The notes under the pieces: model-generated
What the model saw: the letters and a program-made list of their open reading frames with translations, nothing else
Databases searched by the model: none
What the model was told of the DNA's origin: nothing
NCBI GenBank assembly: GCA_036796215.1
Contig: DAIRDJ010000004.1
Span: 2,077 to 66,076, forward strand
Length of the DNA: 64,000 nucleotides
Reading direction: 5' to 3'
From: Geminicoccaceae bacterium
GTDB lineage: Bacteria; Pseudomonadota; Alphaproteobacteria; Geminicoccales; Geminicoccaceae
Translations under genes and position numbers: made by a program
Shown here: positions 1 to 64,000 of the stretch, in pieces
How positions within the stretch are numbered: the stretch's first letter is position 1
How the letters are laid out: every line of letters starts with the position of its first letter

Positions 1-1074
1 CCGCCAGTCGATGAACTCCTGCGCGATCGGGTCCTCGAGCGTGATCTGGTGGTTGGCAAGCGAGAAGAAGCCCGGCAGCGCGTTCGAATAGAGGTTGGCG
101 AACTCGGCCGACCCGACCCACTCGATGAAGGTCATGGCCGCGTCCTGGTTCGCGCTCGCGGCGTTGATGCCCAAGCCGATATCGACATGGTCGCTGATGA
201 AGCAGGGGTCACCGGCATTGGCGACCGGCGGCTTGAACGCGCCCATCTCGAAGAAGCTGTCGCGCTGGAAGGGCGAGATCTCCCACGACCCGGTCGGGTA
301 GATCGCAGCCCGGCCCAGCGTGAAGAGGTTCTGGCTGTCCGGATAGGACTGCGCCTCGAAGCCCGACGGCAGATACTCGGCCCAGCGCGCGATCGTCCGA
401 AACGGCGCCACATAGGGCTCGTCGGTGAGCTTGGCCTCGCCCGCGATCAGCGCCAGCCGGCCTTCTTCGCCCTGCCAGTAGTTCGGCCCGATATTGGTGT
501 AGCCCATGGTCGCGGCTTCCCACTGATCGGCCGTCCCCATCGCCATCGGCTCGTAAGAACCGTCCGCCTTGATCGCGTCGAGCACGGCGAAGAACTCCTC
601 CTCCGTCTCCGGCACCTCGAGCCCGAGTTCGGCGAAGGCGTCCTTGTTGTACATGAAGCCATGAATGACGGACGCCATCGGCATGCAGAACGTCGCACTG
701 CCGTCATCCGTGCTCCAGGCGGCCGTCGCGGTCTCCGGGAAATCGCCCAGCTGCTCGAGGGCGGTGAGGTCCACCAGATGCCCACGATTGAAGAGCTGAA
801 ACGACGCATCGAACGGCCGGCAGGTGATCAGATCACCGGCGGTCCCGCCGTCGAGCTTGGCGTTCAAGGCCGCATTGTACTCGGCCGGTGCCGTCGGCTG
901 GAACCGCACGGCGATCTCCGGATGCTCGGCGTTGAACGCCGGAATAATCACGTCCTGCCAGATCGTGATGTCGTCGTTGCGCCAGCTCTCGATGACGAGC
1001 TCCTGGGCTGCCAATGGCGATGCCACGGCGATGCCGGCGGCAAGCGCGATAATTGCGGTCGACGTCTTCCTCAT
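1..1074 (-). CDS. Sugar ABC transporter substrate-binding protein (family-1 solute-binding protein), C-terminus beyond window edge
   Basis: Absent from the ORF track because it is open at the window edge. My reverse translation from ATG 1074..1072 (GAGGAGG upstream) reads MRKTSTAIIALAAGIAVASPLAAQELVIESWRNDDITIWQDV..., a signal peptide plus SBP-like sequence. The + ORF 49..1077 is its Arg/Gly-rich antisense shadow. Confidence 0.75.
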   Translation of the reverse strand, partial: MRKTSTAIIALAAGIAVASPLAAQELVIESWRNDDITIWQDVIIPAFNAEHPEIAVRFQPTAPAEYNAALNAKLDGGTAGDLITCRPFDASFQLFNRGHLVDLTALEQLGDFPETATAAWSTDDGSATFCMPMASVIHGFMYNKDAFAELGLEVPETEEEFFAVLDAIKADGSYEPMAMGTADQWEAATMGYTNIGPNYWQGEEGRLALIAGEAKLTDEPYVAPFRTIARWAEYLPSGFEAQSYPDSQNLFTLGRAAIYPTGSWEISPFQRDSFFEMGAFKPPVANAGDPCFISDHVDIGLGINAASANQDAAMTFIEWVGSAEFANLYSNALPGFFSLANHQITLEDPIAQEFIDWR

Positions 1075-1086
1075 TGAGGTGCCTCC

Positions 1087-1989
1087 TCAGGTTTCAGAGA
1101 TGGGATCGGGTTCGATTTCACGGGCGAGACGGAGATTGCCCTCGGCTTGCGCGAGGCAGGCCCGCGCTTCGTCCGGCGACAGGCCGTCCACCAGAAGGAC
1201 CGCCGTCTTGACATCGTGCCCGGCCGCCGCGTGGGCCGACCTGGCGGCCTCGTCGGAGCAGCCGGTGATGGTCTGGACCATCCGCCGGCCGCGCTCGACG
1301 AGTTTGGCGTTCGACGCCACGACATTGACCATCAGTCCGTCATAGACCCGGCCGAGTGCCGTCATGGTCTGCGTCGAGAAAAGGTTGAGCGCGATCTTCT
1401 GTGCCGTGCCCGCCGTCATCCGGGTCGAGCCGGCCAGAAACTCGGGCCCGCTGTCGAGCAGGATGCCATGCGCCGCCTCGGCCAGGAGCGGTGCGCCCGG
1501 ATTGTTGGCCATGCCGATGGTCAAGGCCCCGCGGCCCCGCGCCTCGACGATGGCGGCCCGCGTGAACGCCGTCGTCCCGGAAGCCGCCAGCCCGACCACC
1601 ACGTCGCCAGCCCCGATGCGGTGCTCGACGATCAGCCCGCGCCCGGCCTCGCCGTCGTCCTCCGCACCCTCGCGCGACTGGACCAGCGCCGCCTCGCCAC
1701 CGGCGATCAGATAGAGCAGCCGCTCGTGCGGCCAGCCGAAGGTCGGCCAGAGCTCGACCCCGTCCTGCACCGCGAGCCGCCCCGAGGCGCCCGCCCCGAC
1801 ATAGACCAGCCGGCCGGCACCAGCCCGCAACCGCGCCGCCGCGGCCTCGACCGCTTCCGCCAACGCCGGCAAGGCCTGCCGCACGGCCACGAGTGCCCCC
1901 AGCTGGTTCTCGAGCATGGCGCCCAGCGCCTCCCCGGTCGGCCAGCGATCGGCACTCCTGTAGCGCTCCAAACGTCGTTCCGTGTCCAT
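1087..1989 (-). CDS. murQ: N-acetylmuramic acid 6-phosphate etherase
   Basis: ORF 1087..2061. SIS motif GRLVYVGAGASGRLAVQDGVELWPTFGW and overall MurQ-like sequence. Start moved to MDTERR (ATG 1989), which has GGAGG 5 nt upstream. Confidence 0.85.
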   Translation of the reverse strand: MDTERRLERYRSADRWPTGEALGAMLENQLGALVAVRQALPALAEAVEAAAARLRAGAGRLVYVGAGASGRLAVQDGVELWPTFGWPHERLLYLIAGGEAALVQSREGAEDDGEAGRGLIVEHRIGAGDVVVGLAASGTTAFTRAAIVEARGRGALTIGMANNPGAPLLAEAAHGILLDSGPEFLAGSTRMTAGTAQKIALNLFSTQTMTALGRVYDGLMVNVVASNAKLVERGRRMVQTITGCSDEAARSAHAAAGHDVKTAVLLVDGLSPDEARACLAQAEGNLRLAREIEPDPISET

Positions 1990-2014
1990 CCCTGCCTCCG
2001 TTGCTGGCCCGAAA

Positions 2015-2153
2015 ATACCAAAAAGGAACCACTTGGCAAGTGGTTTTTTCGCGGACGGCATGCAGTGGTCCGAACCGGGCCGAAATAGCGTAAAATCAAC
2101 GATTTAATGTGGTCTTAAATTGGTCCTTGCCTAACGTGGTACCTTTTTGGTAT
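2015..2153. promoter_or_regulatory. Divergent murQ / kinase control region: 18-nt inverted-repeat pair, 19-nt palindrome and eight TGGT/ACCA cores
   Basis: ATACCAAAAAGGAACCAC (2015-2032) matches its reverse complement GTGGTACCTTTTTGGTAT (2136-2153) at 17/18 positions. Perfect palindrome AACCACTTG-G-CAAGTGGTT at 2027-2045. AT-rich intergenic region between divergent starts. Confidence 0.5.
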
Positions 2154-3069
2154 GAAAAAACCCATGAGCACGATTACCCACATCCTCGCCGTCGACGGCG
2201 GCGGCACCAAGACCCGGGCAGCCCTCCTGGCCACCGACGGCACCCCCCTCGGCGAAGCGGTCGGCGGCCCCTGCAACCTCTTCCAGGACCCGGCTGCCGG
2301 CCTCGCCGAGATCCGCCGCCTCTGGCACGACCTCGCCACCAGAGCCGGCCTCGACCCGAAAGCCGCAGCCGCCCGCACCGCGCTCAGCGCCGGCCTCGCC
2401 GGCGCCAACGCCCCCGGCAGCCTCGCCCGCTTCCAGGCAGCCTTCGCCGACTTCGGCGCCACCCACCTCTCGACCGACGGCTACACCACGCTGCTCGGCG
2501 CCACCGACGGCCAGCCCGGCGGCCTCCTGGCCATCGGCACCGGCGTCGTCGGCTACCGGCTCCACTCGGGCGGCGAGGTGCAGAAGCTCTCGGGCTGGGG
2601 CTTTCCCATCGGCGACCGCGGCAGCGGCGCCTGGCTCGGCTGGCGCGCCATCGGCGACTGGCTGGAATTCAAGGACGGCTACACGGACCAGCCGCCGAGC
2701 ACCCTCTGGCCCCAGCTCGAAGCCACCCTCGGCACCACCACCGCCAGCATCCTCGGCTGGCTCAAGCCCGCCCGCCCCGCCGATTTCGCAGCCTTGGCGC
2801 CAGTCGTGATCGAGGCTGCGGGCGCGGGCGACGCCAAAGCCAGAGTGCTGCTCGACGAGGCCGGGGACCACCACCGCCGCCTGGCCGAGGCCATGGCCCC
2901 CACCACCAGTGAGCCACTCGTTCTCGCCGGCGGTCTAGCCCCGGTCTTCCGCACATGCCTGGACAAAGCGCTCGGCGCCGCGCTCGCCGACGCCAGCCGC
3001 ACCGCCTCGCCACTTGACGGCGCCATCCTCATCGCCCAGGGCCGAAACCCCGCCGAATTCACCGACTGA
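2152..3069 (+). CDS. BadF/BadG/BcrA/BcrD-type ATPase, N-acetylglucosamine kinase-like
   Basis: ORF 2152..3069. N-terminal ILAVDGGGTKTR phosphate-binding motif, GDRGSGAWLG motif, and amino-sugar gene context. Confidence 0.75.
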   Translation: MKKPMSTITHILAVDGGGTKTRAALLATDGTPLGEAVGGPCNLFQDPAAGLAEIRRLWHDLATRAGLDPKAAAARTALSAGLAGANAPGSLARFQAAFADFGATHLSTDGYTTLLGATDGQPGGLLAIGTGVVGYRLHSGGEVQKLSGWGFPIGDRGSGAWLGWRAIGDWLEFKDGYTDQPPSTLWPQLEATLGTTTASILGWLKPARPADFAALAPVVIEAAGAGDAKARVLLDEAGDHHRRLAEAMAPTTSEPLVLAGGLAPVFRTCLDKALGAALADASRTASPLDGAILIAQGRNPAEFTD

Positions 3070-3091
3070 CGAAAGAAGCGTCCCGAAAGCC

Positions 3092-4120
3092 ATGCCCATG
3101 TCGCAAATGCTGAAAGAGGTCAGCGAAACCCCGGCCCGCGTCGCCGCCATGCTGGCCGAGGACCAGGAAGCCTACGCCGCCCTGACCGCCGACCTGCAGG
3201 CCCGCCCGCCCGTCTTTGCCGCCACCATCGCACGCGGCAGCTCCGATCACGCCGCCAGCTATGGCGCCTGGCTCCTGGGCCTCGCCGCCGGCCTCGCCAC
3301 AGCTTCGCTGCCACCGTCGTTGGTGAGCCGGTATGCCGCCCGCCCCCGGCTGGGGCAGGCCCTCGTTCTCGCCCTCTCGCAATCGGGGGCCAGTCCCGAC
3401 CTCGTCACGAGTCTCGAGGCCGCCAGTGCCAGCGGTGCCACCACCGTCGCCATCGTCAACCAGCCGGCCTCGCCGCTCGGCGCAGCCGCCCGCCATGTGC
3501 TGGTGCAGAATGCCGGCGAAGAGAAAAGCGTCGCCGCCACCAAGAGCTTCATCCTCACCTGCACCGTCCTCGCCCGCCTGCTCGCCAGCTGGCGCCAGGA
3601 CCAGACACTGAGTGACGCCATCCATCGCTTGCCCGACAGGCTCGAGCAGGCGATCGCCACCGAGTGGGGTGCCACGGTCGACCTGTTGCAGGATGCCACC
3701 AGCCTCTACGTCCTGGGCAGAGGGCCAACCCACGCGATCGCCGGCGAGGCGGCTCTAAAGCTCAAGGAAACCTGCTACCTCCACGCCGAGGCGTTCAGCG
3801 CTGCCGAGGTGCAGCACGGGCCCAAGGCCGTCATCGATCGGGATTTCCCGCTCCTGGCGCTGGCCACGGCGGATGCGGGTGGCGCCGATACCACCGCCTT
3901 TGCCGCCGAGCGGGCGGCCATGGGCGGCACGGTCGTCACCGTGAGCCCCGCTGACACGGCCCCCGGCCTGCAGGTCCGCCTGCCGACGCCGCTGCACCCG
4001 CTGCTCGACCCAATCGTCACCATCGCCGCCTTCTACCCCATGGCCGAGGCCCTTGCCCGCGCCCGCGGTCACGACCCCGACCATCCGCGTGGCTTGAAGA
4101 AGGTGACGACGACGATCTGA
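3092..4120 (+). CDS. SIS-domain sugar-phosphate isomerase/deaminase (AgaS / NagB-II-like)
   Basis: ORF 3014..4120. Start moved to MPMSQM (ATG 3092), just after the upstream stop. Two SIS-like halves (ARGSSDHAASYG..., LGRGPTHAIAGEAALKLKE...). Confidence 0.7.
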   Translation: MPMSQMLKEVSETPARVAAMLAEDQEAYAALTADLQARPPVFAATIARGSSDHAASYGAWLLGLAAGLATASLPPSLVSRYAARPRLGQALVLALSQSGASPDLVTSLEAASASGATTVAIVNQPASPLGAAARHVLVQNAGEEKSVAATKSFILTCTVLARLLASWRQDQTLSDAIHRLPDRLEQAIATEWGATVDLLQDATSLYVLGRGPTHAIAGEAALKLKETCYLHAEAFSAAEVQHGPKAVIDRDFPLLALATADAGGADTTAFAAERAAMGGTVVTVSPADTAPGLQVRLPTPLHPLLDPIVTIAAFYPMAEALARARGHDPDHPRGLKKVTTTI

Positions 4121-4156
4121 GCGAGACGGTGCGCCGGGCTCGCTGAACGGGGCGAT

Positions 4157-4231
4157 TGGTGCGGGCGGAAGGGGTCGAACCTCCGACACCGGCGGTGTAA
4201 ACGCCGTGCTCTCCCGCTGAGCTACGCCCGC
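4157..4231 (-). tRNA. tRNA-Val (anticodon UAC)
   Basis: The reverse complement GCGGGCGTAGCTCAGCGGGAGAGCACGGCGTTTACACCGCCGGTGTCGGAGGTTCGACCCCTTCCGCCCGCACCA folds as a 75-nt cloverleaf: 7-bp acceptor stem, anticodon stem CGGCG/CGCCG, loop TTTACAC, TTCGA T-loop, encoded CCA. Confidence 0.95.
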
Positions 4232-4286
4232 AGCCAGCCGAACCATAGAAAGGCCGGCCGGCCGGAGCAAGCGGCTCGAGAAGCGC

Positions 4287-4739
4287 TCAGAACGTGAACC
4301 AGCGCACCCCGTCAGCAGCCAGCATGCCAGCCACGGCCGGCGGCGCTGCGACGGTGACGCCCTCGACGAGATCGGCCTCGCCATGCTCGCTGTTGGGCAG
4401 GAAGATGGCGCAAACCTCGACCGGCACGCCGCGCTGCATCAGGCCCATCAACATGTCCTTGGGGCTGACGTCGCGGGGGGCGAGCTTGGGTGGGTCATAG
4501 GCGGCGAGCCCGAGTTGCCCCGCCGCATCGCAAAGCAGAATGCGGGCGGATTGGCCCTGCTCGACCATCTGCGTGGTGAGCACGAGCGCCATGCCCTGGG
4601 TCTGATTGTCTGGCGAGGTGAGGATAACGTAGACATCCGGTGCATCTTGGGCGGCAGCGCTGCTCGCCGCTCCGAAACCGGCACCCAGACCGAGAGCAGC
4701 GGCGACGGCAGCCGCCGCAAGGCTACGCAAGATCGACAT
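4287..4739 (-). CDS. Secreted DsrE/DsrF-like family protein (tentative)
   Basis: ORF 4287..4739. Ala-rich signal peptide ending AAAQ, then VYVILTS...GMALVLTTQMVEQG...ILLCDAAG...VEVCAIF, a pattern reminiscent of the DsrE fold. Confidence 0.45.
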   Translation of the reverse strand: MSILRSLAAAAVAAALGLGAGFGAASSAAAQDAPDVYVILTSPDNQTQGMALVLTTQMVEQGQSARILLCDAAGQLGLAAYDPPKLAPRDVSPKDMLMGLMQRGVPVEVCAIFLPNSEHGEADLVEGVTVAAPPAVAGMLAADGVRWFTF

Positions 4740-4993
4740 GGCAATCTCCTTTCGTCCATTCGCACGAAAATGACGTCGGCAAACCTAGCATGATCGCGGC
4801 AAGGGAGATGTCCGAGAGCCGGCGCGGATTGCCGCAGCGGCAGTGTGAAGCCGTCCTCTACAGCACCGAGATCCCTAGAATGTCGGTCAACGCACTTCGA
4901 CCACAGGTGTAGATTTGTCTTGGCAGGGTCGTGCTGGCGATGGCATGAGGCCGATTACCGGCAGCGGCCCATTGCCCGCGGAGAGACGAAAAG

Positions 4994-5464
4994 ATGCACG
5001 ACGCCAGCCGCAGGCGTGCCGCCGATCACGAGCTGCCCGATTACGCGTTGATCGCGCGAGTACTTGCCGCGGCGCGCTGCGAGCTCGTAGCGGAGCGCTG
5101 GCACAAGGGGGCATGCTCGGTCGATGCCGACGGCCGCGAGACAGAGCCGCATGACTGCGCGTCGGTCGCTTGGTGTGTGCAGGGTGTGGTGCTGCGTCAC
5201 TTGCTCGAGGGAACAAATCTCACGATCCGGGCCGCGACCCATCTGCTGCATCGAACGGCAAGCCGGCTCTCCGCCGGCCGCTATGATACGCTGTTCGCCT
5301 TCAACGACGCACCGTGCACGACAGTCGCCGATATCCACCGGCTGCTCGATGCCGCCGCGACCGAGGCCGCGCGGCTCGCGGCCCTGCCGACGGACGGGTC
5401 GGCAGCGAGGGAGATGCCGGCACAATTGACACTGATCAAGGCCGGCGCTGGCAGGAAGGCGTAG
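4994..5464 (+). CDS. Hypothetical protein
   Basis: ORF 4994..5464 with non-shadow composition and no called gene on the opposite strand. No family recognised with confidence. Confidence 0.4.
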   Translation: MHDASRRRAADHELPDYALIARVLAAARCELVAERWHKGACSVDADGRETEPHDCASVAWCVQGVVLRHLLEGTNLTIRAATHLLHRTASRLSAGRYDTLFAFNDAPCTTVADIHRLLDAAATEAARLAALPTDGSAAREMPAQLTLIKAGAGRKA

Positions 5465-5517
5465 ACTGGCTTTTTTCCAGGGCGTTCATTCGCCAAGCAT
5501 CAGGGGAGAAGCAAACC

Positions 5518-5952
5518 ATGACCACGGGCTTGCCTGTCTTCGACGCGACCGTCCAGGAAACCAATCTTTGGCTGAAATCGGTGATGCAGGGCATGCATAC
5601 CGAGGACCGCCAGCGTGCGTACCTGGCGTTGCGCGCGACCTTGCACGCGCTCCGCGATCGCATCGGCCCCGAGCCCGCCGTCCACCTTGCAGCGCAACTG
5701 CCGATGCTGGTGCGCGGCCTTTATTTCGAAGGCTGGCGGCTGGCCGCGAGCCAGAGCCGCGAGCGCCATCAGGCAGCCTTTCTGGACCATGTACGCGACG
5801 AGCTGCCCAAGGATGCCGGGATCGACGTCAACCTCGCCGTCCGGGCCGTTTTCGCGACCCTCGAAGAGAAGCTCGACCCCGGCGAGGTCGCGAAGGTGAC
5901 GCGCGTGCTGCCGGTGGAGCTCGAAGCCCTCTGGCCGCGCCCCCGCCGCTGA
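5518..5952 (+). CDS. DUF2267-like protein
   Basis: ORF 5314..5952 trimmed to MTTGLPVFD (ATG 5518, AGGGGAG upstream). FDATVQETNLWLKSV...LRATLHALRDRI...AAQLPMLVRGLYFEGW resembles the DUF2267 repeat. Confidence 0.6.
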   Translation: MTTGLPVFDATVQETNLWLKSVMQGMHTEDRQRAYLALRATLHALRDRIGPEPAVHLAAQLPMLVRGLYFEGWRLAASQSRERHQAAFLDHVRDELPKDAGIDVNLAVRAVFATLEEKLDPGEVAKVTRVLPVELEALWPRPRR

Positions 5953-5968
5953 GCCGGCGAAGCCGCAC

Positions 5969-7084
5969 GTGGCCAGCCTGGAGACCCGGACGATCGCGCT
6001 GGCAGGCGACGTGATGCTCGGCCGTGGGATCGATCAGGTCATGCCCCGACCGAGTGATCCCGCCCTTTTTGAGCCGTACGTCACCTCGGCGCAAACCTAT
6101 GTCGAGCTCGCCGAGCGCGCCAACGGGCCAGTACCGCGGGCTGTGGATCCAAGCTATGTCTGGGGCGATGCGCTAGCGGCATTGGTCGACCCGAGGCTCT
6201 AGGCGCGGGTGATCAATCTCGAGACGGCGATCACCAGGAGCCTCGATCCCGCAGCCAAGTCGATCAACTACAAGATGCACCCAGCGAATATCGGTTGCTT
6301 GACGGTGGCGCGGATCGACGTTTGCGCACTCACCAACAACCACGTCATGGACTGGGGGCAGAGAGGCCTGATCGAGACCCTCGATACACTGGATGCGGCG
6401 GGCCTGCGGCACACCGGCGCCGGCCGTGACGCCGAGGCCGCCGCCGCCCCGGTTGTCATCGAAGGGGTGGCGAGCCGGCGGCTCCTGGTCTTTGCCATGG
6501 GCCTCACGTCCAGCGGCATTCCACCCGACTGGGCGGCCGGCCCCGGGCACCCGGGCGTCGCGCTGTTGCCCGATCTCTCGTCGGCCACGGTCGACGCGGT
6601 CGCGGCCAGAATCGAGCGGCACGCACATCCGGATGATCGGGTCGTCGCCTCGATCCACTGGGGCGGCAATTGGGGCTTCGCCGTCCCCGACGAGCAACGC
6701 CGCTTCGCCCGAGCACTCATCGACCAGACCCGGGTCGATCTCGTCCACGGCCACTCCGCGCATCACGCCAAGCCGTTCGACGTCTATCGGGAGCGCCTCG
6801 TCCTCTACGGCTGCGGCGACTTCATCAACGATTACGAGGGCATCGTCGGCACGCCCGCGGGCTTGCGCGACGACCTCGCGGTGCTTTGGCTCGCCGAGCT
6901 CGAGGTCGAGACGGGCCGCCTTGCCGGGCTCGAGCTTGCGGTCTTCCAGCGCTGTCGATTTCGGCTGCAGAAGGCCGCCGCCGCCGATTGCGACTGGCTC
7001 AGACACACTCTCAACCGCGAAGGCCACCCCTTCGGCGCTCGTCTCACCGCCACGGCAAACGGCCGGCTCCGCCTCGTGTCCTGA
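5969..7084 (+). pseudogene. CapA-family (poly-gamma-glutamate capsule synthesis / metallophosphatase-like) gene interrupted by one in-frame TAG
   Basis: ORFs 5969..6202 and 6209..7084 share a frame and are separated only by TAG 6200-6202 (...ALVDPRL*ARVINLETAIT...). The joined 371 codons read like a full-length CapA (IALAGDVMLGRG, NLE, NNHVMDWG, HWGGNWG, GHSAHH). Confidence 0.7.
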
Positions 7085-7152
7085 TCCGGTGTGGGCGTAT
7101 CGTTGCCCCTGACCGGGCGCCGCCGTGCGGCGATCCTCAGAGGCGGCCGCCT

Positions 7153-7995
7153 TCAGCGCGTTGTCCCCTGACGCCGCCGGACGAGGCCTAGCCGGGCCCG
7201 GGCCCGTACGGGGTCGGGCGGCAGGACGGCCGACAGCAAAGCGCGGGTATAGGGATGGCGCGGTCCTGCCAAGACCTCGGCCGTGCGGCCGACTTCGACG
7301 ATGGCACCTGCCTGCATCACCGCGATCCGATCGGCGAGATGCGCCACCACGGTGAGGTCGTGGCTGATCAGCAGATAGGCGAGGCCATGCAGCCGCCTGA
7401 GGTCCGCCATGAGGTTGAGGACCTGTGCCTGGACCGAGACGTCGAGGGCGGAGACCGGCTCGTCGGCGACGAGCAGCTTGGGGCGGGTGATCAGCGCCCT
7501 GGCGATCGCGATCCGCTGTCGCTGGCCGCCCGAGAACTCGTGCGGGTAGCGGCCCATGGTCTCGGGCCCGAGCCCGACCTCGGCGAGCGCGTCGCGTACC
7601 CGCGTGGCGGCTTCAGCGGCCGGCAGGGGCAACAGGGCCAGGGGCTCGGCCACGATCCGTGCCACCGTGAGCCTGGGGTCGAGCGAGCCGAACGGATCCT
7701 GAAAGACCATCTGGGCATCCCGCCGGAGCCGCCGCCAGTCCGCCCGGCCGGCCGTTGCGAGATCGATCCCGTCGAGCCTGACCATGCCCGCATCGGCGCG
7801 CTCGAGCCCGACCGCGAGCCGCCCGAGCGTCGACTTGCCCGAGCCGGATTCGCCGACGAGGCCGAGCACCTCGCCGGCTTCCAGCGTCAGCGAGACAGTG
7901 TCGAGGGCGACTCGCTTCGGCGCTCGCTCGAACAGCCGCTGGCGGGGCAGTCGATAATGCCGGCTCACATTCTGCAACTCGAGAAGTGGCGCCAT
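7153..7995 (-). CDS. Peptide/nickel (PepT-type) ABC transporter ATP-binding protein, DppF/OppF-like
   Basis: Real part of ORF 7153..8736 from MAPLLELQNV. Walker A GESGSGKST, signature FSGGQRQR, Walker B LLVADEP. ATGA overlap with the upstream gene. Confidence 0.85.
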   Translation of the reverse strand: MAPLLELQNVSRHYRLPRQRLFERAPKRVALDTVSLTLEAGEVLGLVGESGSGKSTLGRLAVGLERADAGMVRLDGIDLATAGRADWRRLRRDAQMVFQDPFGSLDPRLTVARIVAEPLALLPLPAAEAATRVRDALAEVGLGPETMGRYPHEFSGGQRQRIAIARALITRPKLLVADEPVSALDVSVQAQVLNLMADLRRLHGLAYLLISHDLTVVAHLADRIAVMQAGAIVEVGRTAEVLAGPRHPYTRALLSAVLPPDPVRARARLGLVRRRQGTTR

Positions 7996-8981
7996 CAACC
8001 GGACACCGGAGGTCTGGGACAAAAGCACGCCGTTCGGTGGTCCTGGCGGTCGAGGGCGACGAGCCGCGGCCGTTCGCTTCGGCAGCGGCTGTCGGCAAAG
8101 GCGCAGCGGTCGGCGAACGCGCAGGCCAGGCTCCGCTCGAGGGGGTCGGGCACGCGGCCCGGAATGGCGGTGAGGCTGGCGCCGCGGGCGGCGGGATCGA
8201 TCACCTCCTTCGGCAAGGCCTCGAAGAGGCCGCGCACGTAGGGGTGGGCGAGATGCGCAAAGACCGCGTCGGTCGGCCCGGTCTCGACGATCCGCCCGGC
8301 ATACATGACGTGGACGACCTCGGCGATCGCTGCCACCACGCCGAGATCGTGGGTGATCAGGAGCAGTGCCATGCCGGTCTCGTCGGCGATCTCGGCCACG
8401 AGCTTGAGGATCTCGGCCTGGACGGTGACATCCAGGGCGGTGGTGGGCTCGTCGGCGACGAGCAGCTTCGGCCGTCTGGCCAGGACCATGGCGATCATGA
8501 CCCGCTGCCGCTGGCCACCCGAGAGCTGATGCGGGTAGAGGTCGGGCGAGAAGCGGGCGGGATCGAGGCCGACCCGCTGCATGGCCTGCCGGGTGCGGGC
8601 CTCGGCGTCGGCCCGGCCGAGACCACGGGTTCGTCTGAGTCCCTCGGCGATCTGCCGGCCGATGGTGTGGACGGGATTCAAGGCGGTCATCGGCTCCTGG
8701 AAGATCATGCCGATCTCGGCGCCGCGCACCCGGCACATTGAGGGCTCGTCCAAGGCCAAGAGATCCCGCCCGGCGAAGGTGATCCGCCCAAGGGTTCGGG
8801 CGCGCTCGGGCAGGAGCCCCATGATGGCCAGGGCGGTCATCGACTTGCCGCAGCCGCTCTCGCCGACAATGCCCTGCCAGTCGCCGGGCTGCATTGTAAT
8901 GTCGATGCGGTCGAGAATGCGCGCCACGCCGTCGGCGGTCGGGATATCGACCGTCAGATCGTCGACCTCGAGCAGGCTCAT
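7995..8981 (-). CDS. Peptide/nickel (PepT-type) ABC transporter ATP-binding protein, DppD/OppD-like
   Basis: Real part of ORF 7995..9653 from MSLLEVDDLTV. GESGCGKSMT, LSGGQRQRV, LLVADEPTTALD and a C-terminal oligopeptide-type extension with Cys residues. Confidence 0.85.
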   Translation of the reverse strand: MSLLEVDDLTVDIPTADGVARILDRIDITMQPGDWQGIVGESGCGKSMTALAIMGLLPERARTLGRITFAGRDLLALDEPSMCRVRGAEIGMIFQEPMTALNPVHTIGRQIAEGLRRTRGLGRADAEARTRQAMQRVGLDPARFSPDLYPHQLSGGQRQRVMIAMVLARRPKLLVADEPTTALDVTVQAEILKLVAEIADETGMALLLITHDLGVVAAIAEVVHVMYAGRIVETGPTDAVFAHLAHPYVRGLFEALPKEVIDPAARGASLTAIPGRVPDPLERSLACAFADRCAFADSRCRSERPRLVALDRQDHRTACFCPRPPVSG

Positions 8982-9799
8982 GCCCGGGCCCGACGGAGCT
9001 TGGGATCGAGAAGGTCGCGCAAGCCGTCGCCCAGCAGATTGAGCCCGAGGACCGAGAGCACGATGCACAAGCCCGGATAGATCGCGAGCTCGGGTGCGAG
9101 GAACATGAAGGTCTGCGCCTCGTTCAGCATCTTGCCCCAGGACGGGTTGGGCGGCTGGGCGCCGAGGCCGAGATAGGAGAGCCCCGCCTCGGCCAGGATG
9201 GCAAGCGCGAACTGGATGGTCGCCTGGACGATCACGAGAGGTGCGAGGTTGGGCAGGATGTGGCCCGTGGTGATCCGCAAGCCGCCTTTGCCCGCGAGCC
9301 GCGCTGCGGCCACGAAGTCGCGTTGCCAGAGCGAGAGGGCAGCCCCCCGGGTGAGGCGGGCGAAGACCGGGATGTTGAAGATGCCGATGGCGATGATGGC
9401 ATTCACCGCCCCCGGTCCCCAGATCGCGGTGATCATCACGGCCGTCAGCAGCGCCGGGAACGCGAAGGCGAAGTCCGAGAGCCGCATCACGAGCTCGTCG
9501 AGCCAGCCGCCCCGGGCACTTGCCATGGCACCGAGCGGCACGCCCATGCCGATGCCGATCCCAACGGCGACGACGGCCACCAGGATCGAGTTCGCCGCCC
9601 CCTTCAAGAGCAGCGAGAGGAGATCCCGGCCGAAGGGGTCGGTGCCGAGCCAATGGTCGGCAGAGGGACCAGCCAAACGATTGGCGACATCGATCGCGCC
9701 GACAGGGTAGGGGGTCCAGACCAGCGAGACGAGGCCGGCGGCGACCAGCGCAAGGCTCAACGCCCCACCGACCCAGAGCGCCCAGTACCTAGTGAGCAT
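8978..9799 (-). CDS. PepT-type ABC transporter permease, DppC-like
   Basis: ORF 8978..9799. HWLGTDPFGRDLLS motif, multiple TM segments, ATGA overlap with the ATPase gene. Confidence 0.85.
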   Translation of the reverse strand: MLTRYWALWVGGALSLALVAAGLVSLVWTPYPVGAIDVANRLAGPSADHWLGTDPFGRDLLSLLLKGAANSILVAVVAVGIGIGMGVPLGAMASARGGWLDELVMRLSDFAFAFPALLTAVMITAIWGPGAVNAIIAIGIFNIPVFARLTRGAALSLWQRDFVAAARLAGKGGLRITTGHILPNLAPLVIVQATIQFALAILAEAGLSYLGLGAQPPNPSWGKMLNEAQTFMFLAPELAIYPGLCIVLSVLGLNLLGDGLRDLLDPKLRRARA

Positions 9800-10736
9800 G
9801 CCGAAGCCTCGGGTCGAGCCAGAGGTAGAGAAGGTCGACCACGAAATTGACGATGATAACGAGTGCCGCGATCACGACGACCAGATCGCGCACCACGGTG
9901 AGATCCCGCTGGGCGATCGCCTGGAAGGTCAGGCGGCCGATGCCGGGGAGGGAGAAGACGTTCTCGATGATGATCGTGCCGGCGACCAGGAACGAGAACT
10001 GCAGGCCCATGATGGTGACGACCGGGATCAGCGCGTTGGGCACCGCGTGCTGCCAGACGGCCTCCCGGCGGGTGAGCCCCTTGGCCCGGGCGGTGCGGAC
10101 ATAGTCCTCGTTGAGCGCTTCGAGGACGGCCGAACGGGTAAGGCGGGCGAGGATCGCCGCCTGCGGCAACGCGAGCGCCACCGCCGGCACCAAGAGCGAG
10201 CGCAGAGCGGGCCACCAACCCGCGTCCCATCCTGGAAAGCCTCCGGCCGGAACCCAGCCGAGCCAAACGGCAAACAGCAGCACGAGCAGCATGGCGAACC
10301 AGAAGTTCGGCACGGCCACACCGAGTTGGGTGATACCCATGACGGCGGTATCCGAGAAGTGGCCCCGCCGGCTGGCGGCGAAGACACCGACGGGGATGGC
10401 GATTGCGGTCGAGAGGACAATCGCGAGAAGGGCCAAAGGCAGGCTGACCACCGAGCGCTCGGCGATGAGCTGGGCCACCGGCACGCCATAGGTGTAGCTC
10501 GCCCCCAATTCGCCCCGGACGAGCCCGCCGACCCAGACGAAATAGCGTTCCAAGGGCGGCCGATCGAGGCCGAGTTGGGCGCGCAGGGCGGCGAGTGTGT
10601 CGGCACGAGCCCCGGTGCCGAGAATCACCGAGGCCGGATCCCCGGGCAACAACTCGAGCACCACGAACACCACCACGGTCGCGGCCCACAAGGTGAGAAG
10701 CGTCGTCGCCAAGCGGCGCACCAGCAGAACGGCCAA
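9789..10736 (-). CDS. PepT-type ABC transporter permease, DppB-like
   Basis: ORF 9789..10736 (TTG start). LPGDPASVILG motif and an EAA-type loop (YVRTARAKGL). Confidence 0.85.
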   Translation of the reverse strand: MAVLLVRRLATTLLTLWAATVVVFVVLELLPGDPASVILGTGARADTLAALRAQLGLDRPPLERYFVWVGGLVRGELGASYTYGVPVAQLIAERSVVSLPLALLAIVLSTAIAIPVGVFAASRRGHFSDTAVMGITQLGVAVPNFWFAMLLVLLFAVWLGWVPAGGFPGWDAGWWPALRSLLVPAVALALPQAAILARLTRSAVLEALNEDYVRTARAKGLTRREAVWQHAVPNALIPVVTIMGLQFSFLVAGTIIIENVFSLPGIGRLTFQAIAQRDLTVVRDLVVVIAALVIIVNFVVDLLYLWLDPRLRHAH

Positions 10737-11462
10737 GCCCGAGCCCTGTCGAAATCCGGGCGCACCCTAGCGGGTCTGGAGCGATCGGGCGATAGCGTAC
10801 TGGCCTTCTCCGACAATCGTGCCCGACTGTCCACGCGCCCAGCGGCCGTGCGCTGTGCCAAGATGGCCTCGTCCGCTTCGGGCCGGGTGCGGACATGGTC
10901 GAAGCGAGGGCCGTGCCCTTCCAGCCTGACCGCGATTTTCGACGGTAGGCAAGCCACTCACCGCGGCCTCAATCGCAGCCGCCTGGGCCTCGCTTGGCTC
11001 CAGCTAGACATGGAGCATGCCGTGCTCGCGACAGGTCTGGCAGTGTTCGTGTGATCGACCTTTCGACGGCCAGGTCCGGTTTCGCCGCGCGCGAGAGTGA
11101 TCCGCGGGTAAATGATCGTTCGGCGTCTGTTGGACCGGGACCCGCCATTCGAGAGCGCGGCCCGACCGGGCGTCTGACGCTGCCGTCGCCGGGCCGGGCA
11201 TCCCTATAGAAAGAGGCGTCCTCGCGATGCCGCCGGGCAAACTGAGGAAAATGCGAGTCAACCGTGGCTGGCGCCGTGAACCCCGGCTGCGGCGCCCCGC
11301 CGAACATGTCGCGAGAGCTTACAGCCAGGGTCGAGTCGCTGGCGCATTTTGGCAGCAGCAGGCCGTGCGGCCATCACCTTCGTTGCCATGCCCCATCCGC
11401 CCGCGCCGCCTCGCGCCGCCGGCCGACCACATCGACCGACCAGCTTACAGTTTTTCTATCTG

Positions 11463-11491
11463 TTGGTCAAAGCGTCGAGATTTTTTACAAT
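11463..11491 (+). promoter_or_regulatory. Candidate sigma-70-type promoter of the glycan operon (TTGGTC-N17-TACAAT)
   Basis: Near-consensus -35/-10 hexamers with a 17-nt spacer inside the most AT-rich stretch of the window, about 290 nt upstream of the first operon gene. Confidence 0.35.
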
Positions 11492-11776
11492 AAATGATTA
11501 ACAAGAATTGCGCTTGACCGGCCAATTCTAAATCGGCATATCCCGGTGCAACCGATTCGGGGTCCGTGACGCGTGTCATTGTTGAAGATTGTTGGCGGCA
11601 TGGGTTATGAAGAAGACGTTTTCGACAAGACCAAAAGGGCCCTTGTGCTGCGGTTTAGTTAAAAATTACTTGTGAAGAGACAATTCATGGTTGATCAAGG
11701 TAGGTCCATCGGCATGGCCTTGCCGACTGAGCGCCTTTCGATGGCAAGCTGCGGGAACGGTGACGGGCAGGAGCGA

Positions 11777-12985
11777 ATGGACTTGGGTAGCAGCGCTATG
11801 AACTCGGCGGGCGAAAACGCTGGTTGCACGGCAACGGTCGGCAACGCTGTGTCGACCGCCGCAGCGGAACGGGGCGGCAGGCTGCGAGTGGGCGTAGTGG
11901 GTTGCGGCTATTGGGGGGCCAAGCATGTGCGCGTGCTGAGCGGTCTCGCCGACGTTGGCCGGGTCGTCGTCATCGATCGCGACCCGGCGATTCGCGCCGC
12001 CATCACCGCCGCGTTCCCGGCTGTCGAAAGCTGCGCCAGCCTGGAGGGCGCATTGCCACTGGTCGACGCGCTCGTGGTCGCGACGCCCCCGCAGAGCCAT
12101 GCGAATGTTGCCCTGGCCGGCATCGCTGCGGGCAAGCACGTGATGATCGAGAAGCCGATGACAGCGACTCTGGCCGACGCGCGGCGGCTGGTTGCCGCTG
12201 CCGATGCTGCAGGCGTCGTTCTCATGGCGGGGCACACATTCGAGTTCAACCCGGCGGTGCGCGAACTGCGGCGGCGGCTGGATCGGGGCGAGCTTGGTCG
12301 GCCCTACTACATTCATTCGGCGCGGCTCAACCTCGGTCTTTTCCGCTCTGATGTCGACGTCGTCTGGGACCTCGCACCACACGACATCTCGATCATGAAC
12401 TATTTGCTCGGCGCTGTTCCCGATCGGGTCTCGGCCTGGGGCTCGGCGCATGCCTGCCGTGAGGTCAACGACCTCGCCTATATCAAGCTGCATTACGACA
12501 GCCTCGGCGTGACGGGACATGTCCACGTCTCCTGGCTCGATCCCCGGAAGGTGCGGACCGTGACGGTCGTCGGCAGCCAGAAGATGGCCATCTACGACGA
12601 TGTCGCCGACGAGCGCTTGCGCATCTTCGATTGTGGTGTGGAGGCTGGCGATCCGGTTGGTGGTGACGATTCGCTCGTCCCCTACGAGCGTCCGTTCGCC
12701 TATCGGCACGGCGACATCGTCTCGCCCCGCATCTCCGGCGAGGAGCCGCTGATGCTCGAAAATCGCCACTTCGTCGATTGCATCCGTGGCGCTGCCGAGC
12801 CGCTCAGCGACGGCCGCAGCGGCCTTGCCGTGGTCGCGGTCCTCGACGCCGTTGATCGCGCCGTCGCCAGGGGTGAGACCGTCGAGGTCGCGTCGATCCC
12901 GCAACGGCGGCAGCGGCCGTCACCAGACCGAGCGGCATACCGGGCGCCCGCGTCCGTCGTCGCCCAGCAGTATCGAGTCGCCTGA
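11777..12985 (+). CDS. Gfo/Idh/MocA-family NAD-dependent sugar oxidoreductase (WbpB/GnnA-like 3-dehydrogenase candidate)
   Basis: ORF 11672..12985. Rossmann motif LRVGVVGCGYWGAKH and MIEKPM motif. Start set to ATG 11777 (AGGAG 5 nt upstream); the exact start is uncertain. Confidence 0.8.
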   Translation: MDLGSSAMNSAGENAGCTATVGNAVSTAAAERGGRLRVGVVGCGYWGAKHVRVLSGLADVGRVVVIDRDPAIRAAITAAFPAVESCASLEGALPLVDALVVATPPQSHANVALAGIAAGKHVMIEKPMTATLADARRLVAAADAAGVVLMAGHTFEFNPAVRELRRRLDRGELGRPYYIHSARLNLGLFRSDVDVVWDLAPHDISIMNYLLGAVPDRVSAWGSAHACREVNDLAYIKLHYDSLGVTGHVHVSWLDPRKVRTVTVVGSQKMAIYDDVADERLRIFDCGVEAGDPVGGDDSLVPYERPFAYRHGDIVSPRISGEEPLMLENRHFVDCIRGAAEPLSDGRSGLAVVAVLDAVDRAVARGETVEVASIPQRRQRPSPDRAAYRAPASVVAQQYRVA

Positions 12986-13075
12986 GTCCAAGAGGTGCCC
13001 TGAAGCCGGTGATCCGTTCGATCCCCTAGCCGTCTTGCCCGTCCTCAGCCCCGCCCGCCTGGAAGGCTCTCGTTG

Positions 13076-14230
13076 ATGACCGACACCGTTCCCTTTCTCG
13101 ACCTCGCCCGGTCGCACGCCGAGCTGCGTGCCGAGGTCGACGACGCCTGGCACCGGGCGGTCGACAGCTCGGGCTTCATCGGTGGCGCCGCGGTGGAGCG
13201 CTTCGAGACGGATTGGGCCGCCTATTGCGGCACCCGCCATTGCGTCGGCGTCAGCGATGGCACGGCCGCGATCGAGCTCGCACTCGCCGCGCTGCGCATC
13301 GGCCCAGGTGACGAGGTGATCGTGCCGGCAAATACCTTCATCGCGACGGTGGAGGCCGTGACGAAGGTCGCAGCCGTCCCGGTCTTCGCCGATGTCGATC
13401 CCGCGACCCTGTTGCTCGATCCGAACGCAGCGGCAGCGGCAATTGGGCCGCGCACCCGGGCGATCATCGCTGTCCACCTCTATGGTCAGCCTTGCGACAT
13501 GGACGTGCTGCAACCCCTCGCCGATCGCCATGGCCTCGAGCTGATCGAGGACGCGGCGCAGGCGCACGGTGCTACCTGGCGTGGCCGGCGAGCGGGCTCC
13601 CTGGGGCGTGTCGGTTGCTTCAGCTTTTATCCCGGCAAGAATCTGGGGGCTTTCGGCGATGCCGGGGCGGTGACCACCGACGATCCGGCGATCGCCCAGG
13701 AAATCCGCAGCCGCGCCAATCACGGTCGGCCGCTGGGCATCGCCGAGCGCTGCGATGTGCTTGACGGCAACCACCGCCTTGATGCCTTGCAGGCCGCGAT
13801 TTTGGCCGTCAAGCTCCGCCACCTCGATCGCTGGAACGCCGCGCGGGCTGCTGTGATGCAGCGCTACGTGGCCGAGCTCGGCCCGGCGGGTTTGGCCTTC
13901 CCGACCATCCGCGACGAGGCGACCAGCAGCTGCCATCTTGCGATTGCCCTCGTTCCCGACCGCGACGAGGTGCGCCGGCGACTCGCGGCCGCCGGAATCG
14001 CCACTGGCATCCACTACGCCATTCCCTGCCACCGTCAGCCGGCCTGCGCCGAGCTCGTGGCGCGCGCCCGTCTCGCACCAGAGGTGCCGGTGGTCGACGC
14101 GACCGCGGGCCGACTCCTGTCGCTGCCGCTATTCCCGCAGCTCACCGGCGGAGAGGTGCAGCGGGTGATCGATGCGGTCACGGCGATCCTTGCGACGACT
14201 GACCCGGCGATCAGGGACCGGGCTGCATGA
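13076..14230 (+). CDS. DegT/DnrJ/EryC1/StrS-family PLP-dependent sugar aminotransferase
   Basis: ORF 13073..14230. VPFLDL start, GGAAVERFE, DGTAAIELAL, IVPANTFIAT and FSFYPGKNLGAFGDAG motifs. Confidence 0.85.
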   Translation: MTDTVPFLDLARSHAELRAEVDDAWHRAVDSSGFIGGAAVERFETDWAAYCGTRHCVGVSDGTAAIELALAALRIGPGDEVIVPANTFIATVEAVTKVAAVPVFADVDPATLLLDPNAAAAAIGPRTRAIIAVHLYGQPCDMDVLQPLADRHGLELIEDAAQAHGATWRGRRAGSLGRVGCFSFYPGKNLGAFGDAGAVTTDDPAIAQEIRSRANHGRPLGIAERCDVLDGNHRLDALQAAILAVKLRHLDRWNAARAAVMQRYVAELGPAGLAFPTIRDEATSSCHLAIALVPDRDEVRRRLAAAGIATGIHYAIPCHRQPACAELVARARLAPEVPVVDATAGRLLSLPLFPQLTGGEVQRVIDAVTAILATTDPAIRDRAA

Positions 14231-15432
14231 CCAGCGCCGAGCTCACCGGCAGTAGAACAGGCGAGTCGGCCATCGCTCTCGGTTCAGCGGTCGGAAGCAG
14301 CGCTGGCGATGCTCTGCTGTGGCCGTGCGCGGGCGTTGTCCCGAGCCCCGCCGAGCGGGCCTGGGATCGCTTCGTCGAGGCGCATCCGGGCGGTGATGTG
14401 GTGCAGACGGCGGCTTGGGCGCAAAGCAAGCAGGCGACGGGATTTGCCGTGGCGGTTGCGGTGAGCCGTGACGCCAGTGGCGTGATCGCCGGCGGTGGAC
14501 TTGTGATCGCGCGACGGGTGGCGCTGGCCGGTGGGCGCTTGCCGGTGGCGACTGTGGGTTACGTTGCCCGCGGCCCGCTGGTGACGAGCACCGATGCGGC
14601 CACGATCGACCGGGTGCTGGACTCGGTCGAGGCGGCGGCGCGCCGGCTCGGTATCATGCACCTCGTCGTCCAGCCGTCGAGTGACGGTGCCGCGATCGCA
14701 GCGCGACTCGTGCAGCGCGGCTACGACGCTGGTGCCATGGCGGTAGCGCCGACGGCGACACTGGTGATCGATCTGACGCCTGACCTCGACAGCGTCTTTG
14801 CGGGGATGTCCGCGTCGCAGCGGCGCAATCTGCGCAAGGCGAAGAAACTGGGCGTCCGGGTGCGCCGCGCCGCCGACACTGACCTTTCGACCTTCCATGC
14901 CCTGCAGGAAGCGACCGCCGCTCGGCAAGGCTATCAACCGCTGTCCCTCGCGTATCTGGAGGCGCAGTGGCAAGCATTGCGGCCGCTCGGCGCCATCGAG
15001 ATCTTCCTCGTATCCGCGCCCGACGCCCCGGAGCGGCCGATTGCGGGCACGTTGGTGACTGCCTATGCCGGCAGGGTCACGGACAAGATCCCGGGCTGGA
15101 CCGGCGAGGCTCCGGCTTTGCAGCCCAATGTCGCCTGCATCTGGGAGGCAATCACCTGGGCCAAGGCCGGGGGGTTTCGTCACTTCGATCTCGGTGGGCT
15201 GCCAAGGGATGCGGCAGCAGCACTCTTGGCCGGCGACCGCACCAGGGAAGCACATGGCGAGCGCAACCCTGCCGCCTTCAAGGCCCGTTTCGGTGGCAGC
15301 GTCGTGATGTTGCCCGAGGCGCTGCAGCGCACCTTCAACCCGGTTCTGCGCCCGGCCCTCCGCTTCGCCTGGCGCCAGCTGGTCACCAGTCCCCGCCTCA
15401 AGTCATTTGTGAACGGTCTGCGCAATGGTTGA
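14227..15432 (+). CDS. FemAB-family (lipid II:aminoacyl-transferase-like) GNAT-fold protein
   Basis: ORF 14227..15432. VVQTAAWAQSK..., RGPLV, QRRNLRKAKKLGV, YAG...IPGW, WEAITWAKAGGFRHFDLGG follow the FemX/FemAB layout. ATGA overlap with the aminotransferase gene. Confidence 0.65.
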   Translation: MTSAELTGSRTGESAIALGSAVGSSAGDALLWPCAGVVPSPAERAWDRFVEAHPGGDVVQTAAWAQSKQATGFAVAVAVSRDASGVIAGGGLVIARRVALAGGRLPVATVGYVARGPLVTSTDAATIDRVLDSVEAAARRLGIMHLVVQPSSDGAAIAARLVQRGYDAGAMAVAPTATLVIDLTPDLDSVFAGMSASQRRNLRKAKKLGVRVRRAADTDLSTFHALQEATAARQGYQPLSLAYLEAQWQALRPLGAIEIFLVSAPDAPERPIAGTLVTAYAGRVTDKIPGWTGEAPALQPNVACIWEAITWAKAGGFRHFDLGGLPRDAAAALLAGDRTREAHGERNPAAFKARFGGSVVMLPEALQRTFNPVLRPALRFAWRQLVTSPRLKSFVNGLRNG

Positions 15433-16078
15433 TCATCCGCCCGCCGCCACCCTTGGGCGCGGCCGCATCGACGGTCAGCGCCTGTTCGACCTGACCCTCA
15501 CCATCCCGATCCTGATTCTAATCGCACCCGTGCTTCTGCTTGCCGCCATCGCGGTCGGGCTGACCAGTCGCGGGCCCGTGCTGTTTCGCCAGATCCGCGT
15601 TGGCCGGGGCGAACAGCCGTTCTGGATGCTCAAGTTCCGCACGATGTACGTCGATGCCGACCATCGCTTGCAGGAAGAGATGAATCGCCGCGAGCTGATG
15701 GGTGAGGCGGTCGCCGAGAACGGTCTTTACAAGCCCGCACTCGATCCGCGGATCACCCCGGTCGGTCAGGTTCTGCGCAAGAGCAGCATCGACGAGCTGC
15801 CCCAGCTCTTCAATGTTCTGAAGGGCGAGATGTCGCTGGTTGGTCCACGTCCCGCCTTGCCATTCGAGGTCGAGCTGTTCACGCCCGAGGAGCGGCGCCG
15901 CCACGACTGCCGCCCCGGGATCACCGGCGTTTGGCAGGTCTGCGGCCGCAATCGCTTGTCCATGCGCAAGATGCTCGCGCTCGATCTCGTCTACGTCAAC
16001 TACCGCTCGTTCAAGCTCGATCTTTGGGTGCTCCTGAAGACCCCGAAGGCCGTTCTGTTCGAGCGGGCGACGCGCTGA
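15425..16078 (+). CDS. Small monotopic phosphoglycosyl transferase (bacterial sugar transferase family, PglC/WbaP C-domain type)
   Basis: ORF 15425..16078. LFDLTLTIPILILIAPVLLL re-entrant helix, GPVLFRQIRVG, KFRTM, DELPQLFNVLKGEMSLVGPRP. Confidence 0.9.
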   Translation: MVDHPPAATLGRGRIDGQRLFDLTLTIPILILIAPVLLLAAIAVGLTSRGPVLFRQIRVGRGEQPFWMLKFRTMYVDADHRLQEEMNRRELMGEAVAENGLYKPALDPRITPVGQVLRKSSIDELPQLFNVLKGEMSLVGPRPALPFEVELFTPEERRRHDCRPGITGVWQVCGRNRLSMRKMLALDLVYVNYRSFKLDLWVLLKTPKAVLFERATR

Positions 16079-16088
16079 GCGTACGCCG

Positions 16089-17039
16089 GTGACGACACTC
16101 CTGATCGCCACCACGGGCGGCCACCTGGCACAGCTGGTGGAACTTGCCGGACGACTGCCCGGCATCGGCCCCGAGCGGCTCTGGGTGACGTTCGATACGC
16201 CGCAGAGCCGCTCGCTCTTGGCCGGCCAGGCGGTGCGTTTCATCCCGTTCATCCACGAGCGTGACGTGTTGGGCGTCGCCCGCGGGACCGCGATCTGCCG
16301 GCAGCTGTTCAAGGAGTTGCCCATCGAGGCCGTCGTCAGCACCGGCTCGGCTATCGCTTTGGCCTTTCTTCCCTATGCGGCGCTGCGTGGGGTTCCGGCC
16401 CACTACATCGAAAGCTCGGCCAGGGTAGGGGCGCCCTCTCTCACCGGTCGCCTGCTCGCCGGCATGCCCGGCATCCGGCTCTATCGGCAGTACCCGCACG
16501 CCGCGACCGGCCGCTGGGTCTATGGCGGCTCGGTTTTCGATGTGTTCGCCGTCGCCCCCGGTCTCGTCGAGGCCGCCCCGGTGCGCCGCGCAGTCGTTAC
16601 CCTGGGCAGCGTCGAGCAGAGCTTTCGCCGACTGCTCGACCATCTGGTCCCACTCCTGCGCGCGGATGCCGAGGTGCTCTGGCAGACCGGACACACGCCG
16701 ACCGACGGCCTCGGCATCGAGGCGCGCCCGTTCCTGCCGGCAAGCGAGCTCGCCGGTGCCATGGCCACGGCCGACGTCGTCGTGGCTCACGCCGGTTGCG
16801 GCTCCGCTCTTGGAGCGCTCAATGCCGGCAAGCTGCCGATCCTCGTCCCCCGCGATGCCGCTCGAGGCGAGCTTGTGGATGGCCATCAGATCGAGCTCGC
16901 GCGCTGGCTCGCCGGGCGCGGCCTCGCCTTGCACCGGTCGCCCGAGAGCCTGACCTTGGCCGACCTCGAGCACGCGGCTGCAGTGCGGGTGCGGCGCACG
17001 GTCGAACCGCCACCCTTTGCCTTGGCGAGTGCAGCATGA
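16089..17039 (+). CDS. Fused Alg14-like / Alg13-like (GT28 C-terminal, MurG-fold) glycosyltransferase
   Basis: ORF 16089..17039 (GTG). The N-terminal half LLIATTGGHLAQL is Alg14/PssD-like. The C-terminal half VVTLGS...VVAHAGCGSALGALNAGKLPILVPR...GELVDGHQIELA is Glyco_tran_28_C/PssE-like. Confidence 0.75.
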   Translation: MTTLLIATTGGHLAQLVELAGRLPGIGPERLWVTFDTPQSRSLLAGQAVRFIPFIHERDVLGVARGTAICRQLFKELPIEAVVSTGSAIALAFLPYAALRGVPAHYIESSARVGAPSLTGRLLAGMPGIRLYRQYPHAATGRWVYGGSVFDVFAVAPGLVEAAPVRRAVVTLGSVEQSFRRLLDHLVPLLRADAEVLWQTGHTPTDGLGIEARPFLPASELAGAMATADVVVAHAGCGSALGALNAGKLPILVPRDAARGELVDGHQIELARWLAGRGLALHRSPESLTLADLEHAAAVRVRRTVEPPPFALASAA

Positions 17040-18142
17040 CTGCCGTTGCATCTATCCGACTGCGTGATGGACTGTTTGGTGCCGATCCGGATGACACTGC
17101 GCTCATGGCGCTGCGCCCCGATGATCCGCGCTACGCCGCCTTTGCCGAGCGGCACGCTTTTGCTGGCTTGTTCACCTCACCGCCCTGGCTGCGGGCGCTC
17201 GAGGTCGCCTATGGCTTCACCGTTGAGATCGCCACCCTTTGCCGCGCCGGTGCGATCGTGGCCGCCATTCCTCATTGTCGTCTCGATGATCTGCGTGGCC
17301 CGCGGGTCGTTGCACCCCCGTTCTCCGACTACGGCGATCCCCTGGTCGAAAGTCCAATCGATCTCTCGCTGCTGCTCGAGCATCTCGCGGCCTTCGGCTG
17401 CGGTCTGCGCCTGCGCACGCTGCGCAACCCGCTGCCTGCGCAACATGCCACGCTACAGACCACCGGTGAGGCGTTCTGGCACGGTATCGACCTGGATCGC
17501 CCGCTCGAGACGATTTGGGCCGGGCTCGATGCCTCTGCCCGGCAGAACTGCCGCAAGGCGGAGCGCGGCGGTGTGACCGTGCGGATCGGCTGCAGCGAGG
17601 CGGATCTGGACCTGTTCCACCGCATGCACGTGCATGTGCGCAAGACCAAGTACCGGATGCTGGCCCAGCCCGTCGGCCTCTTTACCGCGATTCAGAGCAC
17701 GTTCACCGTACCGCCCGGGAGCAGCGACGACGTCGCGGTGGTGATCGCCGAAGTGGATGGCGAGCCGATCGCCGGGATCATGCTGATGCTCTGGCAGGGA
17801 ACCGCCTATTACAAATTCAATGCATCATTCGATACCCGACTACGGCCCAACGACCTCCTCGCATGGCACGCGATCCGTTACGCCAAAGAACGCGACTGTC
17901 GTGCGTTCGACTTCGGCATTTCCGATACCGACCAGCCCGGTCTCGTTCGCTACAAGCGCAAATTCGCGACCGAGGAGAAGCTGATGCGGCAGCTGATGCT
18001 GCCGTCGCCACGAGCCACCGCACCGCATGAGCAAATGGCTGGCCGGACCCTCGGCCGGCTGACCGAGCTCCTGACCCGTCCCGAAGTACCCGATGCCGTC
18101 ACAAGGGAGGCTGGCGATGCCCTCTACCGCTATTTCGCCTGA
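17036..18142 (+). CDS. BioF2-like / CelD-type GNAT-fold acyl(aminoacyl)transferase
   Basis: Real part of ORF 16796..18142 from MTAVASIR (ATG 17036, ATGA overlap). ARQNCRKAERGGV, GTAYYKFNASFD, CRAFDFGISD, LVRYKRKFA resemble Acetyltransf_6-type proteins. Confidence 0.6.
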   Translation: MTAVASIRLRDGLFGADPDDTALMALRPDDPRYAAFAERHAFAGLFTSPPWLRALEVAYGFTVEIATLCRAGAIVAAIPHCRLDDLRGPRVVAPPFSDYGDPLVESPIDLSLLLEHLAAFGCGLRLRTLRNPLPAQHATLQTTGEAFWHGIDLDRPLETIWAGLDASARQNCRKAERGGVTVRIGCSEADLDLFHRMHVHVRKTKYRMLAQPVGLFTAIQSTFTVPPGSSDDVAVVIAEVDGEPIAGIMLMLWQGTAYYKFNASFDTRLRPNDLLAWHAIRYAKERDCRAFDFGISDTDQPGLVRYKRKFATEEKLMRQLMLPSPRATAPHEQMAGRTLGRLTELLTRPEVPDAVTREAGDALYRYFA

Positions 18143-19427
18143 GCCCCGGCGGCCGGTCCGCCAGCGCCGCGGCGGTCCGATCGCTGCGGTGCTCGTTGCC
18201 GTCGGGCTGACAGGTGCGTCCGTTGGACCGGCCTTCGCCGCCGCCTGGCCCGCCGAGCTCGGCCCGGTGCTTTCCTGGACGCCGCCCGTTGGCGCTGCCA
18301 ATCCCGGACAGTGCACCCGGGTAGTGGACCGCGGCCGTGATCCAGCGGCCAGTATTCAGGCTGCGGTCGACGAGGCCGGACCCGGCGACATGGTTTGCGT
18401 TCGCTCGACGAACCACCGCGACGAAGTCGTCGAGATCGGGCGCTCGGGTGCACCCGGCAGGCCGATCGAGCTCCATGCGCTCGCCGACGTGGTGACCGGC
18501 GGCTTCATCGTCGAGGCCGATGACGTCATCGTCCGCGGCTTCACCGTCCAGACCGGCGCCGCCACGGATGCGGAAGACTGGCGCGCCGGCTTCGAGCTCC
18601 GGGGGCGGCGCCTCGGCATCATCGACAACACGGTCACGGACCCGGCAGGCTACGGCATCCACTGCAGCCTGGGGGCGCCGCACTGCACCGACACGGCGAT
18701 CATCGGCAACACGATCAGCGGTGCCGACGGCAACGGCATCAACGCCATCGGGTATGACCTCCTGGTCGAGGGCAACGACGTCTCGGGCTCGATCAGGCGC
18801 TTAGCCAACGATGCCGACGGCATCCGCTTCTTCGGTGAGCGCCTGCTGCTCCGCGACAACATCGTCCACCGCATCTTCGACCGCGGCTACAAGGGCGAAG
18901 GGCCGCACACCGACTGTTTCCAGAATTTCGATTCCGGCCGGCCCTCGACCCGCGACGTGGTGATCGAGGACAATGTCTGCTTCGACGTCGACCACCAGTG
19001 TCTGATCGCCGAGACACCGGTCCGGCGCGAGGGCGCCAACCTCATCTTTCGACGCAACATCTGCGCGAACAACGGCAGCCAGGGTGTGATGGTTCGCGAG
19101 TTCGACAATTTGCTGGTCGAAGAGAACATTTTTTTATCAACCATCCATTTCAACGCCGTGGTGCTGCGGCAGGAGGTCACCAACGCCACCATTCGCTGCA
19201 ACCTCGTGGTCGGCCGGCCGGCCGTGCACGAGATCGACCAGAGCTCGCGGCAGGGGCTGCGCGTAACGGGCAACCAGCGCGCCGAAAGCCCGGCCGCCGC
19301 ACCCGCCGCGCGCGCGGCCCTCGCCAAGGGCGGCTGCAACGTGCCGCCGCTCTTCCCCTGGCTCAAAAAAAGTGTCCTGCTACCCGACGACACGCTCGTG
19401 GACGCTGGCCGAGAGCTTCGCCTATGA
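18117..19427 (+). CDS. Secreted right-handed parallel beta-helix repeat protein (polysaccharide lyase/hydrolase/epimerase-like)
   Basis: ORF 18093..19427. Start at ATG 18117 (GGGAGG 6 nt upstream). Arg-rich N-terminus plus hydrophobic signal ending AFAAA. Repeated I-x-N/D-N-x-V/I rungs (IIDNTV, IIGNTISG, VEGNDVSG, LRDNIV, IEDNVC, FRRNIC, VEENIF). Confidence 0.65.
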   Translation: MPSTAISPEPRRPVRQRRGGPIAAVLVAVGLTGASVGPAFAAAWPAELGPVLSWTPPVGAANPGQCTRVVDRGRDPAASIQAAVDEAGPGDMVCVRSTNHRDEVVEIGRSGAPGRPIELHALADVVTGGFIVEADDVIVRGFTVQTGAATDAEDWRAGFELRGRRLGIIDNTVTDPAGYGIHCSLGAPHCTDTAIIGNTISGADGNGINAIGYDLLVEGNDVSGSIRRLANDADGIRFFGERLLLRDNIVHRIFDRGYKGEGPHTDCFQNFDSGRPSTRDVVIEDNVCFDVDHQCLIAETPVRREGANLIFRRNICANNGSQGVMVREFDNLLVEENIFLSTIHFNAVVLRQEVTNATIRCNLVVGRPAVHEIDQSSRQGLRVTGNQRAESPAAAPAARAALAKGGCNVPPLFPWLKKSVLLPDDTLVDAGRELRL

Positions 19428-20158
19428 TCGAGATCTATCGTCTACCGTTCTGGCCGGCAGTGCGCTTGGTCTATCGCTCCGGGCGCGTATCGCTCCAACT
19501 CCTGGTCGACCGGGCGCTGGACGTGCGAACGACCCTGCTGCGCAACGAACTCAGCATGGGTCACGATCGACCGCCGGACTTCGATCATGGGCCGGTCGGT
19601 TGGATCAGGCTGTTGCGCATCTTCCGTCATCTAGCCCCGAACCGGGCGGACGTGCTCTATGACGTCGGCTCGGGCAACGGCCGAGCGGTCGTGGTCGCCG
19701 GCCAGTTCCCGTTCGGCAAGATCGTTGGCGTCGAGATTTCGCCCGACATGCACGCACAGGCCAAGGCAAACCTCGCGAGCTGCCGGCTGAGGCCCAAAGC
19801 AGCAGTCGAGCTCTTGCATGGTGATGCTCTCGCGCAGCCGATCCCCGACGACACGTCGGTCGTCTATTTCTACAACTCGTTCACCGGGCCGGTTTTTGAT
19901 CGTTTCGTCGATCATCTTCTCGACGATCTCGATCAAAACCCGAGACCGCTGCGGTTCGTCTATACCAACCCCATCGAGCACCCTAAGCTGGAAGCCGACG
20001 AGCGCTTTCGGCTCGTCCACCGTATTCGCGGCTGGCGCCCGACGGCGAACTGGTCGCGGATGCTGAGCACGCATTTCTATGAAATCCTGCCATCGGATGC
20101 CGCCGCTCGTGCCCTGGCTCGCGGAGAGCGTGATGCTGGCCAGCGAACTGCACAGTGA
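19424..20158 (+). CDS. Class I SAM-dependent methyltransferase (paralog 1)
   Basis: Real part of ORF 18998..20158 from MIEIYRLPFW (ATGA overlap at 19424). Motif I VLYDVGSGNGR, then VGVEIS and HGDAL. Confidence 0.75.
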   Translation: MIEIYRLPFWPAVRLVYRSGRVSLQLLVDRALDVRTTLLRNELSMGHDRPPDFDHGPVGWIRLLRIFRHLAPNRADVLYDVGSGNGRAVVVAGQFPFGKIVGVEISPDMHAQAKANLASCRLRPKAAVELLHGDALAQPIPDDTSVVYFYNSFTGPVFDRFVDHLLDDLDQNPRPLRFVYTNPIEHPKLEADERFRLVHRIRGWRPTANWSRMLSTHFYEILPSDAAARALARGERDAGQRTAQ

Positions 20159-20179
20159 TATGAACGGAGCGTCGCGACC

Positions 20180-20887
20180 ATGATAGACATTCATCGCCTG
20201 CCGTTCTGGCCGGCCCTCCGGCTGCCCTATCGCTTCGCCCGCTCGTCGCTGCAGATCGCCGTCGACAAGTCTTTGGGTGTGCAGACCACGTTGCTGGATA
20301 ACGAGCTCCATGTCGGCCTCGACCGCCCAGCGACATTCAAGCACGGCCCGGTCGGCTGGACCACGCTCTGGCGAATCTTCCGCCGCCTCGGCCCGGCGCC
20401 GGAAGACGTGCTCTATGAGGTCGGCTGCGGCAACGGCCGGCCACTGATCGTGGCGCGACAGTTCCCTTTCAAGCGACTGGTCGGCATCGAGCTGTCCGCC
20501 CGCATGCATGAGCAGGCCGTCGCCAACCTTGCCAGCTGCCGGTTGGGGCCCAAGAGCCCGGTCGAGCTGATCAATGGCGACGCCCTCGCTCAGCCGATCC
20601 CCGAAGGCACCTCGATTGTGTTCTTCTCGAGCCCCTTTCAGGGCGAGCTTTTTGATCGCTTCATCGCCAATCTGCTCGACGATCTCGATAGCCACCCGCG
20701 CCGCTTGCGCTTCGTCTACTATAACCCGCGCGAGCACGCCAAGCTCGAGGCATCGGGTCGTTTTCGCCTCGACCATCGCTTTCGCGGACTGCGACCGAGC
20801 CGCGAGTGGTCGCGAATGCTGACCACGCACTTCTACGAGGTTCTACCATCCGACGCCGGGCGGCCATCGTCGGCGGATCGCAAGTAG
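20180..20887 (+). CDS. Class I SAM-dependent methyltransferase (paralog 2)
   Basis: ORF 20180..20887. Colinear, gap-free similarity to the preceding gene (MIDIHRLPFWPALRL..., VLYEVGCGNGR, VGIELS, NGDALAQPIP). Confidence 0.75.
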   Translation: MIDIHRLPFWPALRLPYRFARSSLQIAVDKSLGVQTTLLDNELHVGLDRPATFKHGPVGWTTLWRIFRRLGPAPEDVLYEVGCGNGRPLIVARQFPFKRLVGIELSARMHEQAVANLASCRLGPKSPVELINGDALAQPIPEGTSIVFFSSPFQGELFDRFIANLLDDLDSHPRRLRFVYYNPREHAKLEASGRFRLDHRFRGLRPSREWSRMLTTHFYEVLPSDAGRPSSADRK

Positions 20888-20904
20888 CGTGAAGGAGACA
20901 GGTG

Positions 20905-21774
20905 ATGTCCTCGACCAGCGCGGAGTTGCGCCGACCCAAGGGCAGTGACGCGAGCGTGGCGGCTCGCGTCGCGATCGACCAAAAGGGCACCCGCCTGCCG
21001 ATGCGCTCGAGCCGACTGGCGAACGAGGCCGGTGGGCTGGCGGTGGCGACCTCGCCGCTCGAGCCCACCGCGATGCCCGCGGCAATACCGGGCCCTCCCG
21101 ACGAGGGGCACCCTGTCGCGAACCGCGCCATGCAGCCGACCGACCGACGGCTGCCGCACGGTGCCGCTTCGGCGCCGGCTGCAGCCGTCCCCGAAGCGAC
21201 AGCCCCTGGCCGCCGCACCGCTGGGGTCGGCCGAATTCTGCTCTCGCTGGCGCTCCTCTTCTTGCTGCCGGTGCTGCTCGCCGCGACAGCCGGCTATCTA
21301 GCCGCCACTTATCTCGAGGAAGTCCGTGCCGGCCGCAGCGAGATCATGTTTCACCTGCCGGACCTCGCCGGCGACGCTGCCGGACGCTTCCTCGCCACCC
21401 AGCCCGTGGTGGTCCGCAGCTACCCGGTGGTCGAGCCCGCCGCCCGGGCCGAGGCGATGCCGGTCAACGACATTCTCGGCAATCTCGACGTCACCATGGT
21501 GGAGAGCAGCGCCCTGATGCGCATCGAGTACCAGGACACCGACAGCGAGCGGATTCTGCGCGTGCTCGAGGCCGTCACCGTTGGCTATCTCGGCCTGTTG
21601 CGCGACATCGCGATGATCGAGGGGGCGAGCCATCGGATCCTGAGCGCCCCCTATCTGCTAGAGGAACCGGTCGGACCGAAGCCCATCCAGGCTGCCGCCA
21701 TCGCCGCCGTGGTCGGGCTCGCCGTAGCCTTTGCCGGCCTCGTTATCCTCGCCCAACTGCGTCGTCCGGCCTGA
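20905..21774 (+). CDS. Short polysaccharide co-polymerase (Wzz/PCP-like) with a Pro/Ala-rich cytoplasmic N-terminal extension
   Basis: ORF 20902..21774. ATG 20905 has AAGGAG 7 nt upstream. TM1 ILLSLALLFLLPVLLAATAGYL, a periplasmic segment of about 130 aa, and the hallmark Pro-rich motif EEPVGPKP immediately before TM2. Confidence 0.6.
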   Translation: MSSTSAELRRPKGSDASVAARVAIDQKGTRLPMRSSRLANEAGGLAVATSPLEPTAMPAAIPGPPDEGHPVANRAMQPTDRRLPHGAASAPAAAVPEATAPGRRTAGVGRILLSLALLFLLPVLLAATAGYLAATYLEEVRAGRSEIMFHLPDLAGDAAGRFLATQPVVVRSYPVVEPAARAEAMPVNDILGNLDVTMVESSALMRIEYQDTDSERILRVLEAVTVGYLGLLRDIAMIEGASHRILSAPYLLEEPVGPKPIQAAAIAAVVGLAVAFAGLVILAQLRRPA

Positions 21775-21787
21775 CGCCGGTGCGTGG

Positions 21788-23470
21788 ATGGACTCGATGA
21801 CGACGTCGGTGGGCAAGGTGGCCGATGCGACCGCGGCCGAGTCGGCAGGGGCGCGACACCGCGCCGATGTGAGCGAGCTCGCCGGCCACTCGCGGACCGT
21901 CCTCGTCTGGACAGTCGCCAGCCGGGCCGCGGGTTTCTTGCGCGCCGCGCTTCTCGCCGCCGTCCTCGGCCCGACCTTCTTCGGCAATCTCGTGCAGACG
22001 AGCCTGGTCCTGCCCCACCTCGTCTGCCAGCTCCTGATGGCGTCGCTAGTCCCGGCGATCTTGACCCCGCACTTGGTGCGCCTGCTCGACGCCGGCGAGC
22101 GGGAGCAGGCGCACCGCCTGACCTGCAGCTTCTTCGGTCTTGCCTGCGCCTGCTTCGGCGTCGCCGCCCTGCTGACGGTGCTCGCCGCTCCGCTGATCCT
22201 GCCGGTCTTGACCGTCGCGGTCGAGGACCCGGCCATCCGCATGGCGCAGCACGATCTCGGCTGGTACCTCATTCTCTGCATCGCGCCGCAGATCCCGCTG
22301 TTCGGCGTCGTCTCGATCGGTATCGCGGTCCAGCAGGCGCAACGCCGGTTCGCGCTCGCGACTGCTGCCCCCGCCTTCGAAAGTCTCGGCTTCGGCCTGA
22401 TCCTCGCCCTGAGCGCCTTGGTCTTCGGCATCGGTAGCGATATCGACGAGATCAGCCACGCCCAGGTCCTCTTCATCGGCATCGGTGCCACGCTCGCCGT
22501 CACCTGCCATGCCGCCGTGCAGTGGTGGGGGGCTTTTCGTCTCGGCGTGACGCTCCGGCCGCGGGGCGGCTGGTTCGCCCCGGAGCTCCGCGCGGTGCTG
22601 CGCATGGCGCTGCCGTCGAGTGGCAACGCCATCCTGGTCTCGCTCGGCTGGGTCGCGATGCTGGTCGTCGCCGGCGGCATCCCCGGCGGTGCGGTTGCCT
22701 TCCAGATCGCCTACAACCTCTTCAACCTGCCGATAGCACTTTGCGCCCGGCCGATCGCAACGGCCCAGCTGCCGCTGATGGCGAGCCGCATCGCTGGAGG
22801 TAGCAGTGCTACCGCCCTCTTTCACGATGCGCTGCGGTTGACCTTCTTCGTCGCTTTGCCGGCCGCCCTCGTCTTTCTCCTCATGGCCGACCAGCTGGCA
22901 CTGCTGATCAGCGTCGGCGGCATGCGCACCGAGGCCGGCCTCGGCCTCGTTACGATAGCCATTGCGGGGCTCGGCCTCGCCCTGCTCGGCGAAGGCGTCA
23001 TGGTGGTGTCGAGTTCCGCCGCCTACGCCCGCCACGACGCCGCTTCGCCCTTTCGCGCGATGGCGCTGCAGACCGCGATCCTCGGCTGCGGCCTCGTGCC
23101 GATCGCACTGCTCACCGATGGCGCCGAGCGGCTCGGCGCCATCGGTCTCGTCTTCTCGGCTGCTACGCTGGTCGGCGGTCTCTACCTCTACCGTGCCCAG
23201 CTCGCAGCCGGCCGCCCGAAGGTCGACTGGTCGCTCGCCCGCGACCTCGGCTGCGCCATCGTCGCCGTCGGCGTCGGCGTCGCAATGGTCGACGTCTGGC
23301 CCGGCCCGGCGGGTATCGTTCCGGCGCTCGTCAGCTTGACCGTTGCAGCCCTGCTCTATCTCGCGATCCAATGGCTCGCGAGCTCGCGGGAGCTCGCCCT
23401 CGTGCTGCGAACCGTTCGCCCTTCTGGAGCTGTCGGCGGTACGGCCACGCATGGCGAGGTTCGCGGCTGA
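21788..23470 (+). CDS. MurJ/MviN-type MOP-superfamily lipid-linked glycan flippase
   Basis: ORF 21731..23470. N-terminal SRAAGFLRAALLAAVLG... resembles the MurJ SRxxGFxRd motif. About 14 predicted TM segments. Confidence 0.7.
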   Translation: MDSMTTSVGKVADATAAESAGARHRADVSELAGHSRTVLVWTVASRAAGFLRAALLAAVLGPTFFGNLVQTSLVLPHLVCQLLMASLVPAILTPHLVRLLDAGEREQAHRLTCSFFGLACACFGVAALLTVLAAPLILPVLTVAVEDPAIRMAQHDLGWYLILCIAPQIPLFGVVSIGIAVQQAQRRFALATAAPAFESLGFGLILALSALVFGIGSDIDEISHAQVLFIGIGATLAVTCHAAVQWWGAFRLGVTLRPRGGWFAPELRAVLRMALPSSGNAILVSLGWVAMLVVAGGIPGGAVAFQIAYNLFNLPIALCARPIATAQLPLMASRIAGGSSATALFHDALRLTFFVALPAALVFLLMADQLALLISVGGMRTEAGLGLVTIAIAGLGLALLGEGVMVVSSSAAYARHDAASPFRAMALQTAILGCGLVPIALLTDGAERLGAIGLVFSAATLVGGLYLYRAQLAAGRPKVDWSLARDLGCAIVAVGVGVAMVDVWPGPAGIVPALVSLTVAALLYLAIQWLASSRELALVLRTVRPSGAVGGTATHGEVRG

Positions 23471-24939
23471 TGGCGAGCCTCGGCGTCACCGCCTTGCCTT
23501 CAGGTCACAGCGACCGGCGTCGCCCGGTTTGGCCGCTCCTTCTCGGCCTCGTCGGCGTCAGCCTCGCCGCCGCTCTCGGCGGTGTCGCCACCGGCCTCGG
23601 CGAACTGAAGGGTGCGGCGGTTGCCATCGCCGTGCCGATCGGTCTCGCGATCTACGCAGCACCACAGCTCGGCCCCTATCTCTGGCTCCTCGCGAGCCCG
23701 CTGACCGTCGGTCTCGCCCGCGGCGATATCCTGCCCTTCGTCCGCCCCAACGAAGCCTTGCTGCTGCTGATCCTCGGCGCCGTCGCGTTTCGCGTCGTCC
23801 CGCTCGTGCTCGCCGGCCGCTGGCGTCTGCCGCCACTCGGCCGCTTCGATCTCGCCCTCGGCCTGTTGGTGGTCACGGGCTCGCTCCTGCCCGTGTGCAT
23901 CCGCCTCGGCCGCGATCTGCCGCTCGCCACGGACGACGTGCTCTACAGCCTCGTGTTGATCAAATACCTGCTCCTCTACACGCTGTTTCGCCTGACCATC
24001 ACCACCACGGCGCAGGTGCGCGTCTGCCTCGTGTTGGCCCTCGCCGCGGCCGTGCCGGTGGCCCTCGTTGCGCTCTTGCAGGTTAACGGCCTGTTCGGCG
24101 TGCCGGAGTTCCTCGCGCGGTACTACGACTCGCCGTTCTCCGGCGGGCAAGGCGCTCCGGTCACCTCCCGCGGCACCTCGACCGTGGCGAGCTCATTCGG
24201 TGTCGCCAACCTCATGATCCACACCGCGAGCATCGTCTCCGGATGGATGATCGTCTACGGCCGGCCGCGTGGCGTGCTGCTCTGTATGGGAGTGGTCTGC
24301 TTGTTCGGCGTGCTCGCCGCCGGCCAGTTCTCCGGTATCATCGGCGTCGCCATCGCGATCACCATCACCGGTTGGCTGATCGGCCGGCTGCGCCAGGTCA
24401 TGCTCTGGGCACTGCCGGCCCTGGCCCTCGGTGCAGCACTGCTCTGGCCGGTTCTCGAACAACGGCTGAGCGGGTTTGAGCGGGATTCCGGTCTGCCGCA
24501 GAGCTGGGAAGGTCGCATCGACAATATGGAACGCTTCATTCTTCCGGAGCTCGCCTCGGGCGACAACTGGTTTCTCGGCGTCCGCCCCGCACCTCGGGTC
24601 GCCGCACCCGAATGGTGGCGCGAGTACGTCTATATCGAAAGCGGCTATGTTTGGCTGTTGTGGATCGGCGGCGTGCCGTTCCTCGTGGCTTTCCTCGCTT
24701 TTGCCTGGGTCGGGATCACCGAGTTCGGCCGGGTCTGCCGAACACGCCAGGATGCCGTCGGCATCGCCGCACTCGCGGCGACCACCGGTCTTACCATAGT
24801 GACCGTCCTGATGCTGTTCGATCCCCACCTCACGATGCGCGGCGGCGCCGATCTGATGTTCCCGCTCATGGCCCTCGCCCTGCTGGGGCCGGCCGCGCGC
24901 CCCGATCCCGTCGTACCAGCCGAGCGAGCTCGACCATGA
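23470..24939 (+). CDS. O-antigen ligase/Wzy-like polytopic membrane protein (candidate polymerase)
   Basis: Real part of ORF 23371..24939 from MASLGVTAL (TGATG overlap at 23470). Many TM segments with one larger loop (FERDSGLPQSWEGRIDNMERF...). Confidence 0.6.
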   Translation: MASLGVTALPSGHSDRRRPVWPLLLGLVGVSLAAALGGVATGLGELKGAAVAIAVPIGLAIYAAPQLGPYLWLLASPLTVGLARGDILPFVRPNEALLLLILGAVAFRVVPLVLAGRWRLPPLGRFDLALGLLVVTGSLLPVCIRLGRDLPLATDDVLYSLVLIKYLLLYTLFRLTITTTAQVRVCLVLALAAAVPVALVALLQVNGLFGVPEFLARYYDSPFSGGQGAPVTSRGTSTVASSFGVANLMIHTASIVSGWMIVYGRPRGVLLCMGVVCLFGVLAAGQFSGIIGVAIAITITGWLIGRLRQVMLWALPALALGAALLWPVLEQRLSGFERDSGLPQSWEGRIDNMERFILPELASGDNWFLGVRPAPRVAAPEWWREYVYIESGYVWLLWIGGVPFLVAFLAFAWVGITEFGRVCRTRQDAVGIAALAATTGLTIVTVLMLFDPHLTMRGGADLMFPLMALALLGPAARPDPVVPAERARP

Positions 24940-27900
24940 CCCGCAGCCCATCTTCACATACCCGACGCATCGCCTGGCTCGCCGGCCTGACCCTGCTCGC
25001 CGCCTGCAACTACGAGAGCGGCGAGCGGGCGCTCGAACGGGGCGACGAGATGCGCGCCGCCGAGATTTGGCAGCCGCTCGCCAGGCGCGGCGACATGCGC
25101 GCGGCCCTGGCCCTGGCACGCCTCGACACCGGCGCAGATGCCACGCCGGCGGAGCTCGACGAGGCCGAGCGCGAACTCCGGCGGGTGCTCCGCCTCGGCG
25201 AGGGCTGGCAACAGGGCTGGGCCTACTACGAGCTCGCCCGTGTGGAACGCCAGCGCGACCGGCCGGTCGAAGCCGCGGCCTATTACGAGGAAGCGCTGGA
25301 GCGCGGTGTCGAATGGGCCGCCTACGACCTCGGCCAACTCTTGGCCGAGGGCAGGGGGGTCCAACCGGACCCGGCACGCGCCTTGCGTCTCACCGAGCAG
25401 GCCGCCGACGAAGGCGTGGCACCGGCGATGACCGCGATGGGCACGTTCTACGTCCGGGGCATCGGCGTCGCCGCCGATCCCGAAGCCGCTAGGCGCTGGT
25501 ACGAGAAAGCCGCCGCGGCCGGCGATCCCTGGGGCCAATTCGCCCTCGGCCAATTGCTGCTGGCCGCCGATCGCGAAGGCGGCGAGCTCGACCCCGCCGG
25601 TGCTGCGGCAGCGTTCGAGGCGGCTGTCGCCGAGGGCATCGTCCAGGCGAAACTACCGCTCGCCGACCTCCTCCTGCCATTCGACCCGGCTACGGCCGAG
25701 GTCGTTCCCGCGGATCCGAACCGGGCCCTCGCCCTCTATACCGAGGCGGCCGCGGCCGGCGATGCCTGGGCGAGCTATCGCCTCGCCGAAATCTACGCCT
25801 CCGGCCGGCTCGCCCCGGCCGACCCCGAGCGCGCGGCCAAGCATTACGCCAAAGCGGCGGAAGGCGGCATCGGCCTGGCGGCGAAGGCCTTGGGCCGGCT
25901 CTACGAGCTCGGCCAGGGTGTGCCGGTCGATCCGGCCCGCGCCGCTGACCTCTACACCACTGCGGCAGCCGAGGGCGATATCGACGCCGTGCTGGGCCTC
26001 ATTCGGCTCGCCCGCCTGCCCGATCCCCCGCCGATCGACACAACCACGCTTCTGGCCGAACTGGAGGTGGCGCTCGACCTGCGCCCCGCCGATGCCGGTC
26101 AGGTTCTGGGCGACCTCTATCTCGCGGGTGATCTCGTCCCGACCGACCCCGTGTTGGCCACAGGCTACCTGGAGACAGCGCTCGCCGCCGGCAACACGAC
26201 GGTCCGGCCGCGCCTGGCACGGCTCTATCTCGATCCTACGCTTGAGCTCGGTGGTGCCGGCCGCGACGCCGAGGCGGGCCGGAGACTCTTGGAGGACGCC
26301 GCTGGCGAGGGTGACCCCAATGCCGCCTTCGAGCTCGCCCGCCTGCTCGAGGCGCCACCCGCGGCCGATCCGGCGCGCGCTCGCAGCCTCTATACCGCGG
26401 CTGCCGAAGCCGGCGTCGCGGCCGCGCAAAAAGCGCTTGCCGACCAGTTCCGTGACGGGATCGGTGGCCCCCAGGATCGCGACCTCGCCGTCCGGTGGTA
26501 TGAGGTCGCGGCGGCCGGCGGTGATCCCTGGGCCGCTTTCGAACTCGCCCGCCTGCTCGAAACGGGCGCTGGCGTGGCTGCCGATCCGGCTCGTGCCCGC
26601 AGCCTCTACGCTAGGGCGGCGGCTGCACAAATCGCCCCGGCCCAGCAGGCGCTGGCCGGCATGCTGCGCGACGGTCGAGGTGGTCCCCCCGACATCGTGG
26701 CGGCGGGGCGCTGGTATCGGGCCGCGGCAGATGCCGGTGAGCCTTGGGCCGCCTACGAGCTGGCACAGCTCTATGCCGCGGACACGGCGGGCGTTCTGCC
26801 GGCCGATCGCAGCCGCACCGAGACCATGACCATCCTCTACCGCTCCGCTGCCAATGCTGGCATCCCGCAGGCTCAGTTGGCTCTAGGCGATCTCTTGGCC
26901 GATCCCGCGAACCCGGCCGCCGATCCGGCGGCGGCAGCCGCCTGGTACGAGCGGGCGATGGCTTCCGGCGAACCCATAGCGGCCTTCCGCCTTGCGCGGT
27001 TGCCATCACCCGGCACCACATCCGCGAACCTCGAGCCGAGGCGGCGCGCATTGCTCGAGGAGGCGGTCGCCGCCGGCGTGCCGGGTGCAGCTACAGAGCT
27101 CGCGCGGCTGCTGGAATCGGACGAGGACGGGGCCCCCGATCCGGCTCGGGCTCTGGAGCTGTACCAAAGTGCCGCTGCCGAGGGTGATCCCTGGGCGGCA
27201 CTTGCCTTGGGTCGCCACTACCAGGGGGACGCGCGGACGCCGACCCGGGGATCGCGGGATCCGGATCTGGCAATTGTCTGGCTCGAGCAGGCCGCCGCGG
27301 CCGACATTGCCGAAGCGAAGCGCCGCCTCGGTGACCTCTATGCCGATTCGGCGAGCGACCACTTTGCCCCCGAGAGCGCCGTGCGCTGGTACGAAGCTGC
27401 AGCTGCGGACGGTGACGAGTGGGCCATGATAGAGCTTGCCAAGCTCAGGATGGATGGCCCGGCCGGCATCGCCGATCCGGCGGCTGCCGCCCGGGCGCTC
27501 GAGCCACTCGCCGAGGCCGGGCTGCCGCAGGCGCAGAAGCTGCTGGGCGACCTCTATGATCGCGGCCAGGGGGTGCGGGCCGATCCAGAAACCGCTGTCG
27601 CCTGGCACCGCGCGGCGGCGCAAGGGGGTGATCCCTGGGCCGCGTTCGCGATGGCAGAACGCCATTCGCGGGGCCGCGACGTGCCACGCGATCCGGATCG
27701 GGCCCGCGAGTACTATGTCATCGCGGCGGCGGCCGGTCTGGCGCCGGCACAGCGCTGGCTCGCCGACGCGGAGATGATGCGGGCCATGGCCAGCCGCGGG
27801 GCGGAGGCGGAGGCTGCGCGCGGTAGTGCGGTGACCTGGTATCAAGCGGCGGCCGAGGGCGGGGATGCCCGGGCGCTCTATCGTCTTGGCATTCTGCATC

Positions 27901-28091
27901 TCGACGGCCAGGGTGTGCCGCGCAATCCCGAACGGGCGGTCGAGCTCTTGCAGCGCGCCGCGGCCGCCGGCTCGCCCGACGCCGGGGTGGCCCTCGGCGA
28001 TCTCTACACCATGGGCGGGGCGGTCGATCGCGACAGCGAGCGCGCGGCCTACTGGTACCAGGCCGCGGCCGAGGCGCGCGCCGGCGACTGA
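24936..28091 (+). CDS. Giant Sel1-like repeat (SLR/TPR-like) lipoprotein
   Basis: Real part of ORF 24612..28091 from MTRSPSSHTRR (ATGA overlap at 24936). Lipobox LTLLAAC. About 26 units of the A-x-x-W/LY-x-x-AA-x-x-G...LG-x-LY signature, counted by eye. Confidence 0.85.
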   Translation: MTRSPSSHTRRIAWLAGLTLLAACNYESGERALERGDEMRAAEIWQPLARRGDMRAALALARLDTGADATPAELDEAERELRRVLRLGEGWQQGWAYYELARVERQRDRPVEAAAYYEEALERGVEWAAYDLGQLLAEGRGVQPDPARALRLTEQAADEGVAPAMTAMGTFYVRGIGVAADPEAARRWYEKAAAAGDPWGQFALGQLLLAADREGGELDPAGAAAAFEAAVAEGIVQAKLPLADLLLPFDPATAEVVPADPNRALALYTEAAAAGDAWASYRLAEIYASGRLAPADPERAAKHYAKAAEGGIGLAAKALGRLYELGQGVPVDPARAADLYTTAAAEGDIDAVLGLIRLARLPDPPPIDTTTLLAELEVALDLRPADAGQVLGDLYLAGDLVPTDPVLATGYLETALAAGNTTVRPRLARLYLDPTLELGGAGRDAEAGRRLLEDAAGEGDPNAAFELARLLEAPPAADPARARSLYTAAAEAGVAAAQKALADQFRDGIGGPQDRDLAVRWYEVAAAGGDPWAAFELARLLETGAGVAADPARARSLYARAAAAQIAPAQQALAGMLRDGRGGPPDIVAAGRWYRAAADAGEPWAAYELAQLYAADTAGVLPADRSRTETMTILYRSAANAGIPQAQLALGDLLADPANPAADPAAAAAWYERAMASGEPIAAFRLARLPSPGTTSANLEPRRRALLEEAVAAGVPGAATELARLLESDEDGAPDPARALELYQSAAAEGDPWAALALGRHYQGDARTPTRGSRDPDLAIVWLEQAAAADIAEAKRRLGDLYADSASDHFAPESAVRWYEAAAADGDEWAMIELAKLRMDGPAGIADPAAAARALEPLAEAGLPQAQKLLGDLYDRGQGVRADPETAVAWHRAAAQGGDPWAAFAMAERHSRGRDVPRDPDRAREYYVIAAAAGLAPAQRWLADAEMMRAMASRGAEAEAARGSAVTWYQAAAEGGDARALYRLGILHLDGQGVPRNPERAVELLQRAAAAGSPDAGVALGDLYTMGGAVDRDSERAAYWYQAAAEARAGD

Positions 28092-28191
28092 TGTCCGGCT
28101 GCCCGGTCGAGGATTCCGCTCGAGTGGCTGATTGACAACCATGGCCTTGGCAGAATAAGCGGAATTGTGTTCCGTTTTTAGTCGAGGGTCG

Positions 28192-29040
28192 ATGCGCCAG
28201 TCCGCCACCCGTCGCAGCCTCGCCATCCTCGAGCTGCTCGCCGAGTGTCCCGAAGGCCTGCCGCTCGGCGAACTGGGCCAGCGGCTCGACCTGCCCAAGA
28301 GCGTCGCCCATCGCCTGTTGTCGCTGCTGACCGAGGAGGGCTACACCCGACAGGACAGGGCCACCGGGCACTATGCGCTGACGCTCAAGCTCACCCTCCT
28401 CGGTGCCCGTCATCTTGCTGGCACCGGCCTCGGTGACGTCAGCCAGCCGATCCTCGACCGCCTGGCGCGGGCCACCGGCGAACTCGTCCGCCTCACCGTC
28501 GTCGAGGGCGATGGCCTCGTTTGGGTCGGCAAGGCCCAAGGTGCCCGGCATGGTCTGCGCTACGATCCCGATGCCGGCACGCAGGTGGTGCTGCATGCGA
28601 CCGCGACCGGCAAGGCCTGGCTCGCCACCCTGTCCGAGGCCGAGGCGATGCGCATCGTCGCGGCTACCGCGTTCCGCACCCCAGAGCATTTCGGACCCGA
28701 TGTCATCCGCGATCCCGAGCGGTTTCGCGAGGAGCTCGCCCGCACCCGGGCCCGCGGCTACGGCCTCGCCGTCGAGGAGGGGGAGCCCGGCACGGCCGCC
28801 GTCGCCGTGGTGGTGCGTGCCTCGGCTACCGAAGCGGCACCGGCGGTCGGGACGCTCAGTGTGGCAGGACCGGTCGGCCGGTTCACGCCCGATCGCTGCC
28901 GCCGCTTCGTCGCCGAGATCGAGGCGGCGGCCGGCGAGCTCAGCGGTCTCTGGCCGTTACGCGCGCCATTCGCGAGCGAGCCCGCGCTGCCGCAGGTGCC
29001 GGACACCCTTGCCGAGCGAGGAGTCTTGCAGCATGCCTGA
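28192..29040 (+). CDS. IclR-family transcriptional regulator
   Basis: ORF 28165..29040, start at MRQSATRR. SLAILELLAE...LGELGQRLDLPKSVAHRLLSLL wHTH domain plus an IclR effector domain (GLAVEEGEPG). Confidence 0.85.
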   Translation: MRQSATRRSLAILELLAECPEGLPLGELGQRLDLPKSVAHRLLSLLTEEGYTRQDRATGHYALTLKLTLLGARHLAGTGLGDVSQPILDRLARATGELVRLTVVEGDGLVWVGKAQGARHGLRYDPDAGTQVVLHATATGKAWLATLSEAEAMRIVAATAFRTPEHFGPDVIRDPERFREELARTRARGYGLAVEEGEPGTAAVAVVVRASATEAAPAVGTLSVAGPVGRFTPDRCRRFVAEIEAAAGELSGLWPLRAPFASEPALPQVPDTLAERGVLQHA

Positions 29041-29479
29041 TCCCGAAACGCCGCGCTATCCCGGGCCCTTGCCGCTCGACGCGGCCAAGACGGCCCTCCA
29101 CCTGGCGCGGCTCGGCGATGCCAGCTTCACCCGTGACGGTCCGCGGGCCGATGTCGAATATCGGGATCTGGGGCTCGCCCATGCAAGCGGCGGCCGGATC
29201 GGCGCCAAGCACATCCGCGCCATCGCACCGTTCGCAAGGGAGACTGGCTGGCACTGGCACGACATGGAGGGGCACTTCGTCTTCGTGCTCAAGGGCTGGA
29301 TCACGTTTCACTTTGCGGGCGTCGCGGCGCCGGTGACGGTCGAGGCGGGGGGCTGCCTGTCGCAGCCGGCTGGCGTCGCTCACAATGTGGTCGCCCGCTC
29401 CGATGACCTCGAGCTCATCGAGATCAACCTGCCGGCCGACTTCGGCACCATGGAGCTGGACGAGGCGCATGGCGGCTGA
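29033..29479 (+). CDS. Cupin-domain protein
   Basis: Real part of ORF 28403..29479 from MPDPETPRY. GWHWHDMEGHFVFVLKGW...QPAGVAHNV is a cupin two-motif pattern. Confidence 0.65.
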   Translation: MPDPETPRYPGPLPLDAAKTALHLARLGDASFTRDGPRADVEYRDLGLAHASGGRIGAKHIRAIAPFARETGWHWHDMEGHFVFVLKGWITFHFAGVAAPVTVEAGGCLSQPAGVAHNVVARSDDLELIEINLPADFGTMELDEAHGG

Positions 29480-30302
29480 TCGCGCACTGGCGTTGGAGCC
29501 CGAGACCTCGGGCGGTGGCCGCCTCACGCTTTGGCTGAAGAAGCGCGCCGGCGTGATCGCCGTCTTTGTCCTGCTCTTTGTCATGTGGGAGGTGGCGGTC
29601 TGGTTTTTCGCGATCAAGCCCTACCTCTTGCCGCCGCCCTCGCTCGTCTGGATCGAGTTCCTCAAGCGCTGGGACACCGTCCTGCATGGGGCGATCGTCA
29701 CGACGCAAGAGATCGCCGGCGGCTACCTGCTGGCCGTCATCGTCAGCATCCCCATGGCGCTTGCCGTCGCCAAGTCGCGCTTCGTCGAGGAGTCCATCTA
29801 CCCGGTCGTCGTCTTCCTGCAGATCATCCCGAAGATCGCGATCGCCCCGCTTTTCATCATCTGGCTCGGCTTCGGCTACACCCCGAAGCTGTTGATCGTC
29901 TTCCTGCTCTGTTTTTTTCCGATCGTCGTCGCCAGTGTCGCCGGGTTCAAGTCGGTCGATCCCGAAATCCGCGACTTCGCTCGAACGACTGGTGCCGGTC
30001 CCTGGAAGATGTTCTTCAAGATCCAGCTGCCGCAGGCGCTGCCCGAGATCTTCACTGGCCTCAAGGTCGGCGCCGCCCTCTCTGCGACGGCAGCGGTCGT
30101 CGCCGAATTCGTCGCGGCCGATCGTGGCCTCGGCTACCTGCTCCTGCAATACAACGGGCAATTCATGACGCCCATGGTTTTTGCCATCATCATCGTGCTC
30201 AGCCTGATCGGGCTCGCCGTCTACTACCTGGTCGAGCTGCTCGAACGACTGGTCATCCCGTGGCACGTCTCGCAACGGCCGGCAGGGGTCACCGGGGTCT
30301 GA
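29469..30302 (+). CDS. NitT/TauT-family ABC transporter permease
   Basis: ORF 29385..30302 trimmed to MAADRAL. Six TM segments and an EAA-like loop (DFARTTGAGPWKMFFKIQLPQALP). Confidence 0.85.
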   Translation: MAADRALALEPETSGGGRLTLWLKKRAGVIAVFVLLFVMWEVAVWFFAIKPYLLPPPSLVWIEFLKRWDTVLHGAIVTTQEIAGGYLLAVIVSIPMALAVAKSRFVEESIYPVVVFLQIIPKIAIAPLFIIWLGFGYTPKLLIVFLLCFFPIVVASVAGFKSVDPEIRDFARTTGAGPWKMFFKIQLPQALPEIFTGLKVGAALSATAAVVAEFVAADRGLGYLLLQYNGQFMTPMVFAIIIVLSLIGLAVYYLVELLERLVIPWHVSQRPAGVTGV

Positions 30303-30336
30303 AAACGCGACACCACCACAACGGGGAGGCAGAACA

Positions 30337-31311
30337 ATGACGATCAAGACCGTGCTGGCGGCGGCGACCGCCACGCTCATCGCCGCGACCGCCTGGCAGG
30401 CCGAGGCCAACGACGCCGTCTCGCTCCGGCTCAACTGGTATCTGGGCGGCCTGCACGTGCCCTTCTATTACGGCCGTGACGAGGGCTTCTTCAGCGAGGA
30501 GGGCATCGACCTCACCATCAACGAGGGCCGCGGCTCCGGCAACACGACCCAGGTGGTGGCCGCCGGCTCCGACACCTTCGGCATGGCCGACAGCTCGAGC
30601 CTGATCGGCCTCGCGGCACAAGGTGCGGAGATCAAATCCATCATGTCGCTGCTCAACTCGACGGGCTTCTCGGTCATCTCGCTCGCCGAGGCCGGCATTC
30701 GCGAGCCCAAGGATCTCGAAGGCAAGTCGCTCGCGGTCTCGCCGGGCGATCCGCTGGCCCAGCTCCTCGAAGCCGTGGCCAAGGCCAATGATGTCGACAT
30801 CTCGACCATTACCTTCGTCCAGGTCGATCCGGCCGCCAAGGTCGTGACGGTGCTCGAGAAGCGCGCCGATGCGCTGCTCGGTGGTGCCGACGACCAGTAT
30901 TTCCTGATCAAGTACCAGGGCCAGGAACCGGCGGCCCTGCGCTATTCCGAGCACGGGGCGAACATCGTCGGCATGACGATCCTCACATCCACCGACCTGA
31001 TCGAGAGCAATCCCGATCTCGTCGAGCGCTTCGTCCGCGCCTCGGTACGCTCCTGGCAGGCGGCGATCGAGAATCCCGAGGCCGCGGTCGAGGCGGGGCT
31101 CCGGGAGAAGCCCGATCTCAATGCCCAGTCGACCCTCGATCAGCTGATGGTCGACATCGAGCTCTTGCGCTCGCCCGCCTCGCCCGACCGCATCGGCTAT
31201 GGTGCGGAAGAGGACTGGACGCGCACGATCAATCTCTTGAAGGAGTATCGCGGGCTCGAGACCGAGCTCGACTGGACCGCCTTCCACACCAACGCGTTCA
31301 TCCCGGACTAA
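30337..31311 (+). CDS. NMT1/THI5-like ABC transporter substrate-binding protein
   Basis: ORF 30337..31311. Signal peptide, then LRLNWYLGGLHVPFYYGRDEGFFSEEGIDL, typical of NitT/TauT binding proteins. Confidence 0.8.
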   Translation: MTIKTVLAAATATLIAATAWQAEANDAVSLRLNWYLGGLHVPFYYGRDEGFFSEEGIDLTINEGRGSGNTTQVVAAGSDTFGMADSSSLIGLAAQGAEIKSIMSLLNSTGFSVISLAEAGIREPKDLEGKSLAVSPGDPLAQLLEAVAKANDVDISTITFVQVDPAAKVVTVLEKRADALLGGADDQYFLIKYQGQEPAALRYSEHGANIVGMTILTSTDLIESNPDLVERFVRASVRSWQAAIENPEAAVEAGLREKPDLNAQSTLDQLMVDIELLRSPASPDRIGYGAEEDWTRTINLLKEYRGLETELDWTAFHTNAFIPD

Positions 31312-32171
31312 TGGCGGCAACGACCGCGGCAGCAGCGGCGGGTGCGCGACCCGCCGCTGCGAGCGGTCCGGCAGCGACGGTCAAGGCCGGCAGCGGGGCC
31401 GGTTGGCCCATCAGCATTCAAGGCGTGAGCCAGATCTTCCGCCGCGGGAACCAGGTGACCCATGCCCTGGACGAGGTCGACCTCGAGATCGAGGCCGGCG
31501 AGTTCGTTGCCATCGTCGGCCCCTCGGGCTGCGGCAAGTCGACCTTGCTCAAGATCGTGGCAGGGCTGCTGGCGCGCAGCAGCGGCCGGGTCGCGATCGA
31601 CGGCAAGGAGGTGACCAGCCCGCACACCGAGCTCGGCATCGTCTTTCAGAGCCCCGTCCTGCTCGACTGGCGCAACGTGCTGGACAACGTGCTGATCCAG
31701 ATCGAGCTCAGGGGCCTCGACCGCAAGCGCTATGTCGCAACGGCCCAGGACCTGCTGACCAAGGTCGGCCTCGGCGAGTTTACCGACCGGATGCCGCGCG
31801 AGCTCTCGGGCGGGATGCGCCAGCGGGCAGCGATCGTCCGCTCGTTCATCCACGACCCGCCACTCTTGATGATGGATGAGCCGTTCGGTGCGCTCGATGC
31901 CTTGACCCGCGAGCAGATGCGCATCGACCTCGAGAAGCTCTGGCTCGAGCGCCGGCACACGACACTCTTCATCACCCACGGCATCGCCGAGGCCGTGTCT
32001 CTTGCCGACCGGGTGGTCGTCATGACGCCGCGCCCCGGCCGGATCGACCGGATCATCGAGATCGACCTGCCGCGGCCGCGCGACAAGGCGGTCGTCACGA
32101 GCCAGGCCTTCGCCGGCTATTGCGATGCGATCACCGAGACCTTCATGCGCCGCGGTGTCATCCGCTATTGA
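31311..32171 (+). CDS. NitT/TauT-family ABC transporter ATP-binding protein
   Basis: ORF 31311..32171. GPSGCGKSTLL, LSGGMRQRAAI, LLMMDEPFGALD. Ala-rich N-terminal extension of about 35 aa, so the start is uncertain. Confidence 0.85.
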   Translation: MAATTAAAAAGARPAAASGPAATVKAGSGAGWPISIQGVSQIFRRGNQVTHALDEVDLEIEAGEFVAIVGPSGCGKSTLLKIVAGLLARSSGRVAIDGKEVTSPHTELGIVFQSPVLLDWRNVLDNVLIQIELRGLDRKRYVATAQDLLTKVGLGEFTDRMPRELSGGMRQRAAIVRSFIHDPPLLMMDEPFGALDALTREQMRIDLEKLWLERRHTTLFITHGIAEAVSLADRVVVMTPRPGRIDRIIEIDLPRPRDKAVVTSQAFAGYCDAITETFMRRGVIRY

Positions 32172-32178
32172 GGATTCA

Positions 32179-33108
32179 ATGATGCTGCCACGCCCCTTCA
32201 CTGGCGTGATCGCCGCGCCCTTCCTGCCGATGCACGAGGATGGCGAGATCGACTGGTCGAGCCTCGAGCGCTACATGGACTGGCTCACCCGCCAGAAGCC
32301 CGCGGCGATCGCCATGAACATGGACGCGTCCGAGGTGATCGCCCTCGAGCCCGAGCAGGAGATCGAGGTCGTCCGCCTCTGCCGGAGGACGATCGCCGGC
32401 CGTGTGCCCTTCCTGTCGGGCCTGGTGGCGGGCTCAACCCGGGCTGCGGCACGCAAGGCCGAGCGCCTCGCTCGGGAGGGAGCCGAAGGGTTTGCCGTCT
32501 TTCCGCCCCTGCCCACTTTTGCCGGGGCACCGGTCCCGGCTGAGATGCTCTACCGCTTCCACAAGGCCATAGCGGACGCCGCCGGGCGTGCGGTCATCTG
32601 CTTTCAGTTCCCCAAGGGCTGGGGGCCGGACTACACGCCCGAGATCCTCGCCCGCATGGCCGAGATCCCGGAGCTCGTCGCGATCAAGGAAGCGTCGTTC
32701 GACGTCGCACAGACCCAGTCGACCATCGAGGCCGCTGCCGCCCTCGACCAGCCGATCGGCGTGCTCACCGGCAGCGACACCTTCATCTTCGAGGCGATGG
32801 TCATGGGCTGCAGCGGTGCCTTGATCGGCTTCGCCGGCACCGCCACCGCCGAGCTGGTCGCGATGGAGCGGGCCGTTGCCACGGGTGATCTCGCAACCGG
32901 TCGCGCCATCTGGCAGCAGCTCGGACCGATCGCCCGCTATTGCTGGCGCCCGCCGATCCGCGATTTCCGCCCGCGAATGAAGGAGGTGCTGCGCTGGCAG
33001 GGGCATTTCCCGAGTGCTGCCTGCCGCGAGCCGCAGCTCGGCGTGAGCGAAGCGGAGCGGCTCACGATCGAGGCCTTGTGCGCACGACAGGAGCTCAGCC
33101 GTTTATGA
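32179..33108 (+). CDS. Dihydrodipicolinate synthase/N-acetylneuraminate lyase-family (class I aldolase) protein
   Basis: ORF 32125..33108 trimmed to MMLPRPFTG (GAGGA upstream). GVIAAPFLPMHEDGEIDW..., AIKEAS (Schiff-base Lys region). Confidence 0.7.
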   Translation: MMLPRPFTGVIAAPFLPMHEDGEIDWSSLERYMDWLTRQKPAAIAMNMDASEVIALEPEQEIEVVRLCRRTIAGRVPFLSGLVAGSTRAAARKAERLAREGAEGFAVFPPLPTFAGAPVPAEMLYRFHKAIADAAGRAVICFQFPKGWGPDYTPEILARMAEIPELVAIKEASFDVAQTQSTIEAAAALDQPIGVLTGSDTFIFEAMVMGCSGALIGFAGTATAELVAMERAVATGDLATGRAIWQQLGPIARYCWRPPIRDFRPRMKEVLRWQGHFPSAACREPQLGVSEAERLTIEALCARQELSRL

Positions 33109-33809
33109 CAGTGCGTGGGCAAGGTGCCGTCGCCATCTGGCACGACATCGCATCGGAAGGCCGGAGCGACTTCTACGCCTGGCACGGCCAGGAGCACATG
33201 CCGGAGCGGGTGGCGATCCCAGGCTTCATCCGCGGCCGCCGCTGGGTCGCCATCGACGCCGATCGCGAGTTCTTCAATCTCTACGAAACCCGGGATGCCG
33301 GCGTGGTCAAAGGCGCCGACTACAAGGCGCGACTCGACGACCCGACGCCCTGGACGCTGCGCACGGTCGCCAATTTCCGGAAAGTGGCACGGTCGCTTTG
33401 CACTGTCGAAGCCAGCACCACGAGTGCCGCCACAATCGGCGCCGATGGCGGCACGCTGGCGACGATCCGCCATGATCTGCCACCGGGCCGGATCGCCGCT
33501 CATCTCACGGCTTTGCGCGAGACGCTGATCCCGGCGTTGGCGGCCACAGACGGCATTGCCGCGGTCCACGTGATCGCGGCCGACCTCGAGGCCAGTGGCT
33601 ACGTCAATGCCGAGCAACGCGCCCGCGGCGACGCCAACGAGATCCCGACCCATGCGCTACTGATCGAAGGCTGGGGCGACGAGGCCGACTTCATCGCGAG
33701 CGTCGAAGCTGTGCTGGCCGCGACCGTCGAGGCCTACCGGCCGGAAGGGCCGCTGCGGCTCGGCTACTACCGCCACCAGATCACGACCTGGAAGGCCCGA
33801 GGCGAATAG
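33105..33809 (+). CDS. Hypothetical protein with two ferredoxin-like halves (family not recognised)
   Basis: Real part of ORF 32940..33809 from MTVRGQG (ATGA overlap with the aldolase gene). Non-shadow composition. Confidence 0.5.
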   Translation: MTVRGQGAVAIWHDIASEGRSDFYAWHGQEHMPERVAIPGFIRGRRWVAIDADREFFNLYETRDAGVVKGADYKARLDDPTPWTLRTVANFRKVARSLCTVEASTTSAATIGADGGTLATIRHDLPPGRIAAHLTALRETLIPALAATDGIAAVHVIAADLEASGYVNAEQRARGDANEIPTHALLIEGWGDEADFIASVEAVLAATVEAYRPEGPLRLGYYRHQITTWKARGE

Positions 33810-33920
33810 AGCTGAGCTTTCCGGAGCGTGTCCATCCGGTGCCGGCGGAGAAGCGGGCCGGTGCGCCCGGCTGCATCGAGAGTGACGACGAGTGGCTCGG
33901 CCACGGCCGCCTCGCGGGCA

Positions 33921-35456
33921 TCATCGACCCAGGAGTCGCTCGACCGGTGCCAGGTCGTCGGTGAGGAAGACGGTGCCAGGGCTGCTCGCCGTCGTCGGCT
34001 CGGCGAGCCTGGCCCAGGTGGTGGCGGGGGCGCTGGACGCCTCGAGGGGGCTCTCGAGGCCGGACGGCCTGGCCGCGGCGTAGACGATGAAATTGATGCT
34101 GTCCGACGTCTGGTAGGCGGCAGCGTCATACCACACCTCGACGACGGTAAACCGGTGACGCAGCGTCTCGACGGCGCTGGCAACGAGGCGCCGCGGCTGC
34201 ACCGCGTCGATGATGTTGATGACGTAGAAGCCTTCCGCCGTGAGCCTACGGGACACGAGCGCGTGGAACTCGTCGGTGATCAGATGGGCCGGGAGGGCCA
34301 CGTCGCGAAAGGCGTCGCCGACGATGACGTCGAAGCGGCGGTCGTCGGCTATGCGGGCGAGAGCTAGCCTGGCATCCAAGTCGAGGATCTCGGTCGCCGG
34401 TCCCGGCTCGAACCAGAGCCGGTCCCGGGCGATTGCCGTCACCAGGGGATCGAGTTCGGCCACGGTGATGGCGGTGGTCGGATCGCGGGCGAGCCAGGTG
34501 CGTGGCAGGGTATAGCCACCGCCACCGATGAAGAAGGCGGTGAAGGGCACGCCCGCGAAGCGCTGGCGCACCAGTTCGTCCATCCATTGCAGATGCGAGA
34601 ACGCGAGATAGGCGGGGTCCTCGTGATTGACGCTCTGGGTCAGCGCGTCGAGGCGAAGCAGGCGGGCACCCGGCAGGTTGCGCTCCTCGCCCGAGAAGAC
34701 GCCGATGCAGTAGTAGCGGCTCTCGTAGGCACAGGGTGTCGCAAAGCTGGGTAGTGACCATCCGGAAAGCGTGAAGAAGGCAGCGATCGCGACGAGACCC
34801 CAGGCCACGACCCGCTGGCGAAACGAGGGCACGAAGAAGGCTGCGAGGACGGCGTTGAGGCCCGCCACGAGCCAGATCGAGCCGGCCGAGCCCAGATAGG
34901 CGACGAGGACGAAGCCGGCGAGGAAGGTGCCGAGGATCGCCCCCACGACACCGGTCGCCAGCATCCCGCCGACGACCCTGCCGGCGCGGCTGCCCAGCAC
35001 CTCGAGGGCGAAGGTGGTGGCGATGGGCTGGACGAGGCCGGCCGTCAGGCTCGGGATCAGGAAGGCGGCGAAGCCGGTGACGACGATGGCGGTGGGCACG
35101 GCCACGTCGGCGGCGCTGAGCGAGCCAGCGACACTATCCAGAATCGGGAGGACGAGGATGGTCGTCACCGCACCGGCGAGGCAGGCGAGCCCGAGGGCCT
35201 CGGCGCGGCGGCCGGGCCAGGCATCCGCGAGCCGGCCGCCGGCCCAGTGGCCGAGGGCGAGACCGGTCAGCACGACGCCGATGACCGTCGTCCAGGTCTC
35301 GAGCGACATGCCGAAATAGGGGGCGAGCAGGCGGCCGGCGGTAATCTCGACAATCATCGCTCCGGCGGCGTTGCCGGCGACGACCAGCGCCAGGACGGCG
35401 GCGAGATGCCGTCGGGACCAGGCCCGGTCTGGGTTGCCGGACGGCTGTTCGGACAA
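33921..35456 (-). CDS. Membrane-fused spermidine synthase-like (SAM-dependent transferase fold) protein
   Basis: Distal 511 codons of ORF 33921..35864. Seven or eight TM segments followed by FFIGGGGYTLPR...VAELDP...FDVIVGDAF...FYVINI, the SpeE-like motifs. Start proposed at TTG 35456 (GGGAAGGAAA upstream); the start is uncertain. Confidence 0.7.
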   Translation of the reverse strand: MSEQPSGNPDRAWSRRHLAAVLALVVAGNAAGAMIVEITAGRLLAPYFGMSLETWTTVIGVVLTGLALGHWAGGRLADAWPGRRAEALGLACLAGAVTTILVLPILDSVAGSLSAADVAVPTAIVVTGFAAFLIPSLTAGLVQPIATTFALEVLGSRAGRVVGGMLATGVVGAILGTFLAGFVLVAYLGSAGSIWLVAGLNAVLAAFFVPSFRQRVVAWGLVAIAAFFTLSGWSLPSFATPCAYESRYYCIGVFSGEERNLPGARLLRLDALTQSVNHEDPAYLAFSHLQWMDELVRQRFAGVPFTAFFIGGGGYTLPRTWLARDPTTAITVAELDPLVTAIARDRLWFEPGPATEILDLDARLALARIADDRRFDVIVGDAFRDVALPAHLITDEFHALVSRRLTAEGFYVINIIDAVQPRRLVASAVETLRHRFTVVEVWYDAAAYQTSDSINFIVYAAARPSGLESPLEASSAPATTWARLAEPTTASSPGTVFLTDDLAPVERLLGR

Positions 35457-35559
35457 GCGCTTTCCTTCCCTCTTGCGCGGCCGGACGAAGACGGGGGCGA
35501 GGTCTAGCGCATTATGGCAACGTCTGCATGCACCGACGGCCGGCTGCGACGGGGCTCGA

Positions 35560-36150
35560 GCCAGTGGTGCGACGCCGAGCTCCGCCACAATCTCGTCGAG
35601 CTGGCGGCGCAGGTTGGCGTGCCGGTCGAGCCCTTGCGCCAGGCAGATGTCACGCACGGCGACGCCGCGCTGGTTGAGGATCGCCGCATCGGCGGTCGAC
35701 GCAGCATAGGCCGAGATGTCGCCCCGGGCGAAGGTCGCGGTGGCCGGGCCGGCGTCGCCCACGGTGAGGAAGGTATAATCCTCCCCCTCGGTAATGCCGG
35801 AGCCGAGGAGCACGTTACGGGCGAAGCCGAGCTCGGCACCATCGGCCGTGCCGGTGCCGACCACCGGGCCACGCAGGTCCTCGATCGTCTGGTTGTCGAA
35901 CCCTCCTCGACTACAATGCCGAAGTTGGATCGGGCGGCCACGTTATGGATGAAGACGGCGTCGACCCCGCGCGAACGCGCGGCAAGGACCGGGCCCGGAC
36001 CCGGGCGGCCGCAATGCGCCTATCCAGCCGAAAGTGCCTGAAGGGCCGCGCCCGAGCCGTTGAGCGATTCGACGGTGACCGCACGCCCTTCATCGGCAAA
36101 ATAACCCTCGCCGATGGCGACGAAGACCGACACAACCCCGAGGACGTGAC
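35560..36150 (-). pseudogene. Remnant of an NMT1-like ABC substrate-binding protein gene (5' and 3' truncated, one stop, one frameshift)
   Basis: Reverse translation gives ...GVVSVFVAIGEGYFADEGRAVTVESLNGSGAALQALSAG*AHCGRPGPGPVLAARSRGVDAVFIHNVAARSNFGIVVEEG, with TAG at 36020-36022. After a frame change near 35900-35910 it continues FDNQTIEDLRGPVVGTGTADGAELGFARNVLLGSGITEGEDYTFLTVGDAGPATATFARGDISAY. No signal peptide and no C-terminal half. Confidence 0.6.
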
Positions 36151-36159
36151 GTTTCTCGG

Positions 36160-36586
36160 TCAGCTCGCAAGCCCCACGCAGGTGCTCGAGGCGCGGCTCG
36201 CGATCGAGCCCGAGCTCGCGCGTCTCGCAGCCCTCCACGGCCTCAAGGCGGACTTCGAATCGATCCGCAACTGCAGCGAGCGGGCGCGCGCCGCGGTCGA
36301 CTGGCGCAGCTACGAGGCCTGGGACAACAAGCTGCACCAGGCGATCGCCACGGCGACCAAGAACAAGCTGCTGATCTTTCTCTTCGACACGCTGAATGTC
36401 GTGCGCCGGTCGATCGTCTGGGGTCAGGAGCGGACCACCGGGCGGCCGCCGGTGCTGCACGAGAGCTTCGACCAGCACGACGCCATCGTGGCGGCGATCG
36501 AGGCGCACGACCCGGCGGCGGCGGCCGACCGGATGCGCGACCACCTCCGCTCGGTGCGCGACCCGGTGCTGCCGTCCCCGAAGTGA
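36160..36586 (+). pseudogene. GntR-family regulator remnant: FCD (FadR C-terminal) domain only, wHTH domain missing
   Basis: The distal part of ORF 35945..36586 reads SPTQVLEARLAIEPELARLAA...WDNKLHQAIATATKNKLL...HDAIVAAIEAHDPAAAADRMRDHL, an FCD domain. The proximal part of the ORF is merely antisense to the binding-protein remnant. Confidence 0.6.
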
Positions 36587-36609
36587 GCGTGAGAGCATGA
36601 CCGCCGGGG

Positions 36610-37311
36610 TCAGACGACCTCGACGGTGAGCTCCCCCACGCCTTCGATCGTGGCGTGCATGACGTCGCCCCTGACCACGGCGGCGACGCCCGACGGGGTC
36701 CCGGTCATGATCACATCGCCGGCCGCGAGCGTGAAGTACTCCGAGAGATAGCTGATCATCTCTGGCACCTTCCAGATCATCTGGTTGAGGTCGCCCTCTT
36801 GGCGCACTTGGCCGTTGACCTCCAGCAGGACTCCGCCGTCGGCCGGATGGCCGATCTCGGCAGCTGGCCGCAGCGGTCCCATGGGTGCGGAATGCTCGAA
36901 CGCTTTGCCGATCTCCCAGGGCCGACCCATGTCCTTGGCGATGCCCTGCAGATCCCGGCGGGTCATGTCGAGCCCCACGCCATAGGCGAAGACGCAGTCG
37001 AGGGCCCGGTCGACCGGGATGGTCGTCCCGCCGCTAGCTAGCGCCACGACCATCTCGATCTCGTGATGCACGTCGCTCGAGCGCGGCGGATAGGGGAACC
37101 TGCCGGAAAAATCGAGATTGTCCGGGTTCTTCTGAAAGAAGAAGGGCGGCTCGCGGTCGGGGTCGTGGCCCATCTCGATGGCGTGCGCCGCGTAGTTCCG
37201 GCCGATGCAGTAGACCCGACGCACCGGAAAGAGGCGGTCCGATCCGGCAACGGGGATCAGGGTCGCGGCGGGCGGGTCGATCACGAGGGCTGACATCGAT
37301 CGGGGCTCCAT
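36610..37311 (-). CDS. Fumarylacetoacetate hydrolase (FAH)-family protein
   Basis: ORF 36610..37311. VYCIGRNYAAHAIEMG, HEIEMVV, WEIGKAFEHSAP, GDVIMTGTPSGV. Confidence 0.85.
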   Translation of the reverse strand: MEPRSMSALVIDPPAATLIPVAGSDRLFPVRRVYCIGRNYAAHAIEMGHDPDREPPFFFQKNPDNLDFSGRFPYPPRSSDVHHEIEMVVALASGGTTIPVDRALDCVFAYGVGLDMTRRDLQGIAKDMGRPWEIGKAFEHSAPMGPLRPAAEIGHPADGGVLLEVNGQVRQEGDLNQMIWKVPEMISYLSEYFTLAAGDVIMTGTPSGVAAVVRGDVMHATIEGVGELTVEVV

Positions 37312-37387
37312 GACGAGGTCGGGGCCGAGGATGCTCTCAACTCGACTGGCCGGGGTGTGAGGTCAATGCATCAATCGGCCGATTGGT

Positions 37388-38599
37388 TCAGCCAGGATCG
37401 GTAGGCAGCGGCTGGCTGAGCAGGTACATGGCGGCGACGACACCGCTGGCCTCGGGCCTCGGACCGGTGATCTCGAGCGCCATCTCGCAGCCGGCGAGCG
37501 TGCCCAGAAGTGTGAGGTCGTTGAAGTCGCCGAGATGGCCGATGCGAAAGACCTTGCCGGCCAGCCGCGAGAGACCGGCGCCGAGCGAGAGATCGAAGCG
37601 ATCGAGAGCCGCGGCGCGGACCGCATCCGCGTCCGACCCTTCGGGCAGCAGCACGGCGGTGAGGCTGGCCGAGCGCTCCCCGGGATCACGGGCGAAGAGC
37701 TCGAGCCCCCAGGCCTCGACTGCGGCCCGGGTCGCCGCCGCGTGGCGGGCGTGGCGGGCGAAGACGGTATCGAGCCCTTCCGCCATCAAGAGCTCGAGCG
37801 CCGCGTCGAGGCCAAAGAGCAGGTTGGTCGACGGAGTGTAGGGGAAAAAGCCCCGGGCATTGGCATCGAGCATGGGCGCCCAGTCCCAATAGCTGCGCGG
37901 GCAGCGGGCCGAGGCGTTGGCCATGCGCGCCTTCTCGCTGATCGCGTTGAACGACAGCCCCGGCGGTAGCATCAGCCCTTTCTGCGAGCCGGCCACCGTG
38001 ACGTCGACCCCCCAGGCGTCGTGGGCGTAGGGCATCGAGCCCAAGGACGAGATGGTGTCGACCATCAGCAGTGCTGGATGACCCGCGGCGTCGATCGCCC
38101 GGCGCACCGCCTGGATGTCCGAGGTCACGCCGGTCGAGGTCTCGTTGTGGACGACGCAGACGGCCTTGAGGCGCTGGGCGCGGTCCTCGGCGAGGCGGCT
38201 CTCGATCACCCCGGCATCGACACCGACCCGCCAGTCGCTCGGGATGAGCTCGACCTCGAGCTCCAGCCTGAGCGCGAGATCCCGCCAGAGCCCGGCGAAG
38301 TGGCCCTGCTCGACCATCAGCACCGCGTCGCCCGGCGAGAGCGTATTGACCAGGGCCGCCTCCCAGGCGCCGGTGCCGGAAGCCGGATAGATGACGATCG
38401 GGCCAGCGGTGCCGAAGATCGGCTGCAGACCCTCGAGCACGCGGCGGGCGAGGCGTTGGAACTCGGGGCCGCGGTGGTCGATGGTCGGCCGGTCGATCGC
38501 TCTGAGGACCGGATCGGGCACGTTGGTCGGTCCCGGGATCTGGAGGAAGTGCCGTCCGGGCGTCCGTCCGCTGGTCATGGGGCTGCTGCTTTCGCTCAT
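37388..38599 (-). CDS. Class V aminotransferase (serine-glyoxylate / alanine-glyoxylate type)
   Basis: ORF 37388..38599. FLQIPGPTNVPDPVLRA, HNETSTGV, SQKGLMLPPGLSF (PLP-Lys region). Confidence 0.85.
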   Translation of the reverse strand: MSESSSPMTSGRTPGRHFLQIPGPTNVPDPVLRAIDRPTIDHRGPEFQRLARRVLEGLQPIFGTAGPIVIYPASGTGAWEAALVNTLSPGDAVLMVEQGHFAGLWRDLALRLELEVELIPSDWRVGVDAGVIESRLAEDRAQRLKAVCVVHNETSTGVTSDIQAVRRAIDAAGHPALLMVDTISSLGSMPYAHDAWGVDVTVAGSQKGLMLPPGLSFNAISEKARMANASARCPRSYWDWAPMLDANARGFFPYTPSTNLLFGLDAALELLMAEGLDTVFARHARHAAATRAAVEAWGLELFARDPGERSASLTAVLLPEGSDADAVRAAALDRFDLSLGAGLSRLAGKVFRIGHLGDFNDLTLLGTLAGCEMALEITGPRPEASGVVAAMYLLSQPLPTDPG

Positions 38600-38679
38600 G
38601 GAGATCGCGCGAGCATCGGCACGGGTCGAGACATGTCAAGCTGCCGCTCGCGGCGCAGATCGTTGACCGGCAGGGTGGG

Positions 38680-41679
38680 ATGGCGCATGCCGGGAGCGCC
38701 CGTCTGCTGCCGCCGGAGCCCGTCTTGCCCACCCTCAGCCTCCGTCCTTCCCACACCCTGCGCGGGACGCGGCAGCCGGGCGATCCGGCGCTGGCGGCGA
38801 AGCTGGCAGGGGCGATCGAGGGCGAGGTGCTGTTCGGACCCTTCGATCGCGGCCGCCACGCCACCGACGCCTCGCTCTACCAGATCGAGCCTTTGGGCGT
38901 GATCCGGCCGCGGCACAAGGCCGATATCGAGGCCGCGATCGCCATTGCCCGCGAGGCGGGTGTGTCGCTGATCCCCCGGGGTGGCGGCACCTCGCAGGCC
39001 GGGCAGACGGTGGGCCGTTCGGTGGTGGTCGACAACGCGCGCTGGCTGAGCGAAACGACCGGTCTCGATCTCGAGGCCCGCACGATCTGGGTGGAGCCCG
39101 GGCTCGTGCTCGATGAGCTCAATCGCGCCCTGAAGCCGCACGGGCTCTTCTATCCGGTCGACGTTTCGACCGCCTCGCGGGCGACGCTGGGCGGGATGAC
39201 GGCCAACAACTCCTGCGGCTCGCGCTCGCTCCGCTACGGTGTGTCGGTGGACAACGTGCTGGCGATCGAGGCGGTGACGGCGGACGGCGAGACCATGGTC
39301 TTCGGCCGGGGCACGGATCTGCCGCGGCCCTCGAATGCCCAAGTGGCTCTCGAGGCGCGGCTCCGCGAAATCGCCGAAGGGGCGCGCGATGCCATCGACG
39401 CCTATTGGCCCCGCACCAGCCGTCAGGTCGGCGGCTACAACCTGCCGGACCTGCTCGAGGATCCCGTGCCGGGCCTGGCACGGCACCGCAATGCGGCCTC
39501 GGTCCTGGTGGGCTCGGAGGGCACGCTGGCCTATTTCACGCGGATCAAGCTCGAGCTGCATCCATTGCCGCAGCACAAGGTCATGGGCATCTGCCGCTTC
39601 GCCACGCTCGATCAGGCGATGCGGGCGACGCCGGCCATCGTCGCACTCGGCCCCACCTGCGTGGAGCTGGTCGATCGCTCGATCCTCGAGCTCGCGCGTG
39701 ACATCCCTGCCTTTCGGTCGACGCTGGACGAGATCCGCGCCGGCGACGCCGAGGCGCTGCTGATCACCGAATTCGCCGGTGACGACGCGGCGCACCAAAG
39801 CCAGGCACTGGCTGCCCTGCACGACTGCCTCGCCGGGTTCGGTCACGCGGGGGCGGTGGTGGATGCCGTCGAGCCGGCGCTGCAGGCGCGGATCACCGCC
39901 TTGCGCACGGCCGGGCTCAACATCGTGATGTCGATGAAGGGCGACGCCAAGCCCGTCTCCTTTGTCGAGGACTGTGCGGTGCCGCTGGCGCATCTGGCCG
40001 CGTACACGGCGGCACTCACCGAGATCTTCGCCCGCCATGGCACCCGCGGCACCTGGTACGCGCATGCCGCGGTCGGCTGCCTGCATGTCCGGCCGGTCTT
40101 GAACCTCAAGGACGAGGCGGGGGTGCGCACGATGCGGGCGATCGCCGAGGAGACGCTGGAGCTGGTCCGGCGCTTTCGCGGCAGCCATTCGGGCGAGCAC
40201 GGCGACGGCCTCGTCCGCTCGGAATGGCACCCGCGGATCTTCGGCGAGCGGCTGGTCGGCGCCTTCGAGCAGGTGAAGGACGCCTTCGATCCGGCTGGCG
40301 TCTTCAACAACGCCCCCGCCAAGATCGTCCGTGCGCCTGCCATGTCGGATCGCAGCCTCTTTCGCTTCCAGCCTGGCTATACCGAGCGGCCGGTGCCGAT
40401 CCGCACCGAGCTCGACTGGTCGGCCTGGGGTGGCCTCCTGCCGGCGGTCGAGATGTGCAACAACAACGGCGCCTGCCGGTCACTGGCCGGCGGCGTGATG
40501 TGCCCGAGCTATCGGGCGACCTGCGACGAGGCCCACGTCACCCGTGGCCGGGCCAACGCGCTGCGCCTCGCCCTCTCCGGCCAGCTCGGCCCGGATGCCC
40601 TCGACGGGCCGGAGATGCGCGACGCCATGGCACTCTGCGTCGGCTGCAAGGCCTGCAAGCGCGAATGCCCGACCGGCGTCGACATGGCGCGGATGAAGCT
40701 CGAGCTCGCGGCACGCTGGCGGCAAGCGACGGGTGTGTCGTGGCGCGACCGGCTGATCGCCGAGCTGCCGAAGCTCGCCCCCGGCTTGGCGTGGGCGGCG
40801 CCGGCACTGGCGCTCCGCGAGCGTTCGCCCCTGTTGCGCAAGCTCGGCCAGAGCCTTTTCGGCATCGCCGCCGAGCGCAGCCTGCCGCGGTTCCGGCGTC
40901 GCCGGGCAGCGAAGAGGGCAGCGGACGCCGGCGGACCGGGCGTGGTTCTCTTCGCTGACACCTTCACCACCTGGTTCGAGCCCGAGAATGCCGAAGCTGC
41001 GCGGGCAGTGCTCGAGGCCATGGGCTATCGGGTGATCGATCCGACACCTCGAGGCGAGCGCCCGCTCTGCTGCGGCCGCACCTATCTTTGGGCTGGCATG
41101 GTCGACGAAGCACGGGCGGAGCTTCGGCGCACGATTGCGCATCTGCGGCCCCATCTGGACGCGGGCTTGCCCGTGGTCGGGCTCGAGCCCTCCTGTCTCT
41201 TCACCTTCAAGGATGAGCTGTTGGCGCTGCTGCCCGCGGCCGAGCGCCTCGAGCTCGACGCACGGGCGGTGCTGCTCGCCGAGGTCGTCACAGCCGAGAG
41301 CCATCGCCTCGAGCTCGGGCCGGTGACGTGGAAAAAAGTGCATCTGCACGGCCATTGCCATGAGAAGGCGTTCGGCGCCTTCGAACAGGTAATCGCGGCA
41401 GTCCGGCTGGTGCCGGGGCTGGAGGTCACGCCGATCGACAGTGGCTGCTGCGGCATGGCGGGCGCGTTCGGCTATGCAAGGGAGACGATCGAGGTCGCAA
41501 AGGGCATGGCCGAGCTCGACCTCTTGCCGGCGGTTCGCGCGGTGGGCCCCGACGCGCTCGTCATCGCCGACGGGACGAGCTGCCGCCACCAGATCAGCGA
41601 CAGTGCCGGTGTCGAGGCATGGCATGTGGCCCGGCTTCTGGCGGCAGCCCTGCCCGCCGCATCGGCCGACCGGCGGTGA
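38680..41679 (+). CDS. FAD-linked oxidase fused to an Fe-S/CCG-domain subunit (YdiJ / GlcD-GlcF-fusion type 2-hydroxyacid dehydrogenase)
   Basis: ORF 38680..41679, 999 aa. N-terminal FAD_binding_4-like domain (PRGGGTSQAGQ), central CxxCxxC clusters (CVGCKACKRECP) and C-terminal CCG-type Cys motifs. Confidence 0.8.
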   Translation: MAHAGSARLLPPEPVLPTLSLRPSHTLRGTRQPGDPALAAKLAGAIEGEVLFGPFDRGRHATDASLYQIEPLGVIRPRHKADIEAAIAIAREAGVSLIPRGGGTSQAGQTVGRSVVVDNARWLSETTGLDLEARTIWVEPGLVLDELNRALKPHGLFYPVDVSTASRATLGGMTANNSCGSRSLRYGVSVDNVLAIEAVTADGETMVFGRGTDLPRPSNAQVALEARLREIAEGARDAIDAYWPRTSRQVGGYNLPDLLEDPVPGLARHRNAASVLVGSEGTLAYFTRIKLELHPLPQHKVMGICRFATLDQAMRATPAIVALGPTCVELVDRSILELARDIPAFRSTLDEIRAGDAEALLITEFAGDDAAHQSQALAALHDCLAGFGHAGAVVDAVEPALQARITALRTAGLNIVMSMKGDAKPVSFVEDCAVPLAHLAAYTAALTEIFARHGTRGTWYAHAAVGCLHVRPVLNLKDEAGVRTMRAIAEETLELVRRFRGSHSGEHGDGLVRSEWHPRIFGERLVGAFEQVKDAFDPAGVFNNAPAKIVRAPAMSDRSLFRFQPGYTERPVPIRTELDWSAWGGLLPAVEMCNNNGACRSLAGGVMCPSYRATCDEAHVTRGRANALRLALSGQLGPDALDGPEMRDAMALCVGCKACKRECPTGVDMARMKLELAARWRQATGVSWRDRLIAELPKLAPGLAWAAPALALRERSPLLRKLGQSLFGIAAERSLPRFRRRRAAKRAADAGGPGVVLFADTFTTWFEPENAEAARAVLEAMGYRVIDPTPRGERPLCCGRTYLWAGMVDEARAELRRTIAHLRPHLDAGLPVVGLEPSCLFTFKDELLALLPAAERLELDARAVLLAEVVTAESHRLELGPVTWKKVHLHGHCHEKAFGAFEQVIAAVRLVPGLEVTPIDSGCCGMAGAFGYARETIEVAKGMAELDLLPAVRAVGPDALVIADGTSCRHQISDSAGVEAWHVARLLAAALPAASADRR

Positions 41680-41695
41680 CGTCTCGGACAGACGT

Positions 41696-42529
41696 TTAGA
41701 GCAACTCGAGCGGTCGCTTGCGCGTCGGCGGCGGGAAGTCCCGATCGAGCTCGCTCAGGTCCTCGGCGGTGAGGACGAGGTCCGCCGCGCGGCAGTTGGC
41801 CGTCACGTGGGCCAGGGTCGCGGCCTTGGGAATGGCAATCACACCCGGCCGGGCCAAGACCCAGGCGAGGGCGACGCTGAAGCGATCGACACCGTGCCTC
41901 GAGGCTATCCGATCGAGCGCGCCACCGGCCGGCAGGCGGCCCTGCTCGATCGGGCTGTAGGCCATGACCGGGACACCATGCTCCCCGCACCAGGGCAAGA
42001 GGTCCCATTCGGCACCGCGACGGGTGACGTTGTAGAGGATCTGGTTGACGGCGCAGCTCGGACCGTGCGGCACCCGCCAGAGCTCCTCCAGATCACCTGT
42101 GTCGAGATTGCTCACACCCCAATGACGGATCTCGCCCGACTTGCGCAGGCGCTCGAAGCCCTCGACGGTCTCGGCCAGCGGGTAGCTGCCGCGCCAGTGA
42201 AGGAGGTAGAGGTCGATCCGATCGGTGCCGAGCCGCTCAAGGCTGCGCGCGCACGCGGCAACGACCCCCTGGTGCGACGCATTGTGCGGATAGACCTTGC
42301 TGACGACAAAGGCGTCGTCGCGGTGCCCGGCGATCGCCTCGCCCACCACCGCCTCGGCCCCGCCATCGGCATACATCTCGGCCGTGTCGATCAGGGTCAG
42401 GCCGAGCTCGAGCCCGTGGCGCAAGGCGGCGATCTCGGCCGCCCGCCGCTCGCGTCGCTCGCCCATGAACCAGGTCCCCTGGCCGAGCGCCGGCACCGTC
42501 TCGCCCGAGGGCAGGATCACGCTACGCAT
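41696..42529 (-). CDS. Aldo/keto reductase
   Basis: ORF 41696..42529. LGQGTW, IDTAEMY, DLYLLHW, GVSN motifs. Confidence 0.9.
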   Translation of the reverse strand: MRSVILPSGETVPALGQGTWFMGERRERRAAEIAALRHGLELGLTLIDTAEMYADGGAEAVVGEAIAGHRDDAFVVSKVYPHNASHQGVVAACARSLERLGTDRIDLYLLHWRGSYPLAETVEGFERLRKSGEIRHWGVSNLDTGDLEELWRVPHGPSCAVNQILYNVTRRGAEWDLLPWCGEHGVPVMAYSPIEQGRLPAGGALDRIASRHGVDRFSVALAWVLARPGVIAIPKAATLAHVTANCRAADLVLTAEDLSELDRDFPPPTRKRPLELL

Positions 42530-42694
42530 GCTGCTCCTTTCGCGCGTTGGCTTCCCGAGGCCGCCCCAATGGCATCTTCGAGCCTGAACGTCGATCCCCC
42601 GTTACGATCGCCGCTGTCGCTGTATTGTCATTAGCGGCTGACAGAAGCTTGGCGGCTGCTATAGCGGTGGCCGAAGACCAATGGAGGAGCGATC

Positions 42695-44212
42695 ATGAAG
42701 CCAGTCGTGCGTCTGTTGACGGTGGCGACCGTGCTGCCGGCGGTGGTGGCGCTGCCACTCGCCGTCGCCCAGCCGGCCGCGGCGGAGCCCGTCGAGATCA
42801 AGATCTTGCAGGTCAACGACTGGGACCGCTTCGAGGAGGATGACGATCGTGGTGGCTTCGCGCGCCTCGTGTCGATCCTGGAGGCCGAAGGTGCCGACGC
42901 CTCGAACGTCCTGTTCCTGCATGCCGGCGATGCCATCTCGCCGTCGCTGCTCTCGGGCTTCGACCAGGGCGCCCACATGATCACCCTTTTGAACGAGCTG
43001 CCCATCGCCGCCTTCACGCTCGGCAACCACGAGTTCGATTTCGGGCCCGATGTGGCCGCCGAGCGGGTTGCCGAGGCGACGTTCCCGGTTGTCAGCAGCA
43101 ACGTGAAGACGGCCTCGGGCGAGGTCTTCCCCGGCACGGTCGAGACATTGCTGCTCGAGGTCGAGGGCTTCACCATCGGCATCTATGGGCTCACCACGCC
43201 GGATACGATCGAGATCGCGAGCCCGGGCGACACGGCGTTCGAGCCGGTGCTCGAGACCGGCCTCGCCATGCAGGCTGCCCTGCGCGAAGCGGGGGCGGAT
43301 ATCGTCGTGGCCCTGGTCCATACCGGCTGGGAAGAGGACATGAGCCTCTTTCGCAACCAGGCGGCCGACCTTATCCTGACCGGTCACGATCACGATCTAC
43401 GGGTGATGTATAACGGCCGCACCGCGATGGTCGAAAGCTACAACCAGGCCGACTACGTCACCGCCATCGAGCTTCTGGTCGAGCGTGACGAGGACGGTGA
43501 TGTAAGCTGGTCGCCCTCCTTCCGAGTCCTCGACAGTGCCGCCTACGCGCCCGCCGAGAGCGGGCTCGCGCTCATCCAGCCGTTCGAGGAGCGGCTCTCT
43601 GACGAGCTCGATATCGATATCGGCGAGGCTCTGGTCGAACTCGACACCCGCCGGGCCACGGTCCGCAACCAGGAGAGCAATTTCGGCAGCCTGATCGCCG
43701 ATGCGATCCGTAGCGCCACCGACGCCGATATCGGCTTCACCAATGGCGGTGGCATCCGCGGCGATCGGCTTTACGATCCGGGCCACGTGCTGACCCGCCG
43801 GGACGTGCTGACGGAGCTGCCCTTTGGCAACACCACGGTGCTGGTCGAGCTCACCGGCGCCGACCTTCTGGCGGCCCTTGAGAACGGCGTGAGCCAGGTC
43901 GAGGATGGCGCCGGCCGCTTCCCTCAGGTCTCGGGCCTGAGCTTCACCTTCGATGCGACCAAGCCCGCCGGCGAGCGGGTGGTCGAGGTGAAGGTCGGCG
44001 ACGCACCGCTCGATCCCGAGGCCACTTATCGGGTCGCGACCAACGACTACATGCTCGGCGGCGGTGACGGCTATACGAGCTTCGCCAAGGGGACCGTGAT
44101 CATCGACGCGGCAGCAGCCACCCTGATGGCGAACACCGTGATCAACTACATCACCGCGATCGGCGGGACTGTCGATCTCGAGCCCGAGGGGCGGATCACC
44201 CGGCTCAACTGA
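42695..44212 (+). CDS. Secreted bifunctional metallophosphatase / 5'-nucleotidase (UshA-like)
   Basis: ORF 42695..44212. Signal peptide, ILQVNDWD, HAGDAISPS, GNHEFD, and a C-terminal 5'-nucleotidase domain (NGGGIRGD, NDYMLGGGDGY). Confidence 0.85.
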   Translation: MKPVVRLLTVATVLPAVVALPLAVAQPAAAEPVEIKILQVNDWDRFEEDDDRGGFARLVSILEAEGADASNVLFLHAGDAISPSLLSGFDQGAHMITLLNELPIAAFTLGNHEFDFGPDVAAERVAEATFPVVSSNVKTASGEVFPGTVETLLLEVEGFTIGIYGLTTPDTIEIASPGDTAFEPVLETGLAMQAALREAGADIVVALVHTGWEEDMSLFRNQAADLILTGHDHDLRVMYNGRTAMVESYNQADYVTAIELLVERDEDGDVSWSPSFRVLDSAAYAPAESGLALIQPFEERLSDELDIDIGEALVELDTRRATVRNQESNFGSLIADAIRSATDADIGFTNGGGIRGDRLYDPGHVLTRRDVLTELPFGNTTVLVELTGADLLAALENGVSQVEDGAGRFPQVSGLSFTFDATKPAGERVVEVKVGDAPLDPEATYRVATNDYMLGGGDGYTSFAKGTVIIDAAAATLMANTVINYITAIGGTVDLEPEGRITRLN

Positions 44213-44297
44213 GCGCCGCATCAAGGGGTTTCGCGCAGGCGGCGGATCGGCCATAGGTCTTGCGGACCTCACGGGCGACAACAGGGAGACCGCCGCC

Positions 44298-45257
44298 ATG
44301 ACCTCGACTACCGGCCGAGCGAAACCCGAGATTGCGATCCTGGGCCAGCTGCGGCCACCGCTGATTGCGGCGCTGGAGGCCCAGTTTGTCTGCCATCCCG
44401 TCTATGCACAGGCGGATCGGATCGGCTATCTGCGCGAGCATGGTGATCGGATCCGTGGTGCGGCGAGCCACGGGATGGCCGGCATCAAACGGACCGAGAT
44501 GGAGCTGATGCCGCAGCTCGAGATCTGTGCGATCAACGGGGTTGGCCTCGAGACCACCGATCTCGACGTCGCCCGGGCCCGTGGTGTGACCGTTACGATC
44601 ACGCCCGTGCTCTACGACGACGTCGCCGACCTCGCCATCGGCCTCGCACTCGCTGCCTGCCGACGGATTGCCGAGGGCGACCGGTTCGTCCGCAGCGGCG
44701 CCTGGCTCGAGGGGCGGATGGCGCTCGGCCGCAAGCTGAGCGGCATGAAGGCCGGGCTGATCGGGCTCGGGCGGATCGGCAGCGAGGTGGCGGCCCGCCT
44801 CGAAGGCTTCAAATGCGAGATCGCCTATGTCGACCCGCTGCCGCGCGACGTGCCCTATCGTCGGGTCTGGGATGCGGTGACACTCGCGCGGGAGAGCGAT
44901 ATTCTCTTCTTGGCTGCTGCCGGTGCCGCCAAGGGGGCCGGCGCACCGCTTGTCGATCGGGCGATCCTCGAGGCCCTGGGACCGCGTGGCATCTTCGTCA
45001 ACATCGCCCGCGGCTGGCTCGTCGACGAGCCGGCGATGGTCGAGCTCTTGGCCTCGGGCGGGCTCGGCGCTGCCGGGCTCGATGTCTTCGACGACGAGCC
45101 CGACGTGCCGGAAGCCCTGCTGGTACTCGACAATGTGGTGCTCACGCCGCACATCGCGAGTTCGACCGAGGAGACCATGGGGGCGATGGGCGACACTGTG
45201 GTCGCCAACCTCGTCTCCTGGTTCGCCGGCAAGGGCGCATTGACGCCGGTCGCCTGA
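44298..45257 (+). CDS. D-isomer-specific 2-hydroxyacid dehydrogenase (glyoxylate/hydroxypyruvate reductase-like)
   Basis: ORF 44298..45257. GLIGLGRIGSEVA NAD motif, NIARG, LTPHIAS. Confidence 0.85.
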   Translation: MTSTTGRAKPEIAILGQLRPPLIAALEAQFVCHPVYAQADRIGYLREHGDRIRGAASHGMAGIKRTEMELMPQLEICAINGVGLETTDLDVARARGVTVTITPVLYDDVADLAIGLALAACRRIAEGDRFVRSGAWLEGRMALGRKLSGMKAGLIGLGRIGSEVAARLEGFKCEIAYVDPLPRDVPYRRVWDAVTLARESDILFLAAAGAAKGAGAPLVDRAILEALGPRGIFVNIARGWLVDEPAMVELLASGGLGAAGLDVFDDEPDVPEALLVLDNVVLTPHIASSTEETMGAMGDTVVANLVSWFAGKGALTPVA

Positions 45258-45438
45258 ACGCGTCGGCACCGGTACGGCGGTACGTGGCGTCGGCTGCTTG
45301 TTGTTGACCTCGCGGGCGAGCATACGTTAGGCGTATCCTAGACATTCTTCGGATCGGACATCATGATGCCTGCAGTTCGGGAGCTATTCGTCTGCCCCGT
45401 CATGGAGGATCGTTCCGGTCAGCTCATCAAATGCGGAG

Positions 45439-45882
45439 GTGCGGACCATAACCGCCTTTTCTGGCCATTTTGCGCGGCTCGATGAACGGCTCCGTTGCTG
45501 GAGCTTCGTCGGCTGGTGTATCGCCTGGCTGGTCGTCGCCTGGGCGATGCTCGACCCGTCCCCGCCACTCGTCGGTGCCGTCTCCGACAAGGCCCTCCAT
45601 TTCCTCAGCTTCTGCGCCGTCAGCTTCGCGGCCGTTGCGTTCTGCCGCTCGAGCGTGCAGCTCGCCATGGCGGGAATCGTGTGTGCCGTGGCCGGCGTCG
45701 GGTTCGAGATCGCGCAATACTTCATGCCGCCGCGCGGCTTCGAGTGGGGCGATATCGCCGCCAATCTCGGCGGCACCGTGGCCGGCATCCTTCTCGCCGC
45801 CCTGGCACTGCGGGGGCTGCGCAAGCTCGGCTGGCCGTCTCGCCGCGGACCCCGAGGCCGTCCAGCGCGCAGCGCCGCCTGA
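45439..45882 (+). CDS. VanZ-like membrane protein
   Basis: ORF 45439..45882 (GTG; start uncertain). DKALHFLSF..., EIAQYFMPPRGFEWGDIAANLGG resembles the VanZ family. Confidence 0.55.
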   Translation: MRTITAFSGHFARLDERLRCWSFVGWCIAWLVVAWAMLDPSPPLVGAVSDKALHFLSFCAVSFAAVAFCRSSVQLAMAGIVCAVAGVGFEIAQYFMPPRGFEWGDIAANLGGTVAGILLAALALRGLRKLGWPSRRGPRGRPARSAA

Positions 45883-45889
45883 GCACGGC

Positions 45890-46255
45890 TCAGCTCCGTG
45901 GCGCCAGCATCGGGCCGAGCGGCCGCCCGGCCAGGATGTGGACATGGAAGTGCGGCACTTCCTGGTGCGCATCGGGTCCATGATTGGCGAGCAGGCGATA
46001 GCCGTCGGTTACCGCACCGAGGTCGCTCGCCACCTTGCCTGCGGCCTTGAAGAAGCCCGCGATCTCGTCGGCCGGGGCCTCGGCGCTGAAATCGGCGAAC
46101 GAGACGTAGCGGCCCTTGGGAATGACCAGCACATGGATCGGGGCTTGCGGGTTGATGTCGTGAAAGGCGAGCGCGTAGTCGTCCTCATAGACCTTCTTGC
46201 AGGGGATCTCGCCTCTTAGAATGCGCGCGAAGATGTTGCCGTCGTCATAGGCCAT
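45890..46255 (-). CDS. HIT-family (histidine triad) protein
   Basis: ORF 45890..46255. NIFARILRGEIP and the HVPHFHVHIL triad. Confidence 0.9.
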   Translation of the reverse strand: MAYDDGNIFARILRGEIPCKKVYEDDYALAFHDINPQAPIHVLVIPKGRYVSFADFSAEAPADEIAGFFKAAGKVASDLGAVTDGYRLLANHGPDAHQEVPHFHVHILAGRPLGPMLAPRS

Positions 46256-46383
46256 GGCGTTGCTCCTCGAGGCTGCTGCCGCTCGGCGGTGCGGTCAGCG
46301 GTTCCCTCACAAAGCCGCCTCGGCTTGTCAAGCCGTCCCGCTCCTGGCAGAGGGAAGCGCAGAATCCAGCCCGAGGCCGCCTC

Positions 46384-47355
46384 ATGTCGCTTGCCGTCGC
46401 CATTCAGATGGATCCGCTCGAAAGCGTCGATATCGACGCCGACAGCAGCTTCGTGCTCGCCCTCGAGGCGCAGCGGCGCGGCCACGGTCTCTACCATTAC
46501 GGGCCGCGTGACCTCGCCTACAAGCAGGGCCGGATCGTGGCCCGGGCGCGACCGTTCGAGGTGCGCCGCGAGAAGGGCAATCACGTCACCTTCGGCGTGG
46601 CCGAGCACATCGATCTTGCGACCCTCGACGTCGTGCTGATGCGCCAGGACCCGCCCTTCAACCTCAACTACATCTCGGCAACCCACCTCCTCGATCGCAT
46701 CCACCCCGAAACCTTGGTCATCAACGACCCGCACTCGGTCCGCAACGCCCCGGAGAAGCTGTTCGTCACCCACTTCGCCGAATTGATGCCGCCGACCCTG
46801 ATCACCTACGACATCGCCGACATCAGGGCGTTTCGCGCGGAGCACGGCGACATCATTGTCAAGCCGCTCTATGGCAATGGCGGTGCCGGGATCTTCCTGA
46901 TCAAGAAGGACGATCAGAACCTCTCGTCCCTGGTCGAGACCTTCAGGAGCTTCATCGACGAGCCCTTGATGGTCCAGCGCTACCTGCCGGAGATCAAGGC
47001 CGGCGACAAGCGGATCATCCTGATCGACGGCAAGCCCGTGGGCGCCCTCAACCGGGTGCCGCCCGACCACGATGTACGCGCCAATCTGCACGTCGGCGGC
47101 CGCGCGGAGAAGGCGACGCTCACCAGGCGGGATCTCGAGATCTGCGAGCTGATCGGCCCGGCGCTCGAGGCGTACGGCCTGCTCTTCACCGGCATCGACG
47201 TCATCGGCAACTATCTCACCGAGATCAACGTCACCTCGCCCACTGGCCTGCAGGAGATCAATCGCTTCGACGAGACGTCACTCGAGCGGCAGATCTGGGA
47301 TGCGATCGAAGTCAAGCTCGCCAACGGTCCGACCGCCCGACGCTGGATGAGCTGA
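46384..47355 (+). CDS. gshB: Glutathione synthetase
   Basis: ORF 46384..47355. Prokaryotic GshB N-domain plus ATP-grasp (IVKPLYGNGGAGIF, GDKRIILIDG, NLHVGG, TEINVTSPTG). Confidence 0.9.
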   Translation: MSLAVAIQMDPLESVDIDADSSFVLALEAQRRGHGLYHYGPRDLAYKQGRIVARARPFEVRREKGNHVTFGVAEHIDLATLDVVLMRQDPPFNLNYISATHLLDRIHPETLVINDPHSVRNAPEKLFVTHFAELMPPTLITYDIADIRAFRAEHGDIIVKPLYGNGGAGIFLIKKDDQNLSSLVETFRSFIDEPLMVQRYLPEIKAGDKRIILIDGKPVGALNRVPPDHDVRANLHVGGRAEKATLTRRDLEICELIGPALEAYGLLFTGIDVIGNYLTEINVTSPTGLQEINRFDETSLERQIWDAIEVKLANGPTARRWMS

Positions 47356-47429
47356 ACCATCCCCCGTCCGGCAGCGTTCGTCCTTTCCGCCCCGATTCCG
47401 ACTGTTTTGCCCCTGGTTCTGTAGCGACG

Positions 47430-47447
47430 ATCACAGTTCACTGTGAT
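47430..47447. promoter_or_regulatory. Perfect 8-bp inverted repeat ATCACAGT-TC-ACTGTGAT upstream of the TPR-FecR-cyclase operon
   Basis: Seen directly, 43 nt upstream of ATG 47490 in the gshB-TPR intergenic region. Operator-like geometry. Confidence 0.35.
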
Positions 47448-47489
47448 AGGCTTTGCTATTCAGCCAGCTTCTTCGAACGGGGGGAATCG

Positions 47490-49280
47490 ATGCTGAAGAT
47501 GACTTTGGTTGCTGCCGGCCTACTCGGTGCGACGGCCTTGGCCTCCGGTATTCTCAGCTCGGGTGCGACGGAGCCACGCTCCGGCGACATCCGGGAGCTG
47601 CTCGATCCGACCCGGGTCGCAGCCCAGACCTGCGGTGCCACCCGCTGGGCCAAGAACGAGCTCTTCAAGCCCGGCGTGTATCTGGCCTCGCTCGGGGTGC
47701 GCGCTGCCGCTGCCGCCGAAGGCGAGACTCTGCCGCATCTCGACGGGCTCGGCCCGCGCCGGCTCGAGGTGACGACCAAGAGCAAGGCCGCCCAGGCCCA
47801 TGTCGATCAGGGCTACGCCTGGCTCATGGGGTTCAACCACTTCCTCGCGGCCGAGTATTTCCGCCAGGCGCAGGCCGCCGATCCGGCTTGCGCGATGTGC
47901 TACTGGGGCGAGGCCTATGCCTTGGGGCCGAACATCAACGACGTCATGTACGACGCATCGGTGCGCCCGGCCTTTCAGGCGGTCTCGACCGCGATGGCGC
48001 TGAGGGACGTGGCGAGCGAGCGTGAGCAGGCGCTGATCGAGGCCCTGGCCGAACGCTACAGCCCCGATCCCGCCGCCGACCGGGCGGCCCTCGATGCGGC
48101 CTATGCGGATGCCATGGTCGAGGTGGCCGAGCGCTTCCCTGACGATGTCGACATTCTGGTGCTGGCCGCCGAGGCGAGCATGAACACCCAGCCCTGGGAC
48201 TACTGGGAGGCCGACGGGGTGACGCCCAAGGGCCGTGCCGGCACTCTGGTCGCGTTGCTGGAGACCGCGCTGGAGCTCGATCCCGATCACCCGCACGCCA
48301 TTCACCTCTACATCCACACCGTCGAGGCGTCGGCCGACCCACATCGCGCCGAGCCGCATGCCGACCGGCTGGCTGAGATGATGCCGACCGCCGGCCACCT
48401 GGTGCACATGCCGGCGCACATCTACTACCGGGTCGGCCGCTACCGGGATTCGCTCGAGGCCAATATCGAGGCGGCCGCGGCCGACGAAGCGCTGTTCGAG
48501 CACTGGGAGGAGGTCGGGCCCTATCGCTTCGGCTACTATCCGCACAACGTGCATTTCGTGCTGACCAGTGCCCAGATGGCCGGACTGGCGGCGGAGGCGC
48601 TGGATGCCGCGCAGAAGCTCGAGGCCGTGATGTCGGACGAGGTGGCGGCCGAGGTCGGCTGGATCCAGGCGATCAAGACGGCACCGCTGACCGCCCACGC
48701 GCAGTTCAGCGACACCGAGACGATCATGGCGCTGCCCGAGCCGGACGGCACCATGCCCTTCGTCAAGGCCTTCTGGCATTACGCGCGCGGCCTCGCCCTG
48801 GCGCGCGAGGACGATCCCGCCGCACTAGACGAGGCCCGGGCGATCGAGGCGCTGAAGGATGCGGACGGGCTCGACATGCTCGTCGAGAGCTACATTCCGG
48901 CCCCCGACATCCTGCAGCTCGCCGCCAACGTGGTGCGGGCCCGCCATCTCGCCCAGACGGGCGACTTCGCCGAGGCCACGGCATTGCTGGAGGAAGCGGT
49001 GGCGATCCAGGCGACCATCCCCTACATGGAGCCGTCCTACTGGTACTACCCGGTCGAGCAGACCTTGGGTGCCGTGCAGCTCGCGGCCGGCAATGCGGCG
49101 GCAGCGGCCGGCCACTTCCAGGCGTCACTCGTCACCGCCCCCAACAACGGCTGGTCGCTCTATGGCCTGCACGAGGCGCAACTGGCAATGGGCGACGAGG
49201 CGGCGGCCAAGGTCACGGCCGAGCGGCTCGCGGAGGCCTGGGTCGGACCGGCAGAACTCATGACCCTCGAACGATTATAG
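47490..49280 (+). CDS. Secreted TPR-like repeat protein of unknown function
   Basis: ORF 47490..49280. Signal peptide and helical repeat composition (QGYAWLMGFNHFLAAEYFRQA..., AAGNAAAAAGHFQASL...). Confidence 0.6.
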   Translation: MLKMTLVAAGLLGATALASGILSSGATEPRSGDIRELLDPTRVAAQTCGATRWAKNELFKPGVYLASLGVRAAAAAEGETLPHLDGLGPRRLEVTTKSKAAQAHVDQGYAWLMGFNHFLAAEYFRQAQAADPACAMCYWGEAYALGPNINDVMYDASVRPAFQAVSTAMALRDVASEREQALIEALAERYSPDPAADRAALDAAYADAMVEVAERFPDDVDILVLAAEASMNTQPWDYWEADGVTPKGRAGTLVALLETALELDPDHPHAIHLYIHTVEASADPHRAEPHADRLAEMMPTAGHLVHMPAHIYYRVGRYRDSLEANIEAAAADEALFEHWEEVGPYRFGYYPHNVHFVLTSAQMAGLAAEALDAAQKLEAVMSDEVAAEVGWIQAIKTAPLTAHAQFSDTETIMALPEPDGTMPFVKAFWHYARGLALAREDDPAALDEARAIEALKDADGLDMLVESYIPAPDILQLAANVVRARHLAQTGDFAEATALLEEAVAIQATIPYMEPSYWYYPVEQTLGAVQLAAGNAAAAAGHFQASLVTAPNNGWSLYGLHEAQLAMGDEAAAKVTAERLAEAWVGPAELMTLERL

Positions 49281-49289
49281 GGAGGTCCG

Positions 49290-50000
49290 ATGACGGCCCG
49301 CCACATGACCGTCCGCCTGTCCCGCCGCCAGGCGCTGGTCTTGTCGACCGCCGGCCTCGCTGCCCTCGCCGCCGCTCGGCCGGCCTTCGCGACCGAGGCC
49401 GGGGTGGTGAGTGCCTTGCGCGGTGCCATCGCTGCCACCCGCGATGGCGTTCCACGGGACCTGCACGTGGGGGCGGCCGTCCATCAGCAGGACAGCATCG
49501 TCACGGGCGTCGGGGCGCGATTGCGCATCACGCTCGTCGACGGCTCGACGCTGACCGTGGGCGAGAGCAGCCAGCTCGTGCTGAGCACGATCATCGCGGC
49601 GACCGATGCCGGCGGCGGCAGCATGGTGGTGGATCTGCTCTCCGGCATCGTCCGGGCGGTCCTCGGGCAACATCCGTCCGAGATGTTCGAGGTGCGCGGC
49701 CGGGCGGCCGTGGCCGCGGCCCGCTCGACCGAGTTCGTCGTCGAGACGGCATCGGGTGCGACCAGCGTCTTCGTCGCCAGAGGCGAGGTCGCGGTGCGTG
49801 CCAGCTATGGTCAGGGCGACACGGTTCTGACCGCAGGTGATGGCATCGATGTCGAGCGCGGGGCCATGCGGCGCGCTCCGGCATCGAGCTTCGGGCGAGG
49901 CGACCGCGACGAGCCTGAGTCCAGGGAGCTCGGCCCGGTCCGCCGCTGGGGCCAGGGCCGCATCGAGCAGGTCATGGCCAGGACCACGGTCGAGGATTGA
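49290..50000 (+). CDS. FecR-domain protein with Tat-like signal
   Basis: ORF 49290..50000. SRRQALVLSTAGLAALAAARPAFA signal, then a G-x-V...VHQQDSIVTG...RLRITLVDGSTLTVGESSQL FecR-type beta segment. Confidence 0.7.
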   Translation: MTARHMTVRLSRRQALVLSTAGLAALAAARPAFATEAGVVSALRGAIAATRDGVPRDLHVGAAVHQQDSIVTGVGARLRITLVDGSTLTVGESSQLVLSTIIAATDAGGGSMVVDLLSGIVRAVLGQHPSEMFEVRGRAAVAAARSTEFVVETASGATSVFVARGEVAVRASYGQGDTVLTAGDGIDVERGAMRRAPASSFGRGDRDEPESRELGPVRRWGQGRIEQVMARTTVED

Positions 50001-51916
50001 TGCGTCGCGCGGCGCTGGGCTTTCTCGCCTTCCTGGCGCTCTTGATGCTGGCCCATGTTCGCCTGCACGATACCGGACCCGTCCGGGCCCTCGACTATGC
50101 GACATTCGATCTGCGCCTGAAGCTCAGACCGGCCCTCGGGCCGGGCGATGAGGTGGCGATCGTCGTGATCGATGACGCCTCGCTGCAGCGTCTCGGCCAT
50201 TGGCCACCGCCGCGCGCCGCACTCGCCGCTGCCTTCGAGGCGCTGGCGGCGGCCGGTGCTTCGGTCGTTGCGGTCGATCTCTTGCTGCTCGAGCCCACGA
50301 CCGCTGCCGGCGGTCCCGAGGACGCCCAGGCCCTGGTCCACGCCATCATGCGCAAGAGCAACATCGTCCTCGCCATGGCCTTCGGCTTTGCCGCAAAGGT
50401 CGAGATGGACTTGGCCGACAAGCTGGCGCTGGGGCACGAGGCCGTGCCGATCGCCCGGACGACGCCTGAAGCCGTCGATCTCTTAGGCGAGCCCGCCGGC
50501 GTGTTTCTGCCGTTTCGTCCACTTGCCGAGCACGCCCGCCTCGGCCACGTCAATGTCTTCGTCGAGCCCGCGGGCGAGCTCCGCTACATCCATCCGGTCA
50601 TTCGCTTCGAGGAGGCCTGGTACCCCGCTTTGGCATTGCAGGCGGTGGCGCTGCATCGCGGCCTTGCGGCCGAAGCCATCATCTTCACCGAGGGGCAGCG
50701 GCTCGTGCTCGGTGAGGTCACCGCACCACTCGATACGGCCTCGCGTCTGGTCATCAATCCCTATGGCCCGCCCGGCACGTTTCCCCACATCTCCCTGGTC
50801 GACCTGCTCGATGGCCGGCTCGAGCCGGGCGTGCTCGACGACAAGGTCGTGCTGGTCGGGGCCACGGCCACAGGTGTGCGCGACCGTTTCGGGACGGCCT
50901 TTCATCCGCAGGTCGCAGGCGTCGAGATCTTTGCCAATGTCGTCGACAACCTGCTCACTGGCCGCTTCATCGATCGCGGCGCCGATGTGCGGACCCTCGA
51001 GCTCGGGCTGATCGTCGCCAGCGCCACAACAGCCCTCGCTCTCTTGCTGCCGCTGCCCTTGCCGCTGCTCGCAGTGCTCGCGGTTGTCGTGGTGCTGCTG
51101 CCGTTTGCCATGGCGACGCTGGCGCTTCTCGGCTTCGGTCTATGGCTCGACATGGTTGTCGCGACATTGGGTTGCCTGGTGGTGGCAAGCTTGGCCTTCG
51201 CCGTTCGCTTTCGCCGCATGCGGCTGCGCGGCCTCGCCCTGGAGCACCGCTCGCACGAGCTCGAGCGCTACGTCTCGCCGGTGCTCCGCGCCAGGCTGGC
51301 GAGCGAGGGGCTCGCCGAACGCGACCAGCTGGCGGCGATCCTCTTTTGCGATCTCGAGGGCTTCACCTCAGCGGCGGAGACGGTCGCCCCCGACCAGTTG
51401 CAGCTTATCCTGCAGCGCTTCTACGCCCTGATCGAGACCACGGCCACCGCACACGGGGCGGTGGTTGCGGGCTACGCCGGCGACGGGGCGATGCTGATCC
51501 TGGGCCTGCCCGACCCGGCGCCCGAGGACCCGCTGAACGCGATTCGCTGTGGTACGGCACTCCTGGCTGCGATGCCCGGCTGGCAGACCGCGGCGAGACA
51601 GGCCGGCCTCGGCAGCTTGGATCTCAGGATCGGCATCAATTACGGCCGGGTGCGGATCGGCCATGTCGGGGGTGGCGATCAGATCCAGCTCACCGCCACC
51701 GGCGACGTGGTCAATGTTGCAGCCCGCCTGCAAGAACAGACTCGGGTCGAAAACGTGCCCATGCTGGTGTCGGCCACGACGGTTGAAGCCGCCCGGGCAC
51801 ACGCCGGCGATCGGGTGGTCCGGCACCTGACGCCGTTGCCGCCCATGCAGCTGCGCGGACGGCAGGAAGCGGTGCCGGTCTACGCCCTGGGCCCGGCGTC
51901 CGAAAACCACGACTAG
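50000..51916 (+). CDS. CHASE2-domain membrane receptor fused to a class III nucleotidyl cyclase domain
   Basis: ORF 49997..51916 (ATG 50000 overlaps the FecR TGA). N-terminal TM, a periplasmic CHASE2-like region (IVVIDDASL...GHWPPPR...VAVDLLL), three TM segments, then LFCDLEGFT...GDGAMLILG...GDVVNVAARLQ. Confidence 0.8.
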   Translation: MRRAALGFLAFLALLMLAHVRLHDTGPVRALDYATFDLRLKLRPALGPGDEVAIVVIDDASLQRLGHWPPPRAALAAAFEALAAAGASVVAVDLLLLEPTTAAGGPEDAQALVHAIMRKSNIVLAMAFGFAAKVEMDLADKLALGHEAVPIARTTPEAVDLLGEPAGVFLPFRPLAEHARLGHVNVFVEPAGELRYIHPVIRFEEAWYPALALQAVALHRGLAAEAIIFTEGQRLVLGEVTAPLDTASRLVINPYGPPGTFPHISLVDLLDGRLEPGVLDDKVVLVGATATGVRDRFGTAFHPQVAGVEIFANVVDNLLTGRFIDRGADVRTLELGLIVASATTALALLLPLPLPLLAVLAVVVVLLPFAMATLALLGFGLWLDMVVATLGCLVVASLAFAVRFRRMRLRGLALEHRSHELERYVSPVLRARLASEGLAERDQLAAILFCDLEGFTSAAETVAPDQLQLILQRFYALIETTATAHGAVVAGYAGDGAMLILGLPDPAPEDPLNAIRCGTALLAAMPGWQTAARQAGLGSLDLRIGINYGRVRIGHVGGGDQIQLTATGDVVNVAARLQEQTRVENVPMLVSATTVEAARAHAGDRVVRHLTPLPPMQLRGRQEAVPVYALGPASENHD

Positions 51917-52231
51917 AGCGCGCATTTTTTCACTGCTTTTGTGATCTTGATCACGCACGCCGCCCGGCGGCCCATGCGAGAGTTTGGCTTTCGGGTGCCC
52001 GTCGCCCGTTCTCGAACCGATCGAAAGCACGACCCATGCACCAACTGAAGGACTTGCCGCCAACCCAACGATACCCGCTGCCACTCGACGGGCTGCTGCC
52101 CGCCGCCTGCTCGATGGCGGTGCTCTGCATCGCTCTCTTCCTGCTCCTCTTCTTGGCCTGAGCTTGAGCCTGCCCTGGCGGCCGGCGGCCTCCATCGCTA
52201 GTCTGCGGTGTGACAGGCGAGGCGAGTGCGC

Positions 52232-53107
52232 ATGCGGATCACCCTTCTCGGCACCGGCTGCCCGGCCGTCCAGCCGCGCCGCTACGGTGCGGCCCAGTTG
52301 ATCGAGAGCGGCACCACGCGGCTCCTGGTCGATTGCGGCAACGGCTGCATCCAGCGCCTGGTCGAGGCAGGGCACTCGCCGGCAGCACCGGATGCGCTTC
52401 TCGTCACCCACCTGCACAGCGATCACCTGGTCGATCTCTGGCAGCTCACGGTCGCCGGCTGGCACGCCGGCCGCAGCCGGCCGCTCCGCATCTACGGCCC
52501 GCCGCCGGTGCTGGCTCACGCCAAAGGGCTGGAGGCGGCCTGGGCGGACGAGCGGGCACAGCGCCTGGCCTACGAGGCACGGCCCAACCCCGAGGGTTTT
52601 GCACTCGAGCTCAAGGCGATCGAGCCCGGGCAGCGGCTGGAATTCGGTGATCTCGAGGTTGCGGTCGTGGGCGTCGACCACCGGCCGATCGCCCCGGCCC
52701 TGGGCTTCGTCTTCGCCGACGGCCGCCATCGTCTGGCCTTCTCCGGCGATACCCGCCCCTGCCCGGCGCTCATCGAGGCCGCCCTTGACTGCGATCTTCT
52801 GGTCCACGAGGTCTTCGTCCACGGGACGATGCAGCCGAAACCGGGCGTGCGTACAGCTGCCACCATTGCCGCTGTCGAGGCCTATCACACGCTCTCGACC
52901 GACCTCGGTGCGATAGCGACCGCGGCCCGTGCCAAGGCGCTTCTGCTCACCCATATCGTCCCGCCCGACGTCCCTCCCGAACGGCTGCTCGCCGACGTGC
53001 GACAGGGCTATACGGGGCCGGTGATCGTCGGCGAGGACTTGCTGAGCGTGGACCTCGGAGCCCGCACAGTATCCTGGCGCGGGATGGTCGTGGGATTGGG
53101 CGGGTAG
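52232..53107 (+). CDS. MBL-fold metallo-hydrolase (RNase Z/ElaC-like)
   Basis: ORF 52226..53107. ITLLGTG, the HLHSDH motif, FSGDTR. Confidence 0.8.
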   Translation: MRITLLGTGCPAVQPRRYGAAQLIESGTTRLLVDCGNGCIQRLVEAGHSPAAPDALLVTHLHSDHLVDLWQLTVAGWHAGRSRPLRIYGPPPVLAHAKGLEAAWADERAQRLAYEARPNPEGFALELKAIEPGQRLEFGDLEVAVVGVDHRPIAPALGFVFADGRHRLAFSGDTRPCPALIEAALDCDLLVHEVFVHGTMQPKPGVRTAATIAAVEAYHTLSTDLGAIATAARAKALLLTHIVPPDVPPERLLADVRQGYTGPVIVGEDLLSVDLGARTVSWRGMVVGLGG

Positions 53108-53116
53108 GAGAGCATT

Positions 53117-53139
53117 GCGGGGAAGATGATCCTCCCCGC
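53117..53139. repeat. 23-nt palindromic element, copy A (GCGGGGAAGAT-G-ATCCTCCCCGC)
   Basis: 11-nt arms with one mismatch, 10 nt after the MBL stop. Same architecture as the copies at 58117 and 58909. Confidence 0.5.
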
Positions 53140-53211
53140 GCCCCACCGGTTATTTGGCCGGCGTGGACGGCTGGCAGCGGTGCTCCCTCGGGCTTCCTTG
53201 AACGTCTAGGC

Positions 53212-54018
53212 TCAGGGTTCGAGCCAGAAGCCCCGCCGCTGACGCCCGCCAATCATGCAGTCGACCGGTTGCTCCGCCTGTACGCGGACCACCCGGGGCG
53301 GCGGCTCCGCGAGCCCGGCGATATCGAGGATCAGCTTTTGGCGTATCGCCTCGGCCATCTCGGAAAGCTCGGTCACCGGCAGCACGAAGGCACCGGGACC
53401 GCCGATCACGCAATCCCGGTAGTAGGCATCGAGACCGACCGCGTTTGGGCCGCCCCGCATCGATGGGCGGATCATGATCGGGAGGCCGTTGATGGTGATT
53501 CCGGCCTCGAGCACACGGTCACGCGACGGCACCACCGGGGCGCCCATATTGTTGGGCCCGTCGCCCGAGATGTCGATCACCTGACGGACGCCCTCAAACC
53601 CGTTGTCGGCAAAAAGCGGCAGGGCGAAATCGAGGGCCGAACTCATCGAGGTGCCACGCATGAACGTGATCGGTGCGGTGGCCAGGATCTCTGAGATCCG
53701 CAGCGCGTCCTCGTCGTCGGTGACGATCGTCCAGGGCAGGATAATGGCGTGGCGACCGGGGCCTGCCCACTCGACATAGGTCAGTGCCGTGCGCTGAAAG
53801 CCGCCAGAGAGCACCGCCCTGACAAAATCCGGATGGCCGATCGCCTGGGCGTAGCCCTGGCGCTGCACCTCGTGTTCCTCCTGGTCCATCGAGCCCGAGA
53901 CATCGACCAGCAGCACGAGTTCGACATCGACCGGCAGATCGAAATCCTGGGCCGTGCCCGGCGAGACGTCGGCAGTCAGGCCGAACGCGAGGCAGAGTGT
54001 GGCGACGATGCGCAGCAT
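53212..54018 (-). CDS. DUF1194-like (vWA-fold) secreted protein
   Basis: ORF 53212..54063 trimmed to MLRIVATL (GGAGAG upstream). LVLLVDVSGSMD MIDAS-like motif, ISGDGPNN, INGLPI. Confidence 0.7.
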   Translation of the reverse strand: MLRIVATLCLAFGLTADVSPGTAQDFDLPVDVELVLLVDVSGSMDQEEHEVQRQGYAQAIGHPDFVRAVLSGGFQRTALTYVEWAGPGRHAIILPWTIVTDDEDALRISEILATAPITFMRGTSMSSALDFALPLFADNGFEGVRQVIDISGDGPNNMGAPVVPSRDRVLEAGITINGLPIMIRPSMRGGPNAVGLDAYYRDCVIGGPGAFVLPVTELSEMAEAIRQKLILDIAGLAEPPPRVVRVQAEQPVDCMIGGRQRRGFWLEP

Positions 54019-54281
54019 GGGCTCTCTCCGAATGAGCGATCGACGACTCCGCTTGAAAGACATCGGCCTCGATTAGCCTAGCGCGGGTCAGCGGGCGGGC
54101 AAGGATGGATGCGCGGCGATCACCCTTTCGTCTTGCGGCAGGGTGCGACAGTCGAGCGGGCCAGTTCCCACGACCGACTACGCAAGCGGTGCGACGGCAC
54201 TTCCCGGGCGATCGAAGGCGGGGTGGTCGCCATCGCAGCGTCTCTCGGCTATGACGGCGCGAGCATGAACCGGGGACCAGG

Positions 54282-55673
54282 ATGATCAGCTGCACGAGTA
54301 CGCGCGGTGGGGCGGCCGGGCGCCGTTTCGAGGAGGTTCTCTTGGGCGGCCTCGCCGAGGATGGCGGGCTCTACGTGCCCGAATCCTGGCCCGAGATCGA
54401 CGTGGCCGGGTTCACCGGTCTCGACTATCCGACGACCGCAGCCAAGCTCCTGGCCCCCTTCACCGCCGGCTGCTTCGACGAGGCCGAGCTCCTGGCCATG
54501 GCGAAGGCGGCTTATGCCGATTTCCGCCATGCCGCCACCGCACCCTTGGTCCAGCTCGGCCACGACGAGTGGCTCCTGGAGCTCTTCCACGGGCCGACCT
54601 TCGCCTTCAAGGACTTCGCCATGCAGCTCCTCGGCCGCATGTTCGAGGCGGTGCTGGCGCGGCGTGGCCACCACATCACCATCGTCGGCGCCACCTCCGG
54701 CGATACCGGGGCTGCGGCGGTTCGCGCCTTTGCCGGGCTCGAGCGGATCAGGGTTGCGATCCTCTTCCCCGAGGGCCGGATCTCACCCGTCCAGCGGCGG
54801 CAGATGACGACATCGAGCGAGGCCAATGTTCGGGTGATCGCGGTCCGGGGCACTTTCGACGACTGCCAGAACCGCTTGAAGGAGATGTTCGCCGACGTGG
54901 CGTTCCGCGACCGGGTGGGGCTCGCGGCGGTCAACTCGATCAACTGGGCGCGGGTCGTGGCCCAGGCGGCCTACTACGTCTATGCCGCGCTGCGCCTGGG
55001 TGGCCTCGAGCGGCCTTTGGCGTTCGCGGTGCCGACCGGCAATTTCGGCGACGTCTACGCCGGCTATGTCGCCAAGCGGGTGGGGCTGCCGCTGGCCAAG
55101 CTGATCGTGGCGACCAACGAGAACGACATTCTCGCCAGGTTCCTGGCGACCGGCCGCTATGCGCGGGGCCGGGTGGTCGCGACCTCGAGCCCGTCGATGG
55201 ACATCCAGGTGGCCTCCAATTTCGAGCGGCTGTTGTTCGAGATGGAGGCGCGGGACGGGGCGGCGGTGGCGGCGCTGATGCGAACCTTCGCGGCCGAGGG
55301 GGCGCTCGAGGTGGCCGATGCGAAGCGCGATGCGGTCAGGGCGCTCTTTGCCGGCTCGCGCGTCGACGAGGCGACCACCCGGGCGACCATTCGCGAGGTT
55401 CTGGCGAGCACCGGCCAGCTGGTCGACCCGCACACCGCCGTCGGCATCCGCGCCGGCCGCGCCATGGCCCCCGACGGGGCGCCGCTGGTGACGCTCGCGA
55501 CCGCGCATCCGGCCAAGTTCCCGGATGCGATCAAAGCCGCCGTCGGCCGAGAGGCGCCTGTGCCGCCGGAATTCGAGGCGATGCTGCAAGCGGACGAGCG
55601 CTACACTACATTGCCCGATGATCTGGCCACTATCGAGGCCGACCTCCTGCACTGGATCGAAAGCACTTCATGA
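54282..55673 (+). CDS. thrC: Threonine synthase
   Basis: ORF 54282..55673. STRGG near the N-terminus, GPTFAFKDFA (PLP-Lys), ATSGDTG, NSINWARV. Confidence 0.9.
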   Translation: MISCTSTRGGAAGRRFEEVLLGGLAEDGGLYVPESWPEIDVAGFTGLDYPTTAAKLLAPFTAGCFDEAELLAMAKAAYADFRHAATAPLVQLGHDEWLLELFHGPTFAFKDFAMQLLGRMFEAVLARRGHHITIVGATSGDTGAAAVRAFAGLERIRVAILFPEGRISPVQRRQMTTSSEANVRVIAVRGTFDDCQNRLKEMFADVAFRDRVGLAAVNSINWARVVAQAAYYVYAALRLGGLERPLAFAVPTGNFGDVYAGYVAKRVGLPLAKLIVATNENDILARFLATGRYARGRVVATSSPSMDIQVASNFERLLFEMEARDGAAVAALMRTFAAEGALEVADAKRDAVRALFAGSRVDEATTRATIREVLASTGQLVDPHTAVGIRAGRAMAPDGAPLVTLATAHPAKFPDAIKAAVGREAPVPPEFEAMLQADERYTTLPDDLATIEADLLHWIESTS

Positions 55674-56926
55674 AGATCACCACGCTCGACAACGGCGTTC
55701 GCGTCGTCACCGAGACCATGCCCCGGGTCGAGACCGCGAGCTTCGGCGTCTGGGTCGATGCCGGCGCCCGCTTCGAGGCGCCCGAGGTCAACGGTGTCGC
55801 CCACATGCTGGAGCACATGGCGTTCAAGGGGACGGCCCGCCGCACGGCGCGCGGCATCGCCGAGGAGATCGAGGACGTCGGCGGCTCACTCAACGCCTAT
55901 ACCGGCCGCGAGCACACCGCCTACTACGCCCGGGTGCTCGCCGAGGACGTGCCCTTGGCCGCCGACATCATCGCCGACATTCTCCTGCACTCCACCTTCG
56001 ATGCCGAGGAGTACGAGAAGGAGCGCCACGTCATCCTGCAGGAGATCGGCGAGACCCTGGACACCCCGGCCGACCTCGTCTTCGACCATTTCCAGGAGGC
56101 GGCCTTCCCGAACCAGGCGATCGGCCGCTCCATCCTCGGCACCGAGGCGGTGATCGAAAAGCTGCCGCGGGAAGCGCTGCGGGCCTTCGTCGATGCGCAT
56201 TACGGGCCCGAGGCGCTGATCGTCGCGAGCTCGGGCAAGGTCACCCACGACGCCATCGTCGAGATCGCCCGAGCCCGCTTCGGGCACTTGCCGAAGAGCC
56301 CTCGGCCGTCAGCGGAGCCCTCACACTATACCGGCGGCGAGTGGCTGACCGGCCGCGAGCTCGAGCAGGTCCATCTCTGCCTCGGCCTCGAGGCGATGTC
56401 CTACAAGGACGACGACTTCATCCCGCTCCAGGTATTCTCGACCGCACTAGGCGGCGGCATGTCGTCCAGGCTCTTCCAGGAGGTCCGCGAGAACCGCGGC
56501 TTGTGCTACTCGATCTTCAGTTTTACCGGCCTGCACAAGGATTCTGGCCTCTTCGGCATCTATGCCGGGACCGGCGAGGAGGACGTGCCGGAGCTGATCC
56601 GGGTGATCGCGGGCGAGCTTTCGGGCCTCGCAGCCGGCATCGGCGAGGCAGAGTTGGCACGTGCCAAGGCGCAGCTCAAGGCGAGCCTCTTGATGGCGCA
56701 GGAGGGCTGCTTTTCGGTCTGCGAGGACCTGGCCAAGCAATGGCTCTGCTTCGGCGACTACCTGACCCCGGCAGAGATCGCGGCCAAGTACGCGGCCGTG
56801 ACGGCCGAGGACATCGCCCGGGTGGCCGGGCGGCTGTTGCGCGAGCCGAAGCCCACGGTGGCCGCGATCGGCCCGGCCAAGGGCCTGCCGGATGCCGGTA
56901 CTTGGACCAAGGCCCTGGCCGCCTGA
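55670..56926 (+). CDS. M16-family zinc peptidase (insulinase / processing-peptidase-like)
   Basis: ORF 55670..56926. HMLEHMAFKG inverted zincin motif. ATGA overlap with thrC. Confidence 0.9.
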   Translation: MKITTLDNGVRVVTETMPRVETASFGVWVDAGARFEAPEVNGVAHMLEHMAFKGTARRTARGIAEEIEDVGGSLNAYTGREHTAYYARVLAEDVPLAADIIADILLHSTFDAEEYEKERHVILQEIGETLDTPADLVFDHFQEAAFPNQAIGRSILGTEAVIEKLPREALRAFVDAHYGPEALIVASSGKVTHDAIVEIARARFGHLPKSPRPSAEPSHYTGGEWLTGRELEQVHLCLGLEAMSYKDDDFIPLQVFSTALGGGMSSRLFQEVRENRGLCYSIFSFTGLHKDSGLFGIYAGTGEEDVPELIRVIAGELSGLAAGIGEAELARAKAQLKASLLMAQEGCFSVCEDLAKQWLCFGDYLTPAEIAAKYAAVTAEDIARVAGRLLREPKPTVAAIGPAKGLPDAGTWTKALAA

Positions 56927-58095
56927 TGCGCATCACCGCCATCCACGAGACGGCAGCACCCATCAAGTCCACGATCGCCAACGCCTATATCGACTTCTCC
57001 CGGATGACCTGCTCGCTGGTCGCCGTGGTCACCGACGTGATCCGCGACGGCAAGCCGGTCACCGGCTTCGGCTTCAGCTCGAACGGCCGCTATGCGGCCG
57101 GGGCCATCATGCGTGAACGGATGATCCCGAGGCTGCTCGAGGCCCCGCAGGGCAGCCTGCTCGACCCAGCCACCGGCCTGCTCGACCCGTTCCGCTGCTG
57201 GGACGTGATGATGACCAACGAGAAGCCGGGCGGGCACGGCGAGCGGTCGGTCGCCGTTGGCACCATCGACATGGCGATCTGGGACGCGCTCGCCAAGATC
57301 GAGGGCGTCCCCCTCTGGCGCCTGCTCGCCGACCGCTACCGGGACGGCCGGGCCGATCCCGACGTCTGGGTCTATGCCGCGGGTGGCTACTACCAGCCGG
57401 AGAAGGGCATCGATGGCCTCGTCGACGAGGTGAAGTCCTATCGGGACATGGGCTATGTCGACTTCAAGCTGAAGATCGGCGGTGCGTCCCTTGCGGAGGA
57501 CCAAAAGCGCATCGCGGCCGTGATCGAGGTCGCGGGCGATCCCTCCCACGTCGCGGTCGATGCCAACGGCCGCTTCGACCTCGCGAGCGCTATCGCCTAC
57601 GCAAAGGCGCTCGAGCCCCTGGGCCTGCTCTGGTACGAGGAGGCCGGCGACCCTCTCGACTACGCGCTGCAGGCCGCCCTCGCCGAGCATTACGCCCCGC
57701 CCATGGCGACCGGCGAGAACCTTTTCTCCGCCATCGACGCCACCAACCTCGTCCGCTACGGGGGCTTGCGCCCCGACCGCGACTGGCTGCAGTTCGACTG
57801 CGCGCTTTCCTACGGCCTCTGCGAGTACACCCGCACGCTGGCCATGCTCGAGCAGCACGGCTGGTCCACCCGCCGCGTCGTCCCGCATGGCGGCCACCAG
57901 ATGTCGCTCAATATCGCCGCCGGCCTGCACCTCGGCGGCAACGAGAGCTACCCCGGCATCTTCCAACCCTTCGGCGGCTTCGCCGACGGCATCCGGGTCG
58001 AGAACGGCCGGGTGGCCCTGCCGGACGTGCCGGGGATCGGCATCGAAACGAAGGCCGGGCTCGATGCGCTCTGCAAGGAACTCGCGTCGGGATAG
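56926..58095 (+). CDS. Enolase-superfamily enzyme (mandelate racemase/muconate lactonizing family; acid-sugar dehydratase-like)
   Basis: Real part of ORF 55525..58095 from MRITAIHE (TGATG overlap). FKLKIGG, VDANG, WYEEAGDP, TGENLF metal-ligand pattern. Confidence 0.8.
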   Translation: MRITAIHETAAPIKSTIANAYIDFSRMTCSLVAVVTDVIRDGKPVTGFGFSSNGRYAAGAIMRERMIPRLLEAPQGSLLDPATGLLDPFRCWDVMMTNEKPGGHGERSVAVGTIDMAIWDALAKIEGVPLWRLLADRYRDGRADPDVWVYAAGGYYQPEKGIDGLVDEVKSYRDMGYVDFKLKIGGASLAEDQKRIAAVIEVAGDPSHVAVDANGRFDLASAIAYAKALEPLGLLWYEEAGDPLDYALQAALAEHYAPPMATGENLFSAIDATNLVRYGGLRPDRDWLQFDCALSYGLCEYTRTLAMLEQHGWSTRRVVPHGGHQMSLNIAAGLHLGGNESYPGIFQPFGGFADGIRVENGRVALPDVPGIGIETKAGLDALCKELASG

Positions 58096-58116
58096 GTAAA
58101 GGAAGCCAGAGAAGAG

Positions 58117-58139
58117 CCGGGGGAAATGATTTCCCCCGG
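58117..58139. repeat. 23-nt palindromic element, copy B (CCGGGGGAAAT-G-ATTTCCCCCGG)
   Basis: Perfect 11-nt arms, 22 nt after the enolase-family stop, followed by a GC run and TTTT. May act as a terminator hairpin. Confidence 0.5.
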
Positions 58140-58257
58140 GCCCCCTCGGATTTTGGCAGACACCATCAAGGGAGCGGCGATTGCGCTATCTGACCGATGG
58201 GCCGGCTGGCGTGTTCCTGTCACCGTGCCATTCTCTCTCAGGATGGAGAACGGGAAG

Positions 58258-58752
58258 ATGATCAGACCGACCCTCGCCGCCGCCCTCGCCATCGCATGCC
58301 TCGCCAACGATCCCGCCATGGCGGCGGATGGGCCGAAGCCGGAAGCCCTCATCGAGGATGCCCTGCGCGCCGCACCGCCGAGTATCCGCGACACGGCGAT
58401 CGTCTCGGACCTCGCCGGCAACATCCTGCGTGAGGGAAGCGGCGACTATCCCTGCTTTCCCGCACCCGACGTCATCGCGGGACCGATGTGCATGGATGGC
58501 GAATGGCTGAACTGGATGCAGGCCTGGATGCACGGGGAACCGTTCGCCGCATCCCGGGTCGGGATCTCCTACATGCTGGCCGGCGACTCGCCGGACGGCG
58601 GTGCGAGCAACATCGACCCCGCCGCCTCGACCCCAACGGCAGACAACGACCGGGTCGTCGAAGGCCCACACTTGATGGTGATCGTCCCCGATCCCGCCAC
58701 CCTGGCCGGCCTGCCGACCACCCTCGACACTGACGGCGCCTACGTCATGTGA
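58258..58752 (+). CDS. Secreted protein of unknown function
   Basis: ORF 58126..58752 trimmed to MIRPTLAAALAIACLA (ATG 58258, GGAGAA upstream). Signal peptide and conserved-looking Cys/Trp-rich core. Confidence 0.55.
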   Translation: MIRPTLAAALAIACLANDPAMAADGPKPEALIEDALRAAPPSIRDTAIVSDLAGNILREGSGDYPCFPAPDVIAGPMCMDGEWLNWMQAWMHGEPFAASRVGISYMLAGDSPDGGASNIDPAASTPTADNDRVVEGPHLMVIVPDPATLAGLPTTLDTDGAYVM

Positions 58753-58908
58753 TCCGGCACCCCCGACGCCCACATCATGATCCCGGTCGACGCCCGCCCG
58801 ATGCAACGGCCGGTCGCGGCGAAACGAGACGCGGACGCCGGCAACGATCCACCCGGCACGACGCCTGATTGTCCACCACATCGACCAAGACCAAGGTACC
58901 GCGGAGGG

Positions 58909-58931
58909 CCAGGGGACATCATGTCCCCCGG
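58909..58931. repeat. 23-nt palindromic element, copy C (CCAGGGGACAT-C-ATGTCCCCCGG)
   Basis: 11-nt arms with one mismatch. Same GGGGA..AT-S-AT..TCCCC architecture as copies A and B. Confidence 0.45.
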
Positions 58932-58953
58932 AATCCTTCCTGCCCGACCCGCG

Positions 58954-59329
58954 TCACGACGTGTCGATGCGGAAGCCTGCGAAGGCCTTGACCGTCGACA
59001 TGCTGAGCAGTGTTCACGTCTGGGCTATGCCGGGCAGCAGGCATAGTCGCTCCGGGCAGAGGCGCTCGTAGGCGGTGGTGCCGGCGGCGGCGACCCGGAT
59101 CAGATAGGCGAAGTCGCCGGAGATCAGGTAGCACTCGAGCAGTTCGTCCATCGCCTTGATCGCCCTTTCGCAGGCGGTGCGCTGCTCCTTGGACTGCCAC
59201 GCCGGCTAGATCTCCAAAAAGACCTGCATTCATCGACAGGCTCGGGTCGCGCTGCAGTGCGAAGCGTATCTTGCGATCCAGCCTGTCCAGCGGAAATTTT
59301 CTTGTAGCGGCGGGGAACTTTTTCGCCAA
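58954..59329 (-). pseudogene. Lrp/AsnC-family regulator remnant (internal deletion, frame change, in-frame TGA)
   Basis: The N-terminal frame reads FPLDRLDRKIRFALQRDPSLSMN (HTH start). A different frame reads ERAIKAMDELLECYLISGDFAYLIRVAAAGTTAYERLCPERLCLLPGIAQT*TLLSMSTVKAF (RAM/AsnC C-domain, TGA at 59014-59016). About 50 residues between the two parts are missing. Confidence 0.6.
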
Positions 59330-59439
59330 TCTTCAAAGATTCTAGCAAACTGCGGGAAGAAAACAGAGATTTCTCTTGTCAGGCGCGGCAAAAAGGTCGT
59401 GCCCCGGTGGCCGGGGAGGAAACGAAGGAGGTCGAAACC

Positions 59440-59874
59440 ATGTCGAACCGTTATGTCGTCGCCTATGACGGCAGTGCATCGGCCCGCCGGGCCGTCGATT
59501 ATGCGGTCGAACGTGCGAAACAGAGCGGTGCCGCAATCGTCTTGGCGCATGTGCTCGAGTGGTCGCCCTACAGTTTCTTGACGCCCGAAGAGCTCGAGGA
59601 ACGGCACAAGCGGCGGCGCGAGGAGATGGAGCGGGCGCGTACCGCCGTGGTCGGACCGCTCCTTGAGCAGCTCGCCAAGAGCAAGCTCGAGGTCACGGTC
59701 GAGATCCGCTACGGCAACATCACCGAGACATTGATCGCGCTGGCCAAGGAGGTCGATGCGGCGCAGATCATGATCGGGCGAACTGGCCAGTCGACAACGA
59801 TCGCCCGCCTGTTCGGTTCGGTCGCCGGCTCCCTCGCCCAGATTTCTCCGGTGCCCGTCACCATCGTCCCCTGA
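59440..59874 (+). CDS. Universal stress protein (UspA family)
   Basis: ORF 59407..59874 trimmed to MSNRYVVAYDGS (GAAGGAGG upstream). C-terminal GRTGQST...GSVAGSLAQISPVPVTIV ATP-binding-type motif. Confidence 0.8.
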   Translation: MSNRYVVAYDGSASARRAVDYAVERAKQSGAAIVLAHVLEWSPYSFLTPEELEERHKRRREEMERARTAVVGPLLEQLAKSKLEVTVEIRYGNITETLIALAKEVDAAQIMIGRTGQSTTIARLFGSVAGSLAQISPVPVTIVP

Positions 59875-59900
59875 CGCCAAACAATCAGAGCGAGACAACA

Positions 59901-61445
59901 ATGAAAAACTATCGCGTAATGGCGGTGGCCGTCCTGGCCGCCTGCATTCTTGCGGCCGCCTGGCCGGCCGCCGCCCAGACCTTCGCCGAGCAGGTCGATA
60001 CCACCTTTGCCGCATCGACCGGCTGGTTCGTCAGCCTGATCTTCGCCAACCTGCCGGGTACCGGCATCCCCTGGATCGTCGGCTGGCTGGTGATCGGCGC
60101 CTTCGTCTTCACCTTCTATTTCGGCTTTATCCAGTTTCGCGCGTTCGGCCACGCGATTGCTCTGGTCAGCGGCAAGTATTCCGATCCCAAGGACGCCGGC
60201 GAGGTCAGCCACTTCCAGGCGCTGGCCACGGCCCTTTCCGGCACGGTCGGGCTCGGCAACATCGCGGGCGTGGCGGTCGCCGTCAGCATCGGCGGGGCCG
60301 GCGCCACGTTCTGGATGATCCTCGCCGGCTTCCTGGGCATGGCGTCCAAGTTCACCGAGTGCACGCTGGGTGTGAAGTACAGGAACGAATACCCGGACGG
60401 CACGGTCTCGGGCGGGCCGATGTACTACCTGCAGAAGGGCTTCGCCGAGCTCGGCCTGCCGGGCGGCAAGATCATGGCGGTGATGTTCTCGATCTTCTGC
60501 GTGCTGGGTGCGCTCGGTGGCGGCAACATGTTCCAGGCCAACCAGGCGGCGAGCCAGATCAATGCGGTCACTGGAATTCCCACCTGGCTCACCGGCCTCG
60601 CCCTCGCGATCATCGTCTTCGTCGTCATCGTCGGTGGTATCAAGTCGATCGCCAGGGTGACCGAGAAGGTCGTACCCTTCATGGGGGTCGGCTACGTCCT
60701 CATCGCCATTGCCATTCTGATCGCCAACTACGAGTTGATCGGCTGGGCATTCGGCCAGATCATCGCCGGCGCTTTCACCGACATGGGGATCGTCGGCGGT
60801 GCTGTGGGCGCCATCATTCAGGGCTTCCGCCGGGCCGCCTTCTCCAACGAGGCGGGCATCGGCTCGGCGGCGATCGCCCATTCGGCGGTCCGGACCAAGG
60901 AGCCGATCACCGAGGGCTTCGTCTCGCTGCTCGAGCCCTTCATCGACACGGTCGTCATCTGCACGATGACGGCACTGGTGATCATCATCACCGGCCAATT
61001 GCTGATCGACGCCGAAACCGGCCGTTACATCCTCGACGAGGCCGGCCGCATCGCCAATGCCTCGGGTGCGGTGGGCGGCGTCGGCATCACCTCGGCGGCG
61101 ATGGGCTCGGCGTTCTCCTGGGCGCCGGCAGCGCTCTCTGTCGCCGTCGTGCTGTTCGCCTTTTCGACCATGATCAGCTGGTCGTATTACGGCATGAAGG
61201 CCTGGACCTACATGTTCGGCGAGGGGTACAAAAAGGAGCTCGTGTTCAAGCTCGCCTTTTGCGTCTTCGTCTTCATCGGGGCGGTGAGCAGCTTGAACGC
61301 GGTGCTCGATTTCTCTGATGCAGCACTCTTTACCATGGCGATCTTCAACATCATCGGTCTCTACTTCCTGATGCCGATCGTGAAGCGGGAGTTGAACAGC
61401 TACCTCGCCCGACTCGAGTCCGGCGAGATCAAGCCGTTCAAGTAG
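59901..61445 (+). CDS. Alanine/glycine:cation symporter (AGCS family)
   Basis: ORF 59901..61445. SHFQALATALSGTVGLGNIAGVAVA, GGPMYYL, FSNEAGIGSAAIAH are typical AGCS motifs. Confidence 0.9.
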   Translation: MKNYRVMAVAVLAACILAAAWPAAAQTFAEQVDTTFAASTGWFVSLIFANLPGTGIPWIVGWLVIGAFVFTFYFGFIQFRAFGHAIALVSGKYSDPKDAGEVSHFQALATALSGTVGLGNIAGVAVAVSIGGAGATFWMILAGFLGMASKFTECTLGVKYRNEYPDGTVSGGPMYYLQKGFAELGLPGGKIMAVMFSIFCVLGALGGGNMFQANQAASQINAVTGIPTWLTGLALAIIVFVVIVGGIKSIARVTEKVVPFMGVGYVLIAIAILIANYELIGWAFGQIIAGAFTDMGIVGGAVGAIIQGFRRAAFSNEAGIGSAAIAHSAVRTKEPITEGFVSLLEPFIDTVVICTMTALVIIITGQLLIDAETGRYILDEAGRIANASGAVGGVGITSAAMGSAFSWAPAALSVAVVLFAFSTMISWSYYGMKAWTYMFGEGYKKELVFKLAFCVFVFIGAVSSLNAVLDFSDAALFTMAIFNIIGLYFLMPIVKRELNSYLARLESGEIKPFK

Positions 61446-61466
61446 CGCCTGTCGAGCGCTCGATGC

Positions 61467-61496
61467 GCGGGCCGGTCGGACTGCCGACCGGCCCGC
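61467..61496. terminator. Bidirectional stem-loop between convergent genes (GCGGGCCGGTCGG-ACTG-CCGACCGGCCCGC)
   Basis: Perfect 13-bp GC-rich stem with a 4-nt loop, 21 nt after the AGCS stop and 44 nt before the convergent DUF1499 stop. No U-tract. Confidence 0.55.
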
Positions 61497-61539
61497 AGCC
61501 CTGCAGCTCTATCAGGCGGACGCTGCCGTGTCCGAACGG

Positions 61540-62031
61540 TCAGCTGCCGGCGGCAGCCTCGATGCGGGCGATCCAGTCCTCGAGGCGCGCCTGGTTGACA
61601 CCGAGATCGCTGTAGCCGAGCTCCGAGCGGGAGTAGGCGGCGAAGCTGCTCCGGCCTTCCGCCAGCGGGACGACCCGAACGGCGATGGTGTCGACAAAGC
61701 GCATCAGCCGCGTGCGCTGCTCGGCGTGAATGGTGAGCTGCGTCTCTTGCACCTGGAGCACCCGGGTCCGCGGGCTTGCCGACACCACTTCCTCCCAGAG
61801 CCGGAGCTGGTCGGCGGGGGCAACCTCGAGCACCGGGGCCACGCGGTCACTGGCGGCACTGCAATGGCCTTCCGGGCAGACGAGAAAGTCGTTGGGCCGG
61901 CCGGTCCGCTCGAGCGTCACCGGGTCGAGGGCCAGCCGTCCGGCGAGGGATGCCGCACCCAGGCCGCAAGCCGAGAGCAGGGTCACGAGCATGAACGCGG
62001 CAAGGGGGCGGCGACGACCATCACGGTGCAT
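61540..62031 (-). CDS. DUF1499-like lipoprotein
   Basis: ORF 61540..62031. Lipobox LLSAC, GRPNDFLVCPEGHC segment, FVDTIAVRV. Confidence 0.5.
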   Translation of the reverse strand: MHRDGRRRPLAAFMLVTLLSACGLGAASLAGRLALDPVTLERTGRPNDFLVCPEGHCSAASDRVAPVLEVAPADQLRLWEEVVSASPRTRVLQVQETQLTIHAEQRTRLMRFVDTIAVRVVPLAEGRSSFAAYSRSELGYSDLGVNQARLEDWIARIEAAAGS

Positions 62032-62176
62032 CGAGGCTCACGAGCTATGGAGGCGCAGTGCTGGAGATACGCCTTGCGCGCCGGGGGGGCAAGGCGGGGC
62101 CGGGGTCGCACCCGAGAGTTGGGCGATTGCCGCCGCCGGGCATGTCCGAAAAGCCTCGGAACTGGCCGGGCACCGG

Positions 62177-63079
62177 TCAGTGCGCGGTCGTCTCGCGGCT
62201 CTCGGCCGATCGCTGGCTGGCCGCCTCGCGCCGGTCGAGGCGGTAGAGCAGGAGGCCGCTGGTGACGATCACCGCTGCCCCGACAAGGGTCGCCGGGCTC
62301 GGTGGATCGCCGAGGACGAGAAAGCTCGCGAGCATCGCCCAGACCAGCTGGACATAGGTGAAGGGCGCCATTTTCGAGGCTTCGGCGCGCTGCAGGGCCA
62401 GGATCACGAGGAGGTGGCCGGCCGCACCGAGCGAGCCGATGACGACGAGGATCCCCCACTCGCCGAGGCTGAGCGGCTGCCAGTGGAAGGGGACCACGAG
62501 GCTGATCACGACGACGCCGACGAGCCCGCCATAGAGCAGCGAGACGAGCGGCTCGGCCTCGCGGACGATGCGCGTGGTGATCTGGTAGAACGCGTAGCAG
62601 CAGGCGCAGCCGAGGCAGAGGACGGCACCGAGACCGAAGCCGCCACCGCCCGGCTGGATGATGATCATGGCCCCGCTGAAGCCGAGGCCGATCAGCACCC
62701 AGCGCCAGGTGCCGACGCGCTCCTTCAAGAGCAGCACGGCAAGGAAGGCCACCAGGATCGGGGCGGTGAAGATGATCGCCGAGACGTCGGCGAGCGACAT
62801 CAGCGAGAGGGCCAGGAAGTTGGTCACGGTCGAGCCGAGCAGCAGCACCGACCGGCCGACCTGCACGACGATCTGGCCGCTGCGGAAGATGCCGAGGACG
62901 GTCTTGGGGAAGAGGAGGACGACGAAGGCGACGTGGAAGAAGTAGCGGCCCCAGGTGATCACCATCGTGTCCATGGTCGCGGTCATGGCTTTGACCATGG
63001 CGTTCATGATGACGAAGAGCACTCCGCTCGAGATCAGGAGCAGGACGGCGACGAGTGCCTGGCGCTGGGCCGGGCTCAT
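62177..63079 (-). CDS. DMT-superfamily (EamA-like) transporter
   Basis: ORF 62177..63286 trimmed to MSPAQRQALVAV (ATG 63079). Ten TM segments in two EamA-like halves. Confidence 0.8.
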   Translation of the reverse strand: MSPAQRQALVAVLLLISSGVLFVIMNAMVKAMTATMDTMVITWGRYFFHVAFVVLLFPKTVLGIFRSGQIVVQVGRSVLLLGSTVTNFLALSLMSLADVSAIIFTAPILVAFLAVLLLKERVGTWRWVLIGLGFSGAMIIIQPGGGGFGLGAVLCLGCACCYAFYQITTRIVREAEPLVSLLYGGLVGVVVISLVVPFHWQPLSLGEWGILVVIGSLGAAGHLLVILALQRAEASKMAPFTYVQLVWAMLASFLVLGDPPSPATLVGAAVIVTSGLLLYRLDRREAASQRSAESRETTAH

Positions 63080-63383
63080 GGTCGGCAGGAGGGGGCGAGG
63101 GGGGACATGTCGGCTGATCCGAGAGGCGACGGGCCAAAAGGGGTGAGGAGCACTGGCCCGGTCCTTGTCTATCGCCCCAATGGCCCGCGGGCGCAATCCG
63201 AGCCGCCTCGCGGGGTCCACCAGGGCGATGCGCCGAGATTGAATGTTGGCGCCGAACTCTCTACCGTAGGCTCTGATCGGGGCCACCCGGTCACGGGAGC
63301 ACCGGTCGAGGCTGGCGCTCGCCCACGTCCGCAGAGGCAGACGCCCGTTGCCGCACGATGGCCAAAGGACGGAAGTCGAGGGG

Positions 63384-64000
63384 ATGGCAGCGATGCCGGG
63401 CGATCGCCTGGCACCGAGGTTCGTGCTGCTTCGTCAGCTGGCACTGCAGCAGCCGTCGCTTGCCGTCATCAACGCGTCGGTCGCCGTGGTCTTCGCCGCT
63501 GTCGCCCTGCACTATGCGCCGATCGGTCTGGTCGCGGCTTGGCTCGGCTACTCCCTGCTGGCCCAGGCGCTCCGCCTCGGCCTCGGCTGGCAGGTCGCCC
63601 GAGGCGAGGCCGAGAACGGGGCCCAAAGTTCGCCCGAAAGGGCGGCAGAGCGCGACAGCGAGGTAGCCGGGCTCGCCTTTCGGCTGACCCTGAGCTCGCT
63701 GCTCGCCGGGCTCGGCTGGGGCGCCATGGGCTGGCTCTTCAGCGGCGCTGAGCCGCTTTTCTTCAGTCTCTGCGTCGCCTTCGTCATCGCCGGCATGGCG
63801 GCGGGCTCGACCGCCGCGCTGCCGGCCCATCCGCCGGCCTTTGTCGCTTTTCTCGTGCCGACCCTCCTGCCGCTCGCCCTGGCCCTGCTGCTCGATCCCC
63901 GGCCGCAGAGCGGGGCCCTGGCGCTGCTCACCCTCGGCTATGCCGTGGGCATTCTCTATCTCGGCCGGCACAGCTACCGGACACAGCTCGCCACTGCCGG
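63384..64000 (+). CDS. Polytopic membrane N-terminal region of a probable signalling protein (partial, continues beyond window)
   Basis: Absent from the track because it is open at the window end. My translation from ATG 63384 reads MAAMPGDRLAPRFVLLRQLALQQPSLAVINASVAVVFAAVALHYAPIGLVAAWLGYSLLAQ...FFSLCVAFVIAGMAAGSTAAL..., with several TM helices as in sensor kinase or GGDEF N-termini. Confidence 0.5.
   Translation, partial: MAAMPGDRLAPRFVLLRQLALQQPSLAVINASVAVVFAAVALHYAPIGLVAAWLGYSLLAQALRLGLGWQVARGEAENGAQSSPERAAERDSEVAGLAFRLTLSSLLAGLGWGAMGWLFSGAEPLFFSLCVAFVIAGMAAGSTAALPAHPPAFVAFLVPTLLPLALALLLDPRPQSGALALLTLGYAVGILYLGRHSYRTQLATA

Follow-up and report, generated by a model that had tools for sequence, protein, structure and literature searches.

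Gene content of the locus

The locus lies in a 64,000-nt stretch of a Geminicoccaceae contig, probably of soil origin, referred to here as the window, and consists of an uninterrupted run of genes on the + strand, from 11714 or 11777 to 28091, together with the region upstream. Its features are as follows.

11450..11713, +, AT-rich intergenic region upstream of the operon, containing the sole promoter-like site close to where the operon starts
11714..12985, +, Gfo/Idh/MocA oxidoreductase, predicted nucleotide-sugar 3-dehydrogenase (Pfam GFO_IDH_MocA)
13076..14230, +, DegT-family PLP aminotransferase, predicted sugar 3-aminotransferase (Pfam DegT, 365 bits)
14227..15432, +, Fem1, FemABX-family double-GNAT transferase (Pfam FemAB 72.8, Acetyltransf_6 57.6 bits)
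15425..16078, +, small monotopic phosphoglycosyl transferase (PGT), initiating enzyme (Pfam Bac_transf, 208.8 bits)
16089..17039, +, GT28-type glycosyltransferase (GT), fused PssD-like and PssE-like, or Alg14/Alg13-like, parts (Pfam Glyco_tran_28_C, 39.1 bits)
17036..18142, +, Fem2, Acetyltransf_6/FemAB-family transferase (Pfam Acetyltransf_6 63.3, FemAB 31.5 bits)
18117..19427, +, secreted right-handed beta-helix protein, predicted periplasmic glycan-processing enzyme (Pfam Beta_helix, 39 bits)
19424..20158, +, SAM methyltransferase MT1 (Pfam Methyltransf_25/11/12)
20180..20887, +, SAM methyltransferase MT2, tandem paralogue (Pfam Methyltransf_25)
20905..21774, +, two-TM "mini-PCP" candidate (topology, weak profile match)
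21797..23470, +, MurJ/MVF-family flippase paralogue (Pfam MurJ 90.5 bits, cut-off 27.4)
23470..24939, +, Wzy/WaaL-fold membrane protein, predicted repeat-unit polymerase (AF2 model and Foldseek)
24936..28091, +, Sel1-repeat lipoprotein of 1051 aa (Pfam Sel1, 283 bits in 11 stretches)

A first-pass annotation of this DNA had counted fifteen genes; 13 are found, and gene calling done independently on identical contigs from metagenomes also gives 13. Its statement that all genes run in one direction is borne out, and the six overlaps that it quoted are correct (ATGA at 14227, 17036, 19424 and 24936, TGATG at 23470, and 8 nt at 15425). The fem2 and beta-helix genes share 26 nt, and the remaining junctions measure 10-22 nt, with a single one of 90 nt. 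The promoter-like site, TGGTCA-16-TACAAT at 11464-11491, is not significant alone, because a scan over 18 kb returned 2 such sites where 1.4 are expected; an Rfam search of 10700-11900 gave zero family matches. Pfam calls were judged against the gathering score and NCBIfam calls against the cut-off of each model. The gene identities first proposed hold for the 11 of 13 proteins that exceed the Pfam gathering score, but the short PCP and the Wzy are without a Pfam hit, and every equivalog-level NCBIfam score of the operon proteins lies below its cut-off.

The gfo, degT, small PGT, MurJ-like and Pfam-less Wzy-like genes co-occur in about 50 loci, which span Alphaproteobacteria, Actinomycetota and other phyla; of the 54 loci with flanking sequence sufficient to judge, almost all have this five-gene core. 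The family has culturable carriers, among them Benzoatithermus flavus, Inquilinus limosus SA128 and Roseomonas sp. KE2513.

Proteins with predicted roles in making the amino sugar and its substituent

The first two genes encode the Gfo/Idh/MocA and DegT pair that had been proposed (87 and 365 bits in Pfam), and gfo stands beside degT in 54 related loci. The Gfo protein, which starts at 11714 according to the metagenome gene caller or alternatively at 11777, also matches Pfam C-terminal domains, has as top NCBIfam match UDP-GlcNAc 3-dehydrogenase (172 bits, cut-off 450), and finds 3c1a, 3q2k and 7bvj among PDB sequences. The closest solved relatives of the DegT protein are 2oga (320 bits), which we take to be DesV, 7b0d (304), QdtB 3frk (276) and WbpE 3nyu (253), with perosamine synthase and ArnB at 196 bits or less. 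DesV, QdtB and WbpE are C3-acting aminotransferases. By sequence, the operon enzyme is closest to solved sugar aminotransferases of this kind.

Both transferases described at first as FemAB-type and Acetyltransf_6-type proteins of GNAT fold pass the Pfam thresholds. Fem1, with zero predicted TM segments, matches S. aureus FemX 6snr (E 1.3e-16) and aligns full-length with Weissella FemX (1e-5), and Fem2 is distant from solved Fem proteins (E 0.039). The top NCBIfam match of both is TIGR03019 (35.5 bits, and 66.1 bits for Fem2; cut-off 260). As many as three Fem-like genes, belonging to two subfamilies, occur in related loci: a core subfamily represented by Fem2, present once in the majority of related loci with any Fem-like gene and with a conserved Y-K-R-K-[FY]-A motif, and an accessory subfamily represented by Fem1, with 0-2 copies per locus and a C-terminal [FY]-K-x-x-[FWY]-[GA] motif. 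A C-terminal [FY]-K motif is common to both. Across the 54 loci, Fem-like genes alone occur in 25, a Hexapep acetyltransferase alone in 23, both in 2 and neither in 4 (Fisher p = 7e-9, a value confounded by phylogeny, because 15/15 alphaproteobacterial loci carry Fem-like genes). Since Fem-like proteins and the WbpD-type hexapeptide acetyltransferase are nearly exclusive of each other, this distribution suggests that Fem-like enzymes acylate the 3-amino group of the sugar, replacing the usual sugar acetyltransferase.

MT1 and MT2 are paralogous SAM methyltransferases, as had been claimed, both with Methyltransf_25 and 65.6% identical to each other. The closest solved proteins to MT2 are the archaeal protein-lysine N-methyltransferases 5fa8 and 5jwj (E 9e-8), followed by DOT1, and MT2 homologues in two related loci (L006 and L094) match DOT1 weakly.

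Proteins with predicted roles in assembly and periplasmic handling

The 217-aa PGT has one hydrophobic helix at 29-47 and matches WbaP/WcaJ-type models over their catalytic C-terminal part only, in keeping with the small monotopic enzyme originally named. The GT had been described as an Alg14-Alg13 fusion; Pfam Alg14 is unmatched, but Glyco_tran_28_C is found, and the sub-threshold NCBIfam matches are PssD in the N-terminal half (45.3 bits, residues 4-125), PssE in the C-terminal half (57.9 bits, residues 169-282) and WelK (90.7 bits). Its PDB matches, to MurG 7d1i and ALG13, are weak. The gene is present in 7/15 alphaproteobacterial relatives and missing from 8/15, and its product is by sequence an ordinary PssDE/WelK-type EPS enzyme.

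The MurJ/MviN-type flippase call is upheld at the level of the Pfam family; against TIGR01695, the model of bona fide MurJ, the protein scores 93 bits where 235 are required, which makes it a MurJ paralogue. In almost every related locus, its gene adjoins that of the Wzy-like protein. The Wzy-like protein, earlier termed Wzy/O-antigen-ligase-like, has zero Pfam or NCBIfam matches, but its confident AF2 model (pLDDT 85.5, pTM 0.86) resembles WaaL best (Foldseek, 7tpg_B, E 1.8e-4, prob 1.00) and FtsW next, with TM-scores of 0.45-0.53. That the best match is a ligase, at such TM-scores, speaks against a polymerase role. The family comprises 322 cluster representatives at E<=1e-30, one homologue bears the UniRef name "O-antigen ligase domain-containing", and fusions of the types MurJ-Wzy, MurJ-Wzy-Wzz-kinase (PCP-kinase), MurJ-Wzy-PGT and Wzy-kinase are found. 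The protein is predicted to polymerise repeat units.

The mini-PCP candidate has a Pro/Ala-rich N-terminus, a TM segment at 111-129, a periplasmic domain of ~130 aa and a second TM segment at 264-282, a topology like that of a PCP. It has no Pfam or NCBIfam hit apart from a faint C-terminal match to TIGR03007, aligns weakly with the N-terminal Wzz region of the PCP-kinases of related clusters (hhalign probability 66.6%, E 5e-5), and gives a poor AF2 model (pLDDT 46.5). Its gene and the Sel1 gene co-occur in most loci having either.

Two further proteins were correctly recognised at first, namely the secreted beta-helix protein and the Sel1-repeat lipoprotein. The former has an N-terminal hydrophobic segment at 19-43 and no sequence relative among solved structures, and the related clusters in L006, L009, L011, L012 and L094 also come with beta-helix genes. 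The latter has the lipobox LAAC; among eight homologues examined, the lipobox is present in six by pattern and in one more by eye, it is followed by C-[NSD]-[YF]-x-x-[GA], and a beta-barrel extension is absent in all with a complete C-terminus. The Sel1 gene occurs only in a subset of the alphaproteobacterial loci, which, except L011, is without the Wzz-kinase PCP.

Export

A full Wzz/tyrosine-kinase PCP (Wzz+AAA_31, 730-760 aa) is part of the cluster in 7/15 alphaproteobacterial relatives, and in three such loci it lies directly downstream of the Wzy-like gene. The reported lack of a PCP tyrosine kinase is therefore true of the locus but lineage-specific, and the mini-PCP candidate and Sel1 lipoprotein would, judging from this distribution, be a lineage-specific substitute for it. 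The reported absence of Wza/OPX and of an ABC exporter is likewise confirmed: a Pfam search of the locus finds no OPX, ABC exporter or tyrosine kinase, and inspection by eye of the remainder of the window showed no OPX-like ORF. Neither the window nor any of the nine related proteobacterial neighbourhoods inspected contains an OPX or a porin, and outer-membrane crossing or anchoring of the polymer is not encoded within the locus. To our knowledge, O-antigen loci never encode an OPX. The commonest class of OPX is a short protein that requires a separate porin (PMC9603273). For both reasons a missing cluster OPX is not anomalous in itself, and an OPX or porin may be encoded elsewhere in the genome.

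Comparison with known systems

Adjacent Gfo and DegT genes are shared with the WbpB/WbpE/WbpD route of Pseudomonas (WlbA-C in Bordetella) and with GnnA/GnnB, which lead to 2,3-diamino-2,3-dideoxy sugars, and the likeness extends to a DegT near WbpE and a Gfo nearest the UDP-GlcNAc 3-dehydrogenase model. Related actinobacterial loci have the full set of Hexapep acetyltransferase and 2-epimerase of such routes, whereas the present locus lacks the WbpD-type hexapeptide acetyltransferase, WbpA dehydrogenase and 2-epimerase and has Fem/Acetyltransf_6 proteins instead of the acetyltransferase. The GT is comparable with PssD/PssE, Cps14F/G and WelK/GelK of sphingan/succinoglycan-type systems, although all these matches are sub-threshold, the best, to WelK, having a cut-off of 400. 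WelK itself is a beta-1,4-glucuronosyltransferase.

A Sel1 lipoprotein at the operon end and a periplasmic beta-helix enzyme recall AlgK of the alginate system and the TPR scaffolds of synthase-dependent systems, and AlgK is the top NCBIfam match of the Sel1 protein (113.8 bits, cut-off 700); however, the protein is more than twice as long as the 448-position AlgK model, and the locus is Wzy-type rather than synthase-type and has no gene for an AlgE-like porin. The holdfast locus of Caulobacter crescentus encodes an OPX and a PCP of its own (HfsD, HfsA/B), along with a deacetylase, other glycosyltransferases and a Wzx instead of a MurJ-type flippase, and we know of no Gfo/DegT pair described for its pathway. 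By description, it shares with the present locus an alphaproteobacterial pathway of Wzx/Wzy type and a cytoplasmic FemX-like double-GNAT protein, HfsK, which is discussed only as a putative N-acyltransferase (PMC5362036). XrtA/PEP-CTERM EPS loci share a FemAB-related protein, a Bac_transf PGT, a chain-length determinant and a Wzy-like protein (PMC3684757), but the TIGR03019 scores of the Fem proteins are far below the cut-off, and no exosortase, PEP-CTERM protein or Wza is found in the locus by Pfam or was seen by eye elsewhere in the window. Streptomyces utr polymers contain GlcNAc3NAcA/ManNAc3NAcA made by a Gfo/DegT-type pair, and one of them, a diamino-sugar homopolymer, parallels those related loci in which the PGT is the only glycosyltransferase; these polymers are predicted by the authors to be built on wall teichoic acid by TarS/TarM-like glycosyltransferases, and the description of the utr clusters includes no PGT, flippase, Wzy or Fem-like enzyme (PMC13274773).

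Proposed pathway and alternatives

The locus probably, but by no means certainly, encodes a Wzx/Wzy-type lipid-carrier pathway for a surface glycan keyed on 2-acetamido-3-amino-2,3-dideoxy-hexose. Gfo would oxidise UDP-GlcNAc at C3, and transamination by DegT would yield UDP-GlcNAc3N. Fem2, in place of the WbpD-type acetyltransferase of related loci, would acylate the new 3-amino group, and Fem1 would lengthen or further alter this substituent, possibly with an aminoacyl-tRNA as donor by analogy with FemX. The two lysine-N-methyltransferase-like enzymes would methylate the substituent or the sugar. The small PGT would transfer the sugar-1-phosphate to undecaprenyl phosphate, the PssDE/WelK-type GT would attach a second sugar, and the MurJ-family paralogue would flip the lipid-linked unit, which the WaaL/Wzy-fold protein would polymerise with assistance from the mini-PCP; the beta-helix enzyme and Sel1 lipoprotein would handle the polymer in the periplasm. 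From families and neighbourhoods we infer all substrates, the order of steps, the polymerising activity, and what the mini-PCP, Sel1 and beta-helix proteins do. On the same footing, the core of the first-pass proposal stands, namely an undecaprenyl-PP-linked amino-sugar unit that is N-acylated or aminoacylated, probably methylated, flipped and polymerised; its lipid-II-like framing is not supported.

That framing over-read the GT, which is of the PssD/PssE-WelK EPS type, and the flippase, which falls below the MurJ equivalog cut-off. A peptide-bearing second wall glycan made alongside peptidoglycan by enzymes of MurG, Fem and MurJ type, possibly peptide-cross-linked, would agree with the Fem- and MurJ-family proteins above Pfam thresholds and with the weak MurG match, but the GT is absent in 8/15 alphaproteobacterial relatives, initiation is by a PGT and not MraY, and Pfam finds no Mur ligase, transpeptidase or MraY-type gene in the locus, so that this is highly improbable. 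The chemistry could instead be more ordinary, with the Fem-like proteins as acyl-CoA-dependent N-acetyl or short-acyl transferases that replace WbpD in making an O- or N-methylated polymer of GlcNAc3NAc type, without aminoacyl-tRNA; this is rather unlikely but deserves consideration. GNAT-superfamily enzymes are mostly acyl-CoA users, Fem2 is only distantly related to Fem proteins of known structure, the Gram-negative Fem-like protein studied best, HfsK, is itself discussed only as a putative N-acyltransferase (PMC5362036), and the Hexapep replacement pattern suits a like-for-like swap. However, a single N-acetylation would hardly explain the presence of as many as three Fem-like genes from two subfamilies, the match of Fem1 to FemX is full-length, the [FY]-K motif is kept in both subfamilies, and the methyltransferases resemble amine (lysine) N-methyltransferases.

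The destination of the polymer bears on two other readings. An arrangement without OPX, kinase or ABC genes, as found in the locus and by eye elsewhere in the window, is typical of O-antigen loci. A polymer made by Wzy and the short, kinase-less PCP candidate could be joined to lipid A-core by a WaaL whose gene lies elsewhere and reach the surface via Lpt, which would account for the missing OPX, tyrosine kinase and ABC exporter; 2,3-diamino sugars do occur in O-antigens of Pseudomonas and Bordetella (PMC10622841). This reading is possible but doubtful, because the Wzz and BY-kinase PCP of 7/15 alphaproteobacterial relatives is a capsule/EPS hallmark, the module is common in Actinomycetota, in general considered to be without LPS, and neither a dedicated Sel1 lipoprotein of 1051 aa nor a secreted enzyme of beta-helix type would be usual in such a cluster. 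It is improbable that the WaaL-fold protein is instead a ligase or O-oligosaccharyltransferase that moves a one- or two-sugar unit en bloc to a protein or other acceptor, like PglL. WaaL is the best structural match, a homologue carries the O-antigen ligase label, a small PglC-like PGT with amino-sugar genes recalls pgl loci, and in one related cluster the PGT is the sole glycosyltransferase (the L012 locus is cut at its upstream end). On the other hand, Wzy-like proteins are fused to or clustered with Wzz/BY-kinase co-polymerases, the partners of polymerases, each locus shows a single gene of WaaL/Wzy fold, there are secreted beta-helix proteins of the sort usual in polymer processing, and the next structural match, FtsW, is a polymerase.

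The locus had not been recognised as a described EPS, CPS or O-antigen locus, and likewise no characterised orthologous cluster was found; the gene-cluster family seems to be unstudied. The gene combination is no oddity, given the recurrence of its core, and the locus belongs to a widespread cross-phylum gene-cluster family.

Gene organization of the locus

On the basis of codon-position G+C and ORF structure, the region between 11.7 and 28.1 kb of the window, which has a G+C content of 64-72%, contains 13 plus-strand genes and no opposite-strand gene among them. The same 13 genes were called independently on identical copies in Logan metagenome contigs, and the fifteen genes counted by the first-pass annotation are therefore reduced to 13.

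Genes of the glycan locus (window coordinates, strand, product)
11714/11777-12985, plus strand: gfo, Gfo-family dehydrogenase
13076-14230, plus strand: degT, DegT aminotransferase
14227-15432, plus strand: fem1, FemAB protein
15425-16078, plus strand: pgt, Bac_transf phosphoglycosyl transferase (PGT)
16089-17039, plus strand: gt28, glycosyltransferase with PssD-like N-half and PssE-like C-half
17036-18142, plus strand: fem2, FemAB protein
18093/18117-19427, plus strand: secreted beta-helix protein, predicted enzyme
19424-20158, plus strand: mt1, methyltransferase MT1
20180-20887, plus strand: mt2, methyltransferase MT2
20905-21774, plus strand: mini-PCP candidate, 289 aa, two transmembrane segments (TMs)
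21788/21797-23470, plus strand: murJ-like, Pfam MurJ
23470-24939, plus strand: wzy-like, 489-aa membrane protein
24936-28091, plus strand: sel1, 1051-aa Sel1 protein

The junctions quoted in that annotation are correct: ATGA at 14227, 17036, 19424 and 24936, TGATG at 23470, and an 8-nt overlap at 15425. The other intergenic gaps are 10-22 nt, together with one of 90 nt between gfo and degT. Upstream lie divergently oriented ABC permease genes followed by an AT-rich spacer of ~400 nt, which holds a single promoter-like site (11464-11491) in a promoter/terminator scan that performed at chance level; an Rfam search upstream of the operon found no riboswitch or other known RNA. Downstream, an IclR-family regulator gene on the same strand (28192-29040, 100 nt past the Sel1 gene) is followed by ABC/NMT1 transporter genes.

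GC3 is 0.73-0.86 in the 13 genes (11777-28091; lowest in mt1 and fem2) and 0.84-0.91 in flanking and housekeeping genes such as thrC, an M16 peptidase gene and gshB (46384-56926); this lower GC3 is a weak indication, compatible with acquisition by horizontal transfer. A known plasmid-borne cluster was considered and rejected, since whole-locus megablast against plasmids returned only a 104-nt match of the PGT gene, to Azospirillum. Elsewhere in the window, positions 1-4120 appear by eye to encode a sugar ABC-binding protein, two SIS proteins (one of them a MurQ-like etherase) and a BadF/BadG-type kinase, which look like an amino-sugar/MurNAc recycling cluster, and the translations of 49290-51916, likewise judged by eye, resemble a FecR-like exported protein followed by a CHASE2-domain nucleotide cyclase-like protein.

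Enzymes predicted for precursor synthesis, assembly and flipping

Pfam gathering scores are passed by 11 of the 13 gene calls, and none of the locus proteins reaches an equivalog cut-off at the NCBIfam level. The best NCBIfam match of Gfo is UDP-GlcNAc 3-dehydrogenase (NF040723; 172.1 bits, below the cut-off of 450), and its PDB matches are 3c1a, 3q2k and 7bvj, of which we take the latter two to be WlbA and GnnA, respectively. The closest relatives of DegT are 2oga (presumably DesV), 7b0d, QdtB and WbpE at 253-320 bits, with perosamine synthase and ArnB at 196 bits or less. DesV, QdtB and WbpE act at C3 of the sugar. The adjacency of gfo and degT, together with the proximity of DegT to these C3-specific enzymes, identifies a precursor pair of the GnnA/GnnB and WbpB/WbpE type, and it is in this pair that the locus resembles those systems.

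The initiating PGT scores 208.8 bits with Bac_transf (cut-off 27). The glycosyltransferase shares the two-half architecture of the PssD/PssE-WelK enzymes, with scores that all lie below the NCBIfam cut-offs (WelK 90.7 against 400, PssE 57.9 against 120 and PssD 45.3 against 110 bits). The flippase is a member of the MOP superfamily, of the MVF type rather than the PST type, and passes Pfam MurJ (90.5 bits, cut-off 27.4). Its score with the MurJ equivalog TIGR01695 is 93.1 bits against a cut-off of 235.55, on which ground a housekeeping role as the lipid II flippase is rejected and the protein is regarded as a MurJ-family paralogue. The parallel with the late lipid II pathway drawn in the first-pass annotation thus dissolves mostly into a coincidence of superfamily names, because initiation falls to a PGT and not to MraY, the glycosyltransferase is of the EPS type and dispensable in relatives, and the flippase is a paralogue. 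MT1 and MT2 are 65.6% identical; among solved proteins they lie closest to archaeal protein-lysine N-methyltransferases and DOT1 (E 9e-8). No solved sequence relative of the beta-helix protein was found.

Fem-like enzymes and their probable acceptor

The FemAB and MurJ calls, on which the first-pass annotation had staked its reading, both pass Pfam: against a FemAB cut-off of 24 bits, Fem1 scores 72.8 and Fem2 31.5 bits, and the flippase, as noted, 90.5 bits. Fem1 aligns over the full double-GNAT length with Weissella FemX (residues 11-296) and also matches FemX of S. aureus (E 1.3e-16); the solved Fem proteins are only distant relatives of Fem2. The motif [FY]-K-x-x-[FWY]-[GA] is conserved at the C-terminus in both subfamilies, and we take its [FY]-K to correspond to the catalytic Phe304-Lys305 of Weissella FemX. 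This motif is the one feature that hints at aminoacyl-tRNA as the donor, which is conceivable but rather doubtful. The best NCBIfam match of both proteins is the XrtA/PEP-CTERM FemAB family (TIGR03019), at 35.5 bits for Fem1 and 66.1 bits for Fem2 with a cut-off of 260.35; on these scores, membership of an XrtA/PEP-CTERM system is rejected. Most Fem-bearing loci carry one copy of Fem2, the core subfamily, and zero to two of Fem1, and the presence of several paralogues per locus recalls, by analogy, the sequential logic of FemX, FemA and FemB.

The distribution of the Fem-like enzymes bears on their acceptor. Of the 54 non-redundant loci that contain gfo, degT and wzy, 25 have only Fem-like enzymes, 23 only a hexapeptide acetyltransferase of the WbpD type, 2 both and 4 neither (Fisher p = 7e-9, a value that overstates independence as the sequences are related); the Fem type accounts for every one of the 15 alphaproteobacterial loci. 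This near-exclusivity points to a Fem-like enzyme that takes over acylation of the 3-amino group. Because the fem genes sit where sister loci have the WbpD-type N-acetyltransferase, a specific acceptor can be predicted, namely the 3-amino group of a GlcNAc3N-type sugar, and this prediction is testable in vitro.

Fem-like precedents are HfsK of the Caulobacter holdfast (PMC5362036) and the 'FemAB' proteins in PEP-CTERM loci of floc formers (PMC3684757). The C-terminal extension of HfsK is needed for membrane association, and its Arg residues have been proposed to bind c-di-GMP (PMC5362036). Past its conserved FK motif, Fem1 ends in an Arg-rich tail of ~45 aa (…LRPALRFAWRQLVTSPRLKSFVNGLRNG), which shows a putative likeness to that extension.

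Wzy-like protein, its fusions and the mini-PCP

The 489-aa Wzy-like protein has no Pfam or NCBIfam match, and its more than 148 homologues are likewise without a Pfam domain. A confident model built with 35 homologues (pLDDT 85.5, pTM 0.86) has a single significant PDB match, the O-antigen ligase WaaL (7tpg_B; E 1.8e-4, probability 1.00, TM 0.45/0.53), followed by FtsW. The description of this protein as Wzy/O-antigen-ligase-like therefore holds at the level of the fold, although no HMM matches it and the structure does not decide between polymerase and ligase. Fusion and adjacency to Wzz/kinase proteins favour a polymerase.

A profile search at E<=1e-30 gave 322 representatives of 50%-identity clusters, and about 24 of the best 150 have a long architecture (1000-1600 aa, with the Wzy-like part at ~550-1050). 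Pfam analysis of eight representatives, six of them long, revealed MurJ-Wzy, MurJ-Wzy-Wzz-AAA_31, MurJ-Wzy-Bac_transf and Wzy-AAA_31 arrangements, and one protein of 770 aa (P0149) had no match. The fusion proteins (P0152, P0161, P0164, P0154, P0185, P0206 and P0140), all relatives of the product of 23470-24939, measure ~1030-1270 aa for MurJ-Wzy, 1614 aa when Wzz and an AAA_31 kinase are added, 1355 aa when a Bac_transf PGT is added and 698 aa for Wzy-kinase, taken as called, so that gene-calling artefacts are possible. These fusions of MurJ-Wzy with Wzz-kinase and PGT support the idea that flippase, polymerase, co-polymerase and PGT may operate as one machine, and such repeated fusions of Pfam-less proteins of the Wzy/WaaL fold provide direct genomic evidence for a flippase-polymerase-copolymerase complex.

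The mini-PCP has a Pro/Ala-rich N-terminus and TMs at residues 111-129 and 264-282 around a loop of ~130 aa. Neither it nor 19 homologues (62-96% identical) contain a Pfam domain, and its AF2 model (pLDDT 46.5) is too poor for a fold search. With the Wzz-kinase PCPs of related clusters it shows a weak hhalign match (66.6%, E 5e-5) to their first TM and N-terminal periplasmic part, and the label 'short PCP' is thus reasonable but unproven.

Sel1 lipoprotein and the question of export

The Sel1 protein, with its lipobox and Sel1 repeats, recalls AlgK, but its score with the AlgK equivalog (NF038194) is 113.8 bits, short of the cut-off of 700, and a porin gene is absent from the locus. The lipobox, with C-[NSD]-[YF]-x-x-[GA] after it, was recognized by pattern in six of eight homologues and by eye in a seventh, and one sequence is cut at its start; those with a complete C-terminus have Sel1-type repeats to the end and no beta-barrel. 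In the 15 alphaproteobacterial loci, a Wzz+BY-kinase PCP of 730-760 aa is found in 7, the mini-PCP in 6, the Sel1 lipoprotein in 6 and both of the latter in 5, a coverage cut-off having been applied. One locus (L085) has the mini-PCP without Sel1, and another (L011) combines Sel1, a weaker mini-PCP match and the kinase PCP. This alternation of Wzz/BY-kinase with mini-PCP plus Sel1, together with the lack of an OPX gene beside any of the diderm clusters examined, offers a lead on how polymers made by Wzy exit the periplasm or are retained there.

Pfam searches of the 13 locus proteins gave no match to OPX (Poly_export), porin, ABC exporter or AAA_31 kinase, and no OPX-like ORF was seen, mostly by eye, in the remaining 47 kb of the window. 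The annotations of seven proteobacterial relatives show no Poly_export domain up to 10 kb from the cluster, and none was found in the scanned downstream genes of two further loci (L019 and L020). The first-pass annotation, which saw no Wza/OPX, kinase or ABC exporter, is thus borne out for the locus, and the absence of OPX extends across the diderm branch examined. The OPX translocon and BY-kinase of a group 1-like CPS/EPS locus are absent here, a kinase PCP being present in other lineages only. A missing OPX by itself does not demonstrate a new export route. O-antigen loci do without OPX genes, since WaaL and Lpt perform the export. The commonest OPX class is short (median 256 aa) and needs a separate beta-barrel (PMC9603273). 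The monoderm Actinomycetota would need no outer-membrane step.

Related loci

Species-representative genomes yielded 80 loci when scanned. The nearest come from two MAGs, one of Geminicoccaceae (76% identity) and one of Rhodospirillales (75%); on both contigs the genes for beta-helix, mt1, mt2, mini-PCP, murJ, wzy and sel1 are retained with identities of 60-76%, the end genes being cut by the contig. Other carriers are Alphaproteobacteria (Geminicoccus, Benzoatithermus flavus, Azospirillaceae, Roseomonas, Inquilinus limosus and Methylobacterium nigriterrae), Actinomycetota (Nocardioides, Pseudonocardia, Streptomyces, Actinoplanes, Acidimicrobiia and Thermoleophilia) and a few Chloroflexota, Dormibacterota and Acidobacteriota. 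Carriers that can be cultured include Benzoatithermus flavus SYSU G07066, Inquilinus limosus SA128, Roseomonas sp. KE2513 and Methylobacterium nigriterrae. When the 13 proteins of the window served as tblastn queries, a core of five (Gfo, DegT, the small PGT, the MurJ-like and the Wzy-like protein) occurred together in nearly every locus with enough flank, and annotated neighbourhoods show the same gene order with extra accessory genes.

The nine-gene cluster of the alphaproteobacterial MAG MFD02360.bin.1.49 (L093 1490-13777, identical with L016) has a PGT but no other glycosyltransferase, and its repeat unit is therefore implied to be a single modified amino sugar. Such a repeat has a counterpart in Streptomyces antibioticus, whose beta-1,4-GlcNAc3NAcA homopolymer is assembled by another route (PMC13274773); for that reason the Streptomyces utr/TUA cluster was rejected as an equivalent. 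Literature searches on FemAB/Acetyltransf_6 proteins in connection with polysaccharide, Wzy, O-antigen and aminoacyl-tRNA, and on GlcNAc3N gene clusters, found no equivalent gene combination.

Several neighbouring genes were observed in these loci. L012 looks like L093 in lacking a non-PGT glycosyltransferase, but its contig ends just upstream of gfo. In Benzoatithermus flavus (L006 1-67) a GGDEF-EAL gene, for c-di-GMP turnover, is found no more than ~3 kb from the cluster, in a Geminicoccus MAG (L019 14207-16357) such a gene immediately follows the cluster, and in L094 a guanylate-cyclase/TPR gene comes after it. In two loci the Sel1-type gene is followed by a gene of the phage-integrase family, 23 nt further on in L012 (14153-16314), which also has a DDE-transposase-associated gene, and ~470 nt further on in L020 (14039-15001); these integrase genes may reflect mobility of the cluster or may just be xerC.

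A model for the pathway

The locus fairly probably directs a Wzx/Wzy-type glycan made from a Gfo/DegT-derived 3-amino sugar, by a scheme in which the family assignments are those observed and for which we infer the substrates and the order of steps. Gfo would oxidize UDP-GlcNAc at C3 and DegT would transaminate the product, after which Fem2 may acylate the 3-amine, Fem1 may extend or modify the added group, and MT1 and MT2 may methylate an amine or hydroxyl. The small PGT would transfer the sugar phosphate onto undecaprenyl phosphate, the PssDE/WelK-type glycosyltransferase would add a second sugar, and the MurJ-family paralogue would flip the unit for polymerization by the Wzy-like protein with the mini-PCP. 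The beta-helix enzyme and the Sel1 lipoprotein would then act on the polymer in the periplasm.

A bolder version, which we consider unlikely, is that the Fem enzymes use aminoacyl-tRNA to extend the 3-amino group of the lipid-linked sugar with a short side chain, either an amino acid or a peptide, that the lysine-N-methyltransferase-like pair methylates the amine, and that the polymer is handled by the mini-PCP and the giant Sel1 lipoprotein. If true, the product would be a cationic or zwitterionic peptide-decorated polysaccharide, its module common to Actinomycetota and Alphaproteobacteria; mini-PCP and Sel1 lipoprotein would replace the canonical PCP-kinase/OPX machinery in the diderm lineage, and a glycan made by Wzy would then be exported or anchored by a novel route. 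Nothing seen in the locus requires a new principle. The locus is real, coherent, widespread and unstudied. As a clean genetic setting, this locus family is a handle on the donor and acceptor of the Fem-like enzymes of Gram-negative polysaccharide loci and on the role of such enzymes in polysaccharide synthesis.

Follow-up and report, generated by a model that had tools for sequence, protein, structure and literature searches.

The window, that is the whole 64,000-nucleotide stretch of Geminicoccaceae DNA analysed here, carries a surface-polysaccharide gene cluster on its + strand, to which all coordinates below refer. In this cluster two Fem-fold genes, P0001 (14227–15432) and P0002 (17036–18142), flank a phosphoglycosyl transferase (PGT) gene and a glycosyltransferase gene, and both lie downstream of an oxidoreductase and an aminotransferase gene. 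The oxidoreductase (11777–12985) belongs to the Gfo/Idh/MocA family and is likely a UDP-GlcNAc 3-dehydrogenase (WbpB/WlbA/GnnA-like) according to Pfam, NCBIfam and PDB matches; its start is uncertain (GTG 11672, ATG 11777 or later). It is followed by a DegT-family PLP aminotransferase (13073–14230; Pfam DegT, 6.2e-109). The two flanked genes encode a small monotopic PGT of the PglC/WbaP catalytic-domain type (15425–16078; Pfam Bac_transf, 6.1e-62; WbaP 5e-37 and PglC 8g1n 6e-33 in the PDB) and, by family matches, a GT28_C or fused PssD-PssE (Alg14/Alg13-like) glycosyltransferase, distantly MurG-like (16089–17039). Downstream of P0002 are found a right-handed beta-helix protein (18093–19427; Pfam Beta_helix, 8.1e-10), which belongs to the conserved gene set and has homologues in loci L011, L013, L019 and L033, two SAM methyltransferases (19424–20158, Pfam Methyltransf_25/11/12; 20180–20887, weakly matching an archaeal protein-lysine N-methyltransferase), a short PCP-like protein (20902–21774; weak NCBIfam match to an XrtA chain-length determinant, 1.2e-4) and a MurJ/Wzx-type flippase (21731–23470; Pfam MurJ, 1.3e-25). 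The next gene (23371–24939) encodes a 522-aa protein without Pfam match whose position fits a Wzy-type polymerase; an equivalent unannotated 470–540-aa gene also comes after MurJ in L013, L019, L033 and L034. A Sel1-repeat protein (24936–28091; Pfam Sel1, 8.1e-87, 11 stretches) closes the series. As all gene junctions from DegT to Sel1 overlap or span at most 21 bp, a single operon is plausible. The start codons of P0001 and P0002 each overlap the stop of the preceding gene as ATGA.

The first two enzymes point to the origin of an amine. The oxidoreductase matched Pfam GFO_IDH_MocA (1.9e-24) and, below the cut-off, the NCBIfam UDP-GlcNAc 3-dehydrogenase model NF040723 (2.7e-50), as well as PDB entries 3q2k (1.5e-21) and 7bvj (5.8e-21), which we take to be WlbA and GnnA. 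The top PDB matches of the DegT enzyme were 2oga (1.6e-94), 7b0d (1.2e-89, labelled glutamine--scyllo-inositol transaminase), QdtB 3frk (3.6e-81) and WbpE 3nyu (2.7e-74); its closest functionally named solved relatives are C3-aminotransferases, the type to which it is assigned (WbpE/QdtB/DesV-like). The earlier note had placed the Fem-like genes in one operon with an amino-sugar-forming pair, and this pair is indeed of the C3 type and syntenic with Fem-like genes across divergent genomes. In the UDP-ManNAc3NAcA pathway, the amine produced by WbpB and WbpE is acylated by WbpD or WlbB, which are LbH N-acetyltransferases using acetyl-CoA. These enzymes hold the pathway position proposed for the Fem-fold pair, but they have an unrelated left-handed beta-helix fold, and no LbH/WbpD-type N-acetyltransferase gene was found in the operon or in any syntenic locus examined. 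Likewise, no CE4 deacetylase gene was found on the contig.

P0001 (401 aa) and P0002 (368 aa) are confirmed as FemABX-superfamily tandem-GNAT proteins. Both open reading frames are as previously described and every motif quoted for them is present, namely VVQTAAWAQSK (residue 58), RGPLV (115), QRRNLRKAKKLGV (198) and WEAITWAKAGGFRHFDLGG (306) in P0001, and GTAYYKFNASFD (255), AFDFGISD (290) and LVRYKRKFA (303) in P0002. In Pfam, P0001 matched FemAB (3.1e-20; 72.8 bits, cut-off 24) and Acetyltransf_6 (2.1e-15), while P0002 matched Acetyltransf_6 (3.6e-17) and FemAB (1.1e-7; 31.5 bits, cut-off 24); the top NCBIfam match of P0002 was TIGR03019. A profile built from 32 P0001 homologues found S. 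aureus FemX 6snr (1.6e-37), Weissella FemX (5.7e-19), FemA (4e-13) and Sbb17 (6.7e-10); the P0002 profile reached 6snr at 6.9e-8 and Weissella FemX at 1.5e-6. P0001 is the closer relative of peptidoglycan FemX. The two proteins share 33% identity across 147 residues of the C-terminal domain.

The AlphaFold models (pLDDT 86 for P0001 and 92 for P0002) agree with these assignments. Foldseek ranks 1–24 for P0001, which include FemX (TM up to 0.81), FemA, Sbb17/Sba18 and aaPGS/MprF, and ranks 1–17 for P0002 are occupied exclusively by aminoacyl-tRNA-dependent enzymes, with acetyl-CoA tandem GNATs (e.g. 2wpw, 7q3a) lower in both lists, a ranking biased by the PDB, in which the PF13480/PF02388 clan is represented by tRNA-dependent enzymes alone. 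The Sbb17/Sba18 structures matched carry a bound amino-sugar substrate, streptothrisamine. The description of P0001 as FemX/FemAB-like is borne out by its FemAB match and FemX-topped list. The contrast drawn with a CelD-like P0002 was overstated, as P0002, here termed CelD/HfsK/VimA-like, shares the fold and the catalytic lysine.

Lys305 is the sole reactive active-site residue of FemX (PMC12945691). Its counterpart in P0001 is K352 of the F351-K352 pair, kept in 31 of 32 homologues, with AAFKARFGG aligned to NRFKLGFGG of Sbb17/Sba18; in P0002 it is K307 of the invariant Y306-K307 pair (41/41), with GLVRYKRK aligned to GLWAFKKV of S. aureus FemX. Both proteins also retain the basic helix. In P0001 (pI 10) this helix, SQRRNLRKAKKLGVRVRR (195–214), has a net charge of +9, and an additional basic C-terminal tail of 30 residues ends in LRNG, the last residues R-N-G being invariant. 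P0002 as a whole is not a basic protein (pI 6.6; charge +3 for the helix bearing R169/R173), which counts against an aminoacyl-tRNA donor. So do the occurrence of the lysine and basic helix throughout the mostly uncharacterised PF13480/PF02388 clan and the fact that no dedicated tRNA gene was found near the operon. In agreement with the earlier note, no sequence feature of either protein proves the donor.

Further copies of the gene set occur in Geminicoccus, Benzoatithermus flavus, Rhodovastum, Roseomonas and metagenomes, with the Gfo-DegT-Fem-PGT-GT28-Fem-MurJ series retained at identities down to 38%. In 10 of 15 genomes no more than 11 kb separates the top homologues of P0001 and DegT. The P0002 type is present in every version, whereas the P0001 type is absent from two Rhodovastum loci (L032, L034), single in the window, L011 and L014, and doubled in L013, L019, L033 and a Geminicoccus genome (G042). 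The constant component of the set is P0002, to which the FemX-like P0001 is an optional addition. Relatives of P0001 also occur fused to GT4 glycosyltransferases, and Fem-Fem fusions exist; such fusions connect the P0001 subfamily with glycan assembly and with action in sequence.

The nearest known parallels are found in the Wbp/Vim linking-sugar pathway and in the Gly-tRNA-dependent Orf11/Sba18. In Porphyromonas gingivalis and Tannerella forsythia, the former comprises WbpB, WbpE, WbpD, VimE and VimA (Veith et al. 2020, PMC7468200), and exchanging VimA changes whether Ser or Gly sits on the Wbp-derived diamino sugar in vivo (PMC7468200). As proposed for our operon, a WbpB-type 3-dehydrogenase and a WbpE-type 3-aminotransferase lead to a diamino sugar, on whose amine the Fem-fold, TIGR03019-like VimA places Ser or Gly, the aminoacyl donor being putative there too; its likeness to P0002 lies in the shared TIGR03019 type. 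The decoration, called rarely documented in the earlier note, is thus less so than stated. Unlike the Wbp/Vim system, the operon lacks WbpD, WbpA and WbpS and the contig lacks VimE, so that the amine used here would be the new 3-amine and not the de-acetylated 2-amine. Moreover, two different Fem-type enzymes replace one, and a Wzx/Wzy polymer in Alphaproteobacteria replaces a T9SS anchor. Orf11 takes Gly from Gly-tRNA and attaches it to the amine of an amino sugar (PMC12945691). Orf11, Sba18 and Sbb17 (PDB 9wqw–9wqy) are Gly-tRNA-dependent peptide synthases of streptothricin-type antibiotics with the same FemX fold (Foldseek E 1e-14 for P0001, 1e-13 for P0002), and the FK-x-x-FGG motif is common to Sbb17/Sba18 and P0001; they are, however, shorter (about 310 aa), only about 18% identical, and their substrate is a small-molecule intermediate of an antibiotic instead of a nucleotide- or lipid-linked glycan precursor.

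Two further systems associate Fem-like proteins with surface glycans. HfsK, a FemX-like tandem GNAT that modifies the holdfast EPS of Caulobacter crescentus, is genetically tied to Wzx/Wzy EPS, has homologues coupled to various EPS systems and needs for membrane association a C-terminal extension that FemX lacks (PMC5362036). It resembles our alphaproteobacterial proteins in these respects; unlike theirs, its gene is not beside an aminotransferase pair, and it binds c-di-GMP. The type B flagellin glycan locus of Clostridium difficile places the FemAB-superfamily gene CDR20291_0244, which could not be mutated and whose role is putative, together with the FdtB-like C3-aminotransferase-like gene CDR20291_0247 (PMC5207246). 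Its glycan contains a peptidylamido sugar, but the system is one of protein O-glycosylation in a Firmicute and also includes an ATP-grasp ligase.

Could one or both proteins instead be acyl-CoA-dependent N-acyltransferases replacing WbpD/WlbB, related to Fem enzymes only through the tandem-GNAT fold? PF13480 is named "Acetyltransferase (GNAT) domain", homologues are called "GNAT family N-acetyltransferase" or "CelD/BcsL acetyltransferase", the tandem acetyl-CoA GNATs 2wpw and 7q3a do appear lower in the Foldseek lists, HfsK has been discussed as a possible acyltransferase of unknown donor (PMC5362036), and the cluster has no other acyltransferase although a 3-amine normally needs N-acylation. 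We nevertheless consider this unlikely. The earlier note named as a refutation that both proteins score as nothing more than generic acetyl-CoA GNATs; this was checked and did not refute it, since both score with FemAB and fold like aminoacyl-tRNA-dependent transferases, and the [RQ]xxGx[GA] acetyl-CoA pyrophosphate loop is conserved in neither family. The closest sequence and structure relatives are all aminoacyl-tRNA-dependent, the lysine of that mechanism is maintained in both families, VimA decides between Ser and Gly in vivo, and acetylation alone would hardly require two or three of these enzymes for one amine.

It is similarly doubtful that the two enzymes have separate acceptors, P0001 acting on the UDP-3-amino sugar after DegT and P0002 at the membrane on a lipid-linked disaccharide or another nucleophile (such as a second sugar, a hydroxyl or an anchor protein), as proposed for HfsK. 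The window order Gfo-DegT-P0001-PGT-GT28-P0002 is colinear with such a pathway. K68 of P0001, kept in 31/32 homologues, is the equivalent of Weissella FemX K36, which contacts the UDP-precursor phosphates, and the model of P0001 shows no counterpart of the coiled-coil insert found in the staphylococcal enzymes that use lipid II. In its N-domain, P0002 carries another set of invariant motifs (PFSDYxDP), and HfsK is membrane-associated when working (PMC5362036). Against this, the order of the genes varies between loci (L011, L019), the contig has no deacetylase gene able to expose a second amine, and loci with P0002 alone still possess Gfo-DegT without other N-acyltransferase, so that P0002 orthologues there most simply serve the 3-amine.

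Weissella viridescens FemX (UDP-MurNAc-pentapeptide:L-Ala transferase; 1ne9, 4ii9) and S. aureus FemX and FemA (6snr, 1lrz) share with our proteins the tandem GNAT fold, the basic helix and the Lys305-type lysine; like P0001, Weissella FemX has no coiled-coil arm and uses a soluble UDP substrate, as P0001 presumably does. P0001 differs by its C-terminal tail and by L239 in place of R211, a residue needed for the D-Ala-D-Ala/phosphate network. As R211 is not conserved, the acceptor would not be a stem peptide and its binding cannot be modelled on FemX. That the pair forms an interpeptide branch on peptidoglycan precursors while hitch-hiking in a polysaccharide operon is very improbable: the "lipid II:glycine glycyltransferase" labels of P0001 homologues, the nearest solved structures and the MurJ-like and MurG-like (GT28_C) genes are outweighed by the lack of conservation of R211, by an NCBIfam FemX equivalog score of 34.5 for a cut-off of 500 (both proteins being far below it), by translational coupling and cross-phyla synteny with amino-sugar and PGT genes, and by orthologues in just 2 of 12 same-genus genomes, which indicates an accessory trait.

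On balance, we favour N-aminoacylation of UDP-GlcNAc3N, probably from aminoacyl-tRNA, during synthesis of a Wzx/Wzy-type glycan; the overall interpretation of the earlier note is supported, with stepwise N-substitution as an inference. Most likely, the two upstream genes provide a 3-amino sugar that then receives one or two amino acids. The Gfo/Idh/MocA enzyme would oxidise UDP-GlcNAc at C3 and the DegT enzyme would aminate C3, yielding UDP-GlcNAc3N, although the necessary genes, if present elsewhere in the genome, could make the sugar a uronic acid or an epimer. The Fem-fold pair, in place of the usual WbpD/WlbB, would then load the new amine, probably while the sugar is UDP-linked rather than lipid-linked; whichever amino acids are used, they most likely come from aminoacyl-tRNA by a substrate-assisted, lysine-dependent FemX mechanism. 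In a role like that of VimA, P0002 would probably attach the first residue to the amine of the sugar, and P0001 would probably lengthen the stem at the alpha-amine of this residue, as FemX or FemA do. This order is read solely by parsimony from gene presence and absence, since no version of the gene set lacks P0002; the window order DegT-P0001-PGT-GT-P0002 would suggest the opposite, and the second enzyme could have a different nucleophile as its target. The variable number of Fem genes in these loci parallels the sequential logic of FemX, FemA and FemB. In this organism the outcome would be an N-linked stem of two residues on a 2-acetamido-3-amino-2,3-dideoxyhexose, the first sugar of the unit. 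Once the PGT had placed the decorated sugar phosphate on undecaprenyl phosphate, a second sugar would be added by the GT28-like enzyme, the MurJ-like flippase would export the unit, and the putative Wzy would polymerise it into the glycan.

The two Fem-like genes lie in a same-strand gene run spanning approximately 11.7 to 28.1 kb of the window (GC about 68%), in which the junctions from the DegT aminotransferase gene onwards either overlap or leave gaps of at most 21 bp. The two open reading frames claimed in the earlier note are both real and encode P0001 (14227–15432, + strand, 401 aa) and P0002 (17036–18142, + strand, 368 aa). The ATG of each overlaps the preceding stop as ATGA, and all the motifs quoted for the two proteins were found where that note had placed them. 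Upstream are a Gfo/Idh/MocA oxidoreductase gene (11777–12985, + strand) and the DegT aminotransferase gene (13073–14230, + strand). The top NCBIfam match of the oxidoreductase is UDP-GlcNAc 3-dehydrogenase, below cut-off, and its solved relatives include PDB 3q2k and 7bvj, which we take to be WlbA and GnnA respectively. The best functionally named solved relatives of the aminotransferase are C3-aminotransferases, namely 2oga (presumably DesV, 1.6e-94), QdtB (3.6e-81) and WbpE (3nyu, 2.7e-74). Neither a 4,6-dehydratase nor a left-handed-beta-helix (LbH)/Hexapep N-acetyltransferase of the WbpD type was found among the cluster ORFs.

A small PglC/WbaP-type phosphoglycosyl transferase (PGT) and a GT28_C/PssD-PssE-like glycosyltransferase (GT28) are encoded between P0001 and P0002. 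Downstream of P0002 come a beta-helix protein, two methyltransferases (19424–20158 and 20180–20887) and a short PCP-like protein, followed by a MurJ-type flippase, a 522-aa protein that lacks annotation but has the position expected of Wzy, and a 1051-aa Sel1-repeat protein (24936–28091). The same place as this last gene is occupied at the related locus L034, 3' of the P0002-type gene, by a gene (10139–14995) for a 1618-aa protein in which a CE4 polysaccharide deacetylase is joined to an SLT-like domain and to Sel1/TPR repeats. This suggests that the Sel1 protein of the window serves as a scaffold for polymer handling in the periplasm. The glycan operon is immediately preceded by a PGA_cap (CapA-like) gene (6209–7084) and an oligopeptide-type ABC importer region (7153–10736, − strand) with two permeases and two ATPases. 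A dedicated tRNA close to the cluster was looked for; only tRNA-Val(TAC) turned up (4157–4231, − strand), 10 kb away.

P0001 and P0002 can be placed in the Fem superfamily with very high confidence. P0001 scores 72.8 bits against Pfam FemAB (PF02388, cut-off 24) and 57.6 bits against Acetyltransf_6 (PF13480, cut-off 22); the corresponding scores of P0002, 31.5 and 63.3 bits, are also above the gathering cut-offs, and the C-terminal domains of the two proteins are 33% identical. Given the shared Pfam families and the C-terminal identity, they are distant paralogues within a single superfamily, and the division into two kinds of transferase made in the earlier note is overstated. A profile of P0001 (32 homologues) matched S. 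aureus FemX (1.6e-37), Weissella FemX (5.7e-19), FemA (4e-13) and Sbb17 (6.7e-10) in the PDB, the last being an aminoacyl-tRNA-dependent peptide synthase (PMC12945691). The P0002 profile (41 homologues) matched the same proteins more weakly.

The structure comparison with FemX and FemA that the earlier note had called for was run on AlphaFold (AF2) models, which show two tandem GNAT domains in each protein (pLDDT 86 for P0001 and 92 for P0002). In Foldseek, the TM-scores to FemX of Weissella viridescens (FemX-Wv), normalised to the target, were 0.81 and 0.71 respectively. The 24 top-ranked PDB matches of P0001 and the 17 top-ranked ones of P0002 are all aminoacyl-tRNA-dependent transferases, led by FemX, FemA and Sbb17/Sba18 with the amino-sugar substrate streptothrisamine, then by aaPGS/MprF domains; acetyl-CoA-using tandem GNATs rank only below these enzymes in both lists. 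Both proteins thus fold like aminoacyl-tRNA-dependent transferases and, scoring as FemAB, are not simply the generic acetyl-CoA GNATs whose identification would have spoken against the original proposal. The coiled-coil arm seen in the staphylococcal enzymes is missing from P0001, whose best superposition is with Weissella FemX, the family member with a soluble UDP-linked acceptor.

Neither protein is an orthologue of a named equivalog, since their scores are far under the curated cut-offs: 34.5 (P0001) and 22.8 bits (P0002) for the peptidoglycan FemX equivalog NF047883 (NCBIfam, cut-off 500), and 35.5 and 66.1 bits for TIGR03019, the FemAB family XrtA/PEP-CTERM system-associated protein (cut-off 260). 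Membership of TIGR03019 and a PEP-CTERM-exosortase context were also rejected because no exosortase (PF09721) was matched in the 96.6%-complete genome. The CelD/BcsL (COG5653) identity was likewise discarded, as the name stems only from a JGI COG label on homologues and the cluster ORFs contain no cellulose synthase domain.

Synteny was assessed by look-up of encoding contigs, genome searches and Pfam scans. Relatives in named records come from a Rhodospirillales MAG (74%), a Geminicoccaceae MAG (72%), Geminicoccus sp. (48%) and the cultured Benzoatithermus flavus SYSU G07066 (44%), which puts the lineage of the window close to Geminicoccaceae. Similar cassettes were found in many genomes. Gfo, DegT, FemX-like, PGT, GT28, CelD-like and MurJ genes are all present at L011 (54% identity), L013 (47%) and L014 (38%), the first two of which also carry the beta-helix gene. 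The B. flavus locus comprises GT28, CelD-like and MurJ genes, one gene without annotation, Wzc, and the two genes FemX-like 2 and FemX-like 1 with a methyltransferase gene between them, together with a beta-helix gene, and its DegT gene lies 10 kb upstream. In 10 of the 15 genomes that hold a P0001 relative, this gene is at most 11 kb away from the gene that best matches the window DegT, and in one more the two share a contig at a distance of 42 kb. Among 12 same-genus genomes, only two have a P0001 orthologue and one a P0002 orthologue, so that the cluster is an accessory trait.

The number of P0001-type copies varies from none (L032 and L034) through one (window, L011 and L014) to two (L013, L019, L033 and the Geminicoccus genome G042); at L033, from Geminicoccaceae, the two copies are located between DegT and PGT. 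Sampling of the P0002 family, the larger of the two, was the most telling: at L032, on a plasmid of Rhodovastum atsumiense, and at L034, the P0002 type is the sole Fem-like gene; it directly follows Gfo-DegT-PGT(-GT28), with no other N-acyltransferase there. The module thus has the P0002 type as its core, to which the P0001 type is an add-on. The P0001 subfamily counts 362 representatives at E ≤ 1e-30 in a 50%-clustered library, and its relatives include fusions of GT4 with Fem (P0232, P0236 and P0163), of Fem with Fem (P0197, P0201, P0168 and P0159) and of a classical Acetyltransf_1 GNAT with Fem (P0292). Such fusions are a physical link between the subfamily and both glycan assembly and action in sequence; P0292 possibly makes an N-acetyl-aminoacyl group.

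SAM methyltransferases accompany the P0001-type genes in the window and at L014 (3606–4319), L019 (9022–9714) and L011 (15177–15857); one adjoins the P0001-type gene in L014, and in B. flavus one separates the two copies. L032 and L034, where the P0002 type is alone, showed none. The second methyltransferase of the window has a weak match (2.6e-8) to an archaeal protein-lysine N-methyltransferase and that of B. flavus matches DOT1; a possible role of these enzymes is to N-methylate the added amino acid at its amine. The one-Fem cluster of L032 (65–85 kb of the 199-kb plasmid OW485603.1) adjoins IS/transposase genes and carries a UDP-glucose/GDP-mannose dehydrogenase-family gene, which fits horizontal spread and a uronic-acid form of the sugar there. 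Outside the window, the source genome has three other Fem-clan genes: a PF04339 FemAB_like gene (contig C94, 12927–14126, 2.2e-152), a gene for a 307-aa Fem-like protein with an FK-x-x-LGG motif that adjoins a PhyH dioxygenase (C104, 12265–13188) and a Bpt/ATE aminoacyl-tRNA-protein transferase gene (C27, 25034–26092). No polysaccharide-synthesis gene was present among the neighbours checked.

The Gfo/DegT pair would convert UDP-GlcNAc or a close relative into a 3-amino sugar. In every such pathway known to us the 3-amine is N-acylated next, and because the Fem-fold enzymes are the only candidates in the cluster, we propose that they N-aminoacylate it in the manner of FemX, taking the amino acid from aminoacyl-tRNA. 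The first steps, catalysed by WbpB/WbpE and GnnA/GnnB, are described as established (Larkin and Imperiali 2009, as reported in PMC7468200). We consider it probable that the two enzymes act on the amino sugar of the glycan, while the full proposal, aminoacyl-tRNA donor included, is favoured by only a narrow measure. The reading of the earlier note, that the sugar amine formed in this operon may be N-substituted stepwise, is supported with corrections; the amino-sugar-forming pair is of the C3 type and syntenic with the Fem-like genes. By parsimony across orthologues, P0002 would place the first residue on the sugar amine. P0001, which is more closely related to enzymes that act on the amine of an amino-acid residue carried by a UDP-sugar, would extend it, giving a two-residue stem in the source organism and one to three residues elsewhere. 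We infer this order only weakly, and gene order suggests the reverse, P0001 acting before P0002, which we keep as a rival; action of P0002 on a separate acceptor is retained as another.

Several features of the two proteins bear on the donor. The P0001 motif AAFKARFGG aligns with NRFKLGFGG of Sbb17/Sba18 and the P0002 motif GLVRYKRK with GLWAFKKV of S. aureus FemX, and the F/Y-K lysine is kept in 31 of 32 homologues of P0001 (K352) and in all 41 of P0002 (K307). According to a 2026 review, the active-site lysine (Lys305 in FemX-Wv, Lys329 in DhpH-C) is the sole reactive active-site residue and the basic helix of domain 2 contacts the tRNA acceptor stem (PMC12945691). A fragment search for a residue-level alignment of the P0001 C-terminus to Lys305 gave no relevant match, and in the C-terminal profile the FK motif aligned only to Sbb17/Sba18, the FemX-Wv alignment ending before the motif; equivalence with K305 thus rests on the family motif. 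The basic helix of P0001, SQRRNLRKAKKLGVRVRR, has a net charge of +9 and the whole protein a pI of 10. The R/Q-x-x-G-x-G/A acetyl-CoA pyrophosphate loop is conserved in neither family, its sole occurrences (3/32, 8/41 and 10/41 homologues) being outside the beta4-alpha3 position. The basic helix, the pI of P0001, the lack of a conserved CoA loop and the tRNA-dependent nearest neighbours speak indirectly for an aminoacyl-tRNA donor. As the PDB offers no acyl-CoA-using member of the Fem clan for comparison, we keep an acyl-CoA donor as a possibility beside the preferred aminoacyl-tRNA.

A peptidoglycan-precursor role for the Fem-like proteins has low probability, for although the equivalent of FemX-Wv K36 is conserved in P0001 (K68), the scores are far below the NF047883 cut-off and the equivalent of R211, which FemX-Wv requires for its D-Ala-D-Ala/phosphate network, is L239 (Leu in 27 of 32 homologues), so that P0001 does not have the expected UDP-MurNAc-pentapeptide residue.

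Among known systems, the Wbp/Vim pathway found in P. gingivalis and T. forsythia comes nearest. There, a di-N-acetyl sugar made by WbpB, WbpE and WbpD loses one acetyl through VimE and is then given Ser or Gly by VimA; exchange of vimA swapped the amino acid in vivo (PMC7468200). The window shares the WbpB-type 3-dehydrogenase and the WbpE-type 3-aminotransferase. Unlike that system, it lacks WbpD among the cluster ORFs, and no VimE-like CE4 deacetylase (PF01522) that would expose a second amine was matched on its contig (C4), which makes the fresh 3-amine the likely target. It further differs in combining two Fem subfamilies, with Fem copy number varying among related loci, and in its MurJ/MurG-like, alphaproteobacterial context without exosortase or T9SS. 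P0001 and P0002 are candidates for a VimA-type amino-acid transferase: judged from the description of VimA, the superfamily is the same, and TIGR03019-like matches occur on both sides. The spore-coat Exo system of Myxococcus xanthus (ExoG/ExoI/ExoH) reportedly has glycine in its polymer.

Biochemical proof that a FemX-fold enzyme aminoacylates an amino-sugar amine from Gly-tRNA exists for Orf11/Sba18; a polysaccharide case is absent from the list of aminoacyl-tRNA-dependent GNAT-fold enzymes in the same review (PMC12945691). In C. difficile, the type B flagellin locus has a FemAB gene and an FdtB-like aminotransferase, and its glycan contains a peptidylamido sugar (PMC5207246). The FemX-like HfsK of Caulobacter acts on a Wzx/Wzy EPS and needs its C-terminal extension for membrane association (PMC5362036). 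P0001 ends in a comparable basic tail of 30 residues (residues 370–401, window approximately 15334–15429), with two predicted helices, a net charge of +6 and the terminus L-R-N-G, in which R399 never varies, and N400 and G401 hardly vary, across the 32 homologues. This tail is lacking in FemX and recalls the membrane-tethering, c-di-GMP-binding extension of HfsK.

The conserved set comprises a 3-dehydrogenase, a 3-aminotransferase, a PGT, a MurG-like glycosyltransferase, a MurJ-like flippase, one core Fem-type and zero to two extra FemX-type enzymes and sometimes putative N-methyltransferases. As a speculative and rather improbable extension, it might build a peptidoglycan-like secondary polymer, with a disaccharide repeat and a tRNA-derived stem of one to three residues, its length set by Fem gene number, whose free alpha-amine would serve cross-linking or covalent protein attachment in Gram-negatives without exosortase and T9SS.

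Amino sugars that bear amide-linked amino acids occur commonly in O-antigens, capsules and protein-linked glycans. To our knowledge, there is hardly any proof of which enzymes make this attachment, the sole in vivo case being VimA and the sole in vitro case concerning an antibiotic intermediate. The chemistry has precedent, while for a polysaccharide the enzymology has nowhere been proven. The locus is an unusually clean, minimal setting, with one amine-forming pair, no competing N-acetyltransferase and two distinct Fem-type enzymes, and has natural variants with one, two or three Fem genes, one of them in the cultured strain B. flavus SYSU G07066. Its study would set right the annotations 'lipid II:glycine glycyltransferase' and 'CelD/BcsL acetyltransferase', which are widespread in these families, and could show whether aminoacyl-tRNAs are diverted from translation to surface polysaccharide decoration and whether peptide length follows Fem gene number.

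Follow-up and report, generated by a model that had tools for sequence, protein, structure and literature searches.

The window (the whole 64,000-nucleotide stretch of Geminicoccaceae DNA that was analysed) carries a glycan-type operon of 13 genes, the last of which encodes P0001, a lipoprotein built of Sel1 repeats (Table 1). The cytoplasmic part of the operon encodes members of the GFO_IDH_MocA oxidoreductase, DegT aminotransferase, FemAB-like, Bac_transf initiating transferase, GT28_C and Acetyltransf_6/FemAB-like families. Two paralogous methyltransferases (62-66% identity) flank the gene for the secreted beta-helix protein P0124, which is possibly a polymer-modifying enzyme; most alphaproteobacterial versions of the locus have a beta-helix gene, and none of the actinobacterial ones does. 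The mini-PCP-like protein P0123 has two TM helices and a periplasmic loop of ~130 residues and is without a kinase.

Table 1. Features of the glycan operon and of its terminal gene, in window coordinates.
Feature	Position	Strand	Evidence
Cytoplasmic operon part	11672..20887	+	Pfam, NCBIfam
Secreted right-handed beta-helix protein P0124	18093..19427	+	Pfam Beta_helix, signal sequence
Mini-PCP-like protein P0123	20902..21774	+	Sequence; weak TIGR03007 chain-length-determinant C-terminus match
MurJ/MOP-type flippase homologue	21731..23470	+	Pfam MurJ 90 bits; TIGR01695 92.9 (cut-off 235.55)
WaaL/Wzy/SEDS-fold membrane protein P0122 ("polymerase")	23470..24939	+	Fold; likely start ATG 23470
P0001 Sel1-repeat lipoprotein gene, last gene of the operon	24936..28091	+	Open frame, 1051 aa, stop-free
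Signal peptide and lipobox L-A-A-C (Cys24)	24936..25007	+	Sequence
Conserved N-terminal module, mature residues 1-130	25005..25394	+	Near gap-free alignment across orthologues
Sel1 array, ~27 units, two alternating flavours	25053..28079	+	Unit table, alternation statistic, 56 helices
Solenoid break, candidate hinge, residues 213-254	25572..25697	+	pLDDT below 50
Second solenoid break, candidate hinge, residues 437-473	26244..26354	+	Low pLDDT
IclR-family regulator, unrelated module, operon end marker	28165..29040	+	Pfam IclR_C, HTH_IclR

The gene before P0001 encodes P0122, referred to here as the polymerase, and its likely start overlaps the flippase stop as TGATG. P0122 has no Pfam match, its homologue P0200 matches Wzy_C below the cut-off (E 0.002, 18 bits) and a profile of the family (homologues of 486-489 aa) found nothing in the PDB by sequence search, so that its placement comes from a fold search alone. 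With the AlphaFold2 model of P0122 (pLDDT 81.9, pTM 0.82) as the query, Foldseek returned the O-antigen ligase WaaL (7tpg; E 1e-3, TM 0.55) as the best match, together with FtsW (8p1u). Given this best match in the modelled fold, P0122 could be a ligase instead of a polymerase.

A longer frame for P0001, from 24612, is also present. It is with the start at 24936 that the protein opens with a signal peptide and lipobox (MTRSPSSHTRRIAWLAGLTLLAAC), and the orthologues likewise start at the equivalent position. The leader has, by pattern, an n-region with RR, a hydrophobic core and L-A-A-C at residues 21-24; it conforms to the bacterial lipoprotein pattern [LVI][ASTVI][GAS]C and P0001 is therefore predicted to be lipidated. 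The lipobox Cys is kept in ten orthologues (L001, L019, L020, L021, L024, L025, L026, L030, L031 and L032). The residues at +2 and +3 are N-Y in P0001 and the motif across orthologues is C[NDS][YF]; as +2 is N, S or D, the anchoring membrane cannot be called from sequence. The P0001 ATG overlaps the TGA of the upstream polymerase gene (ccATGAcc), and the next gene, the IclR regulator (start TTG 28165 or ATG 28193), begins ~75-100 bp past P0001 after a lower-GC spacer that contains TTGACA. In the metagenome orthologue locus L001 the gene after the Sel1 gene is convergent. The initial annotation was thus correct about the lipobox, the ATGA overlap and the terminal position of P0001, and the co-expression with the polymerase-like gene that it proposed is supported, the two genes being read as co-transcribed.

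P0001 belongs to the Sel1 repeat family. It scores 283 bits against Pfam Sel1 (PF08238; cut-off 30.7), it consists of tandem 36-residue helix-turn-helix units and its fold matches, i.e. the best PDB matches of its model in Foldseek are the Sel1 proteins 6ok3, 4bwr, 8sxq, 6deh and 1ouv. An HMM made from the protein's own units detected 25 units scoring at least 15 bits, and 28-29 when partial ones were included, while the AlphaFold2 model is all-alpha (mean pLDDT 87.2) with 56 helices. The earlier count of about 26 units agrees with these figures (25 strong units, ~28 in total, ~27 hairpins in the model). The C-terminus is itself a Sel1 unit with no added domain, and the orthologues gain or lose blocks of repeats at interior points of the array, as seen in a block occupancy map.

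The units come in two flavours, GDPWAxxxLA (acidic) and G[VIL]xxAQxxLGDLY (non-acidic). Their alternation had been noted from the letters, with a super-repeat of ~70 residues, and both observations hold, the super-repeat being two units or ~72 aa. When judged by the class of the residue after the conserved Gly, the alternation of acidic and non-acidic units is strict over 23 consecutive strong units, for which the chance under random order is 1/C(23,11) = 7e-7; a weak partial unit at residues 385-401 locally upsets the register. Residue class was used in place of the parity of unit identity (same-parity 0.40 versus opposite-parity 0.35 in P0001, with no difference in shorter orthologues), a test that is blurred because missing weak units shift the register. 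Tandem Repeats Finder detected no DNA-level tandem repeat of period 108 or 216 nt in the gene, and therefore the duplications are old and a recent tandem duplication of units is ruled out.

Members of the polymerase family occur in Alphaproteobacteria and also in many Actinomycetota, which have a single membrane; most relatives of the locus are in the latter. P0123-type mini-PCP and Sel1 genes co-occur in Alphaproteobacteria: a Sel1 lipoprotein orthologue (647-1090 mature residues) is present in all 12 alphaproteobacterial mini-PCP loci. It lies directly after the polymerase gene in 11 of them (the window, L001, L019, L020, L024, L025, L026, L030, L031, L032 and L042) and divergently upstream in the other, the rearranged locus L021; the linkage holds down to ~50% polymerase identity. 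In nine sister loci the place of the Sel1 gene, directly after the polymerase gene, is taken by a gene for a PCP-2a, and one locus of this sister clade (Roseomonas sp. KE2513, L034) ends in a full-size OPX of 445 aa. The profile of the N-terminal module sets the orthologues apart from generic Sel1 proteins: it scored 124-192 bits in 7/7 Sel1-type genomes searched genome-wide versus at most 81 bits for all other Sel1 proteins in 400 alphaproteobacterial genomes, and in six searched PCP-2a-type genomes there was no orthologue and no match above 62 bits. The 400 species genomes contained no further orthologue (next best 81 bits, versus 181 for P0001 itself), i.e. the family is rare in this sample. 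The carriers of the Sel1-type locus are a few Gram-negative soil and water bacteria, almost all of them represented by uncultured metagenome genomes.

On the polymerase tree the alphaproteobacterial clade consists of two groups with Sel1 lipoprotein and mini-PCP and one group with PCP-2a, and its acidimicrobial sister group has the mini-PCP only. No Sel1 gene was found within 10 kb of the actinobacterial mini-PCP loci, and the Sel1 orthologues are confined to double-membrane hosts. With two changes of the Sel1/PCP-2a label needed on this tree, one or two evolutionary events are all that underlies the complementarity. In L016-L018, more distant Sel1 giants are found together with PCP-2a, and "Sel1 instead of PCP-2a" is therefore not a general rule.

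The association with glycan loci recurs in three more distant secreted Sel1 giants (P0003, P0006 and P0007), which are encoded within Wzx/Wzy loci that have no OPX in the surrounding 10 kb; P0005, one of four next-best giants, lies outside any polysaccharide locus.

Sel1 arrays are promiscuous modules that occur in many contexts, including that of P0005, and the Sel1 gene could therefore be a passenger that has no role in glycan production and stays at the operon end by chance. We find this barely plausible, as the linkage to the polymerase gene survives ~50% identity and one rearrangement, and the gene is kept in 7/7 Sel1-type genomes and absent from 6/6 PCP-2a-type genomes. The mature length of the orthologues spans 1.7-fold and their net charge ranges from -54 to +16, which argues against a fixed ruler and against a single conserved electrostatic glycan-binding surface; an electrostatic argument for glycan binding was dropped on account of this range of charge.

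Variable length and charge suit a binder better than a ruler, and the solenoid could be an envelope regulator that senses the state of the polymer or envelope and controls synthesis post-translationally or through a sensor kinase, in the way that ExoR acts with ExoS/ChvI. The rhizobial ExoR resembles P0001 as a periplasmic Sel1 protein of Alphaproteobacteria with a link to exopolysaccharide production, and the PCP-2a that replaces P0001 in the sister clade has a regulatory tyrosine-kinase domain. However, ExoR is a non-lipoprotein of ~268 aa whose gene lies apart from the biosynthetic genes and whose target is the ExoS kinase, and its similarity to P0001 is at the repeat level, P0001 scoring 71 bits against the ExoR model NF045484 (cut-off 450). 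A second model for such a regulator is PrsT, a ~900-aa TPR lipoprotein of PEP-CTERM systems where this role is itself a proposal, and two proteins of the operon are weakly like FemAB and chain-length proteins of PEP-CTERM systems; PrsT (TIGR02917) is absent from the NCBIfam matches of P0001 at E<=0.001. No sensor kinase, response regulator or other two-component gene, and hence no PrsK/PrsR pair such as accompanies PrsT, was found in the loci read, and regulation alone would not account for the tight positional link with the polymerase gene or for the confinement to double-membrane hosts. We therefore consider such a regulator unlikely. Membership of MotX and MerG was also rejected, their NCBIfam matches being repeat-only and far under the cut-offs.

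The fold of P0001 is shared with EnhC, a giant periplasmic Sel1 protein of Legionella pneumophila, and with LpnE (6deh), LceB (8sxq), HcpC (1ouv), 6ok3 and 4bwr, and EnhC is comparable to P0001 in size and repeat number. EnhC acts on a lytic transglycosylase (Slt) and its relation to P0001 is limited to the repeat; unlike P0001, neither EnhC nor the other solved Sel1 proteins are encoded in a glycan operon. An EnhC-like overall architecture would fit a peptidoglycan-interface adaptor (like the TPR lipoproteins LpoA and NlpI, or like EnhC) that recruits or restrains wall enzymes, so that the polymer could cross the peptidoglycan or become attached to it. The locus has a MurJ-type flippase, a MurG-like transferase (GT28_C) and two enzymes of FemAB type, single-membrane Actinomycetota, whose product is likely to be wall-associated, account for most of its relatives, and other Sel1 proteins of ~1000 aa (P0026, P0033 and P0035) bear PG_binding_1. 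Nevertheless, neither P0001 nor any of the loci has a peptidoglycan-binding domain, a wall hydrolase or a wall synthase, and the mutual exclusion with PCP-2a would be left unexplained, which makes such an adaptor quite unlikely.

Among polysaccharide export systems, a close likeness is that to AlgK, an outer-membrane lipoprotein of Pseudomonas alginate synthesis, with which P0001 had been compared at the outset. Both are lipoproteins of Sel1/TPR-like hairpins encoded in a polysaccharide operon and both are presumed periplasmic scaffolds; AlgK is presumed to bridge the inner-membrane machinery and the outer-membrane exit, and the role that we propose for P0001 is similar. This analogy is upheld at the level of the repeat and fails as orthology, P0001 scoring 113.8 bits against the AlgK model NF038194 (cut-off 700) in three partial stretches. 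AlgK is also only ~450 aa and partners the synthase Alg8/Alg44 and the adjacent porin AlgE, whereas P0001, with 1051 aa, is part of a flippase/polymerase pathway with no adjacent porin; an AlgK-type operon context was rejected, as next to the Bac_transf initiator, the MurJ-type flippase and the WaaL/Wzy-fold protein neither a synthase nor a barrel was found in the operon. The TPR solenoids of PgaA, BcsC and PelB are periplasmic and bind the polymer and its modifying enzymes (PMC9384988). These are long alpha-solenoids like P0001, whose locus also encodes a secreted beta-helix protein, but unlike P0001 they are non-lipoprotein parts of synthase systems and are fused to their own beta-barrel. 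A TPR-plus-porin exporter of this type, with a 16-18-strand barrel fused to the solenoid or encoded next to it, was rejected, since P0001 ends in a Sel1 unit and the only BBP2_2 barrel of the genome is encoded on another contig (C18). PCP-2a bridges polymerase and OPX across the periplasm (PMC12819527). The Wzc-type co-polymerase PCP-2a, known from systems with a Class-1 or Class-3 OPX, shares the genomic slot of P0001 in the sister clade, but it is a transmembrane coiled-coil octamer with a kinase as opposed to a lipid-anchored solenoid and has no sequence relation to P0001. According to PMC9603273, no crossover between Wzx/Wzy-type and synthase-type parts had been identified, and the part of the literature covered contained no description of a Sel1 lipoprotein from a Wzx/Wzy-type locus. 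Read as a periplasmic scaffold, the Sel1 lipoprotein would add a further form to the TPR/Sel1 scaffolds of synthase-dependent systems.

The initial annotation had seen no outer-membrane partner at the locus and had described P0001 as a candidate scaffold replacing a missing exporter. The window does lack Poly_export and BBP2_2, but one pair of these is encoded on C18, which has the genome's sole Poly_export homologue and its sole BBP2_2 homologue, and the exporter is therefore not missing from the genome. The OPX lipoprotein P0250 (~180 mature residues, lipobox LALAAC, Poly_export and one SLBB) is encoded directly downstream of the gene for the 494-aa BBP2_2 beta-barrel. Its domain content and the adjacent barrel gene place the pair among predicted Class-3-type OPX translocons, which we defined as a short lipoprotein OPX with Poly_export and SLBB only, without a membrane-spanning helix, next to a porin gene (design as in PMC9603273, PMC9601211 and PMC12819527). 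The genome has 6-7 PCP-2a genes versus a single OPX, so the absence of an exporter in cis is not special to the Sel1 locus; in this Geminicoccaceae genome it is normal for a locus to have no OPX of its own. The OPX and BBP2_2 pair was present in 6/7 Sel1-type genomes, i.e. in every one where an OPX was found. Every genome checked in the genus and family had an OPX, whether it carried a Sel1 locus or not, and a specific coupling of the pair to the Sel1 locus was rejected, the pair being core to genus and family. An alpha-solenoid by itself is unable to form an outer-membrane pore.

A downstream OPX or barrel gene in relatives, which had been set as evidence against the scaffold reading, is absent from the Sel1-type loci (up to 10 kb on each side). 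Such an absence of a cis exporter from every Sel1-type locus would also suit a lipoprotein that is the glycan acceptor or surface anchor, with P0122 acting as a ligase or O-oligosaccharyltransferase, since no exporter would be needed for a free polymer; the match of P0122 to WaaL and the overlap of the two genes are likewise in keeping with it. We nevertheless judge an acceptor or anchor to be very unlikely, as nearly all of the loci have a PCP-like gene beside that for the membrane protein, which points to polymerisation, both the PCP-2a clade and the Actinomycetota have a P0122 family that works with no Sel1 protein, and the repeats are poor in Ser (2.3%) and Thr (3.3%).

The part of the initial proposal that the comparison backs best is the periplasmic scaffold, through the linkage, the hosts and the PCP-2a swap; the part that fell was the exporter substitute. 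We suggest, at a little below even confidence and from comparative sequence analysis, that the Sel1 lipoprotein is a periplasmic adaptor specific to double-membrane hosts that stands in for the periplasmic domain of PCP-2a. The solenoid would be a lipid-anchored, dedicated accessory subunit of a Gram-positive-like glycan assembly line that comes without its own exporter and is composed of a small phosphoglycosyl transferase, a flippase of MurJ/Wzx type, a polymerase of WaaL/Wzy fold and a two-helix mini-PCP. This core would have been fitted to the periplasm of Alphaproteobacteria in two mutually exclusive ways: either (i) the gene for a large PCP-2a directly follows that for the polymerase, and in one case the operon closes with a full-size OPX, or (ii), as in the window, the mini-PCP is retained and the gene directly after the polymerase is that for the Sel1 lipoprotein. 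In case (ii) the solenoid would do the job of the long periplasmic domain of PCP-2a and of AlgK and the TPR modules of PelB, BcsC and PgaA. Its N-terminal lipid anchor is predicted to lie probably in the outer membrane, docking may occur via the conserved N-terminal module, and the variable repeat array may bind the nascent chain, the polymerase/mini-PCP or the secreted beta-helix enzyme and thereby lead the polymer through the periplasm. The polymer would then cross the outer membrane, and thus leave the cell, via the genome's single Class-3-type OPX lipoprotein and BBP2_2 barrel encoded elsewhere, with which the solenoid may make contact. In its boldest form this reading is of a fourth trans-envelope polysaccharide route, in which a Wzx/Wzy-type line with only a Gram-positive-style mini-PCP would be joined to a Class-3 OPX/barrel by a Sel1 solenoid replacing PCP-2a; we consider this possible but less likely than not.

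In current models of export across two membranes, Wzx/Wzy and ABC systems use PCP and OPX, and synthase systems use a TPR scaffold and a barrel. The polymerase family described here is associated with three envelope solutions, i.e. a mini-PCP alone in single-membrane hosts, PCP-2a, joined at one locus by an OPX, in a single clade of Alphaproteobacteria, and a mini-PCP with a Sel1 lipoprotein in the remaining ones. It therefore provides an example of a Gram-positive-style glycan locus adapted to a double-membrane host, and a natural swap experiment through which the requirements of the periplasm-spanning part can be tested. In Class-3 OPX systems ~100 Å of periplasm is unexplained (PMC9603273). 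If the proposed role is true, this would be the first crossover of the TPR scaffolds of synthase systems with flippase/polymerase pathways, and it would suggest what fills the periplasmic distance that is unaccounted for in Class-3 OPX models.

Twelve of the 12 alphaproteobacterial mini-PCP loci, in which the PCP has two TM helices and no kinase, carry a Sel1 lipoprotein (the window, L001, L019, L020, L021, L024, which shares a contig with L028, L025, L026, L030, L031, L032 and L042). The Sel1 gene lies directly after the polymerase in 11 of them, and divergently upstream in L021. No Sel1 gene was found in the loci whose polymerase gene is immediately followed by that of a PCP-2a, which combines Wzz with a kinase domain (L022, L027, L029, L034, L035, L039, L049 and L084; L033 was placed in this group by the tree, its contig being too short to reveal its PCP). 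The division extends to whole genomes, as an N-terminal Sel1 profile scored 124-192 bits in 7/7 Sel1-type genomes and did not exceed 62 bits in any of six PCP-2a-type ones. The Sel1 lipoprotein holds the genomic place of the PCP-2a, and that its gene is a passenger in these loci is unlikely. In L034 (Roseomonas sp. KE2513), the last gene of the PCP-2a-type operon, in the position of the Sel1 gene in the window, encodes an outer-membrane polysaccharide export protein (OPX) of 445 aa. In the polymerase tree the alphaproteobacterial sequences form one clade, a three-way polytomy of two groups with Sel1 and one with PCP-2a, and its sister is an acidimicrobial group with mini-PCP only; no Sel1 gene occurs within 10 kb of the actinobacterial mini-PCP loci. 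The pattern is therefore clean, yet only one or two evolutionary switches lie behind it.

In the window, the ATG of the Sel1 gene and the stop codon (TGA) of the gene before it share bases, as ATGA. A longer alternative frame begins at 24612; we took 24936 as the start because it places the signal peptide and lipobox (…AWLAGLTLLAAC) N-terminally and coincides with the starts of the orthologues. The protein (P0001) belongs to the Pfam Sel1 family (283 bits, cut-off 30.7), and an HMM made from its own units detected 28-29 units, 25 of them strong. The two alternating unit flavours described in the initial annotation were borne out: 23 consecutive strong units alternate between an acidic (GDPWA…) and a non-acidic (G[VIL]xxAQ…) residue following the conserved Gly, with a chance of 7e-7 under random order, and no tandem repeat is left in the gene at the DNA level. 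The AlphaFold2 model (30-sequence alignment, mean pLDDT 87.2) contains helices only, 56 of them forming ∼27 hairpins, interrupted by two stretches of low confidence (residues 213-254 and 437-473); the closest PDB structures are solved Sel1 proteins (6ok3, 4bwr, 8sxq, 6deh and 1ouv). As candidate identities, AlgK, ExoR and PrsT were ruled out by comparison with NCBIfam family models, and a TPR-porin fusion was rejected.

The gene had also been described as terminal in its operon, which we uphold since it is followed, beyond a short spacer of lower GC, by an IclR regulator. The operon is co-directional and encodes a GFO_IDH_MocA oxidoreductase, a DegT aminotransferase, a FemAB-like protein, a Bac_transf initiating transferase, a GT28_C glycosyltransferase, an Acetyltransf_6/FemAB-like protein, a secreted beta-helix protein, two paralogous methyltransferases, the mini-PCP, a MurJ-type flippase, the membrane protein P0122 and the Sel1 lipoprotein. 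No Pfam family matches P0122, and one of its homologues matches Wzy_C weakly (E 0.002). The P0122 model (pLDDT 81.9, pTM 0.82) is closest to the O-antigen ligase WaaL and to FtsW, which places it in the WaaL/Wzy/SEDS fold group, and given the adjoining PCP-like gene a polymerase is likelier than a ligase. In a rival reading, the Sel1 lipoprotein would carry or anchor the glycan and a WaaL-like ligase would serve it. The first 48 residues of the longer P0122 frame have pLDDT below 50, and the true start is probably the ATG at 23470, not 23371; it gives a TGATG overlap with the flippase stop (23468-23472) and 489 aa, as in homologues.

Coordinates and properties of the features discussed
Feature	Location	Strand	Remarks
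Sel1 lipoprotein gene	window 24936-28091	+	unbroken frame, 1051 codons
P0122, longer frame	window 23371-24939		
Secreted beta-helix protein	window 18093-19427		
Neighbouring methyltransferase genes	window 18998-20887		paralogues, 62-66% protein identity (tblastn)
Only OPX and only BBP2_2 barrel of this genome	C18:14809-17124 = L015:6809-9124	-	
Other Sel1 frame of this genome	C139:6550-9702	-	∼1050 aa; only four Sel1 units, near the C-terminal third; different architecture
OPX of L034	L034:17520-18857		
Sel1 orthologues	L020:11485-14130; L021:1228-3285; L024:11732-13777		no family in precomputed Pfam annotation; plain Sel1 arrays
Distant Sel1 giants (P0003, P0006, P0007)	L016:10001-14095; L017:1865-5119; L018:5086-8448		1084-1364 aa; secreted, non-lipoprotein

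Close Sel1 orthologues are rare, being present in one metagenome contig (L001, 66% identity, gene order unchanged) and in 2/12 other genomes of the genus; the remaining matches to P0001, at ∼30% identity, are generic repeat similarity. Sel1 lipoproteins adjoin more distant polymerases too, in L020 (881 aa), L021 (685 aa) and L024 (681 aa). The precomputed Pfam annotation is blank for them, and such a blank can conceal repeat proteins of biased composition. These three share the lipobox and C[NDS][YF]xxG start of P0001, align over their N-terminal 130 residues with almost no gaps and show both unit flavours. More distant secreted Sel1 giants likewise lie within Wzx/Wzy loci, next to a PCP-2a, to Wzy_C and Metallophos domains (fused in 2/3 loci) and to a conserved single-TM protein of ∼250 aa without a family (alignment A2), with no OPX within 10 kb.

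The polymerase family is far more widespread. In a scan of species genomes its nearest relatives were in Geminicoccaceae and it occurred in several alphaproteobacterial families, but it was commoner in the single-membrane Actinomycetota, Thermomicrobiales and Dormibacterota than in Alphaproteobacteria. Nearly all of its loci share a core of GFO_IDH, DegT, Bac_transf, MurJ-type flippase and polymerase. The spread of the family with this sugar-modifying core across L025-L104 suggests that the locus has passed between single-membrane and double-membrane phyla. Most versions of the locus in Alphaproteobacteria, and none of the actinobacterial ones, include the beta-helix protein, which falls into two subfamilies and is, after the Sel1 gene, the second addition confined to double-membrane hosts.

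The initial annotation had called the exporter missing, and proposed a genome search for an orphan OPX or barrel partner. That search found one pair, so that the genome does encode an exporter. Its single Poly_export gene, on contig C18, encodes a lipoprotein of ∼180 mature residues with Poly_export and one SLBB as its only domains, directly downstream of the sole BBP2_2 beta-barrel gene, which is the Class-3 OPX plus porin design known in Myxococcus (PMC9603273, PMC9601211, PMC12819527). A barrel-then-OPX pair is present in one copy, far from the locus, in 6/7 Sel1-type genomes. As an OPX was also found in 20/20 other genomes of the genus and family checked, no specific tie between the C18 pair and the Sel1 locus is evident. 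For its one OPX the genome carries 6-7 PCP-2a and 5 Bac_transf genes (four paralogues besides that of the operon); the single exit therefore probably serves several polysaccharide loci, and the absence of an exporter in cis is normal for loci of this genome.

A full-text literature search found no described flippase/polymerase pathway in which a Sel1 lipoprotein is paired with a mini-PCP. A simple ruler or one glycan-binding surface is spoken against by the length, charge and anchoring of the orthologues: mature length varies 1.7-fold (647 to 1090 residues), through gain or loss of whole internal repeat blocks, net charge is not conserved (-54 to +16), and position +2 is occupied by N, S or D, which leaves the membrane of anchoring uncertain. 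Two further rival readings are an adaptor at the peptidoglycan interface, like LpoA, NlpI or EnhC, and a regulator like ExoR or PrsT. We propose for the Sel1 lipoprotein a role as adaptor or guide in the periplasm, comparable to that of AlgK and of the TPR modules in PgaA, BcsC and PelB; the outer membrane would be crossed via the trans-encoded OPX/barrel. Judged from gene distribution alone, it probably also does the work of the periplasmic domain of PCP-2a, and the distribution best supports reading the Sel1 lipoprotein as an accessory, required by double-membrane hosts alone, to an assembly line of Gram-positive style.
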